In this document: one piece after another, positions 1 through 64,000 of the stretch
How the letters are laid out: each line of letters starts with the position of its first letter
Numbering within the stretch: position 1 is the stretch's first letter
NCBI GenBank assembly: GCA_947174415.1
Contig: CAMWIW010000007.1
Location: 4,557-68,556 of the forward strand
Reading direction: 5' to 3'
DNA length: 64,000 nucleotides
From: an uncultured Clostridia bacterium
GTDB lineage: Bacteria > Bacillota > Clostridia > Christensenellales > Borkfalkiaceae
Made by a program: the position numbers and the translations under genes
The notes under the pieces: model-generated
Told to the model about the DNA's origin: nothing
Database searches by the model: none
What the model saw: the letters and a program-made list of their open reading frames with translations, nothing else

Positions 1-1
1 C

Positions 2-1168
2 GTTGACAATCTTGACACCAACCTTTCCAAGGCAAGAGTTTCTAATTCGAGAAACGAGCAGGTTCGTCTTCTTACGGATATTGCTATCGAGAGCGAAATG
101 GCTGAAACCGTTATCGAGAGACTACCCCTTAACGGACAGCTTACCGAAAACATGACTTCGTTCGTCAACAAAATGGGCGACGGCGCTCAGTCTATGCTCT
201 ACTCGGTTGCAAGCGGCAACACCTTGACCGAAAGTCAGATTGCTACCATCGAGTATATGTATAAAGTCAACAAGGAAATGAAGGCGATAATTAACGAGCT
301 TACCGCGAACGCAAACAACAAGGATATGCTTGCGGCAATGAGCGGAAAGTCCGGTAACCTCCTTTCCTCTTCGTTCGATACTATTCAGAACACCACGGTT
401 GAAACACCTAAGGAAATCAACGACGGACCTTTCGCCGAGAATATCGATAAAGTTACCGCGAAGAACCTTGAAGGTTTGGAAGAGATTAGCGCAACCCGCG
501 CCGAAGAGCTTGCACGCGAATACTTTGAAAGCTATAACGTGAGCGACGTCAGATGCACGGGCGAAATGATTGCAGAGCAGCTTGCTTGCTACAACATTAC
601 CCTCACTACCAACGACGGCGAGATGAGCGCGCAGCTTTCCAAGCTTGGCGGTAAAGTAGTTGAATTCAACTCCTTTAAGGACTGCTCTTTGAAGAACTTC
701 TCCGTTGAAAGATGCATCGACATTGCGGAAGACTTCTTAGACGACCTCGGTTACGACGATATGAAGGCAGTTTGGACGAGCGAAAACGGCACGACCTGCA
801 ACCTTAACTTTGCTTACGAGAAAGACGGCGTTATATTTTATTCGGATATGATTAAAGTCAAGGTTTGCGAAGAACGCGGCATCGTTACGGGTATGGAAGG
901 ACTTAGCTACGTTCTTAACCACGTAGAAAGAACAGCTCCCTCCGCTAAGATAACGAAGAGCGACGCACAGGCTAAGCTTCACAGCGGCTTGGAAGTTGAA
1001 ACCGCAAGACTTTGCGTAGTTCCCATCGAGGGTAACGAAGTGCTTGCTTACGAGTTCTACGGCTCGTTCGACGGCTCTGACTACTACGTTTATATCGACG
1101 CAAAGACGGGCGAAGAAGTGCAGGTATTTACCGTTATCGGTACGGCGCAGGGCAGAGCCTTAATGTAA
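2..1168 (+). CDS. ypeB: Germination protein YpeB-like, 5' end cut by the window edge
   Basis: The reading frame is open from nt 2 with no upstream stop. The C-terminus has PepSY-like modules (YEFYGSFDGSDYYVYIDAKTGEEVQVF). A strong terminator follows. Confidence 0.55.
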   Translation, partial: VDNLDTNLSKARVSNSRNEQVRLLTDIAIESEMAETVIERLPLNGQLTENMTSFVNKMGDGAQSMLYSVASGNTLTESQIATIEYMYKVNKEMKAIINELTANANNKDMLAAMSGKSGNLLSSSFDTIQNTTVETPKEINDGPFAENIDKVTAKNLEGLEEISATRAEELAREYFESYNVSDVRCTGEMIAEQLACYNITLTTNDGEMSAQLSKLGGKVVEFNSFKDCSLKNFSVERCIDIAEDFLDDLGYDDMKAVWTSENGTTCNLNFAYEKDGVIFYSDMIKVKVCEERGIVTGMEGLSYVLNHVERTAPSAKITKSDAQAKLHSGLEVETARLCVVPIEGNEVLAYEFYGSFDGSDYYVYIDAKTGEEVQVFTVIGTAQGRALM

Positions 1169-1247
1169 GCGGCAACGGTTCGTTGCATCAGGTGTCTTAA
1201 TTGCCTGAACGGTTTACGAACTTAATCGCAAATCAAAATAGAATAGA

Positions 1248-1285
1248 AGCCGCCCGCGGGATAACCCGCGGGCGGCTATGTTTTT
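1248..1285. terminator. Intrinsic terminator between ypeB (+) and the XRE gene (-)
   Basis: Stem agccgcccgcggg / cccgcgggcggct with a 4-nt loop, followed by atgttttt. Confidence 0.8.
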
Positions 1286-1288
1286 AGA

Positions 1289-1489
1289 TTAATCTTCCAA
1301 ACCTAACAAATAGTCTGCACTTTCGTCTAATATTTTACATAATTTGTACAGCACCTCCACAGAAGGAAGGTTTTCACCGTTTTTCCAATTCGTTATATTA
1401 CTTTCAGAAATTTCAAGTATTTCCGCAAGTTGTTTTTGTGAATAGTTGCTCTGCTTTATTGCCGTTGCAATCCTTTCTTTAAATTTCAT
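1289..1489 (-). CDS. XRE-family HTH transcriptional regulator (66 aa)
   Basis: Cro/C1-type HTH signature: YSQKQLAEILEISESNITNWKNGENLPSVEVLYKLCKIL. Confidence 0.8.
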   Translation of the reverse strand: MKFKERIATAIKQSNYSQKQLAEILEISESNITNWKNGENLPSVEVLYKLCKILDESADYLLGLED

Positions 1490-1551
1490 AAATTCAGTTT
1501 AACACAATTCTTTCTAATCACTTGACAAATTCAGTTATACTGAACTATAAT
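1490..1551 (+). promoter_or_regulatory. Divergent promoter/operator region of the XRE switch
   Basis: -35 ttgaca (1522-1527), 18-nt spacer, -10 tataat (1546-1551). The inverted repeat ttcagt-tat-actgaa (1530-1544) lies in the spacer. The 10-mer aaattcagtt occurs at 1490-1499 and 1527-1536. Confidence 0.6.
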
Positions 1552-1568
1552 ATTTTCGGAGGTTATCT

Positions 1569-1817
1569 ATGAAATCTGAGATTGCTGAACTTTGTTATAA
1601 TTACCTTGAAAGAAAACCTTTTGTTCGAACCGCTAAGTGTATAAAATTAGAAGCACAAGTTGACAAAATTTATGAAAGTCTTGATGCTGAACACAAAAAA
1701 ATTTTTAATGAATTATTTGAACTACAAAGCGGTATTATAGCTGAAATTGAAACAGCTCATTTAAAAGCAGGCTTTAAACTTGGCTTAAAGTTGGCTATGG
1801 AAAGCGTATTAATTTAA
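1569..1817 (+). CDS. Small helical protein of unknown function (resembles DUF6809-type proteins, from memory)
   Basis: 82-aa ORF with RBS ggagg 8 nt upstream, divergent from the XRE gene. The C-terminus is AGFKLGLKLAMESV. A terminator follows at 1835-1880. Confidence 0.5.
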   Translation: MKSEIAELCYNYLERKPFVRTAKCIKLEAQVDKIYESLDAEHKKIFNELFELQSGIIAEIETAHLKAGFKLGLKLAMESVLI

Positions 1818-1834
1818 TTCAATTCGGCTCGTTT

Positions 1835-1880
1835 ACAACCGTAAGTTGGATTAAATCCTACTTGCGGTTGTTTAATTTTT
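1835..1880 (+). terminator. Intrinsic terminator
   Basis: Stem acaaccgtaagt / acttgcggttgt followed by ttaattttt. Confidence 0.7.
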
Positions 1881-1972
1881 ACTAAAATCAACTTTTGATA
1901 CGTGGATTTTTGCGGCGGGTTGGGTTATAATTAAACCGTAAACCGCGGTCAGATTATTAAAGGAGATTTTTT

Positions 1973-2461
1973 ATGAACAGTTTAGGTGAAAGAATTGCAT
2001 ATTACAGAAAAAAAGCGGGGCTGACGCAGGAAGGACTTGCGGAGAAATGTTCGGTTTCGGGGCAAGCCGTTTCCAAGTGGGAAAACGATTTAAGCGCGCC
2101 TGACATAGCCCTTCTTCCCGCTCTTGCGGAACTATTCAATATTACTTGCGACGAGCTTCTGGGCATTCGCAAGAAAGAGGTTGCGGCTGTCGCGCCCGAG
2201 CTTGTTGACCTTACTAAAATGATGTTTAAATTAAAAGTTTTAAGCAAAAAGGGCGACGTCGTCAACGTTAACCTACCCCTCTCCATTGCTGAAGTTTTTT
2301 TAAAGAGCGGAAGCATTTGCGGCGTGAACGAACAGGCAACAAAGTTGCTTGAAAAAATAGATTTGGCACAGGTTGTTTCTTTGGTAAGGCTCGGCGCGGT
2401 TGGGAAACTTATTGATATAAAATCGGCTGAGGGCGACGTCGTGGAAGGTTGGGTTGAATGA
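1973..2461 (+). CDS. XRE-family HTH regulator fused to a roughly 95-aa C-terminal domain of unknown function
   Basis: N-terminal HTH: LTQEGLAEKCSVSGQAVSKWENDLSAPDIALLPALAELFNITCDELLG. RBS aaggag lies upstream. Confidence 0.7.
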   Translation: MNSLGERIAYYRKKAGLTQEGLAEKCSVSGQAVSKWENDLSAPDIALLPALAELFNITCDELLGIRKKEVAAVAPELVDLTKMMFKLKVLSKKGDVVNVNLPLSIAEVFLKSGSICGVNEQATKLLEKIDLAQVVSLVRLGAVGKLIDIKSAEGDVVEGWVE

Positions 2462-2703
2462 CCGTAAAAATAAAAGTAAGAAAATTGAAGCTCAGCCTTT
2501 GGCTGCCGACGTGTTTCGCCGGCGGAATTGCCCTGAGCTGCGCGAAACGCGAGTTGAAAAAGTCGGGATTTAAGCTCAAAAAATCGCGAAAATTAAAGCG
2601 GGATATTCTTCGGGCGATAAAGAAAACGAAAAAGAAAGTCGGAAAATTTGAGCTTGTTAACGTTTCAACACACGACGGAGTAAAAGTTGTAATTAAAATT
2701 TAA
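2458..2703 (+). CDS. Small very basic protein with one hydrophobic segment, translationally coupled
   Basis: ATGA start/stop overlap with the upstream ORF. Lys/Arg-rich. Function unknown. Confidence 0.4.
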   Translation: MTVKIKVRKLKLSLWLPTCFAGGIALSCAKRELKKSGFKLKKSRKLKRDILRAIKKTKKKVGKFELVNVSTHDGVKVVIKI

Positions 2704-2706
2704 AAA

Positions 2707-2743
2707 GCGCCCCCGAAAAACGGTAACCGTTTTTCAGGGGCGC
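2707..2743. terminator. Bidirectional terminator (17-bp stem)
   Basis: gcgcccccgaaaaacgg taa ccgtttttcaggggcgc, located between convergent genes. Confidence 0.8.
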
Positions 2744-2758
2744 ACTTATTTTACGAGC

Positions 2759-3673
2759 TTATTGTTTGTCTATAATGTCCAAAATTTCGGAAATTCTGTC
2801 CAAATCGTCGCGGGAATAGTAATCTATATATATTCTTCCCTTTTTATCAGTGCCGATAAGACTGACTTTCGTTCTGAACGCAAAGCGCATTCTTTCAACC
2901 AACTGTTTAAGCTCGATTGAAGCAAGCGCACGCTTTTTCTTCTTGCGCTCGTCCAAAATCTCGGGAGGAATATTGTAGGCGCGTACCTTTTTTTCCAATT
3001 CGCGCACGGAATACTGACTGCGTATTGCGTCGTGTGCAAAATTAATCTGCTCTTCCGCAGGCAGAGGAACTATGGTTCTTGCGTGTCCCGCCGAAAGCTT
3101 ACCTTCCGATACCAAAGATATAACTTCGGGGCAGAGATTTAAAAGCCTTAAAGTGTTTGCAATTGCGGGTCTGGACTTGCCTATTCTTTCGGCAAGCTCG
3201 TCTTGGGTCAACTTATAATCAACCATAAGCTGCTTCATTGCCGTTGCCGCCTCTATGGGGTTCAAGTCCTCCCTTTGCAGGTTTTCGATAAGCGAGATTT
3301 CCTTAATCTCTCTGGGCGAGTACTTGCGGACTACTACGGGTATCGTCAGCCTGCCTGCAAGTTTACATGCACGGAAACGCCTTTCGCCCGCGATAATCAT
3401 ATACGTACCGTCGCTGTTGTCGTTGACGACGATAGGCATAATCACACCGTGCTTTTTGATTGAGTCGGCAAGCTCTCTTAACGCCTGTTCGTCAAAGTTC
3501 TTACGCGGCTGATTTGGATTTGGCGATATTTTGTCTATCGACATCTCCTCGGCGTTCTTCCTCTCTTCTTCGGTATAATCAAAAGCGTTACGATGCTGTT
3601 CGAATGCGTTCTCGTAAGCTGCCTCCGTTTCACCGAACAAAGCGTCAAGTCCCTTTCCTAAACCTTTTGCCAT
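2759..3673 (-). CDS. parB: Chromosome partitioning protein ParB/Spo0J
   Basis: N-terminus MAKGLGKGLDALFGE, the GERRFRA motif, and an HTH region. Confidence 0.9.
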   Translation of the reverse strand: MAKGLGKGLDALFGETEAAYENAFEQHRNAFDYTEEERKNAEEMSIDKISPNPNQPRKNFDEQALRELADSIKKHGVIMPIVVNDNSDGTYMIIAGERRFRACKLAGRLTIPVVVRKYSPREIKEISLIENLQREDLNPIEAATAMKQLMVDYKLTQDELAERIGKSRPAIANTLRLLNLCPEVISLVSEGKLSAGHARTIVPLPAEEQINFAHDAIRSQYSVRELEKKVRAYNIPPEILDERKKKKRALASIELKQLVERMRFAFRTKVSLIGTDKKGRIYIDYYSRDDLDRISEILDIIDKQ

Positions 3674-3736
3674 ATTTCACCTCTAAAATTTTCTCCGTGT
3701 TGCCCCTTGGGGCATTTTTAAATTTCAGTAAAAGTC

Positions 3737-4501
3737 TTACATTTGTTTTGAAAGAAATTCTTCCGTTAAAGCCCTGTATGCCCTTGCTCCCACGCATTTG
3801 GGGTCATGCAAAAGAATGGGCACACCGTGGCTGGGTGCTTCCGCAAGCCGTACGTTGCGGGGAATAATAATTTCAAAGAGCCTCGTTTTGAAAAACTTCT
3901 TAATCTCTGCCGTAATCTGTTTCGAAATTAACGCCCTGCCGTCGTACATAGTAATGACAACGCCCTCAATCTGCAACTGCGGATTGAGGTGTTGCTTTAC
4001 CATTGCAATGGTGTTCATTAATTGGCTTACGCCCTCTAAGGCGTAATATTCGGATTGCATAGGGATAATGATCGAGTCCGATGCAACCCATGCGTTTATC
4101 GTCAGAAGCCCTAACGAAGGCGGGCAGTCTATAAATATGTAATCGTAGTCGGCGCGTACCTTTTCAAGCGCGTTTTTAAGTATGCGCTCACGGTTTCTCT
4201 TATAGACTAAATCAACTTCTGCACCCGTCAAATCTACGTTGGCGGGCAGAATATCCAAAAGCTTGACTTGCGTCGGCAAAATATTAGCCGACGCAGCGTC
4301 GTCTTCGATTAGTACGTTGTAAACCGACTTCTTCAACGAGCTTTTCGAAAAGCCCAATCCCGTGGTGGCGTTACCTTGCGAGTCCAAATCGACAAGCAAA
4401 ACCTTTTTGCCCATATCGGCACAGTAAGCCGCCATGTTTATCGCGGTCGTTGTCTTTCCGACACCGCCCTTCTTATTCGTTAACGAAATAATCTTACCCA
4501 T
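3737..4501 (-). CDS. parA: ParA/Soj partition ATPase
   Basis: Deviant Walker A KGGVGKTTT. Lies directly upstream of parB in the operon. Confidence 0.9.
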   Translation of the reverse strand: MGKIISLTNKKGGVGKTTTAINMAAYCADMGKKVLLVDLDSQGNATTGLGFSKSSLKKSVYNVLIEDDAASANILPTQVKLLDILPANVDLTGAEVDLVYKRNRERILKNALEKVRADYDYIFIDCPPSLGLLTINAWVASDSIIIPMQSEYYALEGVSQLMNTIAMVKQHLNPQLQIEGVVITMYDGRALISKQITAEIKKFFKTRLFEIIIPRNVRLAEAPSHGVPILLHDPKCVGARAYRALTEEFLSKQM

Positions 4502-4551
4502 AACACTCCAACTCTTTTCATTTGCGTTTTCTTCCGCTGCCTACAGGCGGC

Positions 4552-4567
4552 GGTTTCACGGGAAACA
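4552..4567. promoter_or_regulatory. parS-like site (14/16 match)
   Basis: ggtttcacgggaaaca compared with the consensus TGTTTCACGTGAAACA. Lies between the parA start and the ftsH stop. Confidence 0.35.
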
Positions 4568-4570
4568 TAT

Positions 4571-6658
4571 TTAAAAACGGATATTCTTTCCGTCGCTTCC
4601 GCCGTCGCCATCACCGTCTCCGTCTGAAGGCTTCTCTTCCGAAGGAGTTTCAAACTTCTTGAAACGGTTATCTACGTGTTTCTCGTCCTGTTCGTCCATA
4701 TACTTCATTACTTCCGAATAAGACTTACCTTCCAAAAGCATATCCACCTCTTCGGTGTAAATGGTTTCGCGTTCGATAAGAACTCTTGCCATATTATCTA
4801 AAACGTTACGGTTTTCGCTCAAAAGCTTTCTCGCACGGGCAAGCTGCGTGGAAACGATGTCGCGAACCTCGTCGTCGATCATTTTCGCAGTTTCTTCGGA
4901 ATAAGAATTATGAACCGCCATATCCTTACCGATAAACACGGGCTGAGAATCGTCGCTGTAACTTATAAGTCCAAGCTTTTCGCTCATACCGAATTCGGTA
5001 ACCATTGCGCGGGCAAATTTCGTTGCTTGCTTAATATCGCCCGTAGCACCAGAGGAAATATCTTTAATTACAAGCTCTTCGGCAACACGGCCGCCAAGCG
5101 TCATACATATATCGTCGAGTATAAAGTTCTTTGAATAGTACGCGCGGTCAGATTCGGGACGGGTCATTGTAAATCCGCCGGCGTTGCCGCGGGGTATTAT
5201 CGTTACTTCGTGAACGGGGTCGCAGTTCGTGCAGAGCTTTGCCAAAATGCAATGTCCCGATTCGTGGAAAGCCGTAAGCCTTTTTTCGGATTCGGTTACA
5301 ACCTTACTCTTCTTTGCAGGGCCCATAGCAACCTTATCAAAGGCTTCGTAAAGTTCAGCGTTTCCAATAAATTTCTTGTTTGCCCGAGCGGCAAGAATTG
5401 CTGCCTCATTCAACAGATTGGCAAGGTCTGCGCCCGAAAAACCTGCACTTAATCTTGCTACGTTCTTCAAATTTACGTCAGGCGCTAGCGGCTTATTGCG
5501 AGCGTGAACCTTCAATATCTGTTCCCTTCCCTTTACGTCGGGAAGATTAACGTATACCTGTCTGTCGAAACGTCCGGGTCTCATAAGTGCGGGGTCAAGA
5601 ATATCGGCACGGTTGGTTGCCGCCATAACTATTACGCCCTCGTTGGACTCGAAACCGTCCATCTGAACGAGAATTTGGTTTAAAGTCTGCTCTCTTTCGT
5701 CGTTGCCGCCGCCAAGTCCCGCTCCGCGGTGTCTGCCTACGGCGTCTATTTCGTCTACGAATATGATGCAAGGCTGGTTTTTCTTAGCCATATCAAATAA
5801 GTCGCGCACACGCGACGCACCCACGCCTACGTACATTTCAACGAAGTCAGAGCCCGAAACCGAAAAGAACGGAACACCCGCTTCGCCTGCGACTGCTTTG
5901 GCAAACAGAGTTTTACCCGTTCCGGGAGGGCCTACAAGAAGCACACCCTTAGGGATACGCGCCCCCAAATCCGAGAATTTTTTGGGCTGGCGCAAAAATT
6001 CTACTATTTCTGCAAGTTCTACCTTTTCCTCTTCTGCGCCCGCCACATCAGTAAAGCGCACCTTGATATTGGTAGTTACGCGGGCTTTGGTCTTAGCAAA
6101 ACTCATCATCTTGCCGCCGCCACCCATTGACGAGCGGATTATCAGGAAGAATACCACACACACTATTACGATTGAAAGAACCGAGAACAGCGTTGAAACC
6201 CAGCTTCCCGCATTGGGATTGGACATATCTACTTCTACGCCGTAATCTTTATAAATGGTCTTAATCTGCTCCCAACCGTCCGCGCCGTACTGAGAAGGAC
6301 CGTAACAGTAATACGACAGAACCATTTTATCGGTTTTTTCATTATAGGTGTAACCCTTATATTCGTAAGAATTGACGTCTACTTTCCATATTACTATAAT
6401 AGGCTTGCCGTCTGCGTCTACGACTTTATCTTTAAAATCACCCTCTGTCGCAACTTTATAACCTTCCGGAAGTTCTGCGCCCTCTTTAAGCGTACCGTCC
6501 TTATTGACGTATTGCGCATTCTCCATATAGGATATAAATTGTGTAGTAGATTTCTTTGCCGCCCCACCGTTTAAAGTGGTTGTCAGTATTATTGCAATTG
6601 CGGCAACTATAAGCACAAAAACAATTGCGCCAAAAATAAATCTGCCTTTTTTATTCAA
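4571..6658 (-). CDS. ftsH: ATP-dependent zinc metalloprotease FtsH
   Basis: Walker [24 protein letters not shown], the zinc motif HESGH, two N-terminal TM segments, and a GD-rich tail. Confidence 0.95.
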
Positions 6659-6857
6659 AATTTAACTCCTTATTATTAAACTTAGTCTATTATAACAGAT
6701 AGAACCGTCTGTTTGCAAGCATTTACCGTAAAAAAGTTTAATATATCACTCAATTTTTACGGTTTTTTCACTTAAACACATTGTAATGTAAGCAGTAAAA
6801 AATTGTCGAAAATGCCTCAAATTTTGATTGCGCTTGCCTATTTTTATAATATAAAAT

Positions 6858-6873
6858 TGTTTCATGTGGAACA
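6858..6873. promoter_or_regulatory. parS-like site (14/16)
   Basis: tgtttcatgtggaaca compared with TGTTTCACGTGAAACA. Confidence 0.3.
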
Positions 6874-6900
6874 TTCAACCAAATTTTTTCGACTTTTTTA

Positions 6901-6916
6901 TGTTTCACGTGGAACG
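6901..6916. promoter_or_regulatory. parS-like site (14/16)
   Basis: tgtttcacgtggaacg compared with TGTTTCACGTGAAACA. Lies 43 bp from the previous site. Confidence 0.35.
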
Positions 6917-7327
6917 TATACCGCTCAAATTTTGGAAATTGTGGATAATTTTTCAAAAATGTGGGATTTTTTGCTTATTTTTACCAAAATCGCCGAATTT
7001 TATGTGGACAATTATCCGAGGTTTTTATCAAAATATTTGAATAATCCCCTTACAGAGGTTAATTTGTGCATTTTTTGTGGATAAAATGCGTGTTTATAGC
7101 TTTTTTAAGCCATTTTCAGCCCGTTTGCGCTGTGAGTATTGTGGAAAAATGTGTACTTTCACTGTTATTAAATCGTTTTTTCAGCCTATGAGAGCGTTTT
7201 TTAAAGGAACTTTTATAAAATTTTAAGGATATTATAAAAGGAATTATAAATTTTTTTAAATCCGTCAATAATTTACCCGTTATTACCTCTGCCGAAAATT
7301 GCAGAGGGTTTGGGTTACGGAGAAATT

Positions 7328-7912
7328 ATGGAATACTCGTTCAATTTATATAACGCTCTTGCGCCACAAGGAATTTGTCTGACGCTGAGAAAAATGCTTG
7401 TAAAATTCTCAAAAACACCGACGGTTCTGTGTATCGGAAGCGATTTATCCGTGGGCGATAGCTTAGGCCCTGTTACGGGAACTATGCTAAAAGAGCAGCT
7501 TGCCGGACTTAACTGTTACGTTTACGGAACGCTTGCAAAGCCTATAACGGCGCATGAGGTAAAATATATGAATGAATTTTTACGCGCCACTCATCCTGAC
7601 AGTCCGATAATAGCCATTGATGCGGCCGTAGGTATTGCCGGTGATATAGGACTGATTAAAGTTTCTCCTACGGGCATTAAGCCGGGCAGCGGAGCAAACA
7701 AAAAGCTTGCAACTGTCGGCGACGCTTCGATAATGGGAATAGTGGCAGAAAAGTCGGTATTTAATTACTCTCTTTTTTCGGCAACCCGCTTAAATATTAT
7801 ATACAAAATGGCTGCAATAATTGCCGAAGGCGTTTCAACCTATATAATCGAAAGTTTGCAGAAGGGAAGCTGGAGAGAAGAGGTAAACGTTTTCGATAAA
7901 AAATCAGTTTAA
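7328..7912 (+). CDS. yyaC: Spore protease YyaC family protein
   Basis: The motif LCIGSDLSVGDSLGPVTG is typical of YyaC. The ATG at 7328 has ggag 6 nt upstream, whereas the track start at 7310 is a TTG. Confidence 0.7.
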   Translation: MEYSFNLYNALAPQGICLTLRKMLVKFSKTPTVLCIGSDLSVGDSLGPVTGTMLKEQLAGLNCYVYGTLAKPITAHEVKYMNEFLRATHPDSPIIAIDAAVGIAGDIGLIKVSPTGIKPGSGANKKLATVGDASIMGIVAEKSVFNYSLFSATRLNIIYKMAAIIAEGVSTYIIESLQKGSWREEVNVFDKKSV

Positions 7913-7954
7913 AATCGATTTACACTAATCAAAGGCGCAAAAATCATTAAAATA

Positions 7955-7992
7955 GGGCGCAGAGCTTTTAAAAAGCTCTGCGCCCCTTTATT
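7955..7992 (+). terminator. Intrinsic terminator after yyaC
   Basis: Stem gggcgcagagctttt / aaaagctctgcgccc. Confidence 0.7.
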
Positions 7993-8231
7993 CAGTCTAT
8001 TGTTTTTAACTTGTTTTTCGGTGTAGTAAGTCAGTAATTTTTTTCACTTATTGTTAGTACAAAAAACGGTCCTGTTCTTTCGTACAGGCAACTTTATAAT
8101 TATGGTTATAATCCAAAATTTTTTTAAAATTCTACGAGTATTAAAGTCGCGATTTTTATATATTTTTTATTGTTTTTTAATTCTTTGCGCCGCTCAAAAT
8201 TTTTTATAAAAGGTTATGCGCCCTCTTGTTT

Positions 8232-8900
8232 TTAAAGAGGTTTTTTCCTTTCCAGACCCCTACCGCGCGGATATTTTAAGGGTGTGGATTTTACCTTTTT
8301 TATAACTATAACCGTTCGCTTTCCATAACCTTCCAAAAGCTCGTAAGTTTCGATTTTTTCTATCTCGCCGCCAAGAATATTTACTGCGTTTATGCTTTCC
8401 TTTATTTCCTCTTCTGCGTCTCCCTTATAGGCAATAAATCTTCCACCGACTTTTACGAACGGAAGACAGTATTCACATAAAGTATTGAGCTTAGCAACGG
8501 CACGGGCGGTGGCAACGTCGAATTTTTCTCTCAGTGTTTCGTCTTTTCCTCCTTCTTCTGCACGGATATTGAGGACTTGTACACTTTTTAATCCGAGTTT
8601 ATCAACAACAGTTCTCAAATATTCACATTTTTTACCCGTACTTTCTATTAAAGTAAAGTCTAAATCGTCCCTAACAATCTTTAAAGGAATAGACGGAAAG
8701 CCTCCTCCAGAGCCAATTTCCACTACTTTTGCACCCATTGAAAAGTAATTTTGTGGCTTTATACTGTCAAAAAAGTGCTTAATATACACCTCTTTTTCGT
8801 CGCAAATTGCAGTTAAATTGTATTTTTGATTGAATTCGGACAAAATTTCTCTGAATTTTTCAAATTTATCCGCAAATTTTTCATATCCCTCAAATAACAT
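8232..8900 (-). CDS. rsmG: 16S rRNA (guanine527-N7)-methyltransferase RsmG
   Basis: SAM-binding motif VEIGSGGGFPSIPLKI and a GidB-like length. Confidence 0.9.
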   Translation of the reverse strand: MLFEGYEKFADKFEKFREILSEFNQKYNLTAICDEKEVYIKHFFDSIKPQNYFSMGAKVVEIGSGGGFPSIPLKIVRDDLDFTLIESTGKKCEYLRTVVDKLGLKSVQVLNIRAEEGGKDETLREKFDVATARAVAKLNTLCEYCLPFVKVGGRFIAYKGDAEEEIKESINAVNILGGEIEKIETYELLEGYGKRTVIVIKKVKSTPLKYPRGRGLERKKPL

Positions 8901-8928
8901 AAGTCAAGTATATCAAAAACTCCTCTGT

Positions 8929-9290
8929 TTATCAACTTTTTATTTTTCCACAATCCACTTTATTTTGTGGATTTTCGCTTGTTTTGTTAATTTTTGGATT
9001 TATAATTTATTTTTTACGGAAATCGGGTATAAAAGTATATATTTTTTTCACATTTTTAAAGACTTTTATACAGCCGTTATACAGTGATTATCAACAATTT
9101 TTTTGTTATTTAAATATACCTTAAATTGCCGTTTTTCTGTTGCTTTTTGCCCTAAAATTTGTTATTATACTGTTGAAATACTATTGAGGGAAAAAAGATA
9201 TACACAATTCCCCAAGCTCTACTATTATTATTACAATATAAATCTTTATTAATATAATTAATAAAGAAAGAGGGAAAATACGGAGACGAA
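8929..9290. promoter_or_regulatory. oriC-like DnaA-box cluster 2 plus AT-rich tracts, immediately upstream of dnaN
   Basis: ttttccaca (8944-8952, 1 mismatch), tgtggattt (8966-8974), and ttatcaaca (9088-9096, 1 mismatch). Long A/T runs at 9000-9060 and 9220-9270. Confidence 0.55.
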
Positions 9291-9293
9291 AAT

Positions 9294-10400
9294 ATGAAGT
9301 GTGTTTGTGAAGGTATCGATTTATCGGATGCAGTACTTAAAGTAGTAAAGGCTTGTTCTTCAAAGACTACAGTTCCCGTTTTGGAGTGCGTAAAGCTCTC
9401 AGCAAAAAACGACGGAGTAACTTTATCGGCAACGGACGGTGAAATTTCAATAATTAAGACCATAAAGGCCGAAATTTACGAGGAAGGGGACGTATGCGTT
9501 CCTGGTAAATACTTTGCCGATTTTATCAAAAAGCTTGAAGGGGTGCAGATTTCGCTCTCTTCCGAAGGCAATAAAATGGATATCGAATACGCCGACAGCC
9601 AAACGACGATGCAGGTTCTGTCTGCAGACGATTTTCCCCGTATTGATTTGGATATAACGGAGAACAGTTTCGTTATGAAAACGGCTGATTTGAAGGATTT
9701 TATCCGTTCAACTTCGTTTTGCTGTGCTACGGACGATTCAAGACCCATTTTAAAGGGCTGTCAGTTCCTTATAAGCGGCAATGATATATGCGTTACTTCG
9801 CTTGACGGGTTCAGACTTGCTACTATAAAGGGCACAGTAGTGTCTTCTACGGGCAATATGGAGATAATCTGCCCTGCAAGAACGCTTAACGAAATCGAAA
9901 AAATGATACCCGACAGCGAGGGAACTACAGAAATTTTCGTTCAGCGCGGCATAATTTTAGTTGCTTGCGACAATACGGTACTGACTTCCCGTCTTTACGG
10001 CGGAGATTTTATCAAAAAAGAGAATATTATCCCCAAAAATTTCGTTACCGAAGTTACGGTTGAAAAGGACAAGCTTAAAGCAAGTATCGAAAGAGCTGCA
10101 ATTCTCGTCAGAAACGATAAAAACAGCCTTATAATTTTCGATATTAGCGGGGATAAAATAGAAATTTCTTCGGCATCGGAAATAGGTAACGTCCAAGAAC
10201 CCGTCAAAGCAAAGGTAAGCGGAAAGGACGTTAAAATTGCAATGAACTCCAAGTTCATTATAGACGCTGTAAATGCGTTGCAAGAAGAGGAAATAACCCT
10301 CTCGTTCAATAACCATATTCAGCCGTTTATATGCCAAAATAAGGAAAATAAGGGTAAATTATACCTTATTTTGCCTGTAAGAATGAGTTCAAACGATTAA
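9294..10400 (+). CDS. dnaN: DNA polymerase III beta sliding clamp
   Basis: 368 aa, with typical N-terminus (LSDAVLKVVKACSSKTTVPVLECVKLSA) and C-terminus (LYLILPVRM). Confidence 0.9.
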   Translation: MKCVCEGIDLSDAVLKVVKACSSKTTVPVLECVKLSAKNDGVTLSATDGEISIIKTIKAEIYEEGDVCVPGKYFADFIKKLEGVQISLSSEGNKMDIEYADSQTTMQVLSADDFPRIDLDITENSFVMKTADLKDFIRSTSFCCATDDSRPILKGCQFLISGNDICVTSLDGFRLATIKGTVVSSTGNMEIICPARTLNEIEKMIPDSEGTTEIFVQRGIILVACDNTVLTSRLYGGDFIKKENIIPKNFVTEVTVEKDKLKASIERAAILVRNDKNSLIIFDISGDKIEISSASEIGNVQEPVKAKVSGKDVKIAMNSKFIIDAVNALQEEEITLSFNNHIQPFICQNKENKGKLYLILPVRMSSND

Positions 10401-10499
10401 ATAAAGCGGGTGGACAAGCTAAATAACGCTTGACTTGACGGATTATTTAATTATATAATAGAAAAAGACATTTTAAAACAGTCTATAAAGAGGTAATTT

Positions 10500-10634
10500 A
10501 TGAAAAGAACTTATCAACCCAAGAAAAGACAGAGAAGCAAAGTTCACGGGTTCAGAAAGAGAATGGCAACGACTGCCGGCAGAAAAACTCTGAAAAGAAG
10601 AAGAAACAAAGGCAGAAAAAAACTTACGGCTTAA
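10500..10634 (+). CDS. rpmH: 50S ribosomal protein L34
   Basis: Hand translation gives [44 protein letters not shown]. The RBS is agagg. It is below the ORF-track length cutoff. Confidence 0.95.
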
Positions 10635-10637
10635 AGA

Positions 10638-10967
10638 GTGAAATATCTGAGAATTAAAAAAAACGCCGATTTTCAAAAGCTGTTTAACAAGGGGAAAAAA
10701 GTGTTTTCCCCTAATATTACGTTATTGTATTTTTCAGCTAAGAAACTTTCAATGGGAGTTGCCGTATCCAAAAAGCACGGAAAAGCCGTAAAAAGAAACA
10801 GAATTAAAAGGCTTTTAAGGGCAGCGTTCAGAGATACTTGCGATTTGTTAGAGCGCCCTTATTCGGTAATTTTAATACCGAAAGTCGGTGGCGAATACAC
10901 CTTCGAAGCCTTTAAAAGAAGTCTTAATACGTGCTTTAAAAAGGTGAACGAATGCGGCAAAACTTAA
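10638..10967 (+). CDS. rnpA: Ribonuclease P protein component
   Basis: GTG start 4 nt after rpmH. Basic 109-aa protein (LRIKKNADFQKLFNKGKK). Confidence 0.85.
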   Translation: MKYLRIKKNADFQKLFNKGKKVFSPNITLLYFSAKKLSMGVAVSKKHGKAVKRNRIKRLLRAAFRDTCDLLERPYSVILIPKVGGEYTFEAFKRSLNTCFKKVNECGKT

Positions 10968-11239
10968 AAAAGTTTTTTAAAGCGGCAAGGAAAAAAGTGT
11001 TTAAGCCGTACTTTAAAATGCTTTTTATGCGGCTTATAGTTTTCTATCAAAAACACCTGTCTAAACACACTTGTCTGTACGAGCCGACGTGTTCGGAGTA
11101 TATGAAAAGGTCGATAAACAATAAAGGCGTTATAAGAGGCATACTAATCGGCTGCTGGCGGCTTTTAAGGTGTAATCCTTTATCAAAGGGCGGATATGAT
11201 CCCGCGCCCGAAAGAAGGGGCTTAAAATGGGTGTTTTAA
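10952..11239 (+). CDS. yidD: Membrane protein insertion efficiency factor YidD
   Basis: FYQKHLSKHTCLYEPTCSEYMKRSI...LLRCNPLSKGGYDPAP. Confidence 0.85.
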   Translation: MRQNLKKFFKAARKKVFKPYFKMLFMRLIVFYQKHLSKHTCLYEPTCSEYMKRSINNKGVIRGILIGCWRLLRCNPLSKGGYDPAPERRGLKWVF

Positions 11240-11250
11240 TCGGATTTTTT

Positions 11251-11285
11251 GCAATTAACCCCCATATATGCCTTAATTAAAGGGG
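11251..11285 (+). repeat. C5-ATATG dispersed repeat, copy 1
   Basis: gcaattaacccccatatatgccttaattaaagggg, 12 nt after the yidD stop. Confidence 0.65.
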
Positions 11286-11329
11286 TTTTTGCTCTATATT
11301 TTAAACGAATGGCAAAATAATTGATAAAT

Positions 11330-11367
11330 CTCATTACCCCCAACATATGTGCCAAATATCGGCATTT
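11330..11367 (+). repeat. C5-ATATG dispersed repeat, copy 2
   Basis: ctcattacccccaacatatgtgccaaatatcggcattt, in the yidD-yidC spacer. Confidence 0.65.
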
Positions 11368-11427
11368 TTTAAAAAAAGCAAGGTATAACGGAAAGATATT
11401 AAGATACCTTGGTTAAGCAGAACGCTT

Positions 11428-12669
11428 ATGAATATATTGAATTTACTTACAACTTCATCCAACTATTATACGGTTGGCGTAGCGCCCGTTAATGCGGGCG
11501 ACCTCAGCGGTATCGGCTGGGTAATCGGCTGGATATTCGATTTATTCTCGAACTTCTACGGCGCGGTTGTTCTGGGCGTTATCGTATTTACGCTTGCCTT
11601 GAAAACGTTGGTTCTTCCCCTCGATATTTATTCAAGGGTAAAAACCAAAAAGCAATCGCTTTTAATGGAGCGTATGCGGCCTCAAATGGAGAAGTTGCAA
11701 AAGCAATACGCGAACGATAAGAATATGTATCAGCAGAAAGTAATGGAGCTGCAAAAAGCCAACGGTTATAATCCTCTTGGCGCGTGTCTCCCGATGATAG
11801 TTTCTCTCGTCATATTCATGATTATTTTGAGCGCGTTTTCAACGTATTCGAACTATGCGATTTTGCGTGATTACAGCGAAATGGCAAAATATTATAACGA
11901 GACGGTAGCGGAATACGTTATAACCGAAGAAAATTTTGGTGAAGAAAGATTTCTTACCGCGGATGAATATAACGGAAACACGGTATATAAAGTAGAATTC
12001 GATAAGTTTGCAGCTTATTACGCTTCTGTTAACGCGGAATTTGACGCAAACGATTTTATGGATAATAAGTCGGAGCAGGACAAGTGGGAGATAGTTTCAA
12101 ACTTTATTGAACTGCACGCGCGTGAAAGGGCTGCGCAATACTACTTAGAAAACAGCGACGGTACGCACTTCGGATGGATAGGTAACCTTTGGTATCCCGA
12201 TTCTATGCTGAATAAAGAAGTTCCCGATTACGCAAAATTTACTTCAGCAACCACGCGAGCAGGCGTAACCGTTAGCGAAAACGACTACAACAACGTAACG
12301 TTTAATCTTGCGGAGCAGAAGAATAACTACAACGGATATTTCGTTTTAATCGTTTTATCCATAGGTTTAATGTTCTTGCAGCAGTTTATAATGATGCGCT
12401 CGCAAAAGGCGGCTAACGAACTGTCTTCGGTGGACGGCAGCGCGGCAAAAACCAACAAGTGGATGATGATAATCATGCCTATAATGTTCGGTTTGTTCTC
12501 GTTTATGTACAGTGCTGCGTTCTCCGTGTATATGATAACAAACACCTTGTACGGACTTATTTCAACTCTGATTATCAATAAAGTCGTAACCGTAAGGTTT
12601 GCAAATCAGGAAATAAAGTCGGCGTCTTCGTCAAGACCTACGAGCAAGGCGAGAAGATTGAAAAAGTGA
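11428..12669 (+). CDS. yidC: YidC/Oxa1-family membrane insertase with a large extracytoplasmic insertion
   Basis: Conserved block MRPQMEKLQKQYANDKNMYQQKVMELQKANGYNPLGACLPMIVSL. At 413 aa it is longer than the roughly 260 aa typical of Firmicute YidC. Confidence 0.85.
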   Translation: MNILNLLTTSSNYYTVGVAPVNAGDLSGIGWVIGWIFDLFSNFYGAVVLGVIVFTLALKTLVLPLDIYSRVKTKKQSLLMERMRPQMEKLQKQYANDKNMYQQKVMELQKANGYNPLGACLPMIVSLVIFMIILSAFSTYSNYAILRDYSEMAKYYNETVAEYVITEENFGEERFLTADEYNGNTVYKVEFDKFAAYYASVNAEFDANDFMDNKSEQDKWEIVSNFIELHARERAAQYYLENSDGTHFGWIGNLWYPDSMLNKEVPDYAKFTSATTRAGVTVSENDYNNVTFNLAEQKNNYNGYFVLIVLSIGLMFLQQFIMMRSQKAANELSSVDGSAAKTNKWMMIIMPIMFGLFSFMYSAAFSVYMITNTLYGLISTLIINKVVTVRFANQEIKSASSSRPTSKARRLKK

Positions 12670-12672
12670 GTT

Positions 12673-12709
12673 AAACCCCGTTATTTCAAGCATATGTGGG
12701 GGTCTAAGG
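12673..12709 (-). repeat. C5-ATATG dispersed repeat, copy 3
   Basis: The reverse complement reads ccttagacccccacatatgcttgaaataacggggttt. It starts 4 nt after the yidC stop and overlaps the jag Shine-Dalgarno (aaggag). Confidence 0.7.
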
Positions 12710-12719
12710 AGATATTGTA

Positions 12720-13664
12720 ATGGAAGAAAAGAACGTATTCGAGGGAAAAACCTTTGACGAGGCACTTGAGTTGGGGCTTAACGCTTTAGGGCTTACGATT
12801 GATGAAGTAGACTATGAAGTGCTGGAAGAAGGCAAGAAAAAGCTTTTCGGTTCGGTAAAGGCGAAAATAAGAATTATCCCTAAAAACGAAGCAAAAGAAA
12901 GCGTTGCTCCCGTAGAGAAGGTTAAAGAAGAAAAGAAGGCAGCTCCCGCTAAACCCGCTAAGAAGAGCGAAAAAACGGAAAAGCCTGCAAAAGAGCATAA
13001 CGGAGAAAGCGTTGACTTTGTAGAATTTCTAAACGGTCTGTTAGCGCATTTGGGCGTTGAGGGAAGCAGTGAAATCGTAAGTGAAGAAAACGGTATTCAC
13101 ATCGAAATTAAGACGACAAGCTCTGCAAGAGTAATAGGCAAGCACGGCGACGTTCTCGATGCTATTCAGAGTATCGTAGGCGCTGTTGCAAACATCGGTA
13201 AAGACGAATACAAGAAAGTGGTGGTAGACTGTGAAAACTACCGCGCTCAGCGTGAACAGACGCTTAAAGAATTGGCTTTAAAGATTGCCAATAAGGCGGT
13301 AGAATCGGGCAGAAAGATTATTTTAGAGCCTATGACGCCGTACGAGAGAAGAGTAATTCATTCGACGCTTGCCGACAATGCGGAAGTTAAGACGGCATCA
13401 GAAGGCAGAGAGCCTATAAGATATATCGTAGTTATTCCGAACAACGCGCGCCCCGGAGACAGGGGAGTAAGGTTCGGCGACAGGAGAAGAGCCGGGCGCG
13501 GTGATAGACGCGGACACAGCGGCCGAGACGGCGAAAGAAGGTTCGATAACCGTCGCAGAGAGGGCGGCGCAAGGCCCGCAAACAGCGGTGCAAAGCGCGG
13601 CAAAAAAGAGATTCATTTCGGTACTTTCCTTGGCAACAGTAACGACAATAAAACAGAAGAATAA
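12720..13664 (+). CDS. jag: Jag/KhpB RNA-binding protein (Jag_N, KH, R3H) with an Arg/Gly-rich tail
   Basis: KH-like VIGKHGDVLDAIQ, R3H-like MTPYERRVIHSTL, and its position after yidC. Confidence 0.85.
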   Translation: MEEKNVFEGKTFDEALELGLNALGLTIDEVDYEVLEEGKKKLFGSVKAKIRIIPKNEAKESVAPVEKVKEEKKAAPAKPAKKSEKTEKPAKEHNGESVDFVEFLNGLLAHLGVEGSSEIVSEENGIHIEIKTTSSARVIGKHGDVLDAIQSIVGAVANIGKDEYKKVVVDCENYRAQREQTLKELALKIANKAVESGRKIILEPMTPYERRVIHSTLADNAEVKTASEGREPIRYIVVIPNNARPGDRGVRFGDRRRAGRGDRRGHSGRDGERRFDNRRREGGARPANSGAKRGKKEIHFGTFLGNSNDNKTEE

Positions 13665-13665
13665 T

Positions 13666-13707
13666 CAATTGCCCCCCATATATGCCGCAAATAACGGTAT
13701 TTTGAGG
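13666..13707 (+). repeat. C5-ATATG dispersed repeat, copy 4 (best full-length example)
   Basis: caattgccccccatatatgccgcaaataacggtattttgagg, beginning 2 nt after the jag stop. Confidence 0.75.
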
Positions 13708-13724
13708 ATATAAAGATAAATATA

Positions 13725-13762
13725 AACGCCTCCTGCTCTTTCATTATGCAGGAGGCGTTTTA
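13725..13762 (+). terminator. Terminator after jag
   Basis: Stem aacgcctcctgc / gcaggaggcgtt followed by tttaag. Confidence 0.6.
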
Positions 13763-13766
13763 AGTT

Positions 13767-13806
13767 AAAAAAACCGCCCGCAGGCTTGCCTGCGGGCGGT
13801 TTGTGT
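13767..13806 (-). terminator. Terminator of the PEPCK gene
   Basis: Stem accgcccgcagg / cctgcgggcggt, followed by a T-run on the minus strand. Confidence 0.8.
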
Positions 13807-13811
13807 TAATA

Positions 13812-15701
13812 TTATTTATCGGTTTTCTTGGTTGCGGTTTTGGGCTTTTCGGAAGCTTCCGCAGTTTTAGCGGGCGCTTTCTTTTCTACCTTGCAGTTTT
13901 CTTTCAAGGTTGCAAGGCAGTTCCAAAGCTCTTCGGGAATTCTGTCTTTAATAGTGCCGTTGTAATATCCTTCAAGCTCTTCGGCCTCTTTTGCCCACTT
14001 CTCCTTGTCAACTTCAAGGATAGCTGACAAATCGTCGATACCGAACTTTTTGCCCGAACTGATTTCATAATCCAAATCGGTGAGGTCAATGTCCTCGGCT
14101 TTGGGAACGTAGCCTATTGCCGTTTCCTTAGCGTCTACGGGAGCGTCGGAGCAACGCTTTAATATCCATTCCAAAACGCGCATATTGTCGCCAAATCCGG
14201 GCCACATAAAGTTGCCGTCTTTATCCGTTCTGAACCAGTTTACGTTGAAAATTTTGGGAGGATTTTTAACCTTTTTACCCATCTCTACCCAATGTGCGAA
14301 GTAGTCGCCCATATGATAGCCGGTGAAAGGCTTCATAGCCATAGGGTCATGGCGGAGAACGCCGACTGCGCCCGCTGCTGCCGCCGTTGTTTCGGACGAC
14401 ATTGCCGAGCCGATAAATACGCCGTGATTCCAATCTCTTGCCTCGTAAACGAGGGGAGTGGTTGATGCGCGCCTGCCGCCGAAGATAATCGCGGAAAGGG
14501 GCACGGCGTCCTTTTCGGAATTGAATTTATCCGATATGCAAGGGCAGTTGCCCGCAGGTGCGGTAAAACGTGAGTTGGGGTGAGCTGCGCAAGTCGATTT
14601 GTCTTTCTTATCGAACTTAGCGGCATCCCAAGGTTTACCCGTCCAATCGATTACGTGTTCGGGAAGCTCTTTGGTAAGTCCTTCCCACCAAACGGTCATA
14701 TCGTCTGTGTTGAGCGCTACGTTGGTGAATATAGTTCCGCGCTTAGTGGATTGAAGTGCGTTGTAGTTGGAGTGCTCGTTCGTGCCGGGAGCAACGCCGA
14801 AGAAACCGTTTTCGGGGTTGACAGCCCAAAGCCTGCCGTCCTCGCCTACTCTTATCCAAGCGATGTCGTCGCCGATAGTTTCAATTTTATAGCCCAAATC
14901 GGTGTAATGTTTGGGGGGTATAAGCATTGCAAGGTTGGTTTTGCCGCAAGCGGAGGGGAAAGCTGCCGCTACGTATTTCTTTTCGCCGTCGGGGAAAGTT
15001 ACGCCGAGGATAAGCATGTGTTCTGCCATCCAGCCCTCGTTTTTACCCAGCCAGGAAGCTATTCTCAAAGCAAAGCATTTTTTGCCCAAAAGAACGTTGC
15101 CGCCGTAAGCAGAGTTAACCGAGATAATAAGGTTATCTTCAGGGAAGTGCATTATGTATCTCTTTTCGGCGTCTACGTTGCATTTTGCGTGGAAACCTTT
15201 TATGAAATCGCCGTCTTTACCGATTTTATTTAAAACCGACTTGCCTACGCGCGTCATAATATTCATATTGAGAACAACGTAGATGCTGTCGGTAACTTCG
15301 ATACCGTATTTTGCGAAATCGCTGCCAACGACGCCCATAGAATAGGGGATAACGTACATCGTTCTGCCCTTCATAGAACCGCGGGCAATCTCGTTTGCAA
15401 GCTCTTTCGCTTCTCTGGGGTCCATCCAATAGTTAATAGGACCTGCGTCTTCTCTGTTCTTCGTGCAGATAAACGTTCTGTCCTCGACGCGGGCAACGTC
15501 GTTCACCTTCGTGCGGTGAAGATAACAGTCGGGAAGAAGATGCTCGTTTAATTTGATAAGCTCGCCGCTTTTGACAGCCTCTTCTTTCAACGCTTTAATT
15601 TGGTCGGCGCTACCGTCAATCCAAACGATTTTATCGGGTTGAGCAAGGTCTGCGCTCTCTTGAACAAAATCCAAGACCTTTTTATTCTTAGTCAGTGCCA
15701 T
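13812..15701 (-). CDS. pckG: Phosphoenolpyruvate carboxykinase (GTP)
   Basis: GTP-PEPCK kinase-1a motif FPSACGKTNLAML. 629 aa with a Lys-rich C-terminal tail. Confidence 0.9.
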   Translation of the reverse strand: MALTKNKKVLDFVQESADLAQPDKIVWIDGSADQIKALKEEAVKSGELIKLNEHLLPDCYLHRTKVNDVARVEDRTFICTKNREDAGPINYWMDPREAKELANEIARGSMKGRTMYVIPYSMGVVGSDFAKYGIEVTDSIYVVLNMNIMTRVGKSVLNKIGKDGDFIKGFHAKCNVDAEKRYIMHFPEDNLIISVNSAYGGNVLLGKKCFALRIASWLGKNEGWMAEHMLILGVTFPDGEKKYVAAAFPSACGKTNLAMLIPPKHYTDLGYKIETIGDDIAWIRVGEDGRLWAVNPENGFFGVAPGTNEHSNYNALQSTKRGTIFTNVALNTDDMTVWWEGLTKELPEHVIDWTGKPWDAAKFDKKDKSTCAAHPNSRFTAPAGNCPCISDKFNSEKDAVPLSAIIFGGRRASTTPLVYEARDWNHGVFIGSAMSSETTAAAAGAVGVLRHDPMAMKPFTGYHMGDYFAHWVEMGKKVKNPPKIFNVNWFRTDKDGNFMWPGFGDNMRVLEWILKRCSDAPVDAKETAIGYVPKAEDIDLTDLDYEISSGKKFGIDDLSAILEVDKEKWAKEAEELEGYYNGTIKDRIPEELWNCLATLKENCKVEKKAPAKTAEASEKPKTATKKTDK

Positions 15702-15969
15702 AAAAAAATCACTCCTTAATTATTAACTGTTTTTTGCCGATATTCCCTTTTAATAAAGGTAACGCGGACAAGAAGCAAAAACTTCTACAAATAATATTAT
15801 ATTATAATCTGTCAAAAAAATCAAATTTTTGAATTAAAGAATTATGAAAATAAATACACAAAAACTACATATTTTTACATGAATATATAAAATTTGCGCG
15901 TTCGGCATATATATAATTAATTTAATCACGAATTTTCTTTAGCTTAAAAACTGAAAAGAAGGGAAATTT

Positions 15970-16986
15970 ATGGGCTACACAAAAAACATTGCGGTAATCA
16001 AAGGAATAAAGGACGGGTTCTCGGTTGACGGCGGAGCGCTGTCCGGTCTTGTCAAGGCGGAAAAGTACGGGGGTAAGCTTCGCGTTGAAGTGAGCCTTAT
16101 TAACTTCGCGCCCTTAACCGAGGGCAAATACGTCTGCGCCCTGTCGGACGGAACTACGACGCTGATAATCGAGCACGGCGAGTTCGAGGGGGAAAGTGCG
16201 ATAGAAACGGCGAACGGGTTTGCCGCGCTAATCTGCTACGTAAAGGGGCAGGTTTTCCCAATTGCCTCGGCAGTATGCGGCAACAACCACGATATTACGC
16301 TCAAATTAAAAGCCGAAGTGGAGCGTGAAGAAAACATTAAAGCCGCCCAGCTCGCCCGAGAGGAACGGGAGGCGTACAGCGCAGCGCAAAAAGAAGACAA
16401 TAATGCAGCGACGGAAGTTTACGAGGACGAGGCAATAGCGGAGGTAAATTATTATGAATACGCAGAAGCTTTTAAAGACGGTGGAGCTGTACGCGAGAAT
16501 AAAAAAGAAGAAAAAAACGGGGAAGAGGTTTGCGGCGATGAGACGGCTGTTAGCTCTGTCAAAGAAGGAGAAAACAGCATAAGACACGCTGAAAGTGCGG
16601 CATATTCGGGGGGCAACGGCGAAACCAAGAAGGTTAACCCCATAACTGAGGGCGGAATATTTTACGAAAGAATGAAGGAAGAAATAGACGGGATACTTGC
16701 CAAATACCCTCAGGAAAAGGCTTTAGAGGATTTAATCGAAGATTCTAAATGGGTAAGAATTACATACGGCGAAAGCGGTTTTTACGTGTTCGGCGTGCTA
16801 TATTCGGGGGGCAAACCGAAATATATATGTTACGGCGTGCCCACGAGCCAAAGCGACGCGCCCCCGCAAAGTATGGAAGGATTGGCGTCTTTTTTGCCCG
16901 CTTCACCCGATGATGGCGAGTGCGGCTATTGGGTTATGTATCAGGATGCGGAAACGGGCGCAAGCGTAAAGGTGAGCGTATGTTAA
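15970..16986 (+). CDS. Hypothetical two-domain protein with an acidic low-complexity linker
   Basis: 338-aa ORF with RBS gaagggaaa. No family recognised. Contains two repeat cores. Confidence 0.5.
   Translation: MGYTKNIAVIKGIKDGFSVDGGALSGLVKAEKYGGKLRVEVSLINFAPLTEGKYVCALSDGTTTLIIEHGEFEGESAIETANGFAALICYVKGQVFPIASAVCGNNHDITLKLKAEVEREENIKAAQLAREEREAYSAAQKEDNNAATEVYEDEAIAEVNYYEYAEAFKDGGAVRENKKEEKNGEEVCGDETAVSSVKEGENSIRHAESAAYSGGNGETKKVNPITEGGIFYERMKEEIDGILAKYPQEKALEDLIEDSKWVRITYGESGFYVFGVLYSGGKPKYICYGVPTSQSDAPPQSMEGLASFLPASPDDGECGYWVMYQDAETGASVKVSVC
16596..16619 (-). repeat. C5-ATATG repeat core, intragenic
   Basis: The reverse complement reads ccgttgccccccgaatatgccgca. It encodes AAYSGGNG. Confidence 0.45.
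16792..16818 (-). repeat. C5-ATATG repeat core, intragenic
   Basis: The reverse complement reads cggtttgccccccgaatatagcacgcc. It encodes VLYSGGKP. Confidence 0.4.
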
Positions 16987-17021
16987 AATAGGGCACAGCC
17001 TTTTCGGCTGCGCCCTATTTT
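16987..17021. terminator. Bidirectional terminator
   Basis: aatagggcacagcc tttt cggctgcgccctatttt. Confidence 0.7.
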
Positions 17022-17263
17022 AAACCTTTAAACGGTTTGAAGGCTATTAAAGAGTAAACGGTAAAAAGTGCGGAAACACCGCAAATTGCAAAAAAAGAAC
17101 GGTAAAAAAGTTCGTTGCCGAAACTCAAAAATCTTATCAAATCAAAGCCCGAAAGTGCGTATACACCCCCACATATGCCTAAAATAATGAGGTTTGCAAC
17201 GCAAAAATAGCAAGTCATTTTCATACTTAGAGTATGGGGGTAAATAAAAAAAATATTCCGCAA
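17015..17263 (-). CDS. Possible small hydrophobic protein (82 aa)
   Basis: The ORF lies directly downstream of 17279-17539 and has two or three hydrophobic segments. It overlaps a repeat copy, so the coding status is uncertain. Confidence 0.3.
   Translation of the reverse strand: MRNIFFIYPHTLSMKMTCYFCVANLIILGICGGVYALSGFDLIRFLSFGNELFYRSFFAICGVSALFTVYSLIAFKPFKGLK
17159..17192 (+). repeat. C5-ATATG dispersed repeat
   Basis: gtatacacccccacatatgcctaaaataatgagg. The 17-mer atacacccccacatatg is identical to the reverse complement of 52437-52453. Confidence 0.6.
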
Positions 17264-17278
17264 TCGAATGCGGAACTG

Positions 17279-17539
17279 TCAGATTGAAATATTATCGAGA
17301 ACCAATTTATCGAATTCGGGGTGCTCTGCGAAATCGCGGGGCAGGAATTTGACCGTTCTGAATTTGGCGTAATTAAAAATATGCGTCTTTAACAAAATGG
17401 GCGTTGCAATGTCCAACGCTTCGCATATGTCCGAAAGGTAGTTGAAAAATTCGGAATAAGTGAATTTGTCCTCACGCACGTAAGTTATTTGTTTTTTGAT
17501 TTTTTCGCCGACGATGATTTTCGCCCAAATTCTGAACAT
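17279..17539 (-). CDS. Hypothetical protein (86 aa)
   Basis: Clean ORF with no recognisable motif. Confidence 0.45.
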   Translation of the reverse strand: MFRIWAKIIVGEKIKKQITYVREDKFTYSEFFNYLSDICEALDIATPILLKTHIFNYAKFRTVKFLPRDFAEHPEFDKLVLDNISI

Positions 17540-17638
17540 ATAACCATTATACTGAATTTTTGCCCCGTTTGCAACTTTTTCTCAAAAACAATTTTAAGGA
17601 GCGCGTAAAATTCTTAAAGCGGGGTGGGGGTTTTTCTA

Positions 17639-17667
17639 TTGACAAAGGGCAAACGAAACTATATAAT
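17639..17667 (+). promoter_or_regulatory. Sigma-A-type promoter of greA
   Basis: ttgaca, exactly 17 nt, then tataat. Confidence 0.7.
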
Positions 17668-17682
17668 ATTGTAAGAAAAAGC

Positions 17683-17721
17683 AGTGATTTCGCGGTGCGA
17701 AATCACTTTTAATTATTTTTT
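17683..17721 (+). terminator. Promoter-proximal intrinsic terminator (attenuator) in the greA leader
   Basis: 11-bp perfect stem agtgatttcgc ggt gcgaaatcact followed by tttaattattttttaat. It sits between the promoter and the greA ATG at 17743. Confidence 0.65.
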
Positions 17722-17742
17722 AATATCGGGAGCAAAAAGAAA

Positions 17743-18213
17743 ATGGCAGAACTTATCGTTATGACAAAGAAAAATTACGACGATTTGAAGAAGGAGCTTG
17801 ACTATCTCGTTAAAGTCAAGCGCCCTGAAATTATCGAGCGCATTGCAGAGGCGCGCAGCCACGGCGACCTTTCCGAAAACGCGGAGTACGACGCCGCGCG
17901 TGAGGAACAGCGTTCCAACGAGGGAAAAATCGCAGAAATAGAGTATAAGATAAAGAACGCGGATATTCGCGAAGAAAATACGGATACGAGCTATATCCAT
18001 TTGGGCAGTGTGGTTACAGTCTACGACGAGGATATGGAAGAGGAACAGACTTATACCGTAACTTCAGTAACCGAAGTTGACGTTATGGCAAATAAAATTT
18101 CGGTAGACTCTCCCGTTGGTGCGGCGTTGCTCAGGAAAAAAGTCGGAGATAAAGCTACCGTTAAATGCCCCGACGGCACGGAATACACTCTCAAAATTCT
18201 TTCGATAAGGTAA
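17743..18213 (+). CDS. greA: Transcription elongation factor GreA
   Basis: RPEIIERIAEARSHGDLSENAEYDAAREEQ. Confidence 0.95.
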   Translation: MAELIVMTKKNYDDLKKELDYLVKVKRPEIIERIAEARSHGDLSENAEYDAAREEQRSNEGKIAEIEYKIKNADIREENTDTSYIHLGSVVTVYDEDMEEEQTYTVTSVTEVDVMANKISVDSPVGAALLRKKVGDKATVKCPDGTEYTLKILSIR

Positions 18214-18218
18214 AATTT

Positions 18219-19751
18219 ATGGCAGAAAATACACAAAACGTTAAAAACACCGCTCCTTTAAGCGAAGAAGAAGAGGCTGTTGCCCTTGCCGAACAGGCGC
18301 GAATTCGCCGCGAAAAACTTTCTAAGCTTAGCGAAGAGGGCAAGAACCCTTTCGTAAAAGTCAAGTACGAAACAACGGCGCACTCGGAAAAAATAAAGAA
18401 TAACTTTGACAGCCTCGAAGGTAAGGAAGTTTCCGTTGCGGGCAGGCTTATGTCCCGCCGCGTAATGGGCAAGGCCTCGTTTGCACACTTACAGGACGAA
18501 AGCGGGCTCTTGCAAATTTACGTAAGGCGCGACGACGTCGGCGAAGAGGAATATGCATCGTTCAAAAAGGATTACGATTTGGGCGATATTGTCGGCGTAA
18601 AGGGCTACGTATTCAAAACGCAGACGGGCGAAACCTCAGTGCATTGCACGAAAATCGAGATGCTTTCCAAGTGTCTTTTGCCCTTACCCGAAAAACAGCA
18701 CGGGCTTAAAGACACCGATATCCGCTACCGCAGAAGGGAGCTGGATTTGATAGTCAACCCCGAAGTTAAAAGTACCTTCGTCAAGCGTTCTCAGATAATT
18801 AACCGTATCCGCGGCTTCCTCGACGGCAAGGGCTTTTTAGAGGTTGATACCCCCGTTTTAAACACCTTGGAGATAGGCGCGGCGGCAAGACCTTTTAAGA
18901 CGAAGCACAACGCTCTCGACATTGATATGTACCTTAGAATCGAGACCGAATTATATCTTAAACGGCTCATAGTAGGGGGTCTAAACCGAGTTTACGAGGT
19001 TGGGCGCATCTTCCGTAACGAGGGAATGGACGCCTTCCACAATCCCGAATTTACAACGGTAGAGTGCTATGCGGCGTACCTTGATTATTTCGATATGATG
19101 AACCTCGTCGAAGAGATGTACGCGTGGATTGCAAAGGAAGTATGCGGCACTACCGATATAACTTATCAGGGCACGGAAATCCACCTCGGCGGCAAGTGGA
19201 CGCGCATGACGATGAAAGAGGCGGTTAAGAAATTTTCCGGTGCAGACTACGATGCTTGGGCGACCGACGAAGACGCCCGTGCGTGCGCGAAGAAGTTGGG
19301 CGTAGCCGTTGAAGAGGGAGACAAAGCTACGAAGGGACACGTGCTTATCGCGCTGTTTGACGCCTTCGTGGAAGACAAGCTCGTTCAGCCCACGTTCATT
19401 TACGATTATCCCGTGGAAAATTCACCGCTTGCAAAGCGTAAGGAAGACGACCCTGCGTTTACGCAACGGTTCGAGTACTTTATTTGTGCGCACGAATTCG
19501 GTAACGCTTTTTCCGAACTGAATGATCCTATCGACCAAAAGCAAAGGTTTGTAAGGCAAGTTGAAGAGAAACGCGCGCAAGAACCTAACTGCAATGCGCA
19601 GATAGACGAGGATTTCGTAACAGCACTCGAATACGGACTGCCCCCCACGGGCGGATTGGGCTTTGGCGTGGACAGGCTCGTTATGCTGCTTACGGACAGT
19701 GCAACTATAAGGGACGTTTTACTCTTCCCTACGATGAAGCCTAAAAAGTAA
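18219..19751 (+). CDS. lysS: Lysine--tRNA ligase (class II)
   Basis: The ATG at 18219 (MAENTQNV) follows the greA stop. Class II motifs include FRNEGMDAFHNPEFT and GLGFGVDRLVMLL. Confidence 0.95.
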   Translation: MAENTQNVKNTAPLSEEEEAVALAEQARIRREKLSKLSEEGKNPFVKVKYETTAHSEKIKNNFDSLEGKEVSVAGRLMSRRVMGKASFAHLQDESGLLQIYVRRDDVGEEEYASFKKDYDLGDIVGVKGYVFKTQTGETSVHCTKIEMLSKCLLPLPEKQHGLKDTDIRYRRRELDLIVNPEVKSTFVKRSQIINRIRGFLDGKGFLEVDTPVLNTLEIGAAARPFKTKHNALDIDMYLRIETELYLKRLIVGGLNRVYEVGRIFRNEGMDAFHNPEFTTVECYAAYLDYFDMMNLVEEMYAWIAKEVCGTTDITYQGTEIHLGGKWTRMTMKEAVKKFSGADYDAWATDEDARACAKKLGVAVEEGDKATKGHVLIALFDAFVEDKLVQPTFIYDYPVENSPLAKRKEDDPAFTQRFEYFICAHEFGNAFSELNDPIDQKQRFVRQVEEKRAQEPNCNAQIDEDFVTALEYGLPPTGGLGFGVDRLVMLLTDSATIRDVLLFPTMKPKK

Positions 19752-19810
19752 ACCGCAAAGCCACGGCGCTATGCGTTTTGTTGGGATAACCCTTTAAGAG
19801 AAGTATCTTT

Positions 19811-21151
19811 ATGTATAAGTATTTAATATATTCACAATTAAAAGCGTACGCAAAGGCGGATAAATCGTTTCATATGCCCGGTCATAAGGCGAGAGGGGAT
19901 TTTAAATCCAAGTTTCCCGTCGCACCGTTCGATATTACCGAGCTTTCGTATTCGGACAACCTATTATGCCCTTCAGGCATAATAGCCAAGGCGCAAAATG
20001 ATTTGGCAGAGATATTGGGCGCGAAAAAGAGCTTTATTTTGACGGACGGTTCTTCTTCGGGCGTTATAGCAATGATGTACGCGCTCTCAAAGTTCGGCAA
20101 TAAGGTGATAGTGCCGCGTAACTGCCACGTCAGCGTGTGGAACGCTTGCAAGCTTTTCAACCTCGAACCCGTCATAGTTCAGGGTTCTCATGACGAAGGC
20201 GTTCTTTTGCCGCCCTCGCCCGCACTTATCGAAAAACTTGTTTCCAACGACAGAACGATAAGCGGAATGATAGTAACTTCACCCGATTATTTCGGCAATA
20301 TCGCTCCATTAAAAGAATATTCGCAGATATTAAAGCAGTACGGGCGCTATCTTCTCGTAGACGGCGCGCACGGCGCACACCTCGTTTTCGAAGAGGCGAA
20401 AAAGGGTCATGCGGGGTCTTTTGCCGACGTCTGGGTGGACGGCGCACACAAAAGCTTGCCCGCATTGACGCAGGGCGCAGTTGTTTCGTGTAATAACGAT
20501 AAGCTTTTACCTCTTTTGGAAGAGGGACTGTCATATTTCAGAACGACATCTCCGAGCTATCCGATAATGGCGTCTGTGGAATATGCCTTTAAGTACGTCG
20601 CAAATAATCCCAAACTTGTTACCGAAGCAAAGACGGCGGTAGCGTCTTTCAGAGAAAAATGCCCGTTAAAGCTTTATCCTTCGGAAGATTGGACTAAAGT
20701 TGCTATTGATTTCGAAGATTTGGGAGTATCGTCGTACACCGCTGCAAGTATGCTTGAAAAGAAAGGCATTTACAGCGAGCTTGCGGACGGAAAGTATCTC
20801 TTATTTTATCTTTCGCCTATGACGGTTGCTGCGGATTTGAGCAATCTTCTGACAGCAATTGCGGGAATGGTGGGGGATAAGCGGTTAAAGAAGAATTTCG
20901 TTGCCCGTCCGCCTATGCCCGTAACGGCGAGAACTTATAGCTTTCAATATGCGTTAAAACAGAAAAAGGAACTGATACCCCTCGTGCAGTCCGTGGGCAG
21001 AATGTGCGCCGAGAATGCGGGGGTATCACCTCCCTGTATACCCATTATCGCCGCGGGTGAAATGATAACCGAAGGCGCGGTGAGATACCTCTTGTATCAG
21101 GGCAGTACTTTCGGACTTGTTGGCGACAAGATTTGGGTGGTTAAAAAATGA
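19811..21151 (+). CDS. Orn/Lys/Arg decarboxylase-family PLP enzyme (YaaO-like)
   Basis: FHMPGHK near the N-terminus, HKSLPALTQGA (PLP lysine region), and its position upstream of tmk as in Bacillus. Confidence 0.75.
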   Translation: MYKYLIYSQLKAYAKADKSFHMPGHKARGDFKSKFPVAPFDITELSYSDNLLCPSGIIAKAQNDLAEILGAKKSFILTDGSSSGVIAMMYALSKFGNKVIVPRNCHVSVWNACKLFNLEPVIVQGSHDEGVLLPPSPALIEKLVSNDRTISGMIVTSPDYFGNIAPLKEYSQILKQYGRYLLVDGAHGAHLVFEEAKKGHAGSFADVWVDGAHKSLPALTQGAVVSCNNDKLLPLLEEGLSYFRTTSPSYPIMASVEYAFKYVANNPKLVTEAKTAVASFREKCPLKLYPSEDWTKVAIDFEDLGVSSYTAASMLEKKGIYSELADGKYLLFYLSPMTVAADLSNLLTAIAGMVGDKRLKKNFVARPPMPVTARTYSFQYALKQKKELIPLVQSVGRMCAENAGVSPPCIPIIAAGEMITEGAVRYLLYQGSTFGLVGDKIWVVKK

Positions 21152-21771
21152 GAGGAAAGTTCGTTACTTTCGAAGGGTGTGAAGGCTCTGGCAAAAGCAC
21201 GCAGCTAAAGCTTCTTTCGGAATATTTAACTTCAGTCGGCGCAGACTTTATAATGACGAGAGAGCCCGGCGGCAGCGCCATTTCCGAAGATATACGCAAG
21301 ATTATTTTAAGCGGTAAGAACACCGCCATGTGCGACGAGTGTGAAGCACTCCTGTATGCGGCGGCAAGAATACAGCATCTGCGCGAAGTTATTGCACCTG
21401 CGCTCGATGCGGGGAAACTCGTAGTGTGCGACAGGTACGTTTACTCTTCGCTTGCATATCAGGGTTTTGCAAGGGGGCTAGGAGAGAAGTTTATCGAGGA
21501 GATAAACGCCGTCGCTTTACGCGATTACCCCCCTGATATGACCGTTTTTCTCGATATTTCGCCCAAAGATGCGTTCAAAAGGAAGCACGGTGCGGACAAA
21601 AACGACAGAATCGAGCAAATGGGTATGGATTTTCACGAAAAGGTTTACGCGGGTTACAAGTCGCTTTTGGAGAAACACCCCGACATATGTGCCGTTTACT
21701 GCGGTGGCACAAAGTTTGAGACGGCGGAAACCATAAGAAAATTATTAAGGGATAAAAATATAATCAGTTAA
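21148..21771 (+). CDS. tmk: Thymidylate kinase
   Basis: P-loop FVTFEGCEGSGKSTQ. 4-nt overlap with the upstream gene. Confidence 0.95.
   Translation: MRGKFVTFEGCEGSGKSTQLKLLSEYLTSVGADFIMTREPGGSAISEDIRKIILSGKNTAMCDECEALLYAAARIQHLREVIAPALDAGKLVVCDRYVYSSLAYQGFARGLGEKFIEEINAVALRDYPPDMTVFLDISPKDAFKRKHGADKNDRIEQMGMDFHEKVYAGYKSLLEKHPDICAVYCGGTKFETAETIRKLLRDKNIIS
21673..21700 (+). repeat. C5-ATATG repeat core inside tmk
   Basis: aaacaccccgacatatgtgccgtttact, encoding HPDICAVY. Confidence 0.45.
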
Positions 21772-22686
21772 GTGGAAAGGCTTTTAAAGGGTACAACCGC
21801 ATACAAAATTTTATCGGGCGACAGGCGTTTCGGCAGACTTTCGCACGCATATATGCTTGACTTTCCCGATCCGAAGAATATGCGCGCGGCGTTGAAAATT
21901 TTTGCATTGGAGTTCTTTGGTACGGATGCGGAAACGCCCGTCGGTTCAAGGATTATAAACGGCAGTTATCCTGACTTTAAGCTTTATCCCAAAGAGGGTG
22001 AAAAGCTTACTGCCGATGCCGTCGGCGAACTTCTCGAAGACAGCGTTCTCCGTCCCGTCGAAGGAACTGAAAAGCTGTACGCAATAAGCGGTTTCGAAAA
22101 TGCTTCGCCGTTACTTCAGAACAAGCTTTTAAAGACGTTGGAAGAGCCTATCGAAGGCGTTCACTTTTTATTGGGCGCGTCTACGCTTGCACCTGTTTTG
22201 GATACCGTAAAATCGCGAGTAAAAATTCTGACCGTAGCGCCGTTTACCGAAGAGCAGGTTTTTTCGGCATTGGAACGCGCCGGACATAAGGAAATTAACG
22301 CAGCCGCGGCAAGAAGCTCGGGCGGAATATTGGGCGCGGCGGAAAATATGGTAAACGGCGGTTGGTTTGAAGAAGTGCTGTCAGCCGCAGAAGAAATTTG
22401 CGCTACTACGCGCGTAGGAGATATAGGCCGCGTCGCGGCAAAGTACGGTGAAACCAAGTATAAGGCGGAGCTTCTTTGCGAGATGCAAAGGCTTTATTTT
22501 TCCGCTTTAACGGGCGGCGGCAAGGCGGCAAAGGCGTTACAGCCCGCCGCGGTGATTTTTGCGCTTGAAAAGCTGAACGGGGCGTTTGCCGATTTAAAGT
22601 TCAACGCCAACTTTCAAGGGCTTTTGTACGACTTTTTGCTCGAAGTCGCTAAGGAGAATAAAAAATGGCAACGATTACGGCAGTAG
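21772..22686 (+). CDS. holB: DNA polymerase III delta' subunit
   Basis: GTG start abutting tmk. LSHAYML, KLLKTLEEP, and synteny tmk-holB-yaaT. Confidence 0.75.
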   Translation: MERLLKGTTAYKILSGDRRFGRLSHAYMLDFPDPKNMRAALKIFALEFFGTDAETPVGSRIINGSYPDFKLYPKEGEKLTADAVGELLEDSVLRPVEGTEKLYAISGFENASPLLQNKLLKTLEEPIEGVHFLLGASTLAPVLDTVKSRVKILTVAPFTEEQVFSALERAGHKEINAAAARSSGGILGAAENMVNGGWFEEVLSAAEEICATTRVGDIGRVAAKYGETKYKAELLCEMQRLYFSALTGGGKAAKALQPAAVIFALEKLNGAFADLKFNANFQGLLYDFLLEVAKENKKWQRLRQ

Positions 22687-23783
22687 TTTTCAAGGAAGGC
22701 GGTAAAGTCTATTACTTTGCACCCAAAGAAAACGAAGAATATAAAGTCGGTGCGGGGGTTGTCGTTGAAACCTCACGCGGGGTGGAGTACGCAACGGTCG
22801 TTACTCCCCGCGCGGAAGTTGAAGACGAAAAACTCGTGCTGCCTTTAAAATCAATAGTGAGGGCGGCAACGCCTAAGGACGAGGAAACGCACAAAAGAAA
22901 CACCGAACGCCGCGCGGACGCTATGAAGACCGTGCGTGAAAAGATTGAAAAGCACAACCTCGAAATGAAATTAATAGACTGTGAGTTTGCGTTCGACGGT
23001 TCAAAAGCGGTTTTCTATTATTCCGCGCCCCAACGCGTGGATTTCAGAGAGTTGGTGAAAGAGCTTTCTTCGTGCTTTCATATGAGGATAGAGCTTCGTC
23101 AGGTCGGTATCCGCGACGAAATAAAGTTGATTGGCGGAATTGCGCCTTGCGGAAGAGAATGTTGCTGTTCGAGCTGTATGCCCGAATGTAAAAAGGTTTC
23201 AATAAAAATGGCTAAGACGCAGGGACTTTCCCTAAATCCCCAAAAGATATCGGGGCTTTGCGGGCGGCTGATGTGCTGTTTAAGTTACGAAAACGACTAT
23301 TACGCAGAAACTTGTAAGCAAATGCCCAAAATCGGTTCGGAAGTAGGTACTCCCGACGGTAAGGGCGTAGTAGTGAACGTGAATATGCTTAAAATGCTTA
23401 TCCGCGTTAGAATCGAGGACAAGTCAAAGGACAGCGTAAGTTATAAAGATTTTACCGTGGACGAACTGAGGTTCAGGCATGCTGCCAAATCTGAAGAAGA
23501 CGACGCAGAGGATAACGGCAACGGAGTAAAAGAAGTTTTAGCCGAAAAAGTGTTGGAAGACGCGCCCGTGCAAAACGGCGGCGAAAACAAACAGAATAAA
23601 AACAAAAAACGCAAAAAGAAGAACAAGAACGGCGGTAATAAGCCTAACGGTGCTCAGAATGCACCTCAGCAGCCCGAAAACAACGGGCGGCAGGAAAAGA
23701 ACGGTTTCCGTCCGCAAAAGAACGGCAAATTCAGACCCGACCGCCGTTCCCACAAAAAAGAGGAAAATGCGGATAAAAATTAA
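22665..23783 (+). CDS. ricT: PSP1-domain protein RicT/YaaT with an Asn/Lys-rich tail
   Basis: PSP1 core with a Cys cluster (GIAPCGRECCCSSCM...LCGRLMCCLSYE). Confidence 0.85.
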   Translation: MATITAVVFKEGGKVYYFAPKENEEYKVGAGVVVETSRGVEYATVVTPRAEVEDEKLVLPLKSIVRAATPKDEETHKRNTERRADAMKTVREKIEKHNLEMKLIDCEFAFDGSKAVFYYSAPQRVDFRELVKELSSCFHMRIELRQVGIRDEIKLIGGIAPCGRECCCSSCMPECKKVSIKMAKTQGLSLNPQKISGLCGRLMCCLSYENDYYAETCKQMPKIGSEVGTPDGKGVVVNVNMLKMLIRVRIEDKSKDSVSYKDFTVDELRFRHAAKSEEDDAEDNGNGVKEVLAEKVLEDAPVQNGGENKQNKNKKRKKKNKNGGNKPNGAQNAPQQPENNGRQEKNGFRPQKNGKFRPDRRSHKKEENADKN

Positions 23784-23878
23784 CCGAGTTTATCTTTAAA
23801 AAAATTTTTAAACAATCCTTTACACAGCGAAAAAGTTGTGATATAATTCAAACACTAACAAAAACTTGGAGGAAAAAT

Positions 23879-24049
23879 ATGGCTCACTCTATTACCGATG
23901 AGTGCGTAAGCTGCGGTGCTTGCGCAGGCACTTGCCCCGTTGAGGCAATCTCGGAAGGTCCTGACAAATACGTTGTAGACCCCGACGTCTGCATCGATTG
24001 CGGTGCTTGCGAGGACGTTTGCCCTACCGGTGCAATTCACGCGGACTAA
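23879..24049 (+). CDS. 2x[4Fe-4S] ferredoxin (56 aa)
   Basis: Hand translation gives MAHSITDECVSCGACAGTCPVEAISEGPDKYVVDPDVCIDCGACEDVCPTGAIHAD. RBS ggagg, promoter tttaca-17-tataat (23819-23847), and a terminator following. It is below the ORF-track cutoff. Confidence 0.85.
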   Translation: MAHSITDECVSCGACAGTCPVEAISEGPDKYVVDPDVCIDCGACEDVCPTGAIHAD

Positions 24050-24061
24050 TTTAAGTAAAAG

Positions 24062-24086
24062 AGCGGGCTCAAAGCCCGCTTTTTTA
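24062..24086 (+). terminator. Terminator after the ferredoxin gene
   Basis: Stem agcgggc / gcccgct followed by tttttat. Confidence 0.8.
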
Positions 24087-24119
24087 TATTAATCCGCAAA
24101 CGACCGTTCGGAGGCGGCT

Positions 24120-24812
24120 ATGTGCTTTCTTAAAGAAAACGAAGTATTAGAAGAATTTTACGAAGATAAAAAGATAATACAAAATACTGAATTGTACCGC
24201 TTTACGTCGGACAGTATTCTTCTTTCGCGGTTTGCGCGCTTTAAATTCGGCGACAAGGTTGCCGATTTCTGTGCGGGAAGCGGGGTTGTGGGCTTTCATT
24301 TTCTCTGTTTAAACCCGAAAACCGCAAGTCTGACGCTCTTTGAAATGCAGCCAGAGCTTGCCGATATGTCCCGCCGCACGGCGGAGCTGAACGGGTTCGG
24401 ATGCGAAGTGGTCTGTACCCGCCTGCAAGATATCGGCAGAGAATACGACGATAGGTTTTCGCTGGTTTTATGCAATCCACCGTATGAAAAGGACGGGTTC
24501 GAAAACGAAGTTTACGAGCGCGCCGTGTGCAGAAAGGAAATTACGCTTACCTTAAAAGAAATAATAGAGGTCGCTTTTCGCAAGCTCAAATTCGGCGGCA
24601 GACTGAATATTATAAACCGCGCGGACAGGGCGGCGGAGCTCATTTTTCTTTTAAAGTCGCGCGGCTTAGAGCCTAAAAAAATTCAGTTCGTTACGGGCAC
24701 TCCCGCGGCAAAGCCGTATCTCATTATGGTGGAGGCGGTCAAGGGCGGTAAAGAGGGCGTGGAAGTTTTGCCCGTACTTATAAACGATAAAAATCAGAAG
24801 GTGATAAAATGA
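24120..24812 (+). CDS. SAM-dependent N6-adenine methyltransferase, YabB/TrmN6-like
   Basis: CAGSGVVG SAM motif and catalytic NPPY (CNPPYEK). Confidence 0.7.
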   Translation: MCFLKENEVLEEFYEDKKIIQNTELYRFTSDSILLSRFARFKFGDKVADFCAGSGVVGFHFLCLNPKTASLTLFEMQPELADMSRRTAELNGFGCEVVCTRLQDIGREYDDRFSLVLCNPPYEKDGFENEVYERAVCRKEITLTLKEIIEVAFRKLKFGGRLNIINRADRAAELIFLLKSRGLEPKKIQFVTGTPAAKPYLIMVEAVKGGKEGVEVLPVLINDKNQKVIK

Positions 24813-25870
24813 ATGATATCGAGTTAATTGAAAAGTTATGTAACAGCTGCGGAGCTTCGGGCTTTGAGGACGAGGTTTTAGCTGTTGCAAGAGAATACCT
24901 TAAAGGAATTGCGGACTTCGAAGAGGACAGTATGCGCAACCTCTATATTTACCCCAAATACAACAAGGGTAACCGTCCGTATATTTTGCTTGACGCGCAC
25001 TCCGACGAGGTGGGCTTCATGGTACAGGCAATCAAGCCCGACGGCACTTTAAGATTTATTCCGATAGGCGGTTGGAATGAGAAATGTTTGCCGTCTTCCA
25101 AAGTGCAAATTTGCGCGAAAACGGGGCATATATTGGGGGTAATCGCTGCGGGGTCGCCTCATTTAATGACGGCAGAGCAGCGCAATGCGCCTGTAAGCTA
25201 CGATAATCTGGTAATCGATATAGGCGCGACAAGCGTGGAAGAGGCATCTTCTTTCGGCGTTGAAATCGGCTTGCCCGTCGTGCCGTTAACGCCCTTCGTT
25301 TTCGACGAAAAACACGGCGTTTTGCACGGCAAAGCGTTTGACGACAGAATGGGCGTGGCTGCGCTTTTAAAGTGTATCAAAAACTTGCAAAAATGCGCGT
25401 TACCGCAGGATATTGTGGGGGTAATCTCTTCGCAGGAGGAGGTGGGCGAGCGCGGAATTACTGCCGCTATGCACAGGTTAAAGCCCACTGCGGCAATCTG
25501 TTTTGAGGGCTGCCCCGCGGACGATACAAGCGCTCCTTCTTATATGATACAGGACGCGTTAAAGGGCGGAGTTATGTTAAGGCATATGGATGCAACCGTA
25601 ATCTGCACTCCTCGCTTTACCGAATTTGCAAGGCAGGTAGCTGCAAGCAAAAATATAAAAGTTCAAATGGCGGTTAGAAGGGGCGGCGGCAACAACGGCG
25701 CATATATAATTTCGGCTAACGGCGGTACGCCCGTCATCGTTGCCGGTATTCCCGTGAGATACATTCACACCTTTAACTGCATAGCCGTTAAAGAGGACTT
25801 CGACAGCGTTGTCTCTCTCGGTGAAGAGCTTTGCAAATCTCTAACCGAAGAAGTTGTCAAAGGATTTTAA
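24809..25870 (+). CDS. M42-family metallopeptidase
   Basis: LDAHSDEVGFMV, GKAFDDRMGVA and SSQEEVGERG motifs. Confidence 0.8.
   Translation: MNDIELIEKLCNSCGASGFEDEVLAVAREYLKGIADFEEDSMRNLYIYPKYNKGNRPYILLDAHSDEVGFMVQAIKPDGTLRFIPIGGWNEKCLPSSKVQICAKTGHILGVIAAGSPHLMTAEQRNAPVSYDNLVIDIGATSVEEASSFGVEIGLPVVPLTPFVFDEKHGVLHGKAFDDRMGVAALLKCIKNLQKCALPQDIVGVISSQEEVGERGITAAMHRLKPTAAICFEGCPADDTSAPSYMIQDALKGGVMLRHMDATVICTPRFTEFARQVAASKNIKVQMAVRRGGGNNGAYIISANGGTPVIVAGIPVRYIHTFNCIAVKEDFDSVVSLGEELCKSLTEEVVKGF
25118..25146 (-). repeat. C5-ATATG repeat core inside the M42 peptidase gene
   Basis: The reverse complement reads gcgattacccccaatatatgccccgtttt. It encodes GHILGVIA. Confidence 0.45.
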
Positions 25871-25926
25871 AATCAACTTTAAACGCCGTACCCTGCACGG
25901 GTGCGGAATTTCCGGAAAGGTAAAAA

Positions 25927-27669
25927 ATGCAAAAAGCAAAAAAAGGCACTTTGCGGCGGTTCGTTAAATATTACCGCCCGCATAAAAAACTGTTTATTAT
26001 CGATATGATATGCGCGTTTATAATTTCTGTGTTTAACCTCGTGTATCCGTATATCACCAAGGAGATTATAAACAACTACGTCCCCGATAAGCTTCTGTTT
26101 CTTATGTTGGCTGCGGCGGGATTTTTGTTGGGGCTTTATATAATTAAAGCAGGGCTAAACTACTTTTTGCAGTATTGGGGACACGTCGTCGGCGTAAGAA
26201 TTCAGGCTGATATGCGCAGCGAACTCTTCAATCATCTGCAAAAATTGCCGTTCTCGTATTTCGATAACAACAAAACGGGCGTTATAATGAGCCGTATGAC
26301 CAACGACTTGTTTGAAATCTCCGAGCTTGCCCACCACGGCCCTGAGGACGTGTTTTTATCGCTTGTAACTCTCGTAGGCGCGTTTATAATGCTTTCGCTT
26401 ATTAACGTCTACCTCGCGCTTATAGTATTTGCCGTAGTTCCGTTCGGCGTGCTGATTTCGGTTCTTTTGCGGCGCAGAATGAAACGGGCTTTCGGGCAGG
26501 TGCGTATCGTTCAGGGTGAAATCAACGCCGATATAGAGAGTGCGGTTTCGGGAATGCGCGTTTCACGAGCGTACAGCGCGCAAGAGCACGAAAGCGAAAA
26601 GTTCGAGGCAGGCAACGCCAAATTCGTAAAAGCAAAAGGCGGACAGTACAAAGTTATGGGCGAATTTCAATCGTCTATGAACTTTTTTATGGACTTTCTA
26701 TACTTCGCCGTGCTGTTATCCGGCGGACTGTTCTTTTATTACGATTTAATCGATGCAGGCGAGTTTACTGCGTTCGTGCTGTATATAACCACGCTGATTA
26801 CCCCTATCCGCACGCTAATAAACATTTTCGAGCAAATTCAGGAGGGTATGACGGGCTTTAAACGGTTCTGTGAAATTATGGACGTTCCTCCAGAAGAGGA
26901 GCGGGAAGACGCTATCTGCCCCGACCGACTTTCGGGAGAAATCGAGTTCGACGGAGTTTCGTTCGGTTACAATAAGGACGACGGCAAAAAGGTTATCTCC
27001 GACTTTTCAATGAAAATACCCGCAGGCAAGACTATTGCCCTCGTAGGCCCGTCGGGCGGCGGTAAAACTACTATTTGCCACCTTATCCCGAGGTTCTATG
27101 AAATAGACGCCGGAAGAATTACCGTGGACGGTTACGATATCCGAGATTTGCAGCGGGCGGCTCTGCGTAAAAACATAGGCATCGTTCAGCAAGACGTATT
27201 TTTGTTCAACGGCACTATTCGCGAAAATATTGCTTACGGTGACTTTAACGCTACCGAAGAGGAAATCGTTTCGGCGGCTAAGAAAGCAAACATTCACGAC
27301 TATATAGTTTCTCTCCCGCAAGGTTACGACACCAACGTAGGCGAGCGCGGGGTCAAACTGTCGGGCGGGCAAAAGCAGAGGGTTTCTATTGCCCGTGCAT
27401 TTTTGAAGAACCCGCCTATCCTGATTTTGGACGAGGCAACTTCGGCGTTGGATAACGCAACCGAAATGCAAATTCAGGGCGCGCTTGCAAAGCTTTCCGA
27501 AGGCAGGACTACCGTCGTCGTTGCTCACAGACTTTCAACCGTAAAGAATGCCGACGAGATAATCGTCATGACTGCGGAAGGTATAAAGGAGCGCGGCACG
27601 CACGAAGAACTGCTTGCTCTGGGCGGCGTATACGAAGAGCTTTACAAGTTCCAATTTAAGACAGAATAG
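25927..27669 (+). CDS. ABC exporter, fused permease/ATPase (MsbA-like)
   Basis: Six-TM N-terminal half, Walker A GPSGGGKTT, signature LSGGQKQR, Walker B ILILDEATS. Confidence 0.9.
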   Translation: MQKAKKGTLRRFVKYYRPHKKLFIIDMICAFIISVFNLVYPYITKEIINNYVPDKLLFLMLAAAGFLLGLYIIKAGLNYFLQYWGHVVGVRIQADMRSELFNHLQKLPFSYFDNNKTGVIMSRMTNDLFEISELAHHGPEDVFLSLVTLVGAFIMLSLINVYLALIVFAVVPFGVLISVLLRRRMKRAFGQVRIVQGEINADIESAVSGMRVSRAYSAQEHESEKFEAGNAKFVKAKGGQYKVMGEFQSSMNFFMDFLYFAVLLSGGLFFYYDLIDAGEFTAFVLYITTLITPIRTLINIFEQIQEGMTGFKRFCEIMDVPPEEEREDAICPDRLSGEIEFDGVSFGYNKDDGKKVISDFSMKIPAGKTIALVGPSGGGKTTICHLIPRFYEIDAGRITVDGYDIRDLQRAALRKNIGIVQQDVFLFNGTIRENIAYGDFNATEEEIVSAAKKANIHDYIVSLPQGYDTNVGERGVKLSGGQKQRVSIARAFLKNPPILILDEATSALDNATEMQIQGALAKLSEGRTTVVVAHRLSTVKNADEIIVMTAEGIKERGTHEELLALGGVYEELYKFQFKTE

Positions 27670-27702
27670 CTTTATTTAAGGCATATTGGCGGGGCAATTG
27701 CG
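27669..27702 (-). repeat. C5-ATATG dispersed repeat
   Basis: The reverse complement reads cgcaattgccccgccaatatgccttaaataaagc. It abuts the ABC exporter stop codon. Confidence 0.7.
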
Positions 27703-27752
27703 TTTTTTGCTCCGTGAAAGAGTTTAATATACGGGGATTAAACGTAACGTTT

Positions 27753-28556
27753 ATGGTTTATTTTGTGTCAACACCGATAGGGAATTTAAAGGATATTTCC
27801 TTGCGCGCTTTGGAAGTTTTAAAGGGGGCAGACGTCATATTCTGTGAGGATACGCGTCATTCTTTAAAGCTTTTAAACGCTTACGAGATAAAAAAGCCGC
27901 TTTACTCCTGCCACAAGTTCAACGAGCGGGAGGCGGCCGAAAAAATTATTGCTGCATCAAAAGAGGGTAAGGAAGTTGCGGTAATATCGGATGCGGGCAT
28001 GCCCGTTATATCCGACCCCGGTAACGTCGTATGCAGAGCGTTAAAAGAGGCGGGAGTTTCTTATACGGTTATTCCCGGGGCAAACGCTGCGCTTTCCGCG
28101 CTGATACTTTCTGCGTTTCCCGCCGATAAATTTGCATTTATAGGTTTCCTTCCCGACAAGGCGGGAGAAAGAAAGAGGCTGCTTGAAAAGTACAAAAATT
28201 TAGACTTAACGCTTATTTTTCACGTTGCCCCGCAAGACGTAGACCCCCATATATGCGCCATTTTTGAGGTTTTCGGGGAGAGAAACGCTTGCGCAGTGCG
28301 AGAAATTACCAAAATGCACGAGGAAGCAACGGCTTTTAAGCTCTCAGAAGGGTTAAAAGGTGAAAAACGCGGCGAATTCGTGTTGATAGTTGAAGGTGCG
28401 TCGGCAGAAAACCCTTTGAATGAATTAACAGAAAAAGAGCATTTGTTGCGCTATATATCGGGGGGAATGGACAAAAAAGAGGCAATAAAGCAGGTTGCGA
28501 AGGACAGAGGAGTGCCAAAGTCCGAAATATATAAAATAGCGTTGGATATAGACTAA
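27753..28556 (+). CDS. rsmI: 16S rRNA (cytidine1402-2'-O)-methyltransferase RsmI
   Basis: MVYFVSTPIGNLKDISLRALEVL is the typical RsmI N-terminus. The track start at 27714 adds 13 unlikely residues. Confidence 0.85.
   Translation: MVYFVSTPIGNLKDISLRALEVLKGADVIFCEDTRHSLKLLNAYEIKKPLYSCHKFNEREAAEKIIAASKEGKEVAVISDAGMPVISDPGNVVCRALKEAGVSYTVIPGANAALSALILSAFPADKFAFIGFLPDKAGERKRLLEKYKNLDLTLIFHVAPQDVDPHICAIFEVFGERNACAVREITKMHEEATAFKLSEGLKGEKRGEFVLIVEGASAENPLNELTEKEHLLRYISGGMDKKEAIKQVAKDRGVPKSEIYKIALDID
28238..28269 (+). repeat. C5-ATATG repeat core inside rsmI
   Basis: cgtagacccccatatatgcgccatttttgagg, encoding DPHICAIFE. Confidence 0.5.
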
Positions 28557-28562
28557 ATGAAA

Positions 28563-28592
28563 AGGCGAGCGGGCAGTATGCCCGCTCGCCTT
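28563..28592. terminator. Bidirectional terminator between rsmI and mnmA
   Basis: aggcgagcgggc agta tgcccgctcgcct. Confidence 0.75.
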
Positions 28593-28606
28593 CAATTATT
28601 AATGCA

Positions 28607-29680
28607 TCATTTATAAACTTCTTCGATAACGCCGCCGCCGAGACAGAAAGTTTCGTTGTAGAATACGGCGTACTGCCCTTCGGTAACTGCGCGTTGCGGT
28701 TCGGCAAACTCTACGAGAGCCGTGTCGCCTTCAAGTTTAACATTAACTTTCTGTTCAGGTTGACGGTATCTGAATTTGGCCGTGCAATTCTGCGTTAGTT
28801 GAGGAATATATCCTATCCAATTGAGGTTCGATACCCTGCAAGCCTTCGAATAGAGCGGAGCTTCGTCCCCATGGGAAACGTATAAAATGTTATGCTTTAA
28901 ATCTTTTCTGACTACGAACCACCTGCCCTCTTCGCCGCGCTTACCGCCAAGGTCAAGCCCCTTGCGCTGTCCTAAGGTGTAGTACATAAGTCCAATGTGC
29001 TCACCGACCGTCTCGCCGTCGAGGGTAACTATTTTGCCCGACTGTGCCGGCAAATATGTTTGCAGAAATTTGCGGAAGTTTCTTTCGCCTATAAAACAAA
29101 TTCCCGTGCTGTCCTTCTTCTTTGCCGTGGCAAGTCCAGTTTCTTCGGCAATTTTGCGCACTTCGGTTTTGGGCAGATCGGCAAGCGGGAAGAGAACGTT
29201 CGCAAGCTGTTCCTCGCGAACCTGATTTAAAAAATACGTTTGGTCCTTGCTGCCGTCGGCTGCCTTTTTAAGGCGATGTCTGTCGTTAGCGTGCTCAATG
29301 CCGCAATAGTGCCCCGTTGCGATAAAATCCGCGCCCATAGACAGGGCGTACTCGCGGAAAGGACCAAACTTAATCTCTCTGTTGCATAGAACGTCGGGGT
29401 TTGGCGTTCTTCCCGCACGGTATTCGTCAAGGAAGTGAGAAAAAACCCGTTCCTGATACTGCGCGGCAAAGTTAACGGAATAGTAGGGAATATCGAGAGC
29501 TGCGCAAACTCTTCGCACGTCGGCAAAATCGCTTTCGGCAGAGCACGCACCGTCCTCGGAAGTTTCTTCCCAGTTCTTCATAAAAAGTCCTATTACGTTG
29601 TAGCCTAGCTTTTTAAGTAGGTAAGCCGCGACCGAAGAATCTACTCCCCCGCTCATTCCTACTACGACCGTCTTTTTCAT
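28607..29680 (-). CDS. mnmA: tRNA 2-thiouridine(34) synthase MnmA
   Basis: PP-loop VVVGMSGGVDSSVAA. Confidence 0.95.
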   Translation of the reverse strand: MKKTVVVGMSGGVDSSVAAYLLKKLGYNVIGLFMKNWEETSEDGACSAESDFADVRRVCAALDIPYYSVNFAAQYQERVFSHFLDEYRAGRTPNPDVLCNREIKFGPFREYALSMGADFIATGHYCGIEHANDRHRLKKAADGSKDQTYFLNQVREEQLANVLFPLADLPKTEVRKIAEETGLATAKKKDSTGICFIGERNFRKFLQTYLPAQSGKIVTLDGETVGEHIGLMYYTLGQRKGLDLGGKRGEEGRWFVVRKDLKHNILYVSHGDEAPLYSKACRVSNLNWIGYIPQLTQNCTAKFRYRQPEQKVNVKLEGDTALVEFAEPQRAVTEGQYAVFYNETFCLGGGVIEEVYK

Positions 29681-29743
29681 AAAATAATTATAACACGCAC
29701 GACTTCGATTTGCAATTAAAAAATTTTATGGTATAATCATTTT

Positions 29744-29926
29744 ATGTTTCTGCCTGCGGATAACTTCATTTTACTTTCCATAATTAACACCAAGCTCCGC
29801 GACGAGTATTCTTCGTTAGAAGAATTGTGCGCAGAAGAGAGCGTTTCGATTGAAGAAATCCGTAACCGTTTACACGGGCTTGGGTACGATTATTCGCCCG
29901 AACAAAACGCGTTTATGCGCGTATAA
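29744..29926 (+). CDS. DUF4250-family small protein
   Basis: LPADNFILLSIINTKLRDEYSSLEELC pattern. Confidence 0.65.
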   Translation: MFLPADNFILLSIINTKLRDEYSSLEELCAEESVSIEEIRNRLHGLGYDYSPEQNAFMRV

Positions 29927-29936
29927 CGATTTTCAC

Positions 29937-30012
29937 GCACCCGTAGTCTAACCGGATAAAACGATGGCCTCCGACGCCATAGTTGTGAGTTCGAGCCTCG
30001 CCGGGTGCACCA
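29937..30012 (+). tRNA. tRNA-Arg (anticodon CCG) with encoded CCA
   Basis: 7-bp acceptor stem GCACCCG/CGGGTGC; anticodon stem ATGGC/GCCAT with loop CT-CCG-AC; T-arm GTGAG-TTCGAGC-CTCGC; one D-stem mismatch. Confidence 0.85.
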
Positions 30013-30037
30013 ACAGGTAATCAGTCGAACTTATTTG

Positions 30038-30071
30038 TAAATTCAAATGAGTTACGACTGATTATTTATTT
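30038..30071 (+). repeat. 34-bp perfect direct repeat, copy 1
   Basis: taaattcaaatgagttacgactgattatttattt. It is also half of a 10-bp inverted repeat, taatcagtcg (30018-30027) / cgactgatta (30054-30063). Confidence 0.9.
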
Positions 30072-30081
30072 TGCCATTTAC

Positions 30082-30112
30082 AAAAAATGAGGAGCATATG
30101 CTCCTCATTTTG
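30082..30112. terminator. Bidirectional terminator downstream of the HEPN gene
   Basis: Perfect palindrome atgaggagcat|atgctcctcat flanked by an A-run and a T-run. Confidence 0.8.
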
Positions 30113-30124
30113 TTGTGATTTATT

Positions 30125-30745
30125 TTATTTATTATTCTGCTCTATCATTTTAGATATAACCGTTTGGTCAATGTGTTTCATCATTGCTCTTTGTTTTTCC
30201 ATACTTGATACACTTATTTTAAACCATAACTGTTCATCAATTGTTGCATTTGCTAATAACATAACAGCATCACAGATTTTTTTAATGAACCCGATACCCT
30301 TATAATCAAACCCATAGTCGTGTTCAAACCAATATCTTTGTTCTACAAACCAGTTTTTAACTAGTTCTAATGATTTTAAGAATTGTTCTTCATTAATACG
30401 GCTACCTGTTTCGTATTCATAATCACACGCAACTATGTTGATAATCATAGTTTTAAGTCTGTCATCAAGACTTGTGAATAGGTCAAATAGGTCGTGCCCT
30501 CTTGGCACTTTAAACCCTAAAATCTTTTGAATTCCTTTTAAAAACAACTCACAAGAAAAAGAAATATTTACTGTGATTGCAACCACATTGTTTGCGGAAA
30601 TTTTTGGGTAATATAACTCTTTATTATCATTGAGAAAATGCGCTGATTGATAAAAGTCATAAGCGGCATTACATATATCAAAATTATTTAAAATTTGATA
30701 AGGACATTTACTACAATCTACATCTTCAATTAATTTATTTTTCAT
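30125..30745 (-). CDS. HEPN-like protein (predicted RNase fold), stand-alone
   Basis: 206 aa. ELFLKG...PRGHDLFDLF resembles the classic HEPN helix pair, and an Rx4H motif is present as RYWFEH (R137-H142). AT-rich codon usage. Confidence 0.45.
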   Translation of the reverse strand: MKNKLIEDVDCSKCPYQILNNFDICNAAYDFYQSAHFLNDNKELYYPKISANNVVAITVNISFSCELFLKGIQKILGFKVPRGHDLFDLFTSLDDRLKTMIINIVACDYEYETGSRINEEQFLKSLELVKNWFVEQRYWFEHDYGFDYKGIGFIKKICDAVMLLANATIDEQLWFKISVSSMEKQRAMMKHIDQTVISKMIEQNNK

Positions 30746-30842
30746 TACTTAAATCCTGCCTTAATTGTAAGTATTTCAACTCCCCATATTTAAATGCTTA
30801 TTATAGAGATAACCAAATTTTGAATATATCAAACGATATATA

Positions 30843-30876
30843 TAAATTCAAATGAGTTACGACTGATTATTTATTT
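30843..30876 (+). repeat. 34-bp perfect direct repeat, copy 2
   Basis: Identical 34-mer, 805 bp from copy 1, on the other side of the HEPN gene. Confidence 0.9.
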
Positions 30877-30892
30877 AAAATAATCAAATAAT

Positions 30893-30932
30893 AAAAAAGT
30901 CGAAACACTGTAAAAGTAGTTCGACTTTTTTT
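30893..30932. terminator. Bidirectional terminator after the lipoprotein gene
   Basis: aaaaaagtcgaa ... ttcgactttttt. Confidence 0.65.
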
Positions 30933-30984
30933 GACTATTATTCAGTATAAATAAAGTTAAGCAAATGTACTAATTGCTATTTAA

Positions 30985-31578
30985 TCACTCGTCAACTGTT
31001 TCATAATAGGTTACTTTACCGTGAACAAGTAACAAAAAATCGGACACGGTATAATTTTTATAAGGCAAAGTAATATCTTCATATATATTATATGTCTTTG
31101 TAAAAATGCCCTTGTCATCAAGAATAAAATCTATAAAACCACTAATATTTGTGGGTATCGCTTTCCAACGTAAATATACATCTGTAAAAATGTAATCGGG
31201 TGATTTTGATTTAGTAGTAACAGTTAATGTGGTTAAAACTGTATATGTGCTTGATAAATAAAGGCAGACCGATATATTACTGCCCGTTGGAGGAGTCGGG
31301 GAATTTATTGTATGAGGCGTACTGCTACCCAAATATTGTACATAATATGTATTATACTTAAAAGTGTTTGACTGCGAAACAGTAGTAATCTCAACATCAA
31401 GATATTCTGAGTAATTAGTTTTATCTAAACCTACTATAATTTCTTTGGTTGTTTCTTGTTGTTGAGAATTTGAAGTATCTTCATTTTCTACAGGGGTATC
31501 GTTCTTATCACAAGCAACAAACATAGGTATTATACATAAGCAAAGCCACACCAGTAATAAAGAAACTATTTTTTTCAT
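30985..31578 (-). CDS. Putative lipoprotein of unknown function
   Basis: MKKIVSLLLVWLCLCIIPMFVAC lipobox, using the ATG at 31578 with ggag upstream. Thr/Tyr-rich mature part. Confidence 0.55.
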   Translation of the reverse strand: MKKIVSLLLVWLCLCIIPMFVACDKNDTPVENEDTSNSQQQETTKEIIVGLDKTNYSEYLDVEITTVSQSNTFKYNTYYVQYLGSSTPHTINSPTPPTGSNISVCLYLSSTYTVLTTLTVTTKSKSPDYIFTDVYLRWKAIPTNISGFIDFILDDKGIFTKTYNIYEDITLPYKNYTVSDFLLLVHGKVTYYETVDE

Positions 31579-31716
31579 TTCATATCTCCAATAAACAAAA
31601 AGTGCGCCTACCGAAGTAAACGCACAAAAAACACAAACTCCGATAGTCGCCAAACTAACCGTTATCGTAAGAACTATCTAACACAATAACTAAATGGAAT
31701 TTGCATTTTTATCAAA

Positions 31717-31745
31717 TTCAATAGTTATTGTGAAAAGGGTATAAT
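31717..31745 (+). promoter_or_regulatory. Candidate orphan + strand promoter inside the islet
   Basis: ttcaat-17 nt-tataat. No + strand ORF follows. Confidence 0.3.
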
Positions 31746-31921
31746 ATACCTATAAAAACAGAAAAAGTCCTTACGAATTATTTAGTTAGCTTGGCACTAT
31801 CAATTATAATCATTTTAACAAAAAAATCAACTTCTAACTTAATTATATTTTTATTTTAATATTCTGGCACGAACTTAATAACAACAGTTCGACTTTGTTG
31901 CCGAACTGCGCACCAAAGATT

Positions 31922-31956
31922 AACAACCTCCGTTAAATCGGGGGTTGTTTTTTTAT
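31922..31956 (+). terminator. Strong + strand intrinsic terminator with no + strand gene upstream
   Basis: 11-bp stem aacaacctccg / cgggggttgtt followed by tttttatt. Confidence 0.65.
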
Positions 31957-31987
31957 TGCCGAGATTGCGGCTGAATAATAAGTTAAC

Positions 31988-32010
31988 AGCGGCGGTTGCG
32001 CCGCTTTTTT
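31988..32010 (+). terminator. Second + strand terminator abutting the recombinase stop codon
   Basis: agcggcg gtt gcgccgct followed by ttttt. Confidence 0.5.
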
Positions 32011-32611
32011 AATTCGTGCACCTTGCGTACTCTTTAACGTAGCGGTAGAAGGTGGAGGGCTTCATTTCCGTTAAGGAAAGAGCTTCGGAAATTCTTATCT
32101 TGCGGTTTACGAACGCTTTTGCGACTTCCGCAAAATTATCGGGACACGATATTTTCGGTCTGCCGAATTTCACTCCGCGAAGCTTTGCGGCTCGTATACC
32201 CTCGGCTTGGCGTGTGCGGATATTGTCCCGTTCGTTTTCCGCAACGAAAGACAAAAGCTGTAAAACGATATCGGCGATTAATTTACCTATTAAATTTTTT
32301 TCGTGGCTGCGTGTATCTAAAAGCGGCATATCGAGAACGTAAATGTCTGCACCGATTTCTTTGGTTATACGCTTCCATTCATGCAAAATTTTGTCGTAAT
32401 TTCTTCCCAACCTGTCAATGGATTTAATCACAAGCAAATCGCCTTCCCTAAGTTTTCTTACGAGGCGCTTATAATTTTTCCTTTCGAAATTTTCACCGCT
32501 CTTCTTGTCGCAGAATATGCGGTCGAAAGCTATGCCGCAGCTTTGTAGGGCGGCGTGTTGTCTTTCGAGTTTCTGATCCTTGCAAGATACTCTTGCATAA
32601 GCGTAATTCAT
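32009..32611 (-). CDS. Small serine recombinase (resolvase/invertase family)
   Basis: Catalytic N-terminus YARVSCKDQKLERQ, LVIKSIDRLGRN, and a C-terminal HTH. Confidence 0.85.
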   Translation of the reverse strand: MNYAYARVSCKDQKLERQHAALQSCGIAFDRIFCDKKSGENFERKNYKRLVRKLREGDLLVIKSIDRLGRNYDKILHEWKRITKEIGADIYVLDMPLLDTRSHEKNLIGKLIADIVLQLLSFVAENERDNIRTRQAEGIRAAKLRGVKFGRPKISCPDNFAEVAKAFVNRKIRISEALSLTEMKPSTFYRYVKEYARCTN

Positions 32612-32743
32612 TTTTTCTCCTTATGCGCTTCGCGCGCGAAACATTATTATATATATTAAAAATATTATAAACTTTTAAAATTTCCCCACAAAACAACGAA
32701 TAAAAAAATTTCCAAAACTTATACTTTTTTAAAGGATAGGGTA

Positions 32744-32772
32744 TTGACAAATTTCGCGGCGCGTGCTATACT
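32744..32772 (+). promoter_or_regulatory. Sigma-A-type promoter for the starch-locus lipoprotein gene
   Basis: ttgaca-17 nt-tatact. Leader of about 215 nt. Confidence 0.6.
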
Positions 32773-32875
32773 GTTAATAACTAAAAAAGTTTGATAAATA
32801 GTAACAATTGCCCTTTTCCAAAACGTATAGATTTTGAAAGTACGCAGAGCGAGGGCAATTCAGTTTTCCGTTTTT

Positions 32876-32889
32876 GTTAAACGGTTAAC
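32876..32889. promoter_or_regulatory. LacI-family operator candidate
   Basis: gttaaacggttaac, a 14-bp imperfect palindrome with central CG. The 13-mer gttaaacggttaa is repeated at 34663. Confidence 0.5.
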
Positions 32890-32993
32890 TAAGAAAAAGG
32901 CTAGCAAAAAGCCTAAAAAATCCGATGTTTGTGAAAAAATTACAAATTTTCAGTTTTTTCAACCGACATAAAAAAATTAAGTGAGGAAAATGT

Positions 32994-34556
32994 ATGAAAA
33001 AATCAAAGTTCTTTGTTGCTACGCTGACGGCTGCGGCGTTAGTAATAGGCAGTGGCGCGTTTGCTGCGTGCAATAACACGCCCGAAGGAGAGGGAGAAGG
33101 CGGTTCAACTACCTACGAAATCACGTTTGACGCAAACGGCGGTGCGTATGCAGGCGGCGAAACTACGGTTAAAGTGTCAACCGATACTAACGGCGTAGTT
33201 GCAGCTCAGCCTAATGCGCCCGTGCGTGAGAATTACGATTTTGTAAACTTTAACACCAAAGAAGACGGTACGGGCACTGCGGTTACGTACGGTTCTGCCG
33301 GCTACAAATTTACCGCTAACGCAACAGTATATGCGCAGTGGGTAGATGCGGAAACAGGTGAGGAATATACTATCACGCTTGATGCCGGTGAAGGCACGCT
33401 TGAAGGCGATACGTCATTAACTACTGTTAACGGCAAGCTTGCTTCGCTTCCCACTCCCACCGCACCCGAGAATAAAACTTTCTCGGGTTGGTATACGGCT
33501 GTTACGGACGGAGTAGAGGTTACCGCTGAATACTCGTTCACGGCAGACGCTACGATTTACGCTCTGTATGCAGACGATCAAGAGCCCATAGAAGCTCATA
33601 CCATAACGCTTATAGTCGGCGAGGGCGGCACGGTTGCCGAGGGCTCGAAATTAACTTACACGACGGTTAACGGCAAAATAGATTTGCCCGAAGGCGAATA
33701 TCTTCCCATACCGACCGCTAACACTGCACATTGGCACTTTATGGGTTGGTACGACAGTGAGACGGACGGCAACGAAATCGACGAAACCGAAGCAATATTC
33801 AGAGAAGACACAACTCTCTATGCGGTATACGGAAGAGATAACGGCTTATGGATCGGTGATACGTTTAAAGCAACGTTGTCCGCAAACACCGGTGCAACAC
33901 TTACAGGCGGGCTTAAAGCTGAATATTGGCTTGGCGGCGGTACGGTTGAGCTTGAAAAAGACACAGCGGTATCAATTTATTTGAATGGCAAGTTATTGCC
34001 TTTGTGGATTTCCGGAACTTACGTTGAAACGACTTCAAGCACTCAAAAGACGACTGTTGTAGTTACCGAGGACGCAAAATTTGAAATATACCTTAAAGAC
34101 TACACGTCTGCAAGCAACCCCAACAACTGGTCTGTACAGTTTGTCGGAACGGCTCTCAACGTAGACGAGTCTTCTGATATTCCCGAAGGTAGCGATGCTG
34201 TAACTATTACCGCTACTAACGGAACTCTTACGCTCTATTTCGTAACTTCTGCCGATGCGGGAGTAGGCGCGGAAGATTTCTCCAAATACGTTTTATACGC
34301 TTACAATGACGCTCTTTTCGGTGATTGGACCGGTAGCGTAACAAAAGGTGCAATGGCATCGGAAATGACCGGCGCGGGAAGCATTACGGCAACTTTCGGT
34401 CTTATCGTAAGATGGGGTTCTGGTTTCGGCAGTCAGACGGCTGACATCAAGGGCTTAGAAGCAAACGGCGCTTATATTATCAAACTGCCTGCGGCACACA
34501 ATGGTACGGCAACGGTAACTAAGCTTAATTTAGGAACAGGCGAAGTTACAGAATAA
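32994..34556 (+). CDS. Surface lipoprotein with three Listeria-Bacteroides (Flg_new-type) repeats and a C-terminal domain of unknown function
   Basis: Lipobox GAFAAC. Three roughly 70-aa repeats end in ATVYAQW, ATIYALY and TTLYAVY. Confidence 0.7.
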   Translation: MKKSKFFVATLTAAALVIGSGAFAACNNTPEGEGEGGSTTYEITFDANGGAYAGGETTVKVSTDTNGVVAAQPNAPVRENYDFVNFNTKEDGTGTAVTYGSAGYKFTANATVYAQWVDAETGEEYTITLDAGEGTLEGDTSLTTVNGKLASLPTPTAPENKTFSGWYTAVTDGVEVTAEYSFTADATIYALYADDQEPIEAHTITLIVGEGGTVAEGSKLTYTTVNGKIDLPEGEYLPIPTANTAHWHFMGWYDSETDGNEIDETEAIFREDTTLYAVYGRDNGLWIGDTFKATLSANTGATLTGGLKAEYWLGGGTVELEKDTAVSIYLNGKLLPLWISGTYVETTSSTQKTTVVVTEDAKFEIYLKDYTSASNPNNWSVQFVGTALNVDESSDIPEGSDAVTITATNGTLTLYFVTSADAGVGAEDFSKYVLYAYNDALFGDWTGSVTKGAMASEMTGAGSITATFGLIVRWGSGFGSQTADIKGLEANGAYIIKLPAAHNGTATVTKLNLGTGEVTE

Positions 34557-34575
34557 TTTTTAACAAAATTCCAAA

Positions 34576-34607
34576 CCAAAAGCTCTATCGTAAGGTAGAG
34601 CTTTTGG
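34576..34607 (+). terminator. Hairpin (12-bp stem) after the lipoprotein gene, with no clear U-tract
   Basis: ccaaaagctcta ... tagagcttttgg. Confidence 0.45.
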
Positions 34608-34662
34608 CGAAGAAAATTCATTTTTAACTTACGGGCTTTTAGCTGCCCGTAACGTTAATTTA

Positions 34663-34676
34663 GTTAAACGGTTAAT
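34663..34676. promoter_or_regulatory. LacI-family operator candidate upstream of the amylase gene
   Basis: gttaaacggttaat, 17 nt before the ATG. An adjacent taacgttaa half-palindrome lies at 34651-34659. Confidence 0.5.
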
Positions 34677-34692
34677 AGTTTTGGAGGAAATT

Positions 34693-37317
34693 ATGAGAAA
34701 GAAAAGCTTACTTTGCGTTATCGTTGCGGTCGTAATGCTTTTGGGAATTGCTCTGCCGGCGTGTAACACTACCCCCGCGGAACAATCCGAGTATACCGTA
34801 TCGTTCGACGTAGGAAGCGAAGCTACGGCGGCGGGAGTATCTACTCCCGAAAGCCAAAAGGTAGCAAAAGGCGGAACGGCGGTTCAGCCCACCGTAGATA
34901 AGTGGGCAGGGCACAATCTTTCGGGCTGGTATAACGGTTCAACCGAATGGAACTTTTCAACCGATACCGTAAATTCGGATATGACGCTTAAAGCCGAATG
35001 GTCGATTGACGTCAGCGAAGAAGTTGCAAGATTATACGAACAGAACCTTAACTGGGGCGAAGAGAACCACCTTTACATTCACTATCTGCGCGGAGCGCAT
35101 AAGGCGTCGGAGAACGGATTGGTTAATCCCGAAGCGGATGCCGCCCCCAACTATTCAACGCAGATAGAATCCGAAGTTTACGGCGATTGGGGTCTTTGGG
35201 CGTGGGAATCCTTCCCTAATAACAGAGAGGGCAGAGCGTTCTTCCCCATGAAGATAGACGAGTCGGGCGCAGTTTATGACGTGGACCTTACTGCGGAATA
35301 TAACGACGCGGGTTGGAGCTCGGATGACCGCACGGATATCGGGCTTACTATTAATTACCGCGACGCGCTTGAAGAACCCGACGGCGACGGAACTATGGGA
35401 CTTCAGATCTTTTCTCAGGACAGCCGTATTAACGGTGCGGGCTTCTGGGTAAACGACGGCGACAATATTTACCTTGATTTAGTCAAAGCAAAGCGCGACA
35501 AGGGCGACTTCCACTGGTTTATCCGTCAAGGCTCGGTTCAGAGCGGTTCGGCAACCTTTGCGAGCGCAGTAGTTTACGACCCTTACGAAGGCCTTGAACC
35601 CGGTTCGGCAACTACAAAGTACGACGTCGTTTCCAACAAGGGCAACAACGACGTGTATACGCAGCAATCCGTGGCGGAAGGCTGGGAAGATAACAGCGTT
35701 GGCTATCAGATTTTCATTGCTTCGTTTGCAGACAGCAACGGCGACGGAATAGGAGATTTGAGGGGCATTATTAATAACCTCGATTACCTCAATGACCTCG
35801 GCGTTGACACGTTATGGCTTACGCCTTTCCAACAGTCTAACTCTTACCACGGCTACGATATTCAGGACTACTTTACAGTAGACCCCCGTTTCGGCACGAT
35901 AAACGATTACCGCGAACTTTTATTCAAAGCCCATCAAATGGGAATGAAAGTTCTTATGGACTTCGTTTTAAACCATACTTCGGCTTCTAACCCTTGGTTT
36001 GTTAAGTCTCAGAGCCTCGTAAAGGAAACAGTAGTCCTTCCCGACGGCAGACAAAAAGAGATAGATTACCGTAACTTCTATACGTGGCAGAACGAAGAGT
36101 ACGTTTCGGAGCTTAAAGACCCCGTTGCAAAAGCGCAGTGGTATAAGGACGCAAACGGATACTACTTCTATTCGAGCTTCGGCTCTTCCATGCCCGAACT
36201 TAACTTCGACTATCAGGCAACGCGCGACGCAATTTTGGAGGTTGCGCTGTATTGGATGAGCTTCGGCTTGGACGGTTTCCGTCTTGACGCTGTTAAACAC
36301 ATCTATATGCTGAATGAAAGCCGCGACCGCTCAGATTGGACGGTTTCGGACGCGGGATATTCGTTTGATATGAACAAAGACGTTCACTTCTTTATGGAGT
36401 TCAACGCCAAACTCAAATCAAGCTATCCCAACGCGCTTCTCGTCGGTGAAAACTTCAACGGCAACCCTGCTTTGCTTGCGCCTATTTATCAGGGTATGGA
36501 TTCTCAGTTCAACTTCAACTGGTATTACGACGCAACCAACGCACTTATGCAGATTGCAAACGGTCAGGAATCGGCTGCAAGTCTTTTGAATCAATATAAA
36601 AAGGCTCAGGCAGAATTCTCGGATTACCGAGAGGACTATATCGACGGCATCTTCACTTCCAACCACGACGTTCAGCGTGCCCGCGACAGACTGTTTGACC
36701 AGTCAAACGGACTTGACCGCGATAACTTCACGCAGGCAGATTGGGACTTGTCCGAAAACCTTGCAAAGCTTTGGGGCGGAATGTGTCTTACCGTTCCCGG
36801 TATGACCTGGATATATAACGGCGACGAACTCGGTATGTTCGGAACGACGATGTCGAACCCCGCAGGAGACGGCGCGGGACACGAAGACAGATGGCTTCGC
36901 CAGCCCGTCAAGTGGACGACGGATGTAGACGGAAGCGATTACAACTGCTACGGTTATCCCATAGCCTTCAACGGCTACACGATGCAATGGGACAGTCTCA
37001 ACGCACAGCTTCCGGGAATTGCCGAACAGAGCGAGGACGAGAACTCGATTTTGAACGCTTACAAAGCCGTAATAAAAATTCGTAAAGAAAATCCCGTTCT
37101 TGCAAGGGGTACGGTTGTTTCCCACACTACGAGCGGCACGGTTATTTGTTATTCGGTAACGGACGCAGACAGCGAAATTCTTATATACGTCAATGCAAGT
37201 AACGCTGCAGCCGATGCAAGCTACACGCTGCCTGCAAGCGCCGAGCTTCTTTACGGAAGCGGACTTGACGGCAAAAAAGTACCCGCAATGTCAATGCTGA
37301 TTTATAAGGTTAATTAA
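34693..37317 (+). CDS. Cell-surface GH13 alpha-amylase lipoprotein with an N-terminal Listeria-Bacteroides repeat
   Basis: Lipobox ALPAC (ATG at 34693, RBS ggagg). GH13 regions DFVLNHTS, GFRLDAVKHI, GENF and FTSNHD. Confidence 0.85.
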   Translation: MRKKSLLCVIVAVVMLLGIALPACNTTPAEQSEYTVSFDVGSEATAAGVSTPESQKVAKGGTAVQPTVDKWAGHNLSGWYNGSTEWNFSTDTVNSDMTLKAEWSIDVSEEVARLYEQNLNWGEENHLYIHYLRGAHKASENGLVNPEADAAPNYSTQIESEVYGDWGLWAWESFPNNREGRAFFPMKIDESGAVYDVDLTAEYNDAGWSSDDRTDIGLTINYRDALEEPDGDGTMGLQIFSQDSRINGAGFWVNDGDNIYLDLVKAKRDKGDFHWFIRQGSVQSGSATFASAVVYDPYEGLEPGSATTKYDVVSNKGNNDVYTQQSVAEGWEDNSVGYQIFIASFADSNGDGIGDLRGIINNLDYLNDLGVDTLWLTPFQQSNSYHGYDIQDYFTVDPRFGTINDYRELLFKAHQMGMKVLMDFVLNHTSASNPWFVKSQSLVKETVVLPDGRQKEIDYRNFYTWQNEEYVSELKDPVAKAQWYKDANGYYFYSSFGSSMPELNFDYQATRDAILEVALYWMSFGLDGFRLDAVKHIYMLNESRDRSDWTVSDAGYSFDMNKDVHFFMEFNAKLKSSYPNALLVGENFNGNPALLAPIYQGMDSQFNFNWYYDATNALMQIANGQESAASLLNQYKKAQAEFSDYREDYIDGIFTSNHDVQRARDRLFDQSNGLDRDNFTQADWDLSENLAKLWGGMCLTVPGMTWIYNGDELGMFGTTMSNPAGDGAGHEDRWLRQPVKWTTDVDGSDYNCYGYPIAFNGYTMQWDSLNAQLPGIAEQSEDENSILNAYKAVIKIRKENPVLARGTVVSHTTSGTVICYSVTDADSEILIYVNASNAAADASYTLPASAELLYGSGLDGKKVPAMSMLIYKVN

Positions 37318-37326
37318 GGTGAAATT

Positions 37327-38238
37327 ATGAAAAAGATTTTAGCTTTAACACTTACGGGACTGCTCGTGTTGGGCGGTACGGGCATGGCTGTTTCCGCGAC
37401 TGCAACAAGCATTGACCCGCATCCTTTAAAGGCGGAAACAATGACAACCTCGCAAAACAGTCTCTATCTCGTACCCGGCACTTACGTGTCGGGCGGCCAG
37501 AAGGTAGAAAACACTATTTCGTCGGGCGCAACTAAGCTCACTGATGACGAATGTGCGGAAATTTTTACCGAAAACGCTTACCTTTGCACACTCGCAAAGG
37601 GCGCTACGCTTCCCGTGCCTTCGAGTAGTCGGGAGGATAAGGACGGAAACGCGTTTATCTTCAACGGCTGGTGGACTATAGTTGACGCGACCGTAACGTA
37701 TTACGATAAAGTTCCCAATTTAAGCGGAACGACTTACCTTTACGCCGATTGGCGCGCGGAAGTATCACAACCCAAAGACCCGATAATACCCGACGATTTC
37801 GTTGAGATAGAACCCGTTCACTATATGTCGATAGCCCGCGCTTCGGGTGAAACGGATATAGTAACGCTGCGCAAAACCTCTACCGATATGGATAACGCCG
37901 AAACGCTGGGTTATAACTATCCGGTTGAATTATATTCATTGGGCTTTGAGTTAAATCCCGGCGACGTTATTACCGTGTACACCACGGGATTGGAGGATTC
38001 GGAAAAAGCGGTAATTTCTCCCGTTTTGGACAGCAACAAAAACCGAAACATTCAACTCGAATCGAGCGGCGACGGAAGCAACGTAACTGCTGACTATCTC
38101 GAGGCTGCAAGTCTGGATAATTGGAGAACGAAACCTACGATGACCTGTATCGCCGATGAGGTCGGATACTATAACGTATACATCAAGTACTATGCCGGCG
38201 GTTCTATTATGGCAGTATATATGGAGCCGTCCGCATAA
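37327..38238 (+). CDS. Lipoprotein or secreted protein with one Listeria-Bacteroides-like repeat
   Basis: Signal peptide, then FIFNGWWTI...TYLYADW. Confidence 0.6.
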   Translation: MKKILALTLTGLLVLGGTGMAVSATATSIDPHPLKAETMTTSQNSLYLVPGTYVSGGQKVENTISSGATKLTDDECAEIFTENAYLCTLAKGATLPVPSSSREDKDGNAFIFNGWWTIVDATVTYYDKVPNLSGTTYLYADWRAEVSQPKDPIIPDDFVEIEPVHYMSIARASGETDIVTLRKTSTDMDNAETLGYNYPVELYSLGFELNPGDVITVYTTGLEDSEKAVISPVLDSNKNRNIQLESSGDGSNVTADYLEAASLDNWRTKPTMTCIADEVGYYNVYIKYYAGGSIMAVYMEPSA

Positions 38239-38335
38239 CGTCATTATTTTTCTCCAAATAATGAGTTCGGAAGAACCTTCCCCCGAGAAGGGGGAAGGTC
38301 TGACGGACGGTAAACAAACGGTAAAGAAAAAACAG

Positions 38336-39133
38336 ATGGAAAAAATCACCATAAAGGACGTGGCTCGGCTTGCAGGCGTTTCAGTTGCAACCGTTTCGTA
38401 CGTTATAAACGGCATACACGAGGACAGATACACGCCTGATACGAAGAGGAAGATTTTACAGATAGTTAATCTTTATAATTTTCGTCCTTCGCGCCTTGCG
38501 CAGTCTTTTGCACTTCAAAAGAGCAGTAACGTTATTATCCTGACGGGCAAACACGAATCGATTATACAAAAAGCCGAAAGCTACGACTTTTTAAGACTTC
38601 TCGGCAAGACTTTCGAACGGTTGGGCTACAACCTCAATTTACGCACTTATCTTGAAAATACTAGGATTGACACCGCCGACGCGATTATCTGCGTGGGTAT
38701 GGAGGAAGAGAAGTTCCGCCGTCTTGCGCAGGAAAATTTCGTTCCGCTTATTTCGGTGGACGGAAAAATTAACGACGAGCTGTTTTTTCAGGTATATCAG
38801 GACTTCGGTTACGTCTTGCAAGAGGGCGAAAAAAAGTTCGGCAAAGGCAATTTTTCGGTAGTGCTTGCGGATATGTACAACAAGACTTTGAGAGACGAAA
38901 TCAGCGCGTTATCCGAAAATATCGTTTTTATCACGGATAACGACGTTTCGAAGCTCCCTAAGGGGAATATCGTTACCGTTCATTCTTCGCTTAAAAGTTT
39001 CAGCGAACTGAAAAATCAGAATATGCTGTTCGTCCCCTCCAACACTCAGGAGCGGGTGGACGCAATATTAGACTGTTTCAAAAAGGCAACCGAGCGCGTG
39101 CAGGGCACAATCCACACGGTCAAGGTGAAGTAG
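38336..39133 (+). CDS. LacI-family transcriptional regulator
   Basis: MEKITIKDVARLAGVSVATVSYVING. The track ORF begins upstream at 38156, but that part overlaps the previous gene. Confidence 0.8.
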   Translation: MEKITIKDVARLAGVSVATVSYVINGIHEDRYTPDTKRKILQIVNLYNFRPSRLAQSFALQKSSNVIILTGKHESIIQKAESYDFLRLLGKTFERLGYNLNLRTYLENTRIDTADAIICVGMEEEKFRRLAQENFVPLISVDGKINDELFFQVYQDFGYVLQEGEKKFGKGNFSVVLADMYNKTLRDEISALSENIVFITDNDVSKLPKGNIVTVHSSLKSFSELKNQNMLFVPSNTQERVDAILDCFKKATERVQGTIHTVKVK

Positions 39134-39148
39134 CCTGATTTAAAAGTT

Positions 39149-40846
39149 ATGAATAAATACGCCGTTTTTCATAAACCCGAAAGTAACTTTGCTTACGCCT
39201 CAGGCGGCAATAAGCTGACTGTAACCTTAAGGGTAGCAGCAAACGACAAATTAGAGAAGGTAGAAATCCTCTACAACAACAAATACGAATTTACCAAAAA
39301 GCAATGCGTTGCAACGATGCAGTGTTACGCAAAAGTCGGTATATTCGGTTATTACCGTGCGGAAATAACACTTTCCGACGCACGTTTCGCCTACATTTTC
39401 AGAATTTCCGAAAACGGCAAAGTTTACTATTACTCCGAAGACGGGCTTTCCGAAGAATACGAATTCGACATTGCTTACTATACCTTCTTTCAGTTTCCTT
39501 TTATCAACGACGCCGACGTTCTGCGCGTCGTGGATTGGACGAAAACCGCGGTATTCTATCAGATATTTATAGACAGATTTTCCCGCGGCGACTTTGAAAA
39601 AGACGATAAATATATAAATACGCTCTGGAACAACAACGTCGACCGTTACTCGTTTACGGGCGGCGATTTGGACGGCGTTACAGACAAACTTCAATATCTC
39701 AGCGATATGGGGATAACCGCTCTGTATTTAACGCCGATTTTTTTATCGGAGACTAACCATAAATACAACGTAAAGGACTATTTGCAGGTTGACCCGCACT
39801 TCGGTAACAACGAAAAGTTAAAAAAGCTTTTAACTTCCGCGCACGAAAAAGGTATTCGCGTCGTTATCGATACGGTATTCAACCACTGCGACCGCAATCA
39901 CGGAATTTTCAAGGACGTCGAAAAGCTCGGCCGCGCGTCAAAGTATTACGGCTGGTTCATAATCGACGGCGAGTTCCCCGACGCAAATGCGGGCAATTAC
40001 GCACATTTTGCCGATTGTAAGTACATGCCGAAATGGAACACCAATAATCCCGAAGTACGGAGATATTTAACGGATATTGCTCTCGAATATTTGCGTATGG
40101 GGTTTGACGGGCTACGGCTTGACGTGGCCGACGAAATTTCTCACGAGATGTGGCGTCAGCTTCGGCGCGAGGTAAAAGCGGAATTCCCCGACGCGCTTCT
40201 TCTCGGCGAAATCTGGCACGAAAACGAGCAATGGCTCAAAGGCGACCAATTAGACGGGGTAATGAATTACAGACTGCAAAAGATTTTGGTAGACGGCTTC
40301 GGAGTAAGCCCCGTAAGCGCCGAAACCGTTGCAGACAGAATGAACGGGTTGCTGATTTCGAACACCGAACAGGCTAACGCAATGGCGTTGAACTTTTTGG
40401 ATAACCACGACACGCCAAGGTTTTTGCGCTTTACGGGCGGAAACCGCGACAGACTTTTATGCGCTTTATGCGCTGCGGTAATGTTTCCCGGAATGCCGTG
40501 CGTGTTTTACGGAACTGAGCTTCCGCTTGACGGTGCGGGCGACCCAGATTGCCGCAAAACGTTTGATTGGACGTTCGGAAATCAAAATAAAGAATACAAA
40601 GAAAATCTTTTGCAGATACTCGGCTTAAAAAAGAATAAGGCGTTAACGGGTGCGGACGCGGAGATTTCGGTTGAAAACGGGCTTTTAAAAATCGTCCGAA
40701 CGGCAGACGGGGAAAGCGTTACGGCGTATTTCAATACGGGCGGTAAAACGAAAGCAGTTAATCCGAGCGGCGAAGTGCTGTTAGCACTGAACTTCAAAAA
40801 CAACAGGTTACTAAGCGACGGAGCAGTCGTCGTAAAAAATAATTAA
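39149..40846 (+). CDS. Intracellular GH13 neopullulanase/cyclomaltodextrinase-type glycosidase
   Basis: No signal peptide. DTVFNHC, GLRLDVADEI, GEIWHE and LDNHDTPR. Confidence 0.85.
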   Translation: MNKYAVFHKPESNFAYASGGNKLTVTLRVAANDKLEKVEILYNNKYEFTKKQCVATMQCYAKVGIFGYYRAEITLSDARFAYIFRISENGKVYYYSEDGLSEEYEFDIAYYTFFQFPFINDADVLRVVDWTKTAVFYQIFIDRFSRGDFEKDDKYINTLWNNNVDRYSFTGGDLDGVTDKLQYLSDMGITALYLTPIFLSETNHKYNVKDYLQVDPHFGNNEKLKKLLTSAHEKGIRVVIDTVFNHCDRNHGIFKDVEKLGRASKYYGWFIIDGEFPDANAGNYAHFADCKYMPKWNTNNPEVRRYLTDIALEYLRMGFDGLRLDVADEISHEMWRQLRREVKAEFPDALLLGEIWHENEQWLKGDQLDGVMNYRLQKILVDGFGVSPVSAETVADRMNGLLISNTEQANAMALNFLDNHDTPRFLRFTGGNRDRLLCALCAAVMFPGMPCVFYGTELPLDGAGDPDCRKTFDWTFGNQNKEYKENLLQILGLKKNKALTGADAEISVENGLLKIVRTADGESVTAYFNTGGKTKAVNPSGEVLLALNFKNNRLLSDGAVVVKNN

Positions 40847-40868
40847 TAAAAAATTTCAGGAGGAAAAT

Positions 40869-42128
40869 ATGATGAAGAAAAGAATTTTAGCTTTAATTGC
40901 AAGCGGCGTACTGACCGCGGGCGCAGTCGGAGCTTTTGCGGGCTGCGGAGGCGATGGCGACGCGGTTAAGCTCACGCTATGGGGTCCTGCCGAACAGCAG
41001 ACGACGCTTGCGGCAATGGTAGAAGAATTCAAAGCTGCCAACCCCGATACAAAGTACGATATTAAGGTAGATACCTGCGGTGAAGACATGACTGTCAGCA
41101 ACGTAGGTTCAGACCCCGACACGGCAGCGGACGTTTTCGGATACGTAAGCGACCAACTCGTTCCCTTATTGCGCGTCGGCGCTTTGGCGGAGCTTGGCGG
41201 AGTATTCCTTGATAACGTCGTAGCCGAAAACACGGAAGCGTCGGTGGCTGCGGGCACTTTCAATAATGCGGTTTACGGCTATCCTTATGCCGGCGACAAT
41301 ACCTACTTTATGTACTATAACAAATCGGTAGTAGCCGATGACGAAGTAGGCTCTCTTGAAGAAATAATAGACGCCTGCAATGCAGCAGGTAAGAAAATCG
41401 CTTGGGCGTTTGACCTTCCTTGGTATACGGCGGGCTGGTTCTTCACGTTCGGTTGCGATTTCAGTGTAGAGTACGGTGATGCCCAAAACCCTTACAGTGA
41501 AACTAACGCGACTTGCAACTTCAATAACGAAGACGGAGTGCTTGCGTCGAAAGCAATGGAAAAGCTCGTTGCAAGCGGTGCTATGCTTTCGGGTACGGGA
41601 CTTTCCGACTCTATCATAAAAACAAAATTCCAGACAGGCGAAATTGCAGTAGCCGTTTCGGGAACTTGGAACGCGAGAGAAATCGAAGGAATACTCGGCG
41701 AAAACTACGGCGTTTGCGAGCTGCCTACTGTTACGGTGGAAGGAAGAACCGAACATCTCCGTTCGTTTATGGGCTACAAATTTTACGGTGTAAACAGGCA
41801 CAGTAAAAATCTTATCGAGGCGCACAAGCTTGCAGCGTTCCTTTCGGGCGAAGCTATGCAGTTAGAGCGTTTCGAAAAGCACAATATAGGTCCGACCAAC
41901 AATGCGGTTGCAGAATTATCGGAAGTAAAGAATAACCCTGCCATCAAAGCTGTCAAAGCTCAAATGTCTTATACGAGGCTTCAGGAATCCGCACCCGGCG
42001 ATTTCTGGGAACCTTTGAAGGGATACGGCGTTAACGTTATAGGAAGCAAAATAAAGGACAGCAACCGTCAGACGCAGCTTAACAGTCTCGTAATTGATAT
42101 TCTTGGTAAATTTGCTCCAAATAATTAA
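40869..42128 (+). CDS. Maltodextrin ABC transporter substrate-binding lipoprotein
   Basis: Lipobox AFAGC. MalE/MdxE-like length and context. Confidence 0.85.
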   Translation: MMKKRILALIASGVLTAGAVGAFAGCGGDGDAVKLTLWGPAEQQTTLAAMVEEFKAANPDTKYDIKVDTCGEDMTVSNVGSDPDTAADVFGYVSDQLVPLLRVGALAELGGVFLDNVVAENTEASVAAGTFNNAVYGYPYAGDNTYFMYYNKSVVADDEVGSLEEIIDACNAAGKKIAWAFDLPWYTAGWFFTFGCDFSVEYGDAQNPYSETNATCNFNNEDGVLASKAMEKLVASGAMLSGTGLSDSIIKTKFQTGEIAVAVSGTWNAREIEGILGENYGVCELPTVTVEGRTEHLRSFMGYKFYGVNRHSKNLIEAHKLAAFLSGEAMQLERFEKHNIGPTNNAVAELSEVKNNPAIKAVKAQMSYTRLQESAPGDFWEPLKGYGVNVIGSKIKDSNRQTQLNSLVIDILGKFAPNN

Positions 42129-42142
42129 TTTTTCGGTGTAAA

Positions 42143-43660
42143 ATGGTAGATTTAGAGTATTTGAAAATGTCGCCTTTACAAAAGTTTTGGTTTAACTTCA
42201 AGGCTTTTTTCAAGGGCTTGCCGTCTAAGTTTTCGGCGTTCTTCAAGGCGATACCAAAAAAACTTTATAAGCTTTGGCTTGCCTTTGCCGGTATTTTCTT
42301 AAATATCGGCAGGGCGGCGAGGGACGGCGACTGGAAGACCCGCACGTCCTTTGCCGTAATGGGCTTCGGGCTCGTTGCACGCAAGCGGTATCTTCGCGGA
42401 ATATTGTATTTTCTGTTTGAAGTGCTGTTTGTTTTATATATGGTTTTCTTCGGCGGTAAGTACATTGCGCAAATGGGGACTTTGGGCGAAGTTGCCGAAG
42501 TTGCCGTGAAAGACCCGCTTACGGGTATTACCGTTTACGAATACCACGACAACAGCCTTCTGATACTTCTGTATTCGCTACTTACAATCTTTATAATGAT
42601 TGCGTTCGTGTATATGTGGTATCAGAACGTAAAGAGCAGTTTAATTTCTCAGCAGTTTGTGGAAGCGCGTATGCACCTTCCCACGGACAAGGAAGAAATT
42701 CATTCCTACGCGGACGAGAATTACCATAAAACGCTGTTGTCCGTTCCTTTGCTCGGGCTTACGGTTTTCACAATCCTGCCCATATTCTTTATGATTTTCA
42801 TAGCCTTTACCAACTTTGACGGAAACCATTATCCTCCGGCAAATTTATTCGGTTGGGTAGGCGGAGAAAACTTCGCAAATCTTTTCGGCGGAGGCGTTGC
42901 GGGCAACAGTTCTAAATTTGCTTTTACCTTCGGGCAAGTGCTTTTATGGACTATCGTGTGGGCGTTTTTTGCAACCTTTTTAAACTACATTCTCGGAATG
43001 TTGGTTGCGATTATAATCAACAAGAAAGGTATAAGGTTCAAAAAGCTTTGGCGTACGATACTCGTCATTACGATAGCCGTTCCGCAGTTTGTATCTTTAT
43101 TGTTTATGTCTCAGATTTTTTCCGACCAAGGTTTAATTAATAACCTCTTGGTAAAATGGGGCGTAATAGAAGATGCAGGACGTATACCGTTCTTGTCAAC
43201 AGACGGTACTTTGGCAAGAACCATGATTATTCTAATCAACGTGTGGATAGGTATACCGTATTCGATGCTGATTTGCACGGGAATACTTATGAACATTCCC
43301 GAGGACCTGTACGAGTCGGCGCGTATAGACGGCGCAGGGCCTTTTAAAGCGTATATGAAGATAACTCTTCCCTATATGCTCCACGTTACAACGCCTTACC
43401 TTATCACGCAGTTCATAGGCAACCTCAACAACTTCAACGTAATATTCCTGTTATCGGGCAACGTGCCTATTTCGAGTGATATGTATAATGCTGGACAAAC
43501 GGACCTTCTTATCACGTGGTTGTATAAGCTCACTATGACTTACAACGAATACGGGTTGGCTTCGGTTATAGGTATATTGACCTTTGTAATCGTAGCGGTG
43601 TTCTCGCTCGTGCTTTACAACCGCTCCAAATCGGTTAAAAACGAGGAGGACTTTATGTAA
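42143..43660 (+). CDS. Maltodextrin ABC transporter permease (MalF-like)
   Basis: EAA loop SARIDGAGPFKAYMKITLP. Confidence 0.85.
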   Translation: MVDLEYLKMSPLQKFWFNFKAFFKGLPSKFSAFFKAIPKKLYKLWLAFAGIFLNIGRAARDGDWKTRTSFAVMGFGLVARKRYLRGILYFLFEVLFVLYMVFFGGKYIAQMGTLGEVAEVAVKDPLTGITVYEYHDNSLLILLYSLLTIFIMIAFVYMWYQNVKSSLISQQFVEARMHLPTDKEEIHSYADENYHKTLLSVPLLGLTVFTILPIFFMIFIAFTNFDGNHYPPANLFGWVGGENFANLFGGGVAGNSSKFAFTFGQVLLWTIVWAFFATFLNYILGMLVAIIINKKGIRFKKLWRTILVITIAVPQFVSLLFMSQIFSDQGLINNLLVKWGVIEDAGRIPFLSTDGTLARTMIILINVWIGIPYSMLICTGILMNIPEDLYESARIDGAGPFKAYMKITLPYMLHVTTPYLITQFIGNLNNFNVIFLLSGNVPISSDMYNAGQTDLLITWLYKLTMTYNEYGLASVIGILTFVIVAVFSLVLYNRSKSVKNEEDFM

Positions 43661-44523
43661 TGGAAAAGAAGAAATTAAGAAGCAAGAAGGGCGCGGAACG
43701 CGCAACGCGGATACTTATCTACGCCGTTCTTATCGTCATTTCGATTATTTGGCTTATTCCTTTTTTGTTGCTCATTATTCAATCGTTCAACGGAAATGCG
43801 GGTGGCGGTTACGGTAACTCTATATTTCCCGAAGTGTGGACTTTCGACAACTACGTAAAGCTGTTCACGGAAACGGATTTCCCCAAATGGTACGGCAACA
43901 CCTTGCTCGTTTCGGTAGTGGTAACCGTTTTCCAAACTGCGATAGTGCTTGTAACAAGCTATGCGCTGTCGCGGCTTCGCTTCAAAATGCGCAAGCCTTT
44001 AATGAACCTGATGCTCATTCTGGGAATGTTCCCCGGCTTCCTATCAATGACTGCCGTATATTTCGTATTGAAAGAAATACATTTAACGGCTAATCCCTTG
44101 GGGCTTATCCTCGTATATTCGGCAAGCTCGGCAATGCAGTACTATATCTGCAAGGGCTTCTTCGATACTATCCCCAAATCGTTGGACGAGGCGGCGCGTA
44201 TAGACGGCGCAAGCAGACAGCAGATTTTATGGAAGGTAATTCTTCCGCTTGCAAAGCCGATAATTATCTACACCGTATTGACGGCGTTTATTGCCCCTTG
44301 GGGCGAGTATATGTTCGCGTCTTTGATAATGCGCGGCGACACGTCAATGTACACGGTTGCGGCGGGTATGAAAGAAATATTCCTCAGTCAGGGCAACGAA
44401 TACAAATACTTTACGGTATTCTGCGCCGCCGCCGTTGTTGTTTCGATTCCCATAACGGTGCTGTTCATTTGGTTGCAAAGATATTACGTAGAGGGCATAA
44501 CGGGCGGCTCGGTTAAAGGTTAA
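43660..44523 (+). CDS. Maltodextrin ABC transporter permease (MalG-like)
   Basis: EAA loop AARIDGASRQQILWKVILP. 1-nt overlap with the previous gene. Confidence 0.9.
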   Translation: MEKKKLRSKKGAERATRILIYAVLIVISIIWLIPFLLLIIQSFNGNAGGGYGNSIFPEVWTFDNYVKLFTETDFPKWYGNTLLVSVVVTVFQTAIVLVTSYALSRLRFKMRKPLMNLMLILGMFPGFLSMTAVYFVLKEIHLTANPLGLILVYSASSAMQYYICKGFFDTIPKSLDEAARIDGASRQQILWKVILPLAKPIIIYTVLTAFIAPWGEYMFASLIMRGDTSMYTVAAGMKEIFLSQGNEYKYFTVFCAAAVVVSIPITVLFIWLQRYYVEGITGGSVKG

Positions 44524-44534
44524 AGAGGTAAATT

Positions 44535-46436
44535 ATGGCAGAAGTCAGTTTAAAACACATTTATAAGGTTTATCCGAACGGAACGAAAGCGGTTAACGAT
44601 TTCAATATGGAAATCAAGGATAAAGAGTTTATCGTGTTCGTAGGCCCTTCGGGTTGCGGCAAGTCAACCACTTTGAGAATGATTGCAGGTCTTGAAGATA
44701 TATCCGCGGGCGAGCTCAAAATAGGCGATTTAATCGTAAACGACGTAGAACCCAAGGACAGGGATATAGCAATGGTTTTCCAGAACTACGCGCTGTACCC
44801 GCATATGACCGTTTACGAAAACATAGCGTTCGGCTTGCGCCTGAGGAAGCTCCCCAAAGACGAAATTCACAAAAGGGTAACCGAAGCGGCGGAAATTCTC
44901 GGAATAACCGAATACCTAGGCAAAAAGCCCAAGGAGATGTCGGGCGGACAGCGACAGCGCGTTGCGCTCGGCCGTGCAATAGTGCGCGAACCAAAGGTTA
45001 TGCTCTTGGACGAACCGTTGTCCAACCTCGACGCAAAATTAAGAACGCAGATGCGGGCGGAAATTTCAAAGCTTCACTCCAAGCTGCAAACGACGTTCGT
45101 TTACGTTACGCACGATCAGGTCGAGGCTATGACTATGGGTACGCGTATCGTCGTAATGAAGAACGGCTTCGTTCAACAGATAGATACGCCTAAAAACCTC
45201 TATAATTACCCCGAAAACAAATTCGTTGCAGGCTTTATCGGCACGCCGCAAATGAACTTCTTCGAAGGTACGCTTTTAAAAAGCGGGGAAAACGTCGTTA
45301 TCAATTTCGATAATTCGGAAGCGGAAATCACCGTGCCCTATTCGATGCTGTATAAGACTAAGCCTTCTTATCTCGACGGCAAGACGAAAGTTTATATCGG
45401 GCTTCGCCCCGAAGATATTTCTCTTGCGTCCGACGACGTAAAGAACGGAAAAGCCGTTATAAAAGTTTCGGTGTCCCACAAGGAAGAACTCGGCAGCGAA
45501 ACGCTCATTTACGGTGATATAAACTTAAACGGCGACGGCTACGTCGAAAGCTCGACGCGAATAATAATAAAGGACAACTGCGAAAGAGAAATAAACGCGG
45601 GAGACTTGATAGACGTCGCTTTAAATCTTGATAAGGTGCATATTTTCGACGCGGAAACCGAAGCGTCCGTTTTACCCCGTATTCCCGAATATAACTATCT
45701 CGACTGCGAGGTCAAGGGAGGAAAGCTCGGCTTCCTCGGTACGGAGCTCGTATTGCCCGAAGCCGTCAAATGCGCGGACTTAAAGGGCGAATTGCTTATC
45801 CCTACCGACGCTATAACTTTTGACGGCAATATAAAGGCGGAAGTTGCCGCGTGTGAAAATATCAACGGCGTCAATCTGCTCGCTTTAATGCTTGGCGGCA
45901 AACGCCTGTACGCCGTTGCCCCCTCGTTAATCGGGGATAAAACCGTTAACATCGGCGTCGATTTAAAGAAGATAACGATAATTTCGAACGGCGAAAACGT
46001 CGTTTCGCCTATGCCCGAAATTAACAGATTTGACTGCACTTTCGAAAAGCGTAAGACGGTTGAAAAGGTTGAAGCAAACGGCAAAGTCAAAAATAAAAAG
46101 ACTGCAATTTTCGGGTTCAACGTTGCGGGTGCATTCTTCAAATCCTCGGACGATGCGTCGCAGAAGATATTTGCGGCTCTCGGCATAAAGAAAGCGTTCA
46201 GCGCGCCTTTAAAGTTAGAATGCGGGGTTTGCGACCTGCACTTTACCGACAGCGGTATTGCTGCGGTGGCGGAGGAAACTCTCGATTACGGCAAGGAAAA
46301 GTTCTTGAAGTGCAAAGTGGGCGAAAATACAGTATACGTCAAAACGGAAACGGAATATAACGGTAACGTATACCTCTTACCCGATTTTGAAAAAATCGGC
46401 GTAGTGGAAACCGAACGGGAGATTAAAATAATTTAA
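44535..46436 (+). CDS. MsmX/MalK-type ABC ATPase with a roughly 260-aa C-terminal extension
   Basis: Walker A GPSGCGKST, LSGGQRQR, MLLDEPLS. The canonical end (KVHIFDAETE) lies near aa 370, but the ORF runs to aa 633. Confidence 0.85.
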   Translation: MAEVSLKHIYKVYPNGTKAVNDFNMEIKDKEFIVFVGPSGCGKSTTLRMIAGLEDISAGELKIGDLIVNDVEPKDRDIAMVFQNYALYPHMTVYENIAFGLRLRKLPKDEIHKRVTEAAEILGITEYLGKKPKEMSGGQRQRVALGRAIVREPKVMLLDEPLSNLDAKLRTQMRAEISKLHSKLQTTFVYVTHDQVEAMTMGTRIVVMKNGFVQQIDTPKNLYNYPENKFVAGFIGTPQMNFFEGTLLKSGENVVINFDNSEAEITVPYSMLYKTKPSYLDGKTKVYIGLRPEDISLASDDVKNGKAVIKVSVSHKEELGSETLIYGDINLNGDGYVESSTRIIIKDNCEREINAGDLIDVALNLDKVHIFDAETEASVLPRIPEYNYLDCEVKGGKLGFLGTELVLPEAVKCADLKGELLIPTDAITFDGNIKAEVAACENINGVNLLALMLGGKRLYAVAPSLIGDKTVNIGVDLKKITIISNGENVVSPMPEINRFDCTFEKRKTVEKVEANGKVKNKKTAIFGFNVAGAFFKSSDDASQKIFAALGIKKAFSAPLKLECGVCDLHFTDSGIAAVAEETLDYGKEKFLKCKVGENTVYVKTETEYNGNVYLLPDFEKIGVVETEREIKII

Positions 46437-46440
46437 ACTT

Positions 46441-48675
46441 ATGGACAAAAAACAATTTACTGACGAATTAGAAAAAATCGATGCCGTCGGAAAATCAACG
46501 GTAGAACTGTATAACGAGATTTCCGCGCTTGCATTAAGCTACGGACTGAGTAATGCGGGCAAACCCGCAGAAAAAAACGCGTATTACCTTTCGATGGAGT
46601 TTTTAATAGGGCGGAGCTTTTTTAATAACCTAATGGAACTCGGCGTCTTGGAAGAAACGCGTAAGGTGCTTGCAAACAAAGGTATAGATATCAACGTATT
46701 CGAAGAGATAGAGGACGCGGCTTTGGGTAACGGCGGGCTCGGACGGCTTGCCGCATGCTTCCTCGATTCCGCGGCGGGGCTCGGACTTCCACTGCAAGGC
46801 TACGGAATACGCTATAAATACGGTCTATTTAAACAGGCAATAGAGAACGGTTTTCAGGTAGAGCTTCCCGATGATTGGCAATCCTTCGGCGACCCGTGGT
46901 CCGTCCGTAAAGAGAGCGAAGCCCGTTCAATAAAGTTTGCGGATATGATGGTTACGGCAGTGCCTTACGATATGCCCGTGTTCGGCAAGCGTGTTAATAC
47001 TTTAAGATTATGGCAAGCCGAAGGCAGTGAAGAGGCGCGTAAAATCAGCGAATATCTGTATCCCGCCGACGATACCGTAGAGGGCAAGCTGTTAAGGCTC
47101 AGGCAGGAATACTTCTTCTCCGCGGCGGCTGTTGGCGAGCTCATAGAAAAACATATAAAAAAGCACGGCAAAAGGTTTGATAACTTTTCCGACTTCAACA
47201 CTATTCAGCTCAACGATACCCACCCAGTTCTTGCGATAGCGGAGTTTATCAGGATACTTACGGCAGAATATAAAGTAAGTTTTTCCGACGCTTTGGAAGT
47301 CGCAAAGAAGACGTTTGCATACACCAACCATACGGTTTTGCCCGAAGCGTTGGAGTGTTGGAACGCCGAGCTTGTGAAGAAAATTCTGCCCGATATTTAT
47401 TCGGTATTGATTAAAATCAATTTAAGGCAAAGGGAAGAGCTTGCGAGCCTCAAATGCTCCGAAGAAGAGGTTACGGCGATGTCGTCGTATTCTCCTTACG
47501 GCTTTTCAATGGCGAACCTTGCGGTTTACGTGGGCAAGTCGGTAAACGGCGTTGCAAGATTGCATACCGAAATTCTGAAACACGCTCTGTTTAAAACAGC
47601 TTATAAATACTTCCCCGAAAAGTTCCAAAACAAGACGAACGGCATCACCCAGCGGAGATGGCTTATGCTTTGCAACAGCGAGCTTTCCGCGCTGTTGGAT
47701 AAAACGATAGGAAGCGGTTGGCGCGGGGATATAGCCGAGTTAAGCGAGCTGAACGCCCGTATCGAAGATATAACGCAAGAATTTATCACGGTTAAGGCTG
47801 AGAAAAAAAGGCAGCTTTACGACTATATCAGACAGCACGAAAATATAGAAATTCCTCAGGAATTTATAGCATATTCGCAGGTCAAAAGACTGCACGAGTA
47901 TAAGCGCCAACTTATGACGGCTTTTGCTATTCTCGAAATTTACAACGGTCTAAAAGACGGAAGTATCAAGGATTTTGCGCCCTCCGTATTTATCTTCGGG
48001 GCTAAGAGCGCGCCGGGATATAAGCGGGCGAAAGCTATAATCAAATTCATTAACGAGATAGCGGCAAAAATCAATTCGGACGGAGATACTAACGGACTTT
48101 TAAAGGTCGTATTCGTTCGCAATTACAACGTTTCGTACGCCGAAAAAATCGTTGCCGGCACTGACGTATCCCTGCAAGTTTCCACTGCGGGGTTGGAGGC
48201 AAGCGGCACGGGCAATATGAAATTTATGATGAACGGCGCTGTTACTTGCGGAACGATGGACGGCGCGAACATAGAAATCGTAGAGCTTGCGGGCAAAGAA
48301 AACAATTATATATTCGGCGCGGAAGTGGACGAAATAGAGAAACTTAAACAGGACGGCTACGACCCGATAGAATATTTATCGCGGCACAAGGCGGCGGTTG
48401 AAAGCCTTATCGACGGAACTTTCTCCGACGGCGGTACGGGCTGTTTCAAAGAGCTTTACGAAAGTTTAACGGTGGGTGCAAGTTGGCATAAGCCCGATAA
48501 CTATTTCGTGCTGTACGACTTGCAGAGCTTTGTCGAAACGCTTTTAAAAATCAACAGAGATTATAAAGATAAAAAAGCGTTTGCGGTAAAGCAGCTTAAA
48601 AACACGGCGAATTCGGCGTACTTCTCTTCCGACAGAACTATTAAAGAATACGCTAAGGAAATTTGGGAAATTTAA
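46441..48675 (+). CDS. glgP: Glycogen/maltodextrin phosphorylase
   Basis: PLP site EASGTGNMKFMMNGA. Confidence 0.9.
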   Translation: MDKKQFTDELEKIDAVGKSTVELYNEISALALSYGLSNAGKPAEKNAYYLSMEFLIGRSFFNNLMELGVLEETRKVLANKGIDINVFEEIEDAALGNGGLGRLAACFLDSAAGLGLPLQGYGIRYKYGLFKQAIENGFQVELPDDWQSFGDPWSVRKESEARSIKFADMMVTAVPYDMPVFGKRVNTLRLWQAEGSEEARKISEYLYPADDTVEGKLLRLRQEYFFSAAAVGELIEKHIKKHGKRFDNFSDFNTIQLNDTHPVLAIAEFIRILTAEYKVSFSDALEVAKKTFAYTNHTVLPEALECWNAELVKKILPDIYSVLIKINLRQREELASLKCSEEEVTAMSSYSPYGFSMANLAVYVGKSVNGVARLHTEILKHALFKTAYKYFPEKFQNKTNGITQRRWLMLCNSELSALLDKTIGSGWRGDIAELSELNARIEDITQEFITVKAEKKRQLYDYIRQHENIEIPQEFIAYSQVKRLHEYKRQLMTAFAILEIYNGLKDGSIKDFAPSVFIFGAKSAPGYKRAKAIIKFINEIAAKINSDGDTNGLLKVVFVRNYNVSYAEKIVAGTDVSLQVSTAGLEASGTGNMKFMMNGAVTCGTMDGANIEIVELAGKENNYIFGAEVDEIEKLKQDGYDPIEYLSRHKAAVESLIDGTFSDGGTGCFKELYESLTVGASWHKPDNYFVLYDLQSFVETLLKINRDYKDKKAFAVKQLKNTANSAYFSSDRTIKEYAKEIWEI

Positions 48676-48773
48676 ACGTAACGGCTTTCGGAGCACCGAG
48701 AGCCGTTTCTATTTATAAATAGCCGTTGAAAACTCAAAATAAATATGTTATAATTGCGCTAACGGAGGAGCTT

Positions 48774-48941
48774 ATGACCATTCATCACGATAAGCTTGCC
48801 TACGGGCGGCTTGCAAGAACGAGCGAGGAAATGACCGATAAACAAGTGGAAGAAATGCTAAAAGCACTTGCCGAAGAGGGTGAAAAGGAAGAACGGGGCA
48901 CGGAAGAAAAGCCCCGTTCAAAAGGCGGCAAAAAGGAGTAA
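48774..48941 (+). CDS. Small charged protein (55 aa), function unknown
   Basis: The ATG at 48774 has a strong RBS, ggaggag. The track start at 48726 is a TTG. Confidence 0.4.
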   Translation: MTIHHDKLAYGRLARTSEEMTDKQVEEMLKALAEEGEKEERGTEEKPRSKGGKKE

Positions 48942-48944
48942 AAA

Positions 48945-50420
48945 ATGTGTATACTTGCCCTTGACCAAGGCACTACGAGTACCCGTGCAATTATATTCGA
49001 TAAGCGCGGGAAAATTGTTTCACGCGCGCAACAGGAGTTTCCGCAAATCTACCCTAAAGCAGGGTGGGTAGAACATTCACCGCAGGATATTATGGGGTCT
49101 ACGGTGGCTGTAATAGGCGAAGCCCTGATAAGAGCGGGACTTTCCGCACAGGATATTACGGCTATCGGAATAACCAATCAGCGTGAAACAACGCTCGTGT
49201 GGGATAAAAAAACGGGTAAGCCCGTATATAACGCAATCGTTTGGCAGTGCAGAAGATGCGCGGAATTTTGCGATGCATTAAGGCGGGACGGGTTTGCCGA
49301 AAAAATCTACAACAAGACGGGACTTGTGCCTGACGCGTACTTTTCCGCAGCTAAAATAAAATGGATTTTGGATAACGTGGACGGCGCGCGTGAACGCGCC
49401 GAGAGGGGAGAGCTTGCTTTCGGGACGGTGGATACCTTTATTTTATGGCAGCTTTCAAAGGGTAAAATTTTTGCAACCGACTATACCAACGCAAGCCGCA
49501 CTATGCTTTTTAATATTCACACTTTAAAGTGGGACGAAGAGCTTTTGAGGCTCTTTGACGTTCCTGCGGCTATGCTGCCCGAAGTTCACCCTTCAAGCCA
49601 CCTTTACGGCTGTACGGACGCAAGACTATTCGGCTCGCCCATTCCCGTTTGCGGGGTAGTCGGCGACCAACAAGCCGCTCTTTTCGGGCAGCTTTGCACT
49701 AAAAAGGGGGACGTAAAAAACACTTACGGCACGGGTTGCTTTCTTTTAATGAACACGGGGGATAAGGCTGTCAAAAGCCAAAACGGTTTGGTTACAACCC
49801 TCGGTGCAACGGCAGAGGGCAAGCCCTGTTACGTTCTCGAAGGCTCGGTATTCGTCGGAGGTGCGGCAGTTCAGTGGTTAAGGGACGAAATGAAAATTAT
49901 TTCGTCTTCAGACGACAGTGAGGCGCAGGCAGTAAAGGTCAAGGACAGCGGAGGGGTATACTTCGTGCCCGCCTTAACAGGATTGGGCGCGCCATATTGG
50001 AACGCCTCGGCAAGAGGCACTATAACGGGCATAACGCGCGGCACTACGCGCGAGCATATCATACGCGCCTCCTTGGAGGGCATTGCGTACGAGGTTTGCG
50101 ATTTGGTTCAGGCAATGGAAAAAGACGCAGGCATCAAAATTAACCGCCTTGCCGTGGACGGCGGCGCATGTAAAAATAATTTTCTTATGCAGTTCCAGTC
50201 TGACGTATTAAATCTGTCCGTCGTGCGTCCCGAGGTTGCGGAAACGACCGCCCTCGGTGCGGCGTACCTTGCGGGGCTGAACGCGGGCTATTGGAGCGGA
50301 ATAGAAGAGATAAAAAAGAACTTCGAAGTCGAACGCGTCTTTACCCCCTATATGGACGAAGGAGAGAGGGCAACCCTTTTAAACGGTTGGCGTGAAGCAG
50401 TCAGAAAAGCGACGTTATAA
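48945..50420 (+). CDS. glpK: Glycerol kinase
   Basis: [16 protein letters not shown] and typical FGGY motifs. Confidence 0.95.
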
Positions 50421-50433
50421 ATTGTAAAAAATC

Positions 50434-50472
50434 AGCCGCCCGCAGAGATTTCTCCGCGGGCGGCTTGTTTTA
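50434..50472. terminator. Terminator after glpK
   Basis: Stem agccgcccgc / gcgggcggct followed by tgttttatt. Confidence 0.8.
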
Positions 50473-50515
50473 TTATTCCGTAATCGCAATTAAGACACGT
50501 GATTAAACGGAACGT

Positions 50516-50680
50516 TTACTCAATACTGTTTTTGCCGTCAATATTATTATACATTTCGTGAAATTTTTTGACCTCGTCGGGGTCGAGAGAAACCTTTTGA
50601 AACAGCCCCGTGCACTCGTTCGCGCTGGCACAGTGTTCAAATATGTCCTCAATCATTTTGTTTTGTTTACGCTTGCTCAT
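50516..50680 (-). CDS. Possible small protein (54 aa) downstream of the ATP-grasp gene
   Basis: MSKRKQNKMIEDIFEHCASANECTGLF...GKNSIE. Weak RBS and uncertain start. Confidence 0.3.
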   Translation of the reverse strand: MSKRKQNKMIEDIFEHCASANECTGLFQKVSLDPDEVKKFHEMYNNIDGKNSIE

Positions 50681-50712
50681 ATACATAGCTTTTGCAAGCC
50701 GCCGCAAATTAT

Positions 50713-50751
50713 GCAAAATAGCGTTATTTCAAGCATATATGGGCACTAACC
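50713..50751 (-). repeat. C5-ATATG dispersed repeat
   Basis: The reverse complement reads ggttagtgcccatatatgcttgaaataacgctattttgc. It straddles the stop codon (50746-50748) of the ATP-grasp gene. Confidence 0.7.
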
Positions 50752-51627
50752 GTATATTTTAGTGCAAATATATTCTGCGTACAGCCGTGCAATATTAACG
50801 CCTGTAACCCTCTCTATCCCTCCGAAAAAGGCGTTGGAGTTTACTTCGCACACCAAATACTCCCCGTTTTCGCCGTATAAAACGTCAATTCCGCAGTAAT
50901 CGAGATTAAGCGTTTTTGCCGTTAGTTCGCATATATCCCGCAGTCTTTCGTCAATTTCAGCGGATTTTGCCGTGCCTCCGAGCTCTAAGTTTGAACGGAA
51001 ATCCGTATCCGATTTTCTTTGCATTGCGGCTACTGCCTTGCCGCCGATTACAATTACGCGTAAATCTTTGCCCGCACTCGTAGATATAAATTTCTGAAAA
51101 AGGTGAGGAACGAGTTTCAGCTTTTCGCAAAGAACTTCGAGTTCATGTCTGTCGTCCGCCTTGTAGACACCTTTGCCGAGCGACCCGTAACTTTCTTTAA
51201 CTATAACGGGATAGCCCAAAGTCCTTGCAATAAAGTCGATATCGTTTGACCGCACCGACGCCCCTGCATCGTAGCATAAAAGCCCTGCAACAGTCGGCGG
51301 CATAGGTATACCTTGCCCCGCGAGCGCAAGGTGCGTTTCCGCTTTATCGTCGCAAACCCGCACTGCGGCGTGGCTGTTAAAAAGCCGCAAGCCCGACTTT
51401 TCCAATATCGCAGAGGTGTATTTGTCCTTATCCAAGTACACGCAAAAATCGTATCCGCAAAAATTGTTAATAACCGTGCCGTCCTTATCAAGACTTGCAA
51501 AAAAGCCGTTACGCCTTATCTCCGCACTCACGCCTAAGCGTTCGAACTCGGATTTAAGCCGTTCGGCTTGGTTCAGCCCCGTGGGCAACGTAGAATATGC
51601 ATTTGTCAGAATAACTGCCCGTTTCAC
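50746..51627 (-). CDS. RimK-type ATP-grasp ligase
   Basis: GTG start. ATP-grasp pattern: VIVKESYGSLGKGV, LFQKFI, DLRVIVIGGK, CEVNSNAFF. Confidence 0.75.
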   Translation of the reverse strand: MKRAVILTNAYSTLPTGLNQAERLKSEFERLGVSAEIRRNGFFASLDKDGTVINNFCGYDFCVYLDKDKYTSAILEKSGLRLFNSHAAVRVCDDKAETHLALAGQGIPMPPTVAGLLCYDAGASVRSNDIDFIARTLGYPVIVKESYGSLGKGVYKADDRHELEVLCEKLKLVPHLFQKFISTSAGKDLRVIVIGGKAVAAMQRKSDTDFRSNLELGGTAKSAEIDERLRDICELTAKTLNLDYCGIDVLYGENGEYLVCEVNSNAFFGGIERVTGVNIARLYAEYICTKIYG

Positions 51628-52232
51628 TTCTGTTTCCGATAAATTTTATATGCTTTTTTGTCAGGTGCGCCGTTTTCGATAATATAAACGGTTTTGCCTT
51701 GTTTCCCGTTTTTGAATACCGAATAAGCAACCGATTTGTACTTGCCGCCGCGTTCGATAAGGCGGCAGAACGTTGAGCCCAACTTTTCTATTATCGCTGT
51801 GGTAATTGATGCCTTTCTTATAAGAGAAAGCCTTCCGAATGCCGAAAAATCAAAAATTATCTGCTCCTTGAAGTTGTTTGTTCTGACTGAGAAAATCCAA
51901 CCATCGTTTGAAATAAAATAAGTAAGGCTGTCCCGTTCGGGGTGCATAAGTGCAACGTTCTCGATAAAAACGTCTCTTACGTAATTTTTAATGATGCGGT
52001 CAAGCGCTTTGCCGTATTTAAGATTGCATACGGCGGCAACCGCCGTAAAAACACCCAAAGGGATACACAGCAGTGAGCCGTAAATGCGCAAACCGTTATC
52101 CGAAAGTGCTATTGCAACCGCGAACACAACGAAAAGCGCAACGCAGACAATTCCCGCGCAAATCAGAGCAATAAGTCCCCAGAGCTCGCCCTTTTTTAGT
52201 TTTTTAATTTCTTCGGTATTTAAATTCGGCAT
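51624..52232 (-). CDS. Membrane protein of unknown function (2 TM plus a cytoplasmic domain)
   Basis: 4-nt overlap with the ATP-grasp gene. Two hydrophobic helices at the N-terminus. Confidence 0.5.
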   Translation of the reverse strand: MPNLNTEEIKKLKKGELWGLIALICAGIVCVALFVVFAVAIALSDNGLRIYGSLLCIPLGVFTAVAAVCNLKYGKALDRIIKNYVRDVFIENVALMHPERDSLTYFISNDGWIFSVRTNNFKEQIIFDFSAFGRLSLIRKASITTAIIEKLGSTFCRLIERGGKYKSVAYSVFKNGKQGKTVYIIENGAPDKKAYKIYRKQK

Positions 52233-52309
52233 AACTATATTTTAAATCACGTTGACCTATCCGTCAAGTTTTTATTGAAAATAATCTCAATTTGCGGTAT
52301 AATGTATTT

Positions 52310-52738
52310 ATGAAACTCAATTTCGAACTTGTGCCCGATAGCTGTTGGTACAGCAATTTAAGAAGCATTTTAACGCCCGCGCAGTGGGACGTCGTCCGTA
52401 AGGAAGCGTACGCCAGGGCAGGCGGTAAATGCGCCATATGTGGGGGTGTATCGCCCCGATTAGAGGCTCACGAGCAGTGGGAATACGACGAAAAGAACGC
52501 CGTTCAGAAGCTTAAAACGGTTATTGCAGTGTGCAAAAATTGCCACGAAGTTATTCATATAGGCAGAACGACTTTAATGGGCGGAGAGGAGCGCGCTTCG
52601 GCTCATTTTATGAAAGTTAACGGCTGTTCTTATTCTGAATACCGCAAAGCTTTGGGCGAGGCGAACGAGGCGCACCGCAGGCGAAACCTTATTCCCGAAT
52701 GGAAGCTCGATTTGTCTTACCTCAAAAAGTTTTGTTGA
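52310..52738 (+). CDS. Zinc-ribbon/HNH-like protein
   Basis: CAICGG...LEAHEQWEY...CKNCHEVIH. Promoter ttgaaa-17-tataat at 52275-52303. Confidence 0.5.
   Translation: MKLNFELVPDSCWYSNLRSILTPAQWDVVRKEAYARAGGKCAICGGVSPRLEAHEQWEYDEKNAVQKLKTVIAVCKNCHEVIHIGRTTLMGGEERASAHFMKVNGCSYSEYRKALGEANEAHRRRNLIPEWKLDLSYLKKFC
52427..52453 (-). repeat. C5-ATATG repeat core, intragenic
   Basis: The reverse complement reads cgatacacccccacatatggcgcattt. It encodes CAICGGVS. Confidence 0.5.
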
Positions 52739-52749
52739 TTTTTAAATAC

Positions 52750-52786
52750 AAGCCCGACGCGCGCCGCGCGTCGGGCTTATTCGTTT
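52750..52786 (+). terminator. Intrinsic terminator
   Basis: Stem aagcccgacgcgcg / cgcgcgtcgggctt followed by attcgttt. Confidence 0.75.
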
Positions 52787-52840
52787 ATCCGATTAATATC
52801 GTTTTAAGCGAAAAACCGCGAAAAATGTAAATTTTCATAT

Positions 52841-52886
52841 ACAACATATAGTTATGGCGTTAAAAATTTTCATACAAGATATTGTG
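52841..52886. promoter_or_regulatory. Pair of NrdR boxes
   Basis: acaacatatagtt (52841-52853) and acaagatattgtg (52874-52886), 33 bp centre to centre. They lie just upstream of the -35 ttgaca at 52897. Confidence 0.65.
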
Positions 52887-52981
52887 CCCCAACACTTGAC
52901 ACGGCTTGTCCTAAGTATTATACTTGTCCTTGCTGCGCCCTTGAAGGAGGCACGGCGTTAAAAGTAATTTTTTTATTTTTT

Positions 52982-52997
52982 ACACAATATATTGTAT
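52982..52997. promoter_or_regulatory. NrdR box next to the second nrdD promoter
   Basis: acacaatatattgtat, followed by ttgaca-17-tagaat (53007-53035). A weaker partner, ccacaaaataagtgat, lies at 53015-53030. Confidence 0.65.
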
Positions 52998-53068
52998 AAG
53001 CGGGTATTGACAAACCACAAAATAAGTGATAGAATTGTTTATACTTGCACCATTCGGAGGAAACTTAT

Positions 53069-55195
53069 ATGAAGGTTATCAAGCGGGACGGCACGACGTG
53101 CGAATTCGACAGGAAGAAAATTGCGGTTGCAATCGGCAAGGCTAACTCTGCCGTGGACTTCGAGGACAGAATTACGGATGCGCAAATCGAGGCTATAGTA
53201 GACGATATCGCGTCCCGCCACAGAATGAGAGTTCTCGTCGAGGATATTCAGGATATGGTAGAAGAGAAGTTAATGGAGCTTCAGAAATACCAGCTCATGA
53301 AAGCTTACATTCTGTACAGATACGAGCGTGCTTTAATCCGTAAGGCAAACACCACGGACGAGAGTATTCTTTCGCTTATAAGGAACTCCAACAAGGACGT
53401 AATGGAAGAGAATTCCAACAAGAACGCCCGTACTGCGTCCACTCAGCGCGACCTTATCGCGGGCGAAGTGTCAAAGGATTTGACTAAGCGTATTCTTCTT
53501 CCCGAGCATATTTCAAAGGCTCACGAAGACGGCGCAATTCATTTCCACGACGCCGACTATTTCCTTCAACCCATTTTCAACTGCTGCCTTATTAATATTA
53601 AGGATATGCTCGAAAACGGCACTGTAATGAACGGCAAGATGATTGAAAGCCCCAAGTCTTTCCAGACGGCCTGTACCATAACTACGCAGATTATTGCGTC
53701 GGTTGCATCTTCGCAGTACGGCGGACAGTCTGTGAATATCGCGCACCTCGGAAAATATTTAAGACGCACCAAAAATAAGTACGTTCAGCAGTGCGAGGAA
53801 GAATTCGGAAATACTCTTAACGCCGAAACGAAAAAGCACTTCGTGGATATGCGCGTCAAGGAGGCGTTAAAGGCGGGCGTTCAGACTATTCAATATCAGA
53901 TTAACACGCTTATGACGACCAACGGACAATCGCCGTTCGTAACGCTGTTTTTGTATCTCGACGAAAAGGACGAGTACATCGAAGAAAACGCTATGATAAT
54001 TCAAGAAATTCTTGAACAGCGTTATCAGGGCATAAAGAACGAAAAGGGCGTTTACGTAACCCCTGCGTTCCCTAAGCTCATTTACGTATTGGACGAAAAC
54101 AACTGTCTTAAAGGCGGCAAATACGACTATATAACGAAGCTTGCGGTGAAGTGCTCTTCCAAGCGTCTTTACCCCGACTATATTTCCGCAAAGAAAATGC
54201 GTGAGTATTACGAGGGTAACGTTTTCTCGCCTATGGGCTGCCGCTCGTTCCTTTCGCCTTGGAAGGACGAAAACGGCAACTATAAATTCGAGGGCAGGTT
54301 TAATCAGGGCGTTGTTTCGATTAACCTTCCTCAATGCGGTATCCTTGCAAAAGGCGACGAAAAGAAGTTCTGGGAAATTCTGGAAGAAAGACTCGACCTT
54401 TGCTTCGAAGCTTTGATGTGCCGCCACAACGCGTTAATGGGCGTTACCAGCGACGTTTCGCCCGTGCATTGGCAGTACGGCGCAATAGCGCGGCTTGAAA
54501 GCGGAGAGAAAATCGACAAGTACCTTTTGGACGGTTATTCCACGATATCTTTGGGATATATAGGGCTCTACGAAGTTACAAAGCTTGTAAAAGGCGTTTC
54601 CCACACTACCGAAGAGGGCTTGAAATTTGCGCTTAAAGTTATGAATTCGCTCCGCGAACATTGCGAGAAGTGGAAGAAGCAAACGGGGCTCGGTTTCGGA
54701 CTTTACGGCACGCCTGCGGAAAGTCTGTGCTACCGCTTTGCAAGAATCGATAAAGAGCGTTTCGGCACTATCGAGGACGTAACCGACAAGGGCTATTATA
54801 CCAACAGCTATCACGTAGACGTGCGCGAAAATATCGACGCCTTCTCAAAATTCAACTTCGAAAGTCAATTCCAAAAGATTTCTTCGGGCGGCGCAATCTC
54901 CTACGTTGAAATTCCAAATATGCGCCAAAACCTTACCGCTATGGAAGACGTCGTTCGCTTTATTTACGACAACATTCAGTACGCGGAATTCAACACCAAA
55001 TCGGACTACTGCCACGTTTGCGGTTTTGACGGCGAAATCGTAATTAACGAGGACAACGAGTGGGAGTGCCCCGTCTGCCACAACAAGGACCAACGCAAAA
55101 TGAACGTAACCCGCCGCACCTGCGGTTACCTTGGCGAAAACTTCTGGAACGTGGGTAAGACCAAGGAAATTAAGTCGCGCGTTTTACACCTTTAA
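53069..55195 (+). CDS. nrdD: Anaerobic ribonucleoside-triphosphate reductase
   Basis: ATP-cone N-terminus MKVIKRDG, a C-terminal Zn ribbon, and the glycyl-radical motif RRTCGYLG. Confidence 0.95.
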   Translation: MKVIKRDGTTCEFDRKKIAVAIGKANSAVDFEDRITDAQIEAIVDDIASRHRMRVLVEDIQDMVEEKLMELQKYQLMKAYILYRYERALIRKANTTDESILSLIRNSNKDVMEENSNKNARTASTQRDLIAGEVSKDLTKRILLPEHISKAHEDGAIHFHDADYFLQPIFNCCLINIKDMLENGTVMNGKMIESPKSFQTACTITTQIIASVASSQYGGQSVNIAHLGKYLRRTKNKYVQQCEEEFGNTLNAETKKHFVDMRVKEALKAGVQTIQYQINTLMTTNGQSPFVTLFLYLDEKDEYIEENAMIIQEILEQRYQGIKNEKGVYVTPAFPKLIYVLDENNCLKGGKYDYITKLAVKCSSKRLYPDYISAKKMREYYEGNVFSPMGCRSFLSPWKDENGNYKFEGRFNQGVVSINLPQCGILAKGDEKKFWEILEERLDLCFEALMCRHNALMGVTSDVSPVHWQYGAIARLESGEKIDKYLLDGYSTISLGYIGLYEVTKLVKGVSHTTEEGLKFALKVMNSLREHCEKWKKQTGLGFGLYGTPAESLCYRFARIDKERFGTIEDVTDKGYYTNSYHVDVRENIDAFSKFNFESQFQKISSGGAISYVEIPNMRQNLTAMEDVVRFIYDNIQYAEFNTKSDYCHVCGFDGEIVINEDNEWECPVCHNKDQRKMNVTRRTCGYLGENFWNVGKTKEIKSRVLHL

Positions 55196-55200
55196 TAGAC

Positions 55201-55238
55201 GATTGATGCCCACATATGCCTCAAATAAAGCGTTTTTT
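55201..55238 (+). repeat. C5-ATATG dispersed repeat
   Basis: gattgatgcccacatatgcctcaaataaagcgtttttt, 6 nt after the nrdD stop. A decayed inverted partner lies at 55248-55269 (gaacgctgtgcgggcaattaaa). Confidence 0.65.
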
Positions 55239-55293
55239 GTTTGATTTGAACGCTGTGCGGGCAATTAAAATACAAGGATAAACGGTAACGTTT

Positions 55294-55827
55294 ATGAACT
55301 ATGCTACAATAAAATGGTACGATGTTTCCAACGGACCGGGGGTAAGAGTTTCTCTGTACGTTTCGGGTTGCCGAAACCACTGCAAGAATTGCTTTAACCC
55401 CGAAACTTGGGACTTTAACTACGGCGAGCCTTTTACAAAAGACGTTGAAAAGAAAATAATTGACGGGCTTAAACCCGATTACATAAAGGGCTTTACGCTT
55501 CTCGGCGGCGACCCGTTCGAGCCCGAAAACCAAGCGGTTTTAGCTCCCTTTTTGGAAAAACTTAGAAAGGCGTACCCTACAAAATCTTTTTGGGCATTTA
55601 CAGGCTACGACTACGAAAGGGATTTGCTAACGGGCAAGCTCGGAGACGTCTCTACGGTAATGCGTATGCTCAACTGTCTTGACGTTCTAGTGGACGGCAA
55701 ATTCGTTGAAGAATTAAAGGATTTAAATCTGAAATTCCGCGGCTCTTCAAACCAGAGAATTATACTGATTAAACCCTCTTTAAAGGAAGACAAAGTTATT
55801 CTTTGGGACGAGGAAACCGTGGTTTAA
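55294..55827 (+). CDS. nrdG: Anaerobic RNR activating protein (radical SAM)
   Basis: CRNHCKNCFNPETW cluster. Confidence 0.9.
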   Translation: MNYATIKWYDVSNGPGVRVSLYVSGCRNHCKNCFNPETWDFNYGEPFTKDVEKKIIDGLKPDYIKGFTLLGGDPFEPENQAVLAPFLEKLRKAYPTKSFWAFTGYDYERDLLTGKLGDVSTVMRMLNCLDVLVDGKFVEELKDLNLKFRGSSNQRIILIKPSLKEDKVILWDEETVV

Positions 55828-55860
55828 CCGCCACATATGCCGCAACTAACGCAATTTAAC
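55822..55860 (+). repeat. C5-ATATG dispersed repeat
   Basis: gtttaaccgccacatatgccgcaactaacgcaatttaac, containing the nrdG stop codon. Confidence 0.6.
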
Positions 55861-55873
55861 AAGGAAAATACCA

Positions 55874-56353
55874 ATGAAAAACAGTGTAAAAATTCACGGC
55901 TCTAAGATTAAAAAAATGCAAGTTAACATAAAAAAACTAAACGATAAGGCAATTTTGCCCACTTACGGCAGCGAATTTGCCGCCGGCGCAGACTTGTATG
56001 CTTGTATCGAAGAAGATTTGACCATAAACCCGCACGAAACGGTGCTCGTACCTACGGGGCTTGCAATGGAATTGCCCCTCGGATATGCGGGACTTATTTA
56101 TGCAAGAAGCGGGCTTGCGACTAAAAAAGGGCTTGCGCCCGCAAACAAAGTCGGCGTAGTTGACTGCGACTACCGCGGCGAGGTTAAGGTTGCTTTGCAC
56201 AACCATTCGGAAGTCGCCCAAACCGTAGCCGTCGGCGAAAGGCTTGCACAGCTCGTCATAACGCCCTATCTTACGGCGGAGTTCATTGAACAGTCCGAGC
56301 TATCCGATACCGTTCGCGGCGGCGGCGGGTTCGGTTCAACGGGTACAAAGTAA
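55874..56353 (+). CDS. dut: dUTP diphosphatase
   Basis: AAGADLYA, ARSGLATKKG, RGGGGFGSTG. An alternative start at 55916 (MQVNIKKL) fits homologues better. Confidence 0.85.
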   Translation: MKNSVKIHGSKIKKMQVNIKKLNDKAILPTYGSEFAAGADLYACIEEDLTINPHETVLVPTGLAMELPLGYAGLIYARSGLATKKGLAPANKVGVVDCDYRGEVKVALHNHSEVAQTVAVGERLAQLVITPYLTAEFIEQSELSDTVRGGGGFGSTGTK

Positions 56354-56355
56354 TC

Positions 56356-56382
56356 AAGGCACGCTTTAAAGCGTGCCTTTTT
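56356..56382 (+). terminator. Terminator after dut
   Basis: Stem aaggcacgc / gcgtgcctt followed by ttt. Confidence 0.75.
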
Positions 56383-56475
56383 AAATTTCGTTATTAAGTA
56401 ATATTTTTACTATTGCTCTTGACGGGTCGGCTTTTAAACTATATAATGTTAGTATAAAAGACATGGGGGATAGCT

Positions 56476-57408
56476 ATGTATTATATGGGGCTCGACGTCG
56501 GTGGGACGACGGTTAAAGGAATTGTAATTGACGAAGCGGGGAAAATAATCTGTGAGGACGCTGTTCCTACCCGCGTCGGCGAAGAGCTTTTGGGCTGTAT
56601 TGAAGAGCTTGCGGACAGACTTGTTCTTCACTCGGGCAAAACGTATTCCAAGTTAAGCGGAATAGGCGTGTGTTGCCCCGGCACTATAGACGAAAACGGT
56701 TCAGTGGTCTTTGCGGGCAATTTAAAGTTGAAAAATTATCCCCTTAAAGAGCTATTATCTAAACGCCTTGGAGTGTCAGTTAAAGTTTTGAACGACGCAA
56801 ACGCCGCCGCACTCGGTGAAGCCAGGTTCGGTGCAGGCAAGGGATATTCGGACAGCGTACTTATAACTCTCGGCACAGGCGTGGGCGGAGGAATAGTTAT
56901 TGGCGGCAAGCTGTTCGAGGGCAATAAAGGCGCAGGAGCGGAATTAGGCCATATGGTAATCGAGCGCGGAGGAAATATGTGCTCGTGCGGCAGAAGGGGC
57001 TGTTTCGAAGCTTACTGCTCGGCACGCGCTTTAACCGCAAGAACCAAATGGGCAATGGAAGAGGACACCTCTTCCGAAATGTGGAAAACTTATTCGTATT
57101 CTACCGCAGACGGCAGAACGGCGTTCGAATATATGGATTGCGACAGAACGGCACGCCTCGTCGTAAATTGGTACTTAAAATACCTCGCTTGCGGCATAAC
57201 TAACATTGCGAACATTTTCCGCCCCGAAGTAATTTTAATCGGCGGCGGAGTGGCGGCGCAAGGCTCGCGACTTATAATACCTTTACAAAAACTCGTTAAC
57301 GAAGAACTTTTCGGCACAGCCGACTACGCACCCGTAAAAATAGAGTGTGCGTCCCTCGGCAACAGAGCGGGCGGCTACGGTGCAGCCGCTGCCGCTATGG
57401 AACGGTAA
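56476..57408 (+). CDS. glcK: ROK-family glucokinase
   Basis: GLDVGGTTVKG and the zinc motif CSCGRRGCFEAY. Confidence 0.8.
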   Translation: MYYMGLDVGGTTVKGIVIDEAGKIICEDAVPTRVGEELLGCIEELADRLVLHSGKTYSKLSGIGVCCPGTIDENGSVVFAGNLKLKNYPLKELLSKRLGVSVKVLNDANAAALGEARFGAGKGYSDSVLITLGTGVGGGIVIGGKLFEGNKGAGAELGHMVIERGGNMCSCGRRGCFEAYCSARALTARTKWAMEEDTSSEMWKTYSYSTADGRTAFEYMDCDRTARLVVNWYLKYLACGITNIANIFRPEVILIGGGVAAQGSRLIIPLQKLVNEELFGTADYAPVKIECASLGNRAGGYGAAAAAMER

Positions 57409-57419
57409 AGAGGTGAAAA

Positions 57420-58028
57420 ATGAAAAGCGACATTCCCGTAACCAGCCTTCAACGGCTGCCCGTTTATCTTAATTATCTGAAAACCCTTACGTCGGACGGC
57501 TATATTTCGTCCGGTGCGATTGCGCGCGCTCTCGGAATGGGCGAGGTGCTTGTAAGAAAAGATTTGGCTTATACTTCTGCACAAGGCAGAACCCGCGTCG
57601 GTTATTCGTGCGGCGAGCTTATAGCCGCCCTTGAAGATTACCTCGGCTGTAATGATAAAAAGAAAGCTGTTATAATCGGCGCAGGCGAACTCGGCAAGGC
57701 GCTTTTATCGTACGGCGGGTTTTTAAATTACGGCATAGAAATAGTCGCCGCTTTTGATAGCGACAGTGCGAAAGTTGGCACATATGTGGGGGGTAAACCC
57801 ATTTTTGACGCAAAAAACGCCAAAGAAAAGATAGGCGAATTGAATGCCCGTCTTGCGGTTTTGTGCGTACCCGCGCGCGAAGCTCAGGCGGTTGCGGATA
57901 CGCTCGTGGACTGCGGCGTAATGAAAATTCTGAACTTTGCGCCCGTTTTGCTTAAAGTAAAAGACGGGGCAATCGTAAGAAATATTGACGTAGCCGCAAG
58001 TCTTGCGATACTTTCAAGTATGATTTAA
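57420..58028 (+). CDS. rex: Redox-sensing transcriptional repressor Rex
   Basis: RLPVYLNYLK winged helix and Rossmann motif IIGAGELGKAL. Confidence 0.9.
   Translation: MKSDIPVTSLQRLPVYLNYLKTLTSDGYISSGAIARALGMGEVLVRKDLAYTSAQGRTRVGYSCGELIAALEDYLGCNDKKKAVIIGAGELGKALLSYGGFLNYGIEIVAAFDSDSAKVGTYVGGKPIFDAKNAKEKIGELNARLAVLCVPAREAQAVADTLVDCGVMKILNFAPVLLKVKDGAIVRNIDVAASLAILSSMI
57774..57800 (-). repeat. C5-ATATG repeat core inside rex
   Basis: The reverse complement reads gggtttaccccccacatatgtgccaac. It encodes GTYVGGKP. Confidence 0.5.
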
Positions 58029-58043
58029 TTTCAAGGAGACGGA

Positions 58044-61000
58044 GTGAAAAAATTCTTTTCATTTATAATAAAACAGTCGGTGGCGATAGTTCTTATCGTC
58101 ATCTTTGTTTTAGGTTTCGGAATTTATTCAACGACTAAAATGTCCGTAAATCTTTTGCCGGATATAAGTATTCCTATGGTCTGCGTACAGGTAATTTACC
58201 CCGGCGTAGGTGCGCAATCGGTAGAAAAGGACGTTACGGAAAAGCTGGAAGACGGACTTTCTTCCATAAGCGGAATAACGGGCGTAGACAGCTATTCTTA
58301 CGACAATTTATCTGCGGTTGTGCTTTCATTCGATTACGGAACTGACACTACGGACAAGAAAACCGATATTCAAAACAAACTCTCTTCAATCGATTTGCCA
58401 GACAGCGTAATCACTTCGGTTTACGACATTGACCTCAACGCAGAAGCGCTTGCAACTCTTTCGGTTACTTCCGAAATAGGGGAAACGGACGACGACAGGC
58501 TTAAAAACGCGTATTCGTCGGCAGAAGCTATTGCGGCGAAAATTTCCGCTATTGACGGCGTTGAAAGCGTAGAAATAAAGGGCGGTGCGGAAATTTCTTA
58601 CGAAGTTACGCCATTTATCGGACTTGAACTTATTGCGCCACTTCTCGTGCAGGCGTTCTCTTACGGGGAGTTGGATTTGCCTCTCGGCAACCTGACAGAG
58701 GAGGGCGGAACTGTTCAGATCCGCAACAATTCGGACGTTGCCAAGGCTGAAGATATTGAGAATATGCCGCTAAAACTTCCCTCTTCGCTTGTCGCGCTCT
58801 TATCGTCTGTGAAGCAGGTTATGGGATACTACGAGGACAGCACGGTAGAAGAGTTGGAAAAACTGCGCGAAGATTTGGGAGAAGGCGTAATTGCCGTTTT
58901 GCAACAAATCGACGAAATGAGCGCAGAAGAGGTAGACGACTTATCTCGACTTAAAACTTATATGAATATTGCGGGCAACTATACCGCAGAGCAGTTAAAG
59001 AGCTTCAAAAGCAGCAGAATTTACAGCGAAATTTCAAAGCAAGTCGAAGGCAAGGACGATGACGAAATAGACGACCTTGCAGAAGATATAAAAGCCGCGT
59101 ACCCGCTGTTTGCCGATTACCTGACCGCAGATATGTTAAAAGTCGTACGCGACGGCAAAATCGATTTGATAATCGACTTCCGTGAAAGTTATCTTGAAAA
59201 GAAAGACGACTATAATCCCGACGAGTTTTACGAGCTTTCGACAGAGGACTATTTTGTGCTTGAAACGCGGTTCGTTCAAGTATATTCTGGGGTATACGAC
59301 TATAATAACCTTGCCGAAAGCGATATAACCACTGTAAATAATAATATCGAATTTGCCAAAAAAACTTCGGCAACGGGGCTTAAAAACATAGCAGACAAAA
59401 AAGAAAAAGAGGGAGATAATTACAATCCCACGGACGCAGAATGTGCCCTTCTTTTTACCGCAACGGAGCTTTCAAGCGAGCACCCCATAATCACTTCGCC
59501 CACGTTCATTGCCTTTGTAAGAAGCGACAGCTATGAAGAAAATATGGAGCGCCTTATCGAATACCGCGGCGAAGTCGGAGAAGAGTTTACCGCCGACGAG
59601 TGGGACGAACTGTATACAAGTCTTGACTTGGCGGGCGTTTTCGAATTCAGACTTTCCAAACAGCTTTTCGGCTTTATAATGGATACCGACTTTTCAGACA
59701 CGGTAGGCGGCGAAAAAGTTGTCAAGGTGATTGAAGTAGCCAACGTTAACACAGTTCGAACTTTTTCATCTTACGTCTACTTCGGCGGAGGTTCTGCAAC
59801 GATTGTCAAAGGTGCGATAATCGAAGTCTACAAATCTAACGGCGCAAATTCTTCCCGTGTGGTGGACGAGGTAAAAAAGGTTTACGCCGAATATCTTGCC
59901 GGAGCGGAAGCAAACGGCGCTAACGTGGTTCTTTTAGACGACCAATCGGAGTTTATCTCGGACAGTATTTCAAACGTCCTTGTCAGTATGCTTATAGGCG
60001 GCGCTCTTGCCGTTCTTATAATCTTCGTATTTTTAAAGAAGGTCCGCACCTCGCTAATCGTTGCAATAACTATGCCGCTTTCAGTGCTTGCCGCACTTAT
60101 CTGTCTGTTTCTTATGGGCATAACCTTAAATATGGTTTCCCTAGGCGGGCTTGCCGTAGGTATAGGAATGCTCGTGGATAACAGTATCGTCGTAATAGAA
60201 AGTATATCCAAGCACCGCGACAAAGACAAAACCGCCTTTGAGGCGGCGGTTGACGGTACGACTGAGGTTGGCGGCGCATTGTTCGGTTCAACGCTGACAA
60301 CGGTGTGCGTATTCATTCCCATTATCTTTTCGGGCGGGCTCACGGGCGAAATTTTCACGGATTTAAGTTGGGCGGTTATATGGTCGTTAACGTTCTCGCT
60401 GATTGTTGCAGTAACCGTTATTCCCGCGCTTTACGCTCTCTTTGGCGGCAAAAAGCGGCTTTTAAAGGGTGGAAGATTATCAGCTTCGATTACGGGCGAG
60501 CAGCCTCAAAACTATGAAGAAAAAGCCTCGAAAACGGCACATATTACGGGGGCAATTCAAGAAAACACGCTTTTGACGGCAAAATCGGCTGAAAATGCGC
60601 AAATTTGCGTAGACCCCGATATATGTGCCAACGAAACGCAAATTCCCGACAAAAAACCGTTTAAAGAAAAACTTGCCGTGTTGAGGCAGTCCAAAATAAT
60701 GGACGCTATATCGAATTTCTACGGCAAGCTTCTTCCCAAAGTATTAAATAAAAAACTCGTAACCGTTTTGACCGCCGTAGTCATATTCGGCGCAAGCATC
60801 GGGCTTCTGTTTTTGACTGGTTCGGAATTTCTTCCTTCTATCGATAAAGGGCAAATAGAAGTTAATATGACCTACGGCTCAAACGCGGACTTGAACGACA
60901 TCCAAGACGACGTTTACGCCTTTGCGCAAAGGATACAAAGTGAAATTCCCGACGTGGATTACGTTTCCGTCAGCGTCGGTAAGCAGGGGCTTCTCGCCCT

Positions 61001-62258
61001 GACAGATACGGGGCTTATTAAAGTTCAGCTCAATACCAACCGCGGGACGGATAAGGTCGTGGAGAAAATCCGTGCATTGACTGACAGTGAAAATAAGCCC
61101 GTCGGCACTGTTACGGTCAAAGAAATCGACGGGGTAGTGGCGTCTCTTATGTCTGGTGCTGACGATTTGTCTGTAACTATAGTCGGCGAAGACGGCGAAA
61201 CATTGAAGCAAATTGCCCACGAAATTTCTTTAAAGCTTGAAGAAAATAAGTTTACCGACGTCAAGAACAGCTCAACTGAAACGGCAACGGAATTCGATTT
61301 GCGCTTTGACAGAATGAAAATGTCGGAGCTTGGACTTGATTATCAGACGCTTGTTTTAACGCTTAGAATAGGGCTTGCGTCGTATACTGCATGCACCGTT
61401 ACGATTGACGGCTCAACTTACGATTTGAACGTTAAGTTCGACGAAAATTCAGTGCCCTCGGTAGAGGCGTTGAAGGACTTCGTCGTTGGTGCTGACGGGG
61501 ACGGAAAAGCCGTGAAACTAAGGGATATATGCGGGGTAACCGAGAAAAAAGTAGAGGCTTGCATAAGGAGAACCAACGGAAAACAGATGATTTCCGTGTC
61601 GGCGGCGTTGCACGGAGTGGATACGGGCACGGCGTCGAAGCAAATGCAGAACATTGCCAAAGAAGTGCTTTCCAACCCCGAGTATGCGGGATACGGTTTC
61701 GAGTCAAGCGGCATATCCAGCTATCTTACCGACGCGTTCGAGGGGCTTGCGGTTGCGCTCGTGATTTCGTTCTTCTTATTATTTGCGGTAATGGCTGTAC
61801 AGTTCTCGTCGGCGGTTAAGCCGCTGATAGTTATGGCAAGTATACCGTTCAGTTTTACGGGCGGGTTTGTTGCGCTCGTAATAACGGGCACGAGCCTTAA
61901 CGTCGTGTCATTTATAGGATTGATAATGTTAATGGGCGTTGTTGTCAACAATGCAATCGTTATGCTCGAAAAGATTAAACAGCTTCACGACGAGGGAATG
62001 GAGCACTTCACTGCCGTGCAGGAAGCCTGCAAAGTGCGTTTAAGACCTATTTTTATGACCACGCTGACGACTATTCTCGCTCTCATTCCGATGGCGATAG
62101 GCGTAGGGCAGGGCAGCGAGCTTATGCAGCCTCTCGGCATAGTGGTTATCGGCGGGCTTCTAATAGGTACGCTCGTTACCCTTCTTCTCGTGCCGACGGT
62201 CTACTGCGCCGTACATAGGCTTTCTTCCAAAAATCCAAACGGTAAGCGTTCCGCTTAA
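58044..62258 (+). CDS. RND-superfamily efflux transporter, oversized (1404 aa)
   Basis: GTG start 15 nt after rex. AcrB-like N-terminus and 12-TM architecture. It carries a roughly 330-aa acidic insertion in the first extracytoplasmic domain and a roughly 95-aa central linker. Confidence 0.85.
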   Translation: MKKFFSFIIKQSVAIVLIVIFVLGFGIYSTTKMSVNLLPDISIPMVCVQVIYPGVGAQSVEKDVTEKLEDGLSSISGITGVDSYSYDNLSAVVLSFDYGTDTTDKKTDIQNKLSSIDLPDSVITSVYDIDLNAEALATLSVTSEIGETDDDRLKNAYSSAEAIAAKISAIDGVESVEIKGGAEISYEVTPFIGLELIAPLLVQAFSYGELDLPLGNLTEEGGTVQIRNNSDVAKAEDIENMPLKLPSSLVALLSSVKQVMGYYEDSTVEELEKLREDLGEGVIAVLQQIDEMSAEEVDDLSRLKTYMNIAGNYTAEQLKSFKSSRIYSEISKQVEGKDDDEIDDLAEDIKAAYPLFADYLTADMLKVVRDGKIDLIIDFRESYLEKKDDYNPDEFYELSTEDYFVLETRFVQVYSGVYDYNNLAESDITTVNNNIEFAKKTSATGLKNIADKKEKEGDNYNPTDAECALLFTATELSSEHPIITSPTFIAFVRSDSYEENMERLIEYRGEVGEEFTADEWDELYTSLDLAGVFEFRLSKQLFGFIMDTDFSDTVGGEKVVKVIEVANVNTVRTFSSYVYFGGGSATIVKGAIIEVYKSNGANSSRVVDEVKKVYAEYLAGAEANGANVVLLDDQSEFISDSISNVLVSMLIGGALAVLIIFVFLKKVRTSLIVAITMPLSVLAALICLFLMGITLNMVSLGGLAVGIGMLVDNSIVVIESISKHRDKDKTAFEAAVDGTTEVGGALFGSTLTTVCVFIPIIFSGGLTGEIFTDLSWAVIWSLTFSLIVAVTVIPALYALFGGKKRLLKGGRLSASITGEQPQNYEEKASKTAHITGAIQENTLLTAKSAENAQICVDPDICANETQIPDKKPFKEKLAVLRQSKIMDAISNFYGKLLPKVLNKKLVTVLTAVVIFGASIGLLFLTGSEFLPSIDKGQIEVNMTYGSNADLNDIQDDVYAFAQRIQSEIPDVDYVSVSVGKQGLLALTDTGLIKVQLNTNRGTDKVVEKIRALTDSENKPVGTVTVKEIDGVVASLMSGADDLSVTIVGEDGETLKQIAHEISLKLEENKFTDVKNSSTETATEFDLRFDRMKMSELGLDYQTLVLTLRIGLASYTACTVTIDGSTYDLNVKFDENSVPSVEALKDFVVGADGDGKAVKLRDICGVTEKKVEACIRRTNGKQMISVSAALHGVDTGTASKQMQNIAKEVLSNPEYAGYGFESSGISSYLTDAFEGLAVALVISFFLLFAVMAVQFSSAVKPLIVMASIPFSFTGGFVALVITGTSLNVVSFIGLIMLMGVVVNNAIVMLEKIKQLHDEGMEHFTAVQEACKVRLRPIFMTTLTTILALIPMAIGVGQGSELMQPLGIVVIGGLLIGTLVTLLLVPTVYCAVHRLSSKNPNGKRSA
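60531..60561 (-). repeat. C5-ATATG dispersed repeat inside the RND central linker
   Basis: The reverse complement reads cttgaattgcccccgtaatatgtgccgtttt. It encodes KTAHITGAIQ. Confidence 0.65.
60607..60644 (+). repeat. C5-ATATG dispersed repeat inside the RND central linker, inverted relative to 60531
   Basis: gcgtagaccccgatatatgtgccaacgaaacgcaaatt, encoding VDPDICANETQI. Confidence 0.65.
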
Positions 62259-62301
62259 CTAATTGCCTCACCGTCGAACCGATCAATCGCAATTCAAACG
62301 T

Positions 62302-62345
62302 AACCGCCCGCGGGCTTTTTGCCCGCGGGCGGCGTTTTCTTTTTA
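62302..62345 (+). terminator. Terminator after the RND gene
   Basis: Stem aaccgcccgcgggc / gcccgcgggcgg followed by cgttttctttttaa. Confidence 0.8.
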
Positions 62346-62381
62346 AACATACGGGCGCGCGTATAACAATATATATATAAT

Positions 62382-63887
62382 ATGTCAGAAAAATTCCAAT
62401 CGAAAAGCGGGTTTATACTTGCAAGCATAGGCGCGGCGGTAGGTTTGGGCAACGCACTGCGCTTCCCCGGACTCTGCGCCAAATACGGCGGCGGTGCTTT
62501 TCTGTTAATTTATTCAGTTGCACTCGTCGCATTGGGTTTGCCCCTTTTAAACGCCGAAATCGCCTTAGGCAGAAAAATAAAGGGCGGCGCGCCCAAATGT
62601 ATGCTAAGCCTTAAAAGAAAAGGAGAAGGCTTCGGTTGGGCGGCTTGCATAAACTCCGTATTTACAGCGCTTATCTACGCGGGACTCGCAGGTTGGATAA
62701 TTGCAACAGCCGTAACCGCCGTTCCGATGTGCATCAGCGCTCCCACGCTCACCGACACCGAAATAAGCGGTTTTTTCTTCAACAATATTCTTAATGCAAG
62801 GGACGACGGTGTCATAAGCGGTTTTTCCTTCCTCGTTGCGGGTTGTATTCTCGTAGCGTGGATATTAATGTTTATTTGCCTTAAAGGCGGCGCTAAGTCG
62901 CTTTCCAAGGCAGCAAAGTTCACAGTGGCAATCCCGATAACCCTTTTAGTGTTTCTTGCAATACGCGGACTCTTGTACAATAACTCGAACCAAGCCCTCG
63001 CTGCGCTGTTCGTGCCAGATTTCTCGTGCTTTTCAAGTCCCGAACTTTGGCTTACCGCGTTGGGGCAGGTATTTTTCTCGCTTTCAATCGTCGTGGGGAT
63101 TATGCCCGCGTACGGTTCGTATCTTCCCGAAGGCACTGACATTTTCAAATGTTCGCTTGCCATAGCCGCGGCAGACTTCCTCGTTTCGGTGCTTGCGTCG
63201 GTGGTTCTGTTTACAACGCTCTACGGTTGCGGGCTGCAAAGCGAAATAGGCGCAAGCGGCATAATAACGGCGTTCGCCGTCTATCCCGTAGCAATAAGCC
63301 GTCTCTTCGGAAGCTGCACGGCGCTGAACGCGGCGGTGGGGGTACTGTTCTATTCCTCGCTTGCAATGATGGCAATCCAGTCCGCCGTATCGATGTTAGA
63401 GGCGTTTTTAAACCCTTATTCCGAACGTAGCGGCAAACGCAAAAAGCGCCTTGCCGTCCTCGTCTGTATTTGCGCCGCGCCCGTAACGCTGATTTTCGCT
63501 ACCACCGCCGCGCCAACGGTAGTGGACGTAAGCGACAGATTTATCAACTTTTACAACGTACTGATTTTGGGAATTGCCGAATGTCTTATTATCGGCACAA
63601 GCAAAAAAACAGGCGAACTCAGTGAAGAAATAAATAGATTCACAAAAAAATTAAAAATGCCCAAACGCGCGTTCGGGGTCTCCGTAAAATTTTTAAGCCC
63701 CGCCGTGCTCATCTCTCTCACGCTTTACGAAGCGGTCAGATTAATCGCAAACGGGCTCGGTTACCCCCTATGGCTGCAGCTTGCTTTTGGCTGGGGACTG
63801 AGTTTTGCGGTGTTCTCACTGCCCGCCTTTTTGGTAACGAAAATTACCCCCCGCAATATATGGCGTCGAAAAAAATTGCACCCGTAA
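62382..63887 (+). CDS. Sodium-dependent transporter, SNF (neurotransmitter:sodium symporter) family
   Basis: N-terminal motif GAAVGLGNALRFP, multi-TM. The last roughly 15 codons lie within repeat copies. Confidence 0.85.
   Translation: MSEKFQSKSGFILASIGAAVGLGNALRFPGLCAKYGGGAFLLIYSVALVALGLPLLNAEIALGRKIKGGAPKCMLSLKRKGEGFGWAACINSVFTALIYAGLAGWIIATAVTAVPMCISAPTLTDTEISGFFFNNILNARDDGVISGFSFLVAGCILVAWILMFICLKGGAKSLSKAAKFTVAIPITLLVFLAIRGLLYNNSNQALAALFVPDFSCFSSPELWLTALGQVFFSLSIVVGIMPAYGSYLPEGTDIFKCSLAIAAADFLVSVLASVVLFTTLYGCGLQSEIGASGIITAFAVYPVAISRLFGSCTALNAAVGVLFYSSLAMMAIQSAVSMLEAFLNPYSERSGKRKKRLAVLVCICAAPVTLIFATTAAPTVVDVSDRFINFYNVLILGIAECLIIGTSKKTGELSEEINRFTKKLKMPKRAFGVSVKFLSPAVLISLTLYEAVRLIANGLGYPLWLQLAFGWGLSFAVFSLPAFLVTKITPRNIWRRKKLHP
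63841..63873 (+). repeat. C5-ATATG dispersed repeat (forms the C-terminal tail of the SNF ORF)
   Basis: aaattaccccccgcaatatatggcgtcgaaaaa, encoding ITPRNIWRRK. Confidence 0.6.
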
Positions 63888-63910
63888 TATGCCCGATTGA
63901 AAATTTTCGG
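63873..63910 (+). repeat. C5-ATATG dispersed repeat (supplies the SNF stop codon)
   Basis: aaattgcacccgtaatatgcccgattgaaaattttcgg. The taa within cccgtaatatg is the stop at 63885-63887. Confidence 0.6.
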
Positions 63911-63915
63911 TTCAA

Positions 63916-63952
63916 AAACGCCGTCGGAATTTGCTTGTCCGCGGCGTTTTTT
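63916..63952 (+). terminator. Terminator after the SNF transporter gene
   Basis: Stem aaacgccg / cggcgttt followed by a T-run. Confidence 0.65.
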
Positions 63953-63995
63953 CAGTTCCCCCCGTAATATGTGGCAATAAAGCCTCAAAAACGCG
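63953..63995 (+). repeat. C5-ATATG dispersed repeat
   Basis: cagttccccccgtaatatgtggcaataaagcctcaaaaacgcg. Confidence 0.65.
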
Positions 63996-64000
63996 CTTTT

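Follow-up and report, generated by a model that had tools for sequence, protein, structure and literature searches.

DNA words written densely into both coding sequence and spacers are otherwise known mainly from the uptake tags of Haemophilus and Neisseria. The USS of H. influenzae consists of a core plus phased A/T tracts, an architecture similar to that of the word described here, and Gram-positive bacteria are not known to take up DNA in a sequence-specific way. In Pasteurellaceae, USS are reported to be biased towards gene termini (PMC2346458). Here we describe a densely written word from an uncultured gut Clostridia family, within a phylum from which none has been described before. The window, the whole stretch of 64,000 nucleotides that was analysed, had been read by eye in an earlier note, which claimed a dense family of short dispersed repeats in both orientations and none in the first 11 kb.

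Consensus and enrichment of the repeat family

We scored the window with a position matrix whose training set was confined to copies from other genomes. At a threshold of 10 bits it gave 30 matches, against 0.43 in Markov-simulated windows, and at 14 bits 21, against 0.07. Twelve of the 30 matches lie on the plus strand and 18 on the minus strand, and positions 1-11,251 hold none, as the earlier note had stated. Pieces of the motif are the window's most enriched 8-10-mers under a third-order Markov model (TAGACCCC, 7 against 0.26; CCCACATATG, 5 against 0.05), and CCCCNNATATG is present in 10 copies where shuffles predict 0.24. Because the overall enrichment, 40-100-fold over dinucleotide shuffles and third-order Markov models, far exceeds the expectation from composition, chance is ruled out and the dispersed repeat family is confirmed as real. 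The identical 17-mer listed at 17161 and at 52437 (reverse complement) is present, as is the CGTAGACCCC prefix at 28238, 60608 and, on the reverse complement, 49104. Among the six copies listed as weaker, those at 25413, 28456, 49090 and 61528 were supported, and those at 50921-50943 (2.4 bits) and 55248-55269 (-14 bits) were not. Three matrix matches lacking the core, at 28809, 39985 and 47874, are probably false.

This enrichment, with copies found on many contigs of many genomes, has already refuted the notion that the family is a side effect of composition, of codon usage, of a recurrent peptide motif or of local duplication, and we give it a negligible probability. The common peptide patterns CxxCGG, GxxGG and PP do coincide with some coding copies, but coding copies occupy six frames and encode differing peptides, and in L133, a relative that lacks the motif, the same proteins are encoded without it.

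The word is non-palindromic, about 36 bp long and worth about 32 bits, with the consensus (c)gATTGACCCCC-AT-ATATGCCTTAAATAACGCAtTTTT. The consensus drawn by eye captured a real repeat but was too short: in the position profile conservation spans -14 to +23, counting from the A of ATATG (32.5 bits in total), well past CATATG, and there is none outside that span. Patches of A/T recur every ~11 bp, and the autocorrelation of the A/T profile peaks at lag 11. The absence of a strong hairpin was borne out on folding, as no hairpin is conserved across copies (fold z-scores from -2.2 to +1.2, with differing folds). Neither target duplications nor terminal inverted repeats were noticed in the copies inspected, and the element has no Rfam match. 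In a ACGGGGTTT subset, pairing with the C-run is possible, with T's downstream (z = -2.2 and -1.7). Some copies start with GTAG, as REPs do. Tandem units of ~78 bp also occur, three in L039 and pairs in L041 and in the window at 11266/11345.

Copies in spacers and in coding sequence

Spacer copies favour the 3' ends of genes and show no orientation bias relative to the gene: in tandem spacers 17 are sense and 15 antisense to the upstream gene, and in convergent spacers both orientations occur beside the adjacent gene. The density per kb is 2.8 in convergent, 1.3 in tandem and 0.36 in divergent spacers and ~0.13 in coding sequence, and overall there is about one copy per 1-3 kb (~0.3-0.9 per kb). 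The description of the repeats as sitting on gene ends thus suits the spacer copies but not the 16 of 27 core-bearing window matches of at least 10 bits, about half, that lie inside ORFs. Copies do abut stop codons (27 of 51 copies lie within 8 nt of one, against 16.8 under uniform placement), but this proximity, also pointed out earlier, is largely due to short spacers; where spacers are at least 100 nt long, 7 of 27 copies lie within 8 nt against 3.6 expected (p ~0.05).

Two plus-strand copies stand in direct orientation, 79 bp apart, in the yidD-yidC spacer (11252-11289, 43.5 bits, beginning 12 nt past the yidD stop; 11331-11368, 31.8 bits). The yidC-jag spacer is filled by a minus-strand copy (12672-12709, 43.8 bits) that is antisense to both genes and carries the ACGGGGTTT variant able to pair with the C-run, and the window's best copy (13666-13703, plus, 48.5 bits) lies 1-2 nt past the jag stop, upstream of a strong terminator hairpin at 13771-13802. 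Between a 338-aa ORF and an 86-aa gene, a plus-strand copy (17159-17196, 35.0 bits), overlapped by a called 69-aa minus-strand ORF, is 95% identical to the orthologous copy of L038 and L087, which do not differ from one another. The ABC exporter gene ends at 27669, and an antisense copy (27663-27700, minus, 32.3 bits) overlaps its stop; in the convergent glpK-RimK-like spacer a copy at 50715-50752 (minus, 34.8 bits) overlaps the stop of the minus-strand gene at 50746-51627; its C-run has degenerated, whereas the orthologue in L028 keeps CCCCC. Plus-strand copies lie 4 nt past the nrdD stop (55200-55237, 37.1 bits) and over the nrdG stop (55821-55858, 34.7 bits), the latter missing from the list drawn by eye. 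In L027 the nrdD-nrdG spacer, 37 nt in all, is made up of the element in the orientation opposite to the window's. Around the end of the SNF transporter gene, also on the plus strand, are an indel variant in the last codons, CCCCCC-GCAAT-ATATG (63844-63881), which is plausible by eye and scores -1 bits because its spacer is longer, a weak copy over the stop (63873-63910, 8.7 bits) and a copy in the following spacer (63953-63990, 18.6 bits).

Placement between a stop codon and an intrinsic terminator, as at jag, is common among the copies, and this and the pairing available to the ACGGGGTTT subset would suit an RNA-level feature of the 3' UTR, whether a terminator, a processing or stability signal or the site of an RNA-binding protein. 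Such a role is nevertheless highly improbable, given that orientation to the transcript is random, that the copies inside ORFs include many antisense ones, and that the element has neither a common fold nor an Rfam family.

Across genomes, 50 of 111 core matches fell inside ORFs by crude calls, some of which are spurious. All six frames are represented among the coding copies, 28 of which are antisense and 22 sense, and the peptides encoded differ. Outside the search core they preserve T at -11 (34 of 39), C at -7 (37 of 39), T at +12 (30 of 39), A or T at +13 (38 of 39) and G at +16 (24 of 39); AAATAA is retained where its TAA is out of frame, and xTTTxCG substitutes elsewhere. The entire word is retained in coding copies to the extent that the frame permits.

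The hosts of the window's coding copies are ordinary genes, among them tmk, rex, rsmI, nrdD and those for an M42 peptidase and an RND pump. The 338-aa ORF (15970-16986) holds two minus-strand copies, one antisense and encoding AAYSGGN (16582-16619, 27.0 bits), kept in the orthologues of L038 and L087 despite diverging flanks, and a weak one with ATATA for ATATG (16780-16817, 10.3 bits). A weak minus-strand copy in lysS (18949-18986, 10.4 bits) is common to L038 and L131. Both tmk copies are on the plus strand: the first is sense and reads DYPPDMTV (21522-21559, 17.6 bits), with EYMPTVTL in the same columns of L133, and the second reads KHPDICAV (21671-21708, 11.7 bits), with EKNFCAV in that position. 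The M42 peptidase gene has an antisense minus-strand copy encoding TGHILGVIA (25108-25145, 26.1 bits), with orthologous copies in L131 (24.5 bits) and L132 (13.7 bits), and a weaker minus-strand copy (25390-25427, 12.5 bits). In rsmI one copy is sense (28237-28274, plus, VDPHICAIF, 24.1 bits) and a second lies on the minus strand (28433-28470, 22.3 bits). Further minus-strand copies are found in glpK (49067-49104, weak, 11.9 bits), in a 148-aa ORF at 52292-52738 (52416-52453, GKCAICGGV, 25.9 bits; common to L027 and L028), in nrdD (54536-54573, weak, 13.2 bits) and in rex (57762-57799, antisense, KVGTYVGGKP, 25.2 bits), where identity with L027 is 92% across the element and 67% in its flanks. 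The RND transporter gene has minus-strand copies at 59262-59299 (20.7 bits) and 61505-61542 (19.7 bits) and, in the central linker, an inverted pair 77 bp apart (60521-60558, minus, TAHITGAIQ, 18.1 bits; 60607-60644, plus, VDPDICANE, 21.0 bits).

Comparisons between a copy present in one species and absent from its orthologue were gapless in 14 of 14 cases, and none of 36 coding comparisons contained an insertion-sized gap (gaps of 0-3 nt). Coding copies thus align to orthologues with no or trivial gaps and are therefore not insertions; the alignments show them to arise by gapless substitution, some of it changing amino acids. In tmk, for example, carriers have YPPDM and HPDIC against YMPTV and EKNFC in the motif-less relative.

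This origin weighs against a non-autonomous mobile element of the REP/REPIN or MITE type that inserts at gene ends through a transposase encoded elsewhere in the genome. The high density in 3' spacers, the GTAG starts, the ~78-bp tandem units and the opposite orientations of the nrdD-nrdG element in two species are all in its favour. Already weakened, it is quite improbable: there is no conserved hairpin and there were no terminal repeats or target duplications noticed, coding copies sit in native conserved segments that differ from orthologues by substitutions only, sites are retained between species of 68-80% identity, and neither the annotation nor the gene calls covering most of the 78.7-kb contig include a transposase or RAYT.

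Because spacer copies have no orientation bias, because plus and minus copies are mixed within one replichore, and because coding copies use six frames, the signal lies in DNA and not in RNA or protein. The element is a recognition word of ~36 bp at the level of double-stranded DNA, whose single consensus is shared throughout a clade of gut Clostridia.

Distribution among relatives and along the chromosome

At the species level, at least 18 genomes bear the same consensus on many contigs, so the copies do not reflect a local duplication; these genomes carry the label Borkfalkiaceae or 'uncultured Christensenella'. The 12 carrier assemblies sampled showed no dialects. Positions outside the search pattern scored +3 to +21 bits at carrier loci (-3.7 at one doubtful locus) and -27 to +8 bits in chance matches, all but one of them at or below +3, and collections of phages and plasmids gave matches at chance level only. 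Carriers are mutually only ~68-80% identical in nucleotides, and copies hold orthologous sites across species at this distance. Elements were more conserved than flanks (0.85 against 0.75, p = 0.0004), but resemblance to the one consensus had been the criterion for choosing both copies, which biases this test.

Loss among relatives is patchy. L131 has 12 matches in 21.5 kb, in orthologous places. Of two syntenic relatives, L132 has 8 weak matches and its spacer copies are gone, and L133 has a single weak 13-bit match in a non-orthologous place; L132 and the strong carrier L087 stand at similar distances from the window genome.

Credible copies are absent from a 19-kb accessory segment (29937-48954) that starts at a tRNA gene (29937-30009), carries a serine resolvase and a starch/maltodextrin utilisation set and is missing from L028. 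The resolvase (32009-32611) is the only recombinase seen in the Pfam annotation and precomputed gene calls covering most of the window, which agrees with the claim that no transposase or RAYT gene is present. The island is probably foreign DNA lacking the word. The copy-free zone at 1-11251 holds ypeB, parB, parA, ftsH, rsmG, dnaN, rpmH, rnpA and yidD together with DnaA-box clusters and parS-like sites, and it reaches 4.7 kb further left on the contig, ~16 kb in total. In the carrier relative L137 the same oriC/parS zone is also copy-free. To the right of the window, a giant gene exceeding 9 kb likewise has no copies.

Four roles had been offered for the repeat and none chosen; with a REP/MITE-like element and an RNA signal disfavoured, a binding site for a DNA-binding protein and an uptake-like motif are the leading explanations. 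We tentatively infer the latter, a self-recognition signal in DNA like the USS and DUS uptake sequences that drive or selection may maintain. The transformation machinery would have a DNA receptor, or the cell some other reader of self DNA, that prefers fragments bearing the word; DNA from conspecifics would be imported preferentially, and its recombination would spread and preserve copies at every tolerant site (molecular drive), most readily in 3' spacers and less constrained codons. Copies would decay in lineages that lose the reader, and foreign DNA would be without the word. The C-run and ATATG(C) may form the specificity core, with A/T patches phased at ~11 bp helping the DNA to bend as it is bound or taken up. 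The ~0.5 Mb inspected from many genomes showed no competence or pilin genes, and a prepilin-motif scan found nothing. The copy-free zone of core genes at oriC/parS is not predicted by a plain uptake-drive model and counts against the uptake reading, as does the copy-free giant gene.

The main rival is a binding site for an abundant, lineage-specific protein that bends DNA or organises the chromosome (a nucleoid-associated or genome-maintenance factor of unusually high specificity), which we consider somewhat less likely. The DNA-level evidence fits it equally well, with no orientation bias, six frames and clade-wide conservation, and the ~11-bp A/T phasing suggests wrapped or bent DNA. Under it, site density along the chromosome would be selected and copies excluded where they interfere, for instance in the ParB/oriC zone. 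A copy-free 16 kb at DnaA boxes and parS-like sites, kept in a carrier relative, is easier to accommodate under a chromosomal function than under uptake. Against it, a 32-bit word at such density that overwrites amino acids implies a per-site benefit or drive, and we identified no candidate protein. Moreover, known nucleoid proteins read short, degenerate sites, and the known chromosomal sites of high specificity (parS, NBS, matS, Ter) occur in small numbers in each genome and are for the most part palindromes.

Comparison with known systems

Chi, KOPS and SRS are also over-represented in coding and non-coding DNA, but they are 5-8-mers strongly co-oriented with replication, whereas this ~36-bp word has no polarity (12/18 in one replichore). 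Rickettsia palindromic elements (RPEs) resemble the coding copies in lying inside ORFs and being read through in frame; RPEs, however, are insertions of 100-150 bp that add residues, while the copies here replace codons and leave length unchanged. REP/BIME/REPIN elements and MITEs (Correia, RUP, BOX) are likewise short dispersed repeats concentrated at gene 3' ends, and REPs share the GTAG prefix with some copies, but those families are extragenic hairpins or elements with inverted terminal repeats that spread by insertion, unlike this word, which has no hairpin or terminal repeat, lies inside conserved codons and turns over by substitution. HIP1 (the highly iterated palindrome GCGATCGC) of cyanobacteria is similarly lineage-specific, saturates coding and non-coding DNA, originates by substitution and has no settled function; it is an 8-bp palindrome, and this word is ~36 bp without dyad symmetry.

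The USS of Pasteurellaceae and the DUS of Neisseriaceae differ from this word in their unrelated sequence and shorter conserved extent (~36 bp and 32 bits here). The present host is a Gram-positive-type, spore-forming Clostridia lineage with no known uptake specificity. Spacer copies here are mostly single instead of inverted terminator-forming pairs, the carrier assemblies show no dialects, and the origin zone is copy-free. In common with USS and DUS, this is a clade-specific DNA word with a copy every 1-3 kb or so, lying in either orientation, in spacers and in several frames of coding sequence; its copies concentrate near gene ends (PMC2346458), change the encoded peptides where this is tolerated (compare PMC2817400) and are absent from foreign DNA. 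The word shares with USS a core plus phased A/T tracts and with DUS a family-wide conservation (DUS dialects, PMC3630211).

Enrichment and anatomy of the word

CCCCNNATATG occurs 10 times in the window against 0.24 expected, and the 8-10-mers that exceed expectation most strongly there are pieces of the motif. A position matrix built solely from copies in other genomes was then run on the window and returned 30 matches at 10 bits or more (0.43 expected in third-order Markov sequences) and 21 at 14 bits or more (0.07 expected). These matches span 11,266 to 28,809 and 49,090 to 63,967, with none before 11,252, in agreement with the earlier note, which had described the first 11 kb as free of copies. 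Its example copies, the 17-mer that two of them share and the CGTAGACCCC prefix were each found as described. Four of the six copies that it considered weaker were supported by the matrix and two were not, and a good copy at the nrdG stop codon (55821-55858) was absent from its list. Local density in the window is 0.3-0.9 copies per kb. The word can be attributed neither to chance or composition nor to peptide motifs or local duplication.

Numbered from the A of ATATG, the conserved positions run from -14 to +23, with the consensus (c)gATTGACCCCC-AT-ATATGCCTTAAATAACGCAtTTTT and an information content of 32.5 bits over 38 positions. The consensus has no dyad symmetry, and we found neither a recombinase core site nor a hidden dyad in it. 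A/T-rich patches lie at -12 to -10, -2 to +3, +9 to +14 and +20 to +23, separated by G+C patches, and the autocorrelation of the A/T profile peaks at lag 11, a spacing that suggests phasing with the DNA helix. A Chi- or KOPS-type polar word, of 5-8 nt and co-oriented with replication, was rejected given this length and information content and an orientation of 12 versus 18 copies along the replichore right of the origin.

When eight spacer copies were folded and compared with shuffled sequences, z ranged from -2.2 to +1.2 and no common structure emerged; in a minority of copies with ACGGGGTTT, the C-run can pair with the G-run that precedes the T's. No Rfam 15 family matched the word (one tRNA alone reached the gathering score in the window), and Rfam matches at E values up to 5 between 11 and 18 kb did not overlap any copy.

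Copies between and within genes

We surveyed the location of copies, using crude ORF calls, in the window and 48 loci of other carriers (at most 8 kb each), 425 kb altogether. Of 111 strict-core copies, 61 were intergenic and 50 coding. Convergent spacers held 19 copies in 49 spacers, tandem spacers 32 in 208 and divergent spacers 5 in 57, and spacer copies thus prefer the 3' ends of genes. Their orientation relative to the upstream gene was random (17 sense, 15 antisense). Within 8 nt of a stop codon lay 27 of 51 copies, where uniform placement predicts 16.8; among spacers 100 nt or longer, the count was 7 of 27 against 3.6 expected (p ~0.05). Because this long-spacer excess is modest, the hugging of stop codons is mostly due to short spacers. 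The adjacency to stop codons claimed in the earlier note is real, but it exceeds random placement only modestly, and strict adjacency was rejected.

Spacer copies are kept at orthologous sites between species. Genuine intrinsic terminators, where present, lie downstream of the copy, as in the order jag stop codon, element, hairpin (13771-13802). The word itself was rejected as an intrinsic terminator, as it has no general hairpin, is randomly oriented and is followed by true terminators. A promoter was rejected as well: by eye, in both orientations, neither sigma-70 -35/-10 spacing nor the sigma-54 or sporulation sigma consensus matches, and a copy between convergent genes would have no gene to drive. 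In L027, a locus from another genome, the nrdD-nrdG spacer (~4300-4372) is 37 nt long and consists wholly of the element in antisense, with the G-run placed, like a Shine-Dalgarno sequence, 5 nt before the nrdG ATG; the corresponding spacer of the window (55196-55293) is 98 nt long, and the element in it points the other way. Tandem arrays of ~77-80-bp units, one copy in each, occur in two other loci (L039, 1770-2000, three units; L041, 6320-6480, two) and in the window (11252-11368, two), and look like local tandem duplications of the element and its flank.

The coding copies are the key finding on the word. About half of the copies in the window lie within ORFs, and the coding copies of the survey are spread over all six frames, with 28 in antisense and 22 in sense, encoding unrelated peptides such as ICGG, HIxG, AYSGG, PxIC, PPxM and PEYALNN. 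Outside the search core they are conserved at -11 (T, 34/39), -7 (C, 37/39), +12 (T, 30/39), +13 (A/T, 38/39) and +16 (G, 24/39). Their 3' half is adapted to the reading frame: AAATAACG is retained if its TAA is out of frame and is otherwise replaced by xTTTxCG. The coding copies fall within native conserved protein segments, for example the family motifs PD(M/L)T..LD of Tmk, KVGxxVGGxP of Rex and GxxGVIxxxxPH of the M42 peptidase.

Compared with orthologues, coding copies are gained and lost by substitutions without gaps, which indicates that the word enters genes by point mutation and not by insertion. In tmk, for example, carriers encode DYPPDMTV and KHPDICAV, whereas a syntenic relative without the word (L133) has EYMPTVTL and EKNFCAV in the same columns. 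Judged from such alignments, writing the word into genes costs some amino-acid changes.

Several further readings were rejected or disfavoured on these observations. A mini-ORF xDPHIC(L/R)K-stop is incompatible with upstream genes that end in other frames and with coding copies in all six. An RNA element does not agree with random orientation, antisense coding copies and the lack of a fold. REP/REPIN elements would have a hairpin, for which the eight folded copies gave no shared structure, and would be strictly extragenic, which the copies within ORFs contradict; no RAYT (IS200-like) transposase was present in the Pfam annotation or gene calls that cover most of the 78.7-kb contig. A MITE is disfavoured by the absence of terminal repeats and of conservation past -14 to +23, by gapless gain and loss in genes and by the persistence of spacer copies at orthologous sites.

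Two genes with copies deserve mention. The RND transporter gene of the window (58044-62258, 1404 aa) has no counterpart between rex and the SNF transporter gene of L027. The cytoplasmic linker at the centre of the transporter seems unusually long and contains two inverted copies, 77 bp apart, that are read through in frame; the linker may be the former spacer of two fused half-genes. A conserved 148-aa ORF (52292-52738, + strand) has no Pfam match and carries HNH- or zinc-finger-like CxxC motifs, and its GKCAICGG segment coincides with one copy of the word.

Distribution among genomes and along the chromosome

We scanned 185,579 species-representative genomes with CCCNNATATGCYKNAAATAA, a pattern that matches the window 5 times and should match the entire collection ~280 times by chance. 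At least 111 loci were retrieved, at least 48 of them from at least 18 Clostridia assemblies (and one doubtful one) labelled Candidatus Borkfalkiaceae, 'uncultured Christensenella' (mouse gut catalogue) or Clostridia/Clostridiales bacterium. Among the matches listed, carrier genomes often had several contigs matched each. Positions outside the search pattern scored +3 to +21 bits at carrier loci (-3.7 at one doubtful locus) and -27 to +8 bits at the other single matches listed, all but one of which were at or below +3. The matrix was trained on these carrier loci, so that the window served as independent validation. In 8-kb samples covering 12 carrier assemblies and many contigs, we found one consensus, 0.3-0.5 copies per kb and no dialects, at a nucleotide identity of only ~68-80% among carriers in orthologous genes. 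An extended pattern gave 16 single matches in viral contigs, which is the chance level, and no contig with two or more; BLAST of the consensus against phages and plasmids gave partial chance matches only.

Syntenic relatives, ~21.5 kb each, were retrieved via LysS homologues. L131 (LysS 90% identical to that of the window) has 12 matches at the same sites as the window. L132 (86-87%) has 8 weak matches at orthologous coding sites and its spacer copies are gone, and L133 (82-83%) has no orthologous match and one 13-bit match elsewhere. Because L087, a strong carrier, lies about as far from the window genome as L132, we infer that the weak and absent states reflect secondary loss and decay. L133 and L132 contain another clustered intergenic repeat, with 10-12 copies against <0.1 expected (..GCTACGCTCCGCTCAGAATGACA.. 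in L133 at 5496-5528, 15782-16136 and 18268-18592; ..CGCAATGACGG.. in L132 at 3654-3738 and 21410-21476), which is absent from the window and L131.

Three stretches are free of copies. The first (29,937-48,954) starts at a tRNA gene and comprises 19 kb with two hypothetical genes, a serine resolvase, Flg_new surface proteins with an amylase domain, a LacI regulator, an amylase, a maltodextrin ABC transporter, MalK and glycogen phosphorylase; L028, a locus from another genome, lacks it and joins window positions 29,946 and 48,954. The second covers more than 9 kb of a giant gene that starts ~460 bp past the right-hand end of the window and encodes more than 3205 aa (L129, 12079-21506). The absence of copies from the tRNA-linked segment and the giant gene fits foreign or fast-turnover DNA without the word.

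The third stretch comprises ~16 kb of core genes flanking the origin and reaches from the left end of the contig to yidD (window 1-11251 and L130, 4.7 kb further left). The window, which belongs to contig JAIEHM010000011.1 (78,748 bp) of the Clostridia metagenome-assembled genome GCA_029065885.1, covers an origin region, with ypeB, parB, parA, ftsH and rsmG on the left and, mostly on the + strand, dnaN, rpmH, rnpA, yidD, yidC, jag, PEPCK, greA, lysS, tmk and holB on the right. Further right follow the M42 peptidase, the ABC exporter, rsmI, mnmA, the tRNA gene and the 19-kb starch-utilisation segment, and beyond it glpK, the RimK-like gene, nrdD, nrdG, dut, rex, the RND pump and the SNF transporter. 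Two clusters of DnaA boxes (6940-7148 and 8866-9096) and three parS-like sites (4552-4567, and 6858 and 6901 within 6858-6916) are distributed over the rsmG-dnaN interval and the 980-nt spacer that precedes ftsH. Near 8 kb the GC skew switches sign, and this region is probably oriC; rpmH-rnpA directly follow dnaN, with no dnaA nearby. Just right of the desert, density is ~0.85 copies per kb. The desert is also copy-free in a close carrier relative (L137/L138), though the yidD-yidC spacer copy is kept there. Three other ParB-homologue loci (L134, L135 and L136) have no copies whatsoever and are of no use as positive controls, so that L137 and L138 alone are informative. The ftsH of the window (4572-6326, - strand) is 48-54% identical to that of relatives whose ParA/ParB are 85-96% identical, and is shorter (584 versus 657-713 aa), which suggests that it may have been replaced by a foreign or paralogous copy.

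The main rival explanation of the word bears on this desert. An array of sites for a lineage-specific DNA-bending chromosomal protein would explain the oriC/parS desert more naturally; as an account of the word we consider it somewhat less likely than the uptake-type reading discussed below.

Possible nature of the word

After these rejections there remains a word that a conserved, clade-specific reader would recognise on double-stranded DNA and that selection or drive would maintain. Our literature search found no paper with its sequence and nothing relevant on uptake sequences in Firmicutes or Clostridia, and in ~0.5 Mb sampled from many genomes, a small sample, we found no competence or prepilin genes, a prepilin-motif scan of ORFs included. 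This sequence family appears not to have been described before, and as a phenomenon it belongs with uptake sequences and HIP1, none of which are known from this phylum.

An uptake or self-recognition tag would mean that Gram-positive-type gut anaerobes evolved sequence-biased DNA exchange on their own, would predict natural competence in a family that has resisted cultivation and genetics, and would make donor DNA with the word added a concrete handle for transforming bacteria of that family. If the word is an array of protein sites, it would establish a new class of chromosomal sites, at once highly specific and densely spaced, and would point to a reader protein. Either way, the word is a practical marker of native versus foreign DNA in genomes of the carrier clade and is useful for binning metagenomic contigs of that clade. 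Relatives that carry the word, show it decaying or lack it make up a natural series in which to search for the reader by phylogenetic profiling.

The profile to be matched comprises ~32 bits of specificity, a copy every 1-3 kb on either strand and in all frames, enrichment towards gene ends, overwritten tolerant codons, family-wide conservation, decay in some lineages and absence from the island. We know of no system other than uptake sequences that matches it so well. The uptake sequences of Pasteurellaceae (USS) and Neisseriaceae (DUS) match the combined profile (PMC2346458, PMC2817400, PMC3630211), and because of this match we tentatively favour a USS/DUS-like self-recognition word. We regard as possible, though doubtful, the fuller proposal that this would be the first uptake-signal-type self-recognition word outside the Proteobacteria: Borkfalkiaceae and their relatives would undergo sequence-specific natural transformation, their chromosomes, codons included, would be overwritten by a 36-bp tag with a putative receptor, and the tag would decay where the receptor is lost. 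Like USS and DUS, the word is found in either orientation, both between and within genes, and in several frames (here all six), and its coding copies arise by substitution at tolerant positions, so that the proteome is changed. It is likewise common to related species, with one consensus in at least 18 species-level genomes, and rarer in acquired DNA, being absent from the tRNA-linked island and from the phage and plasmid collections.
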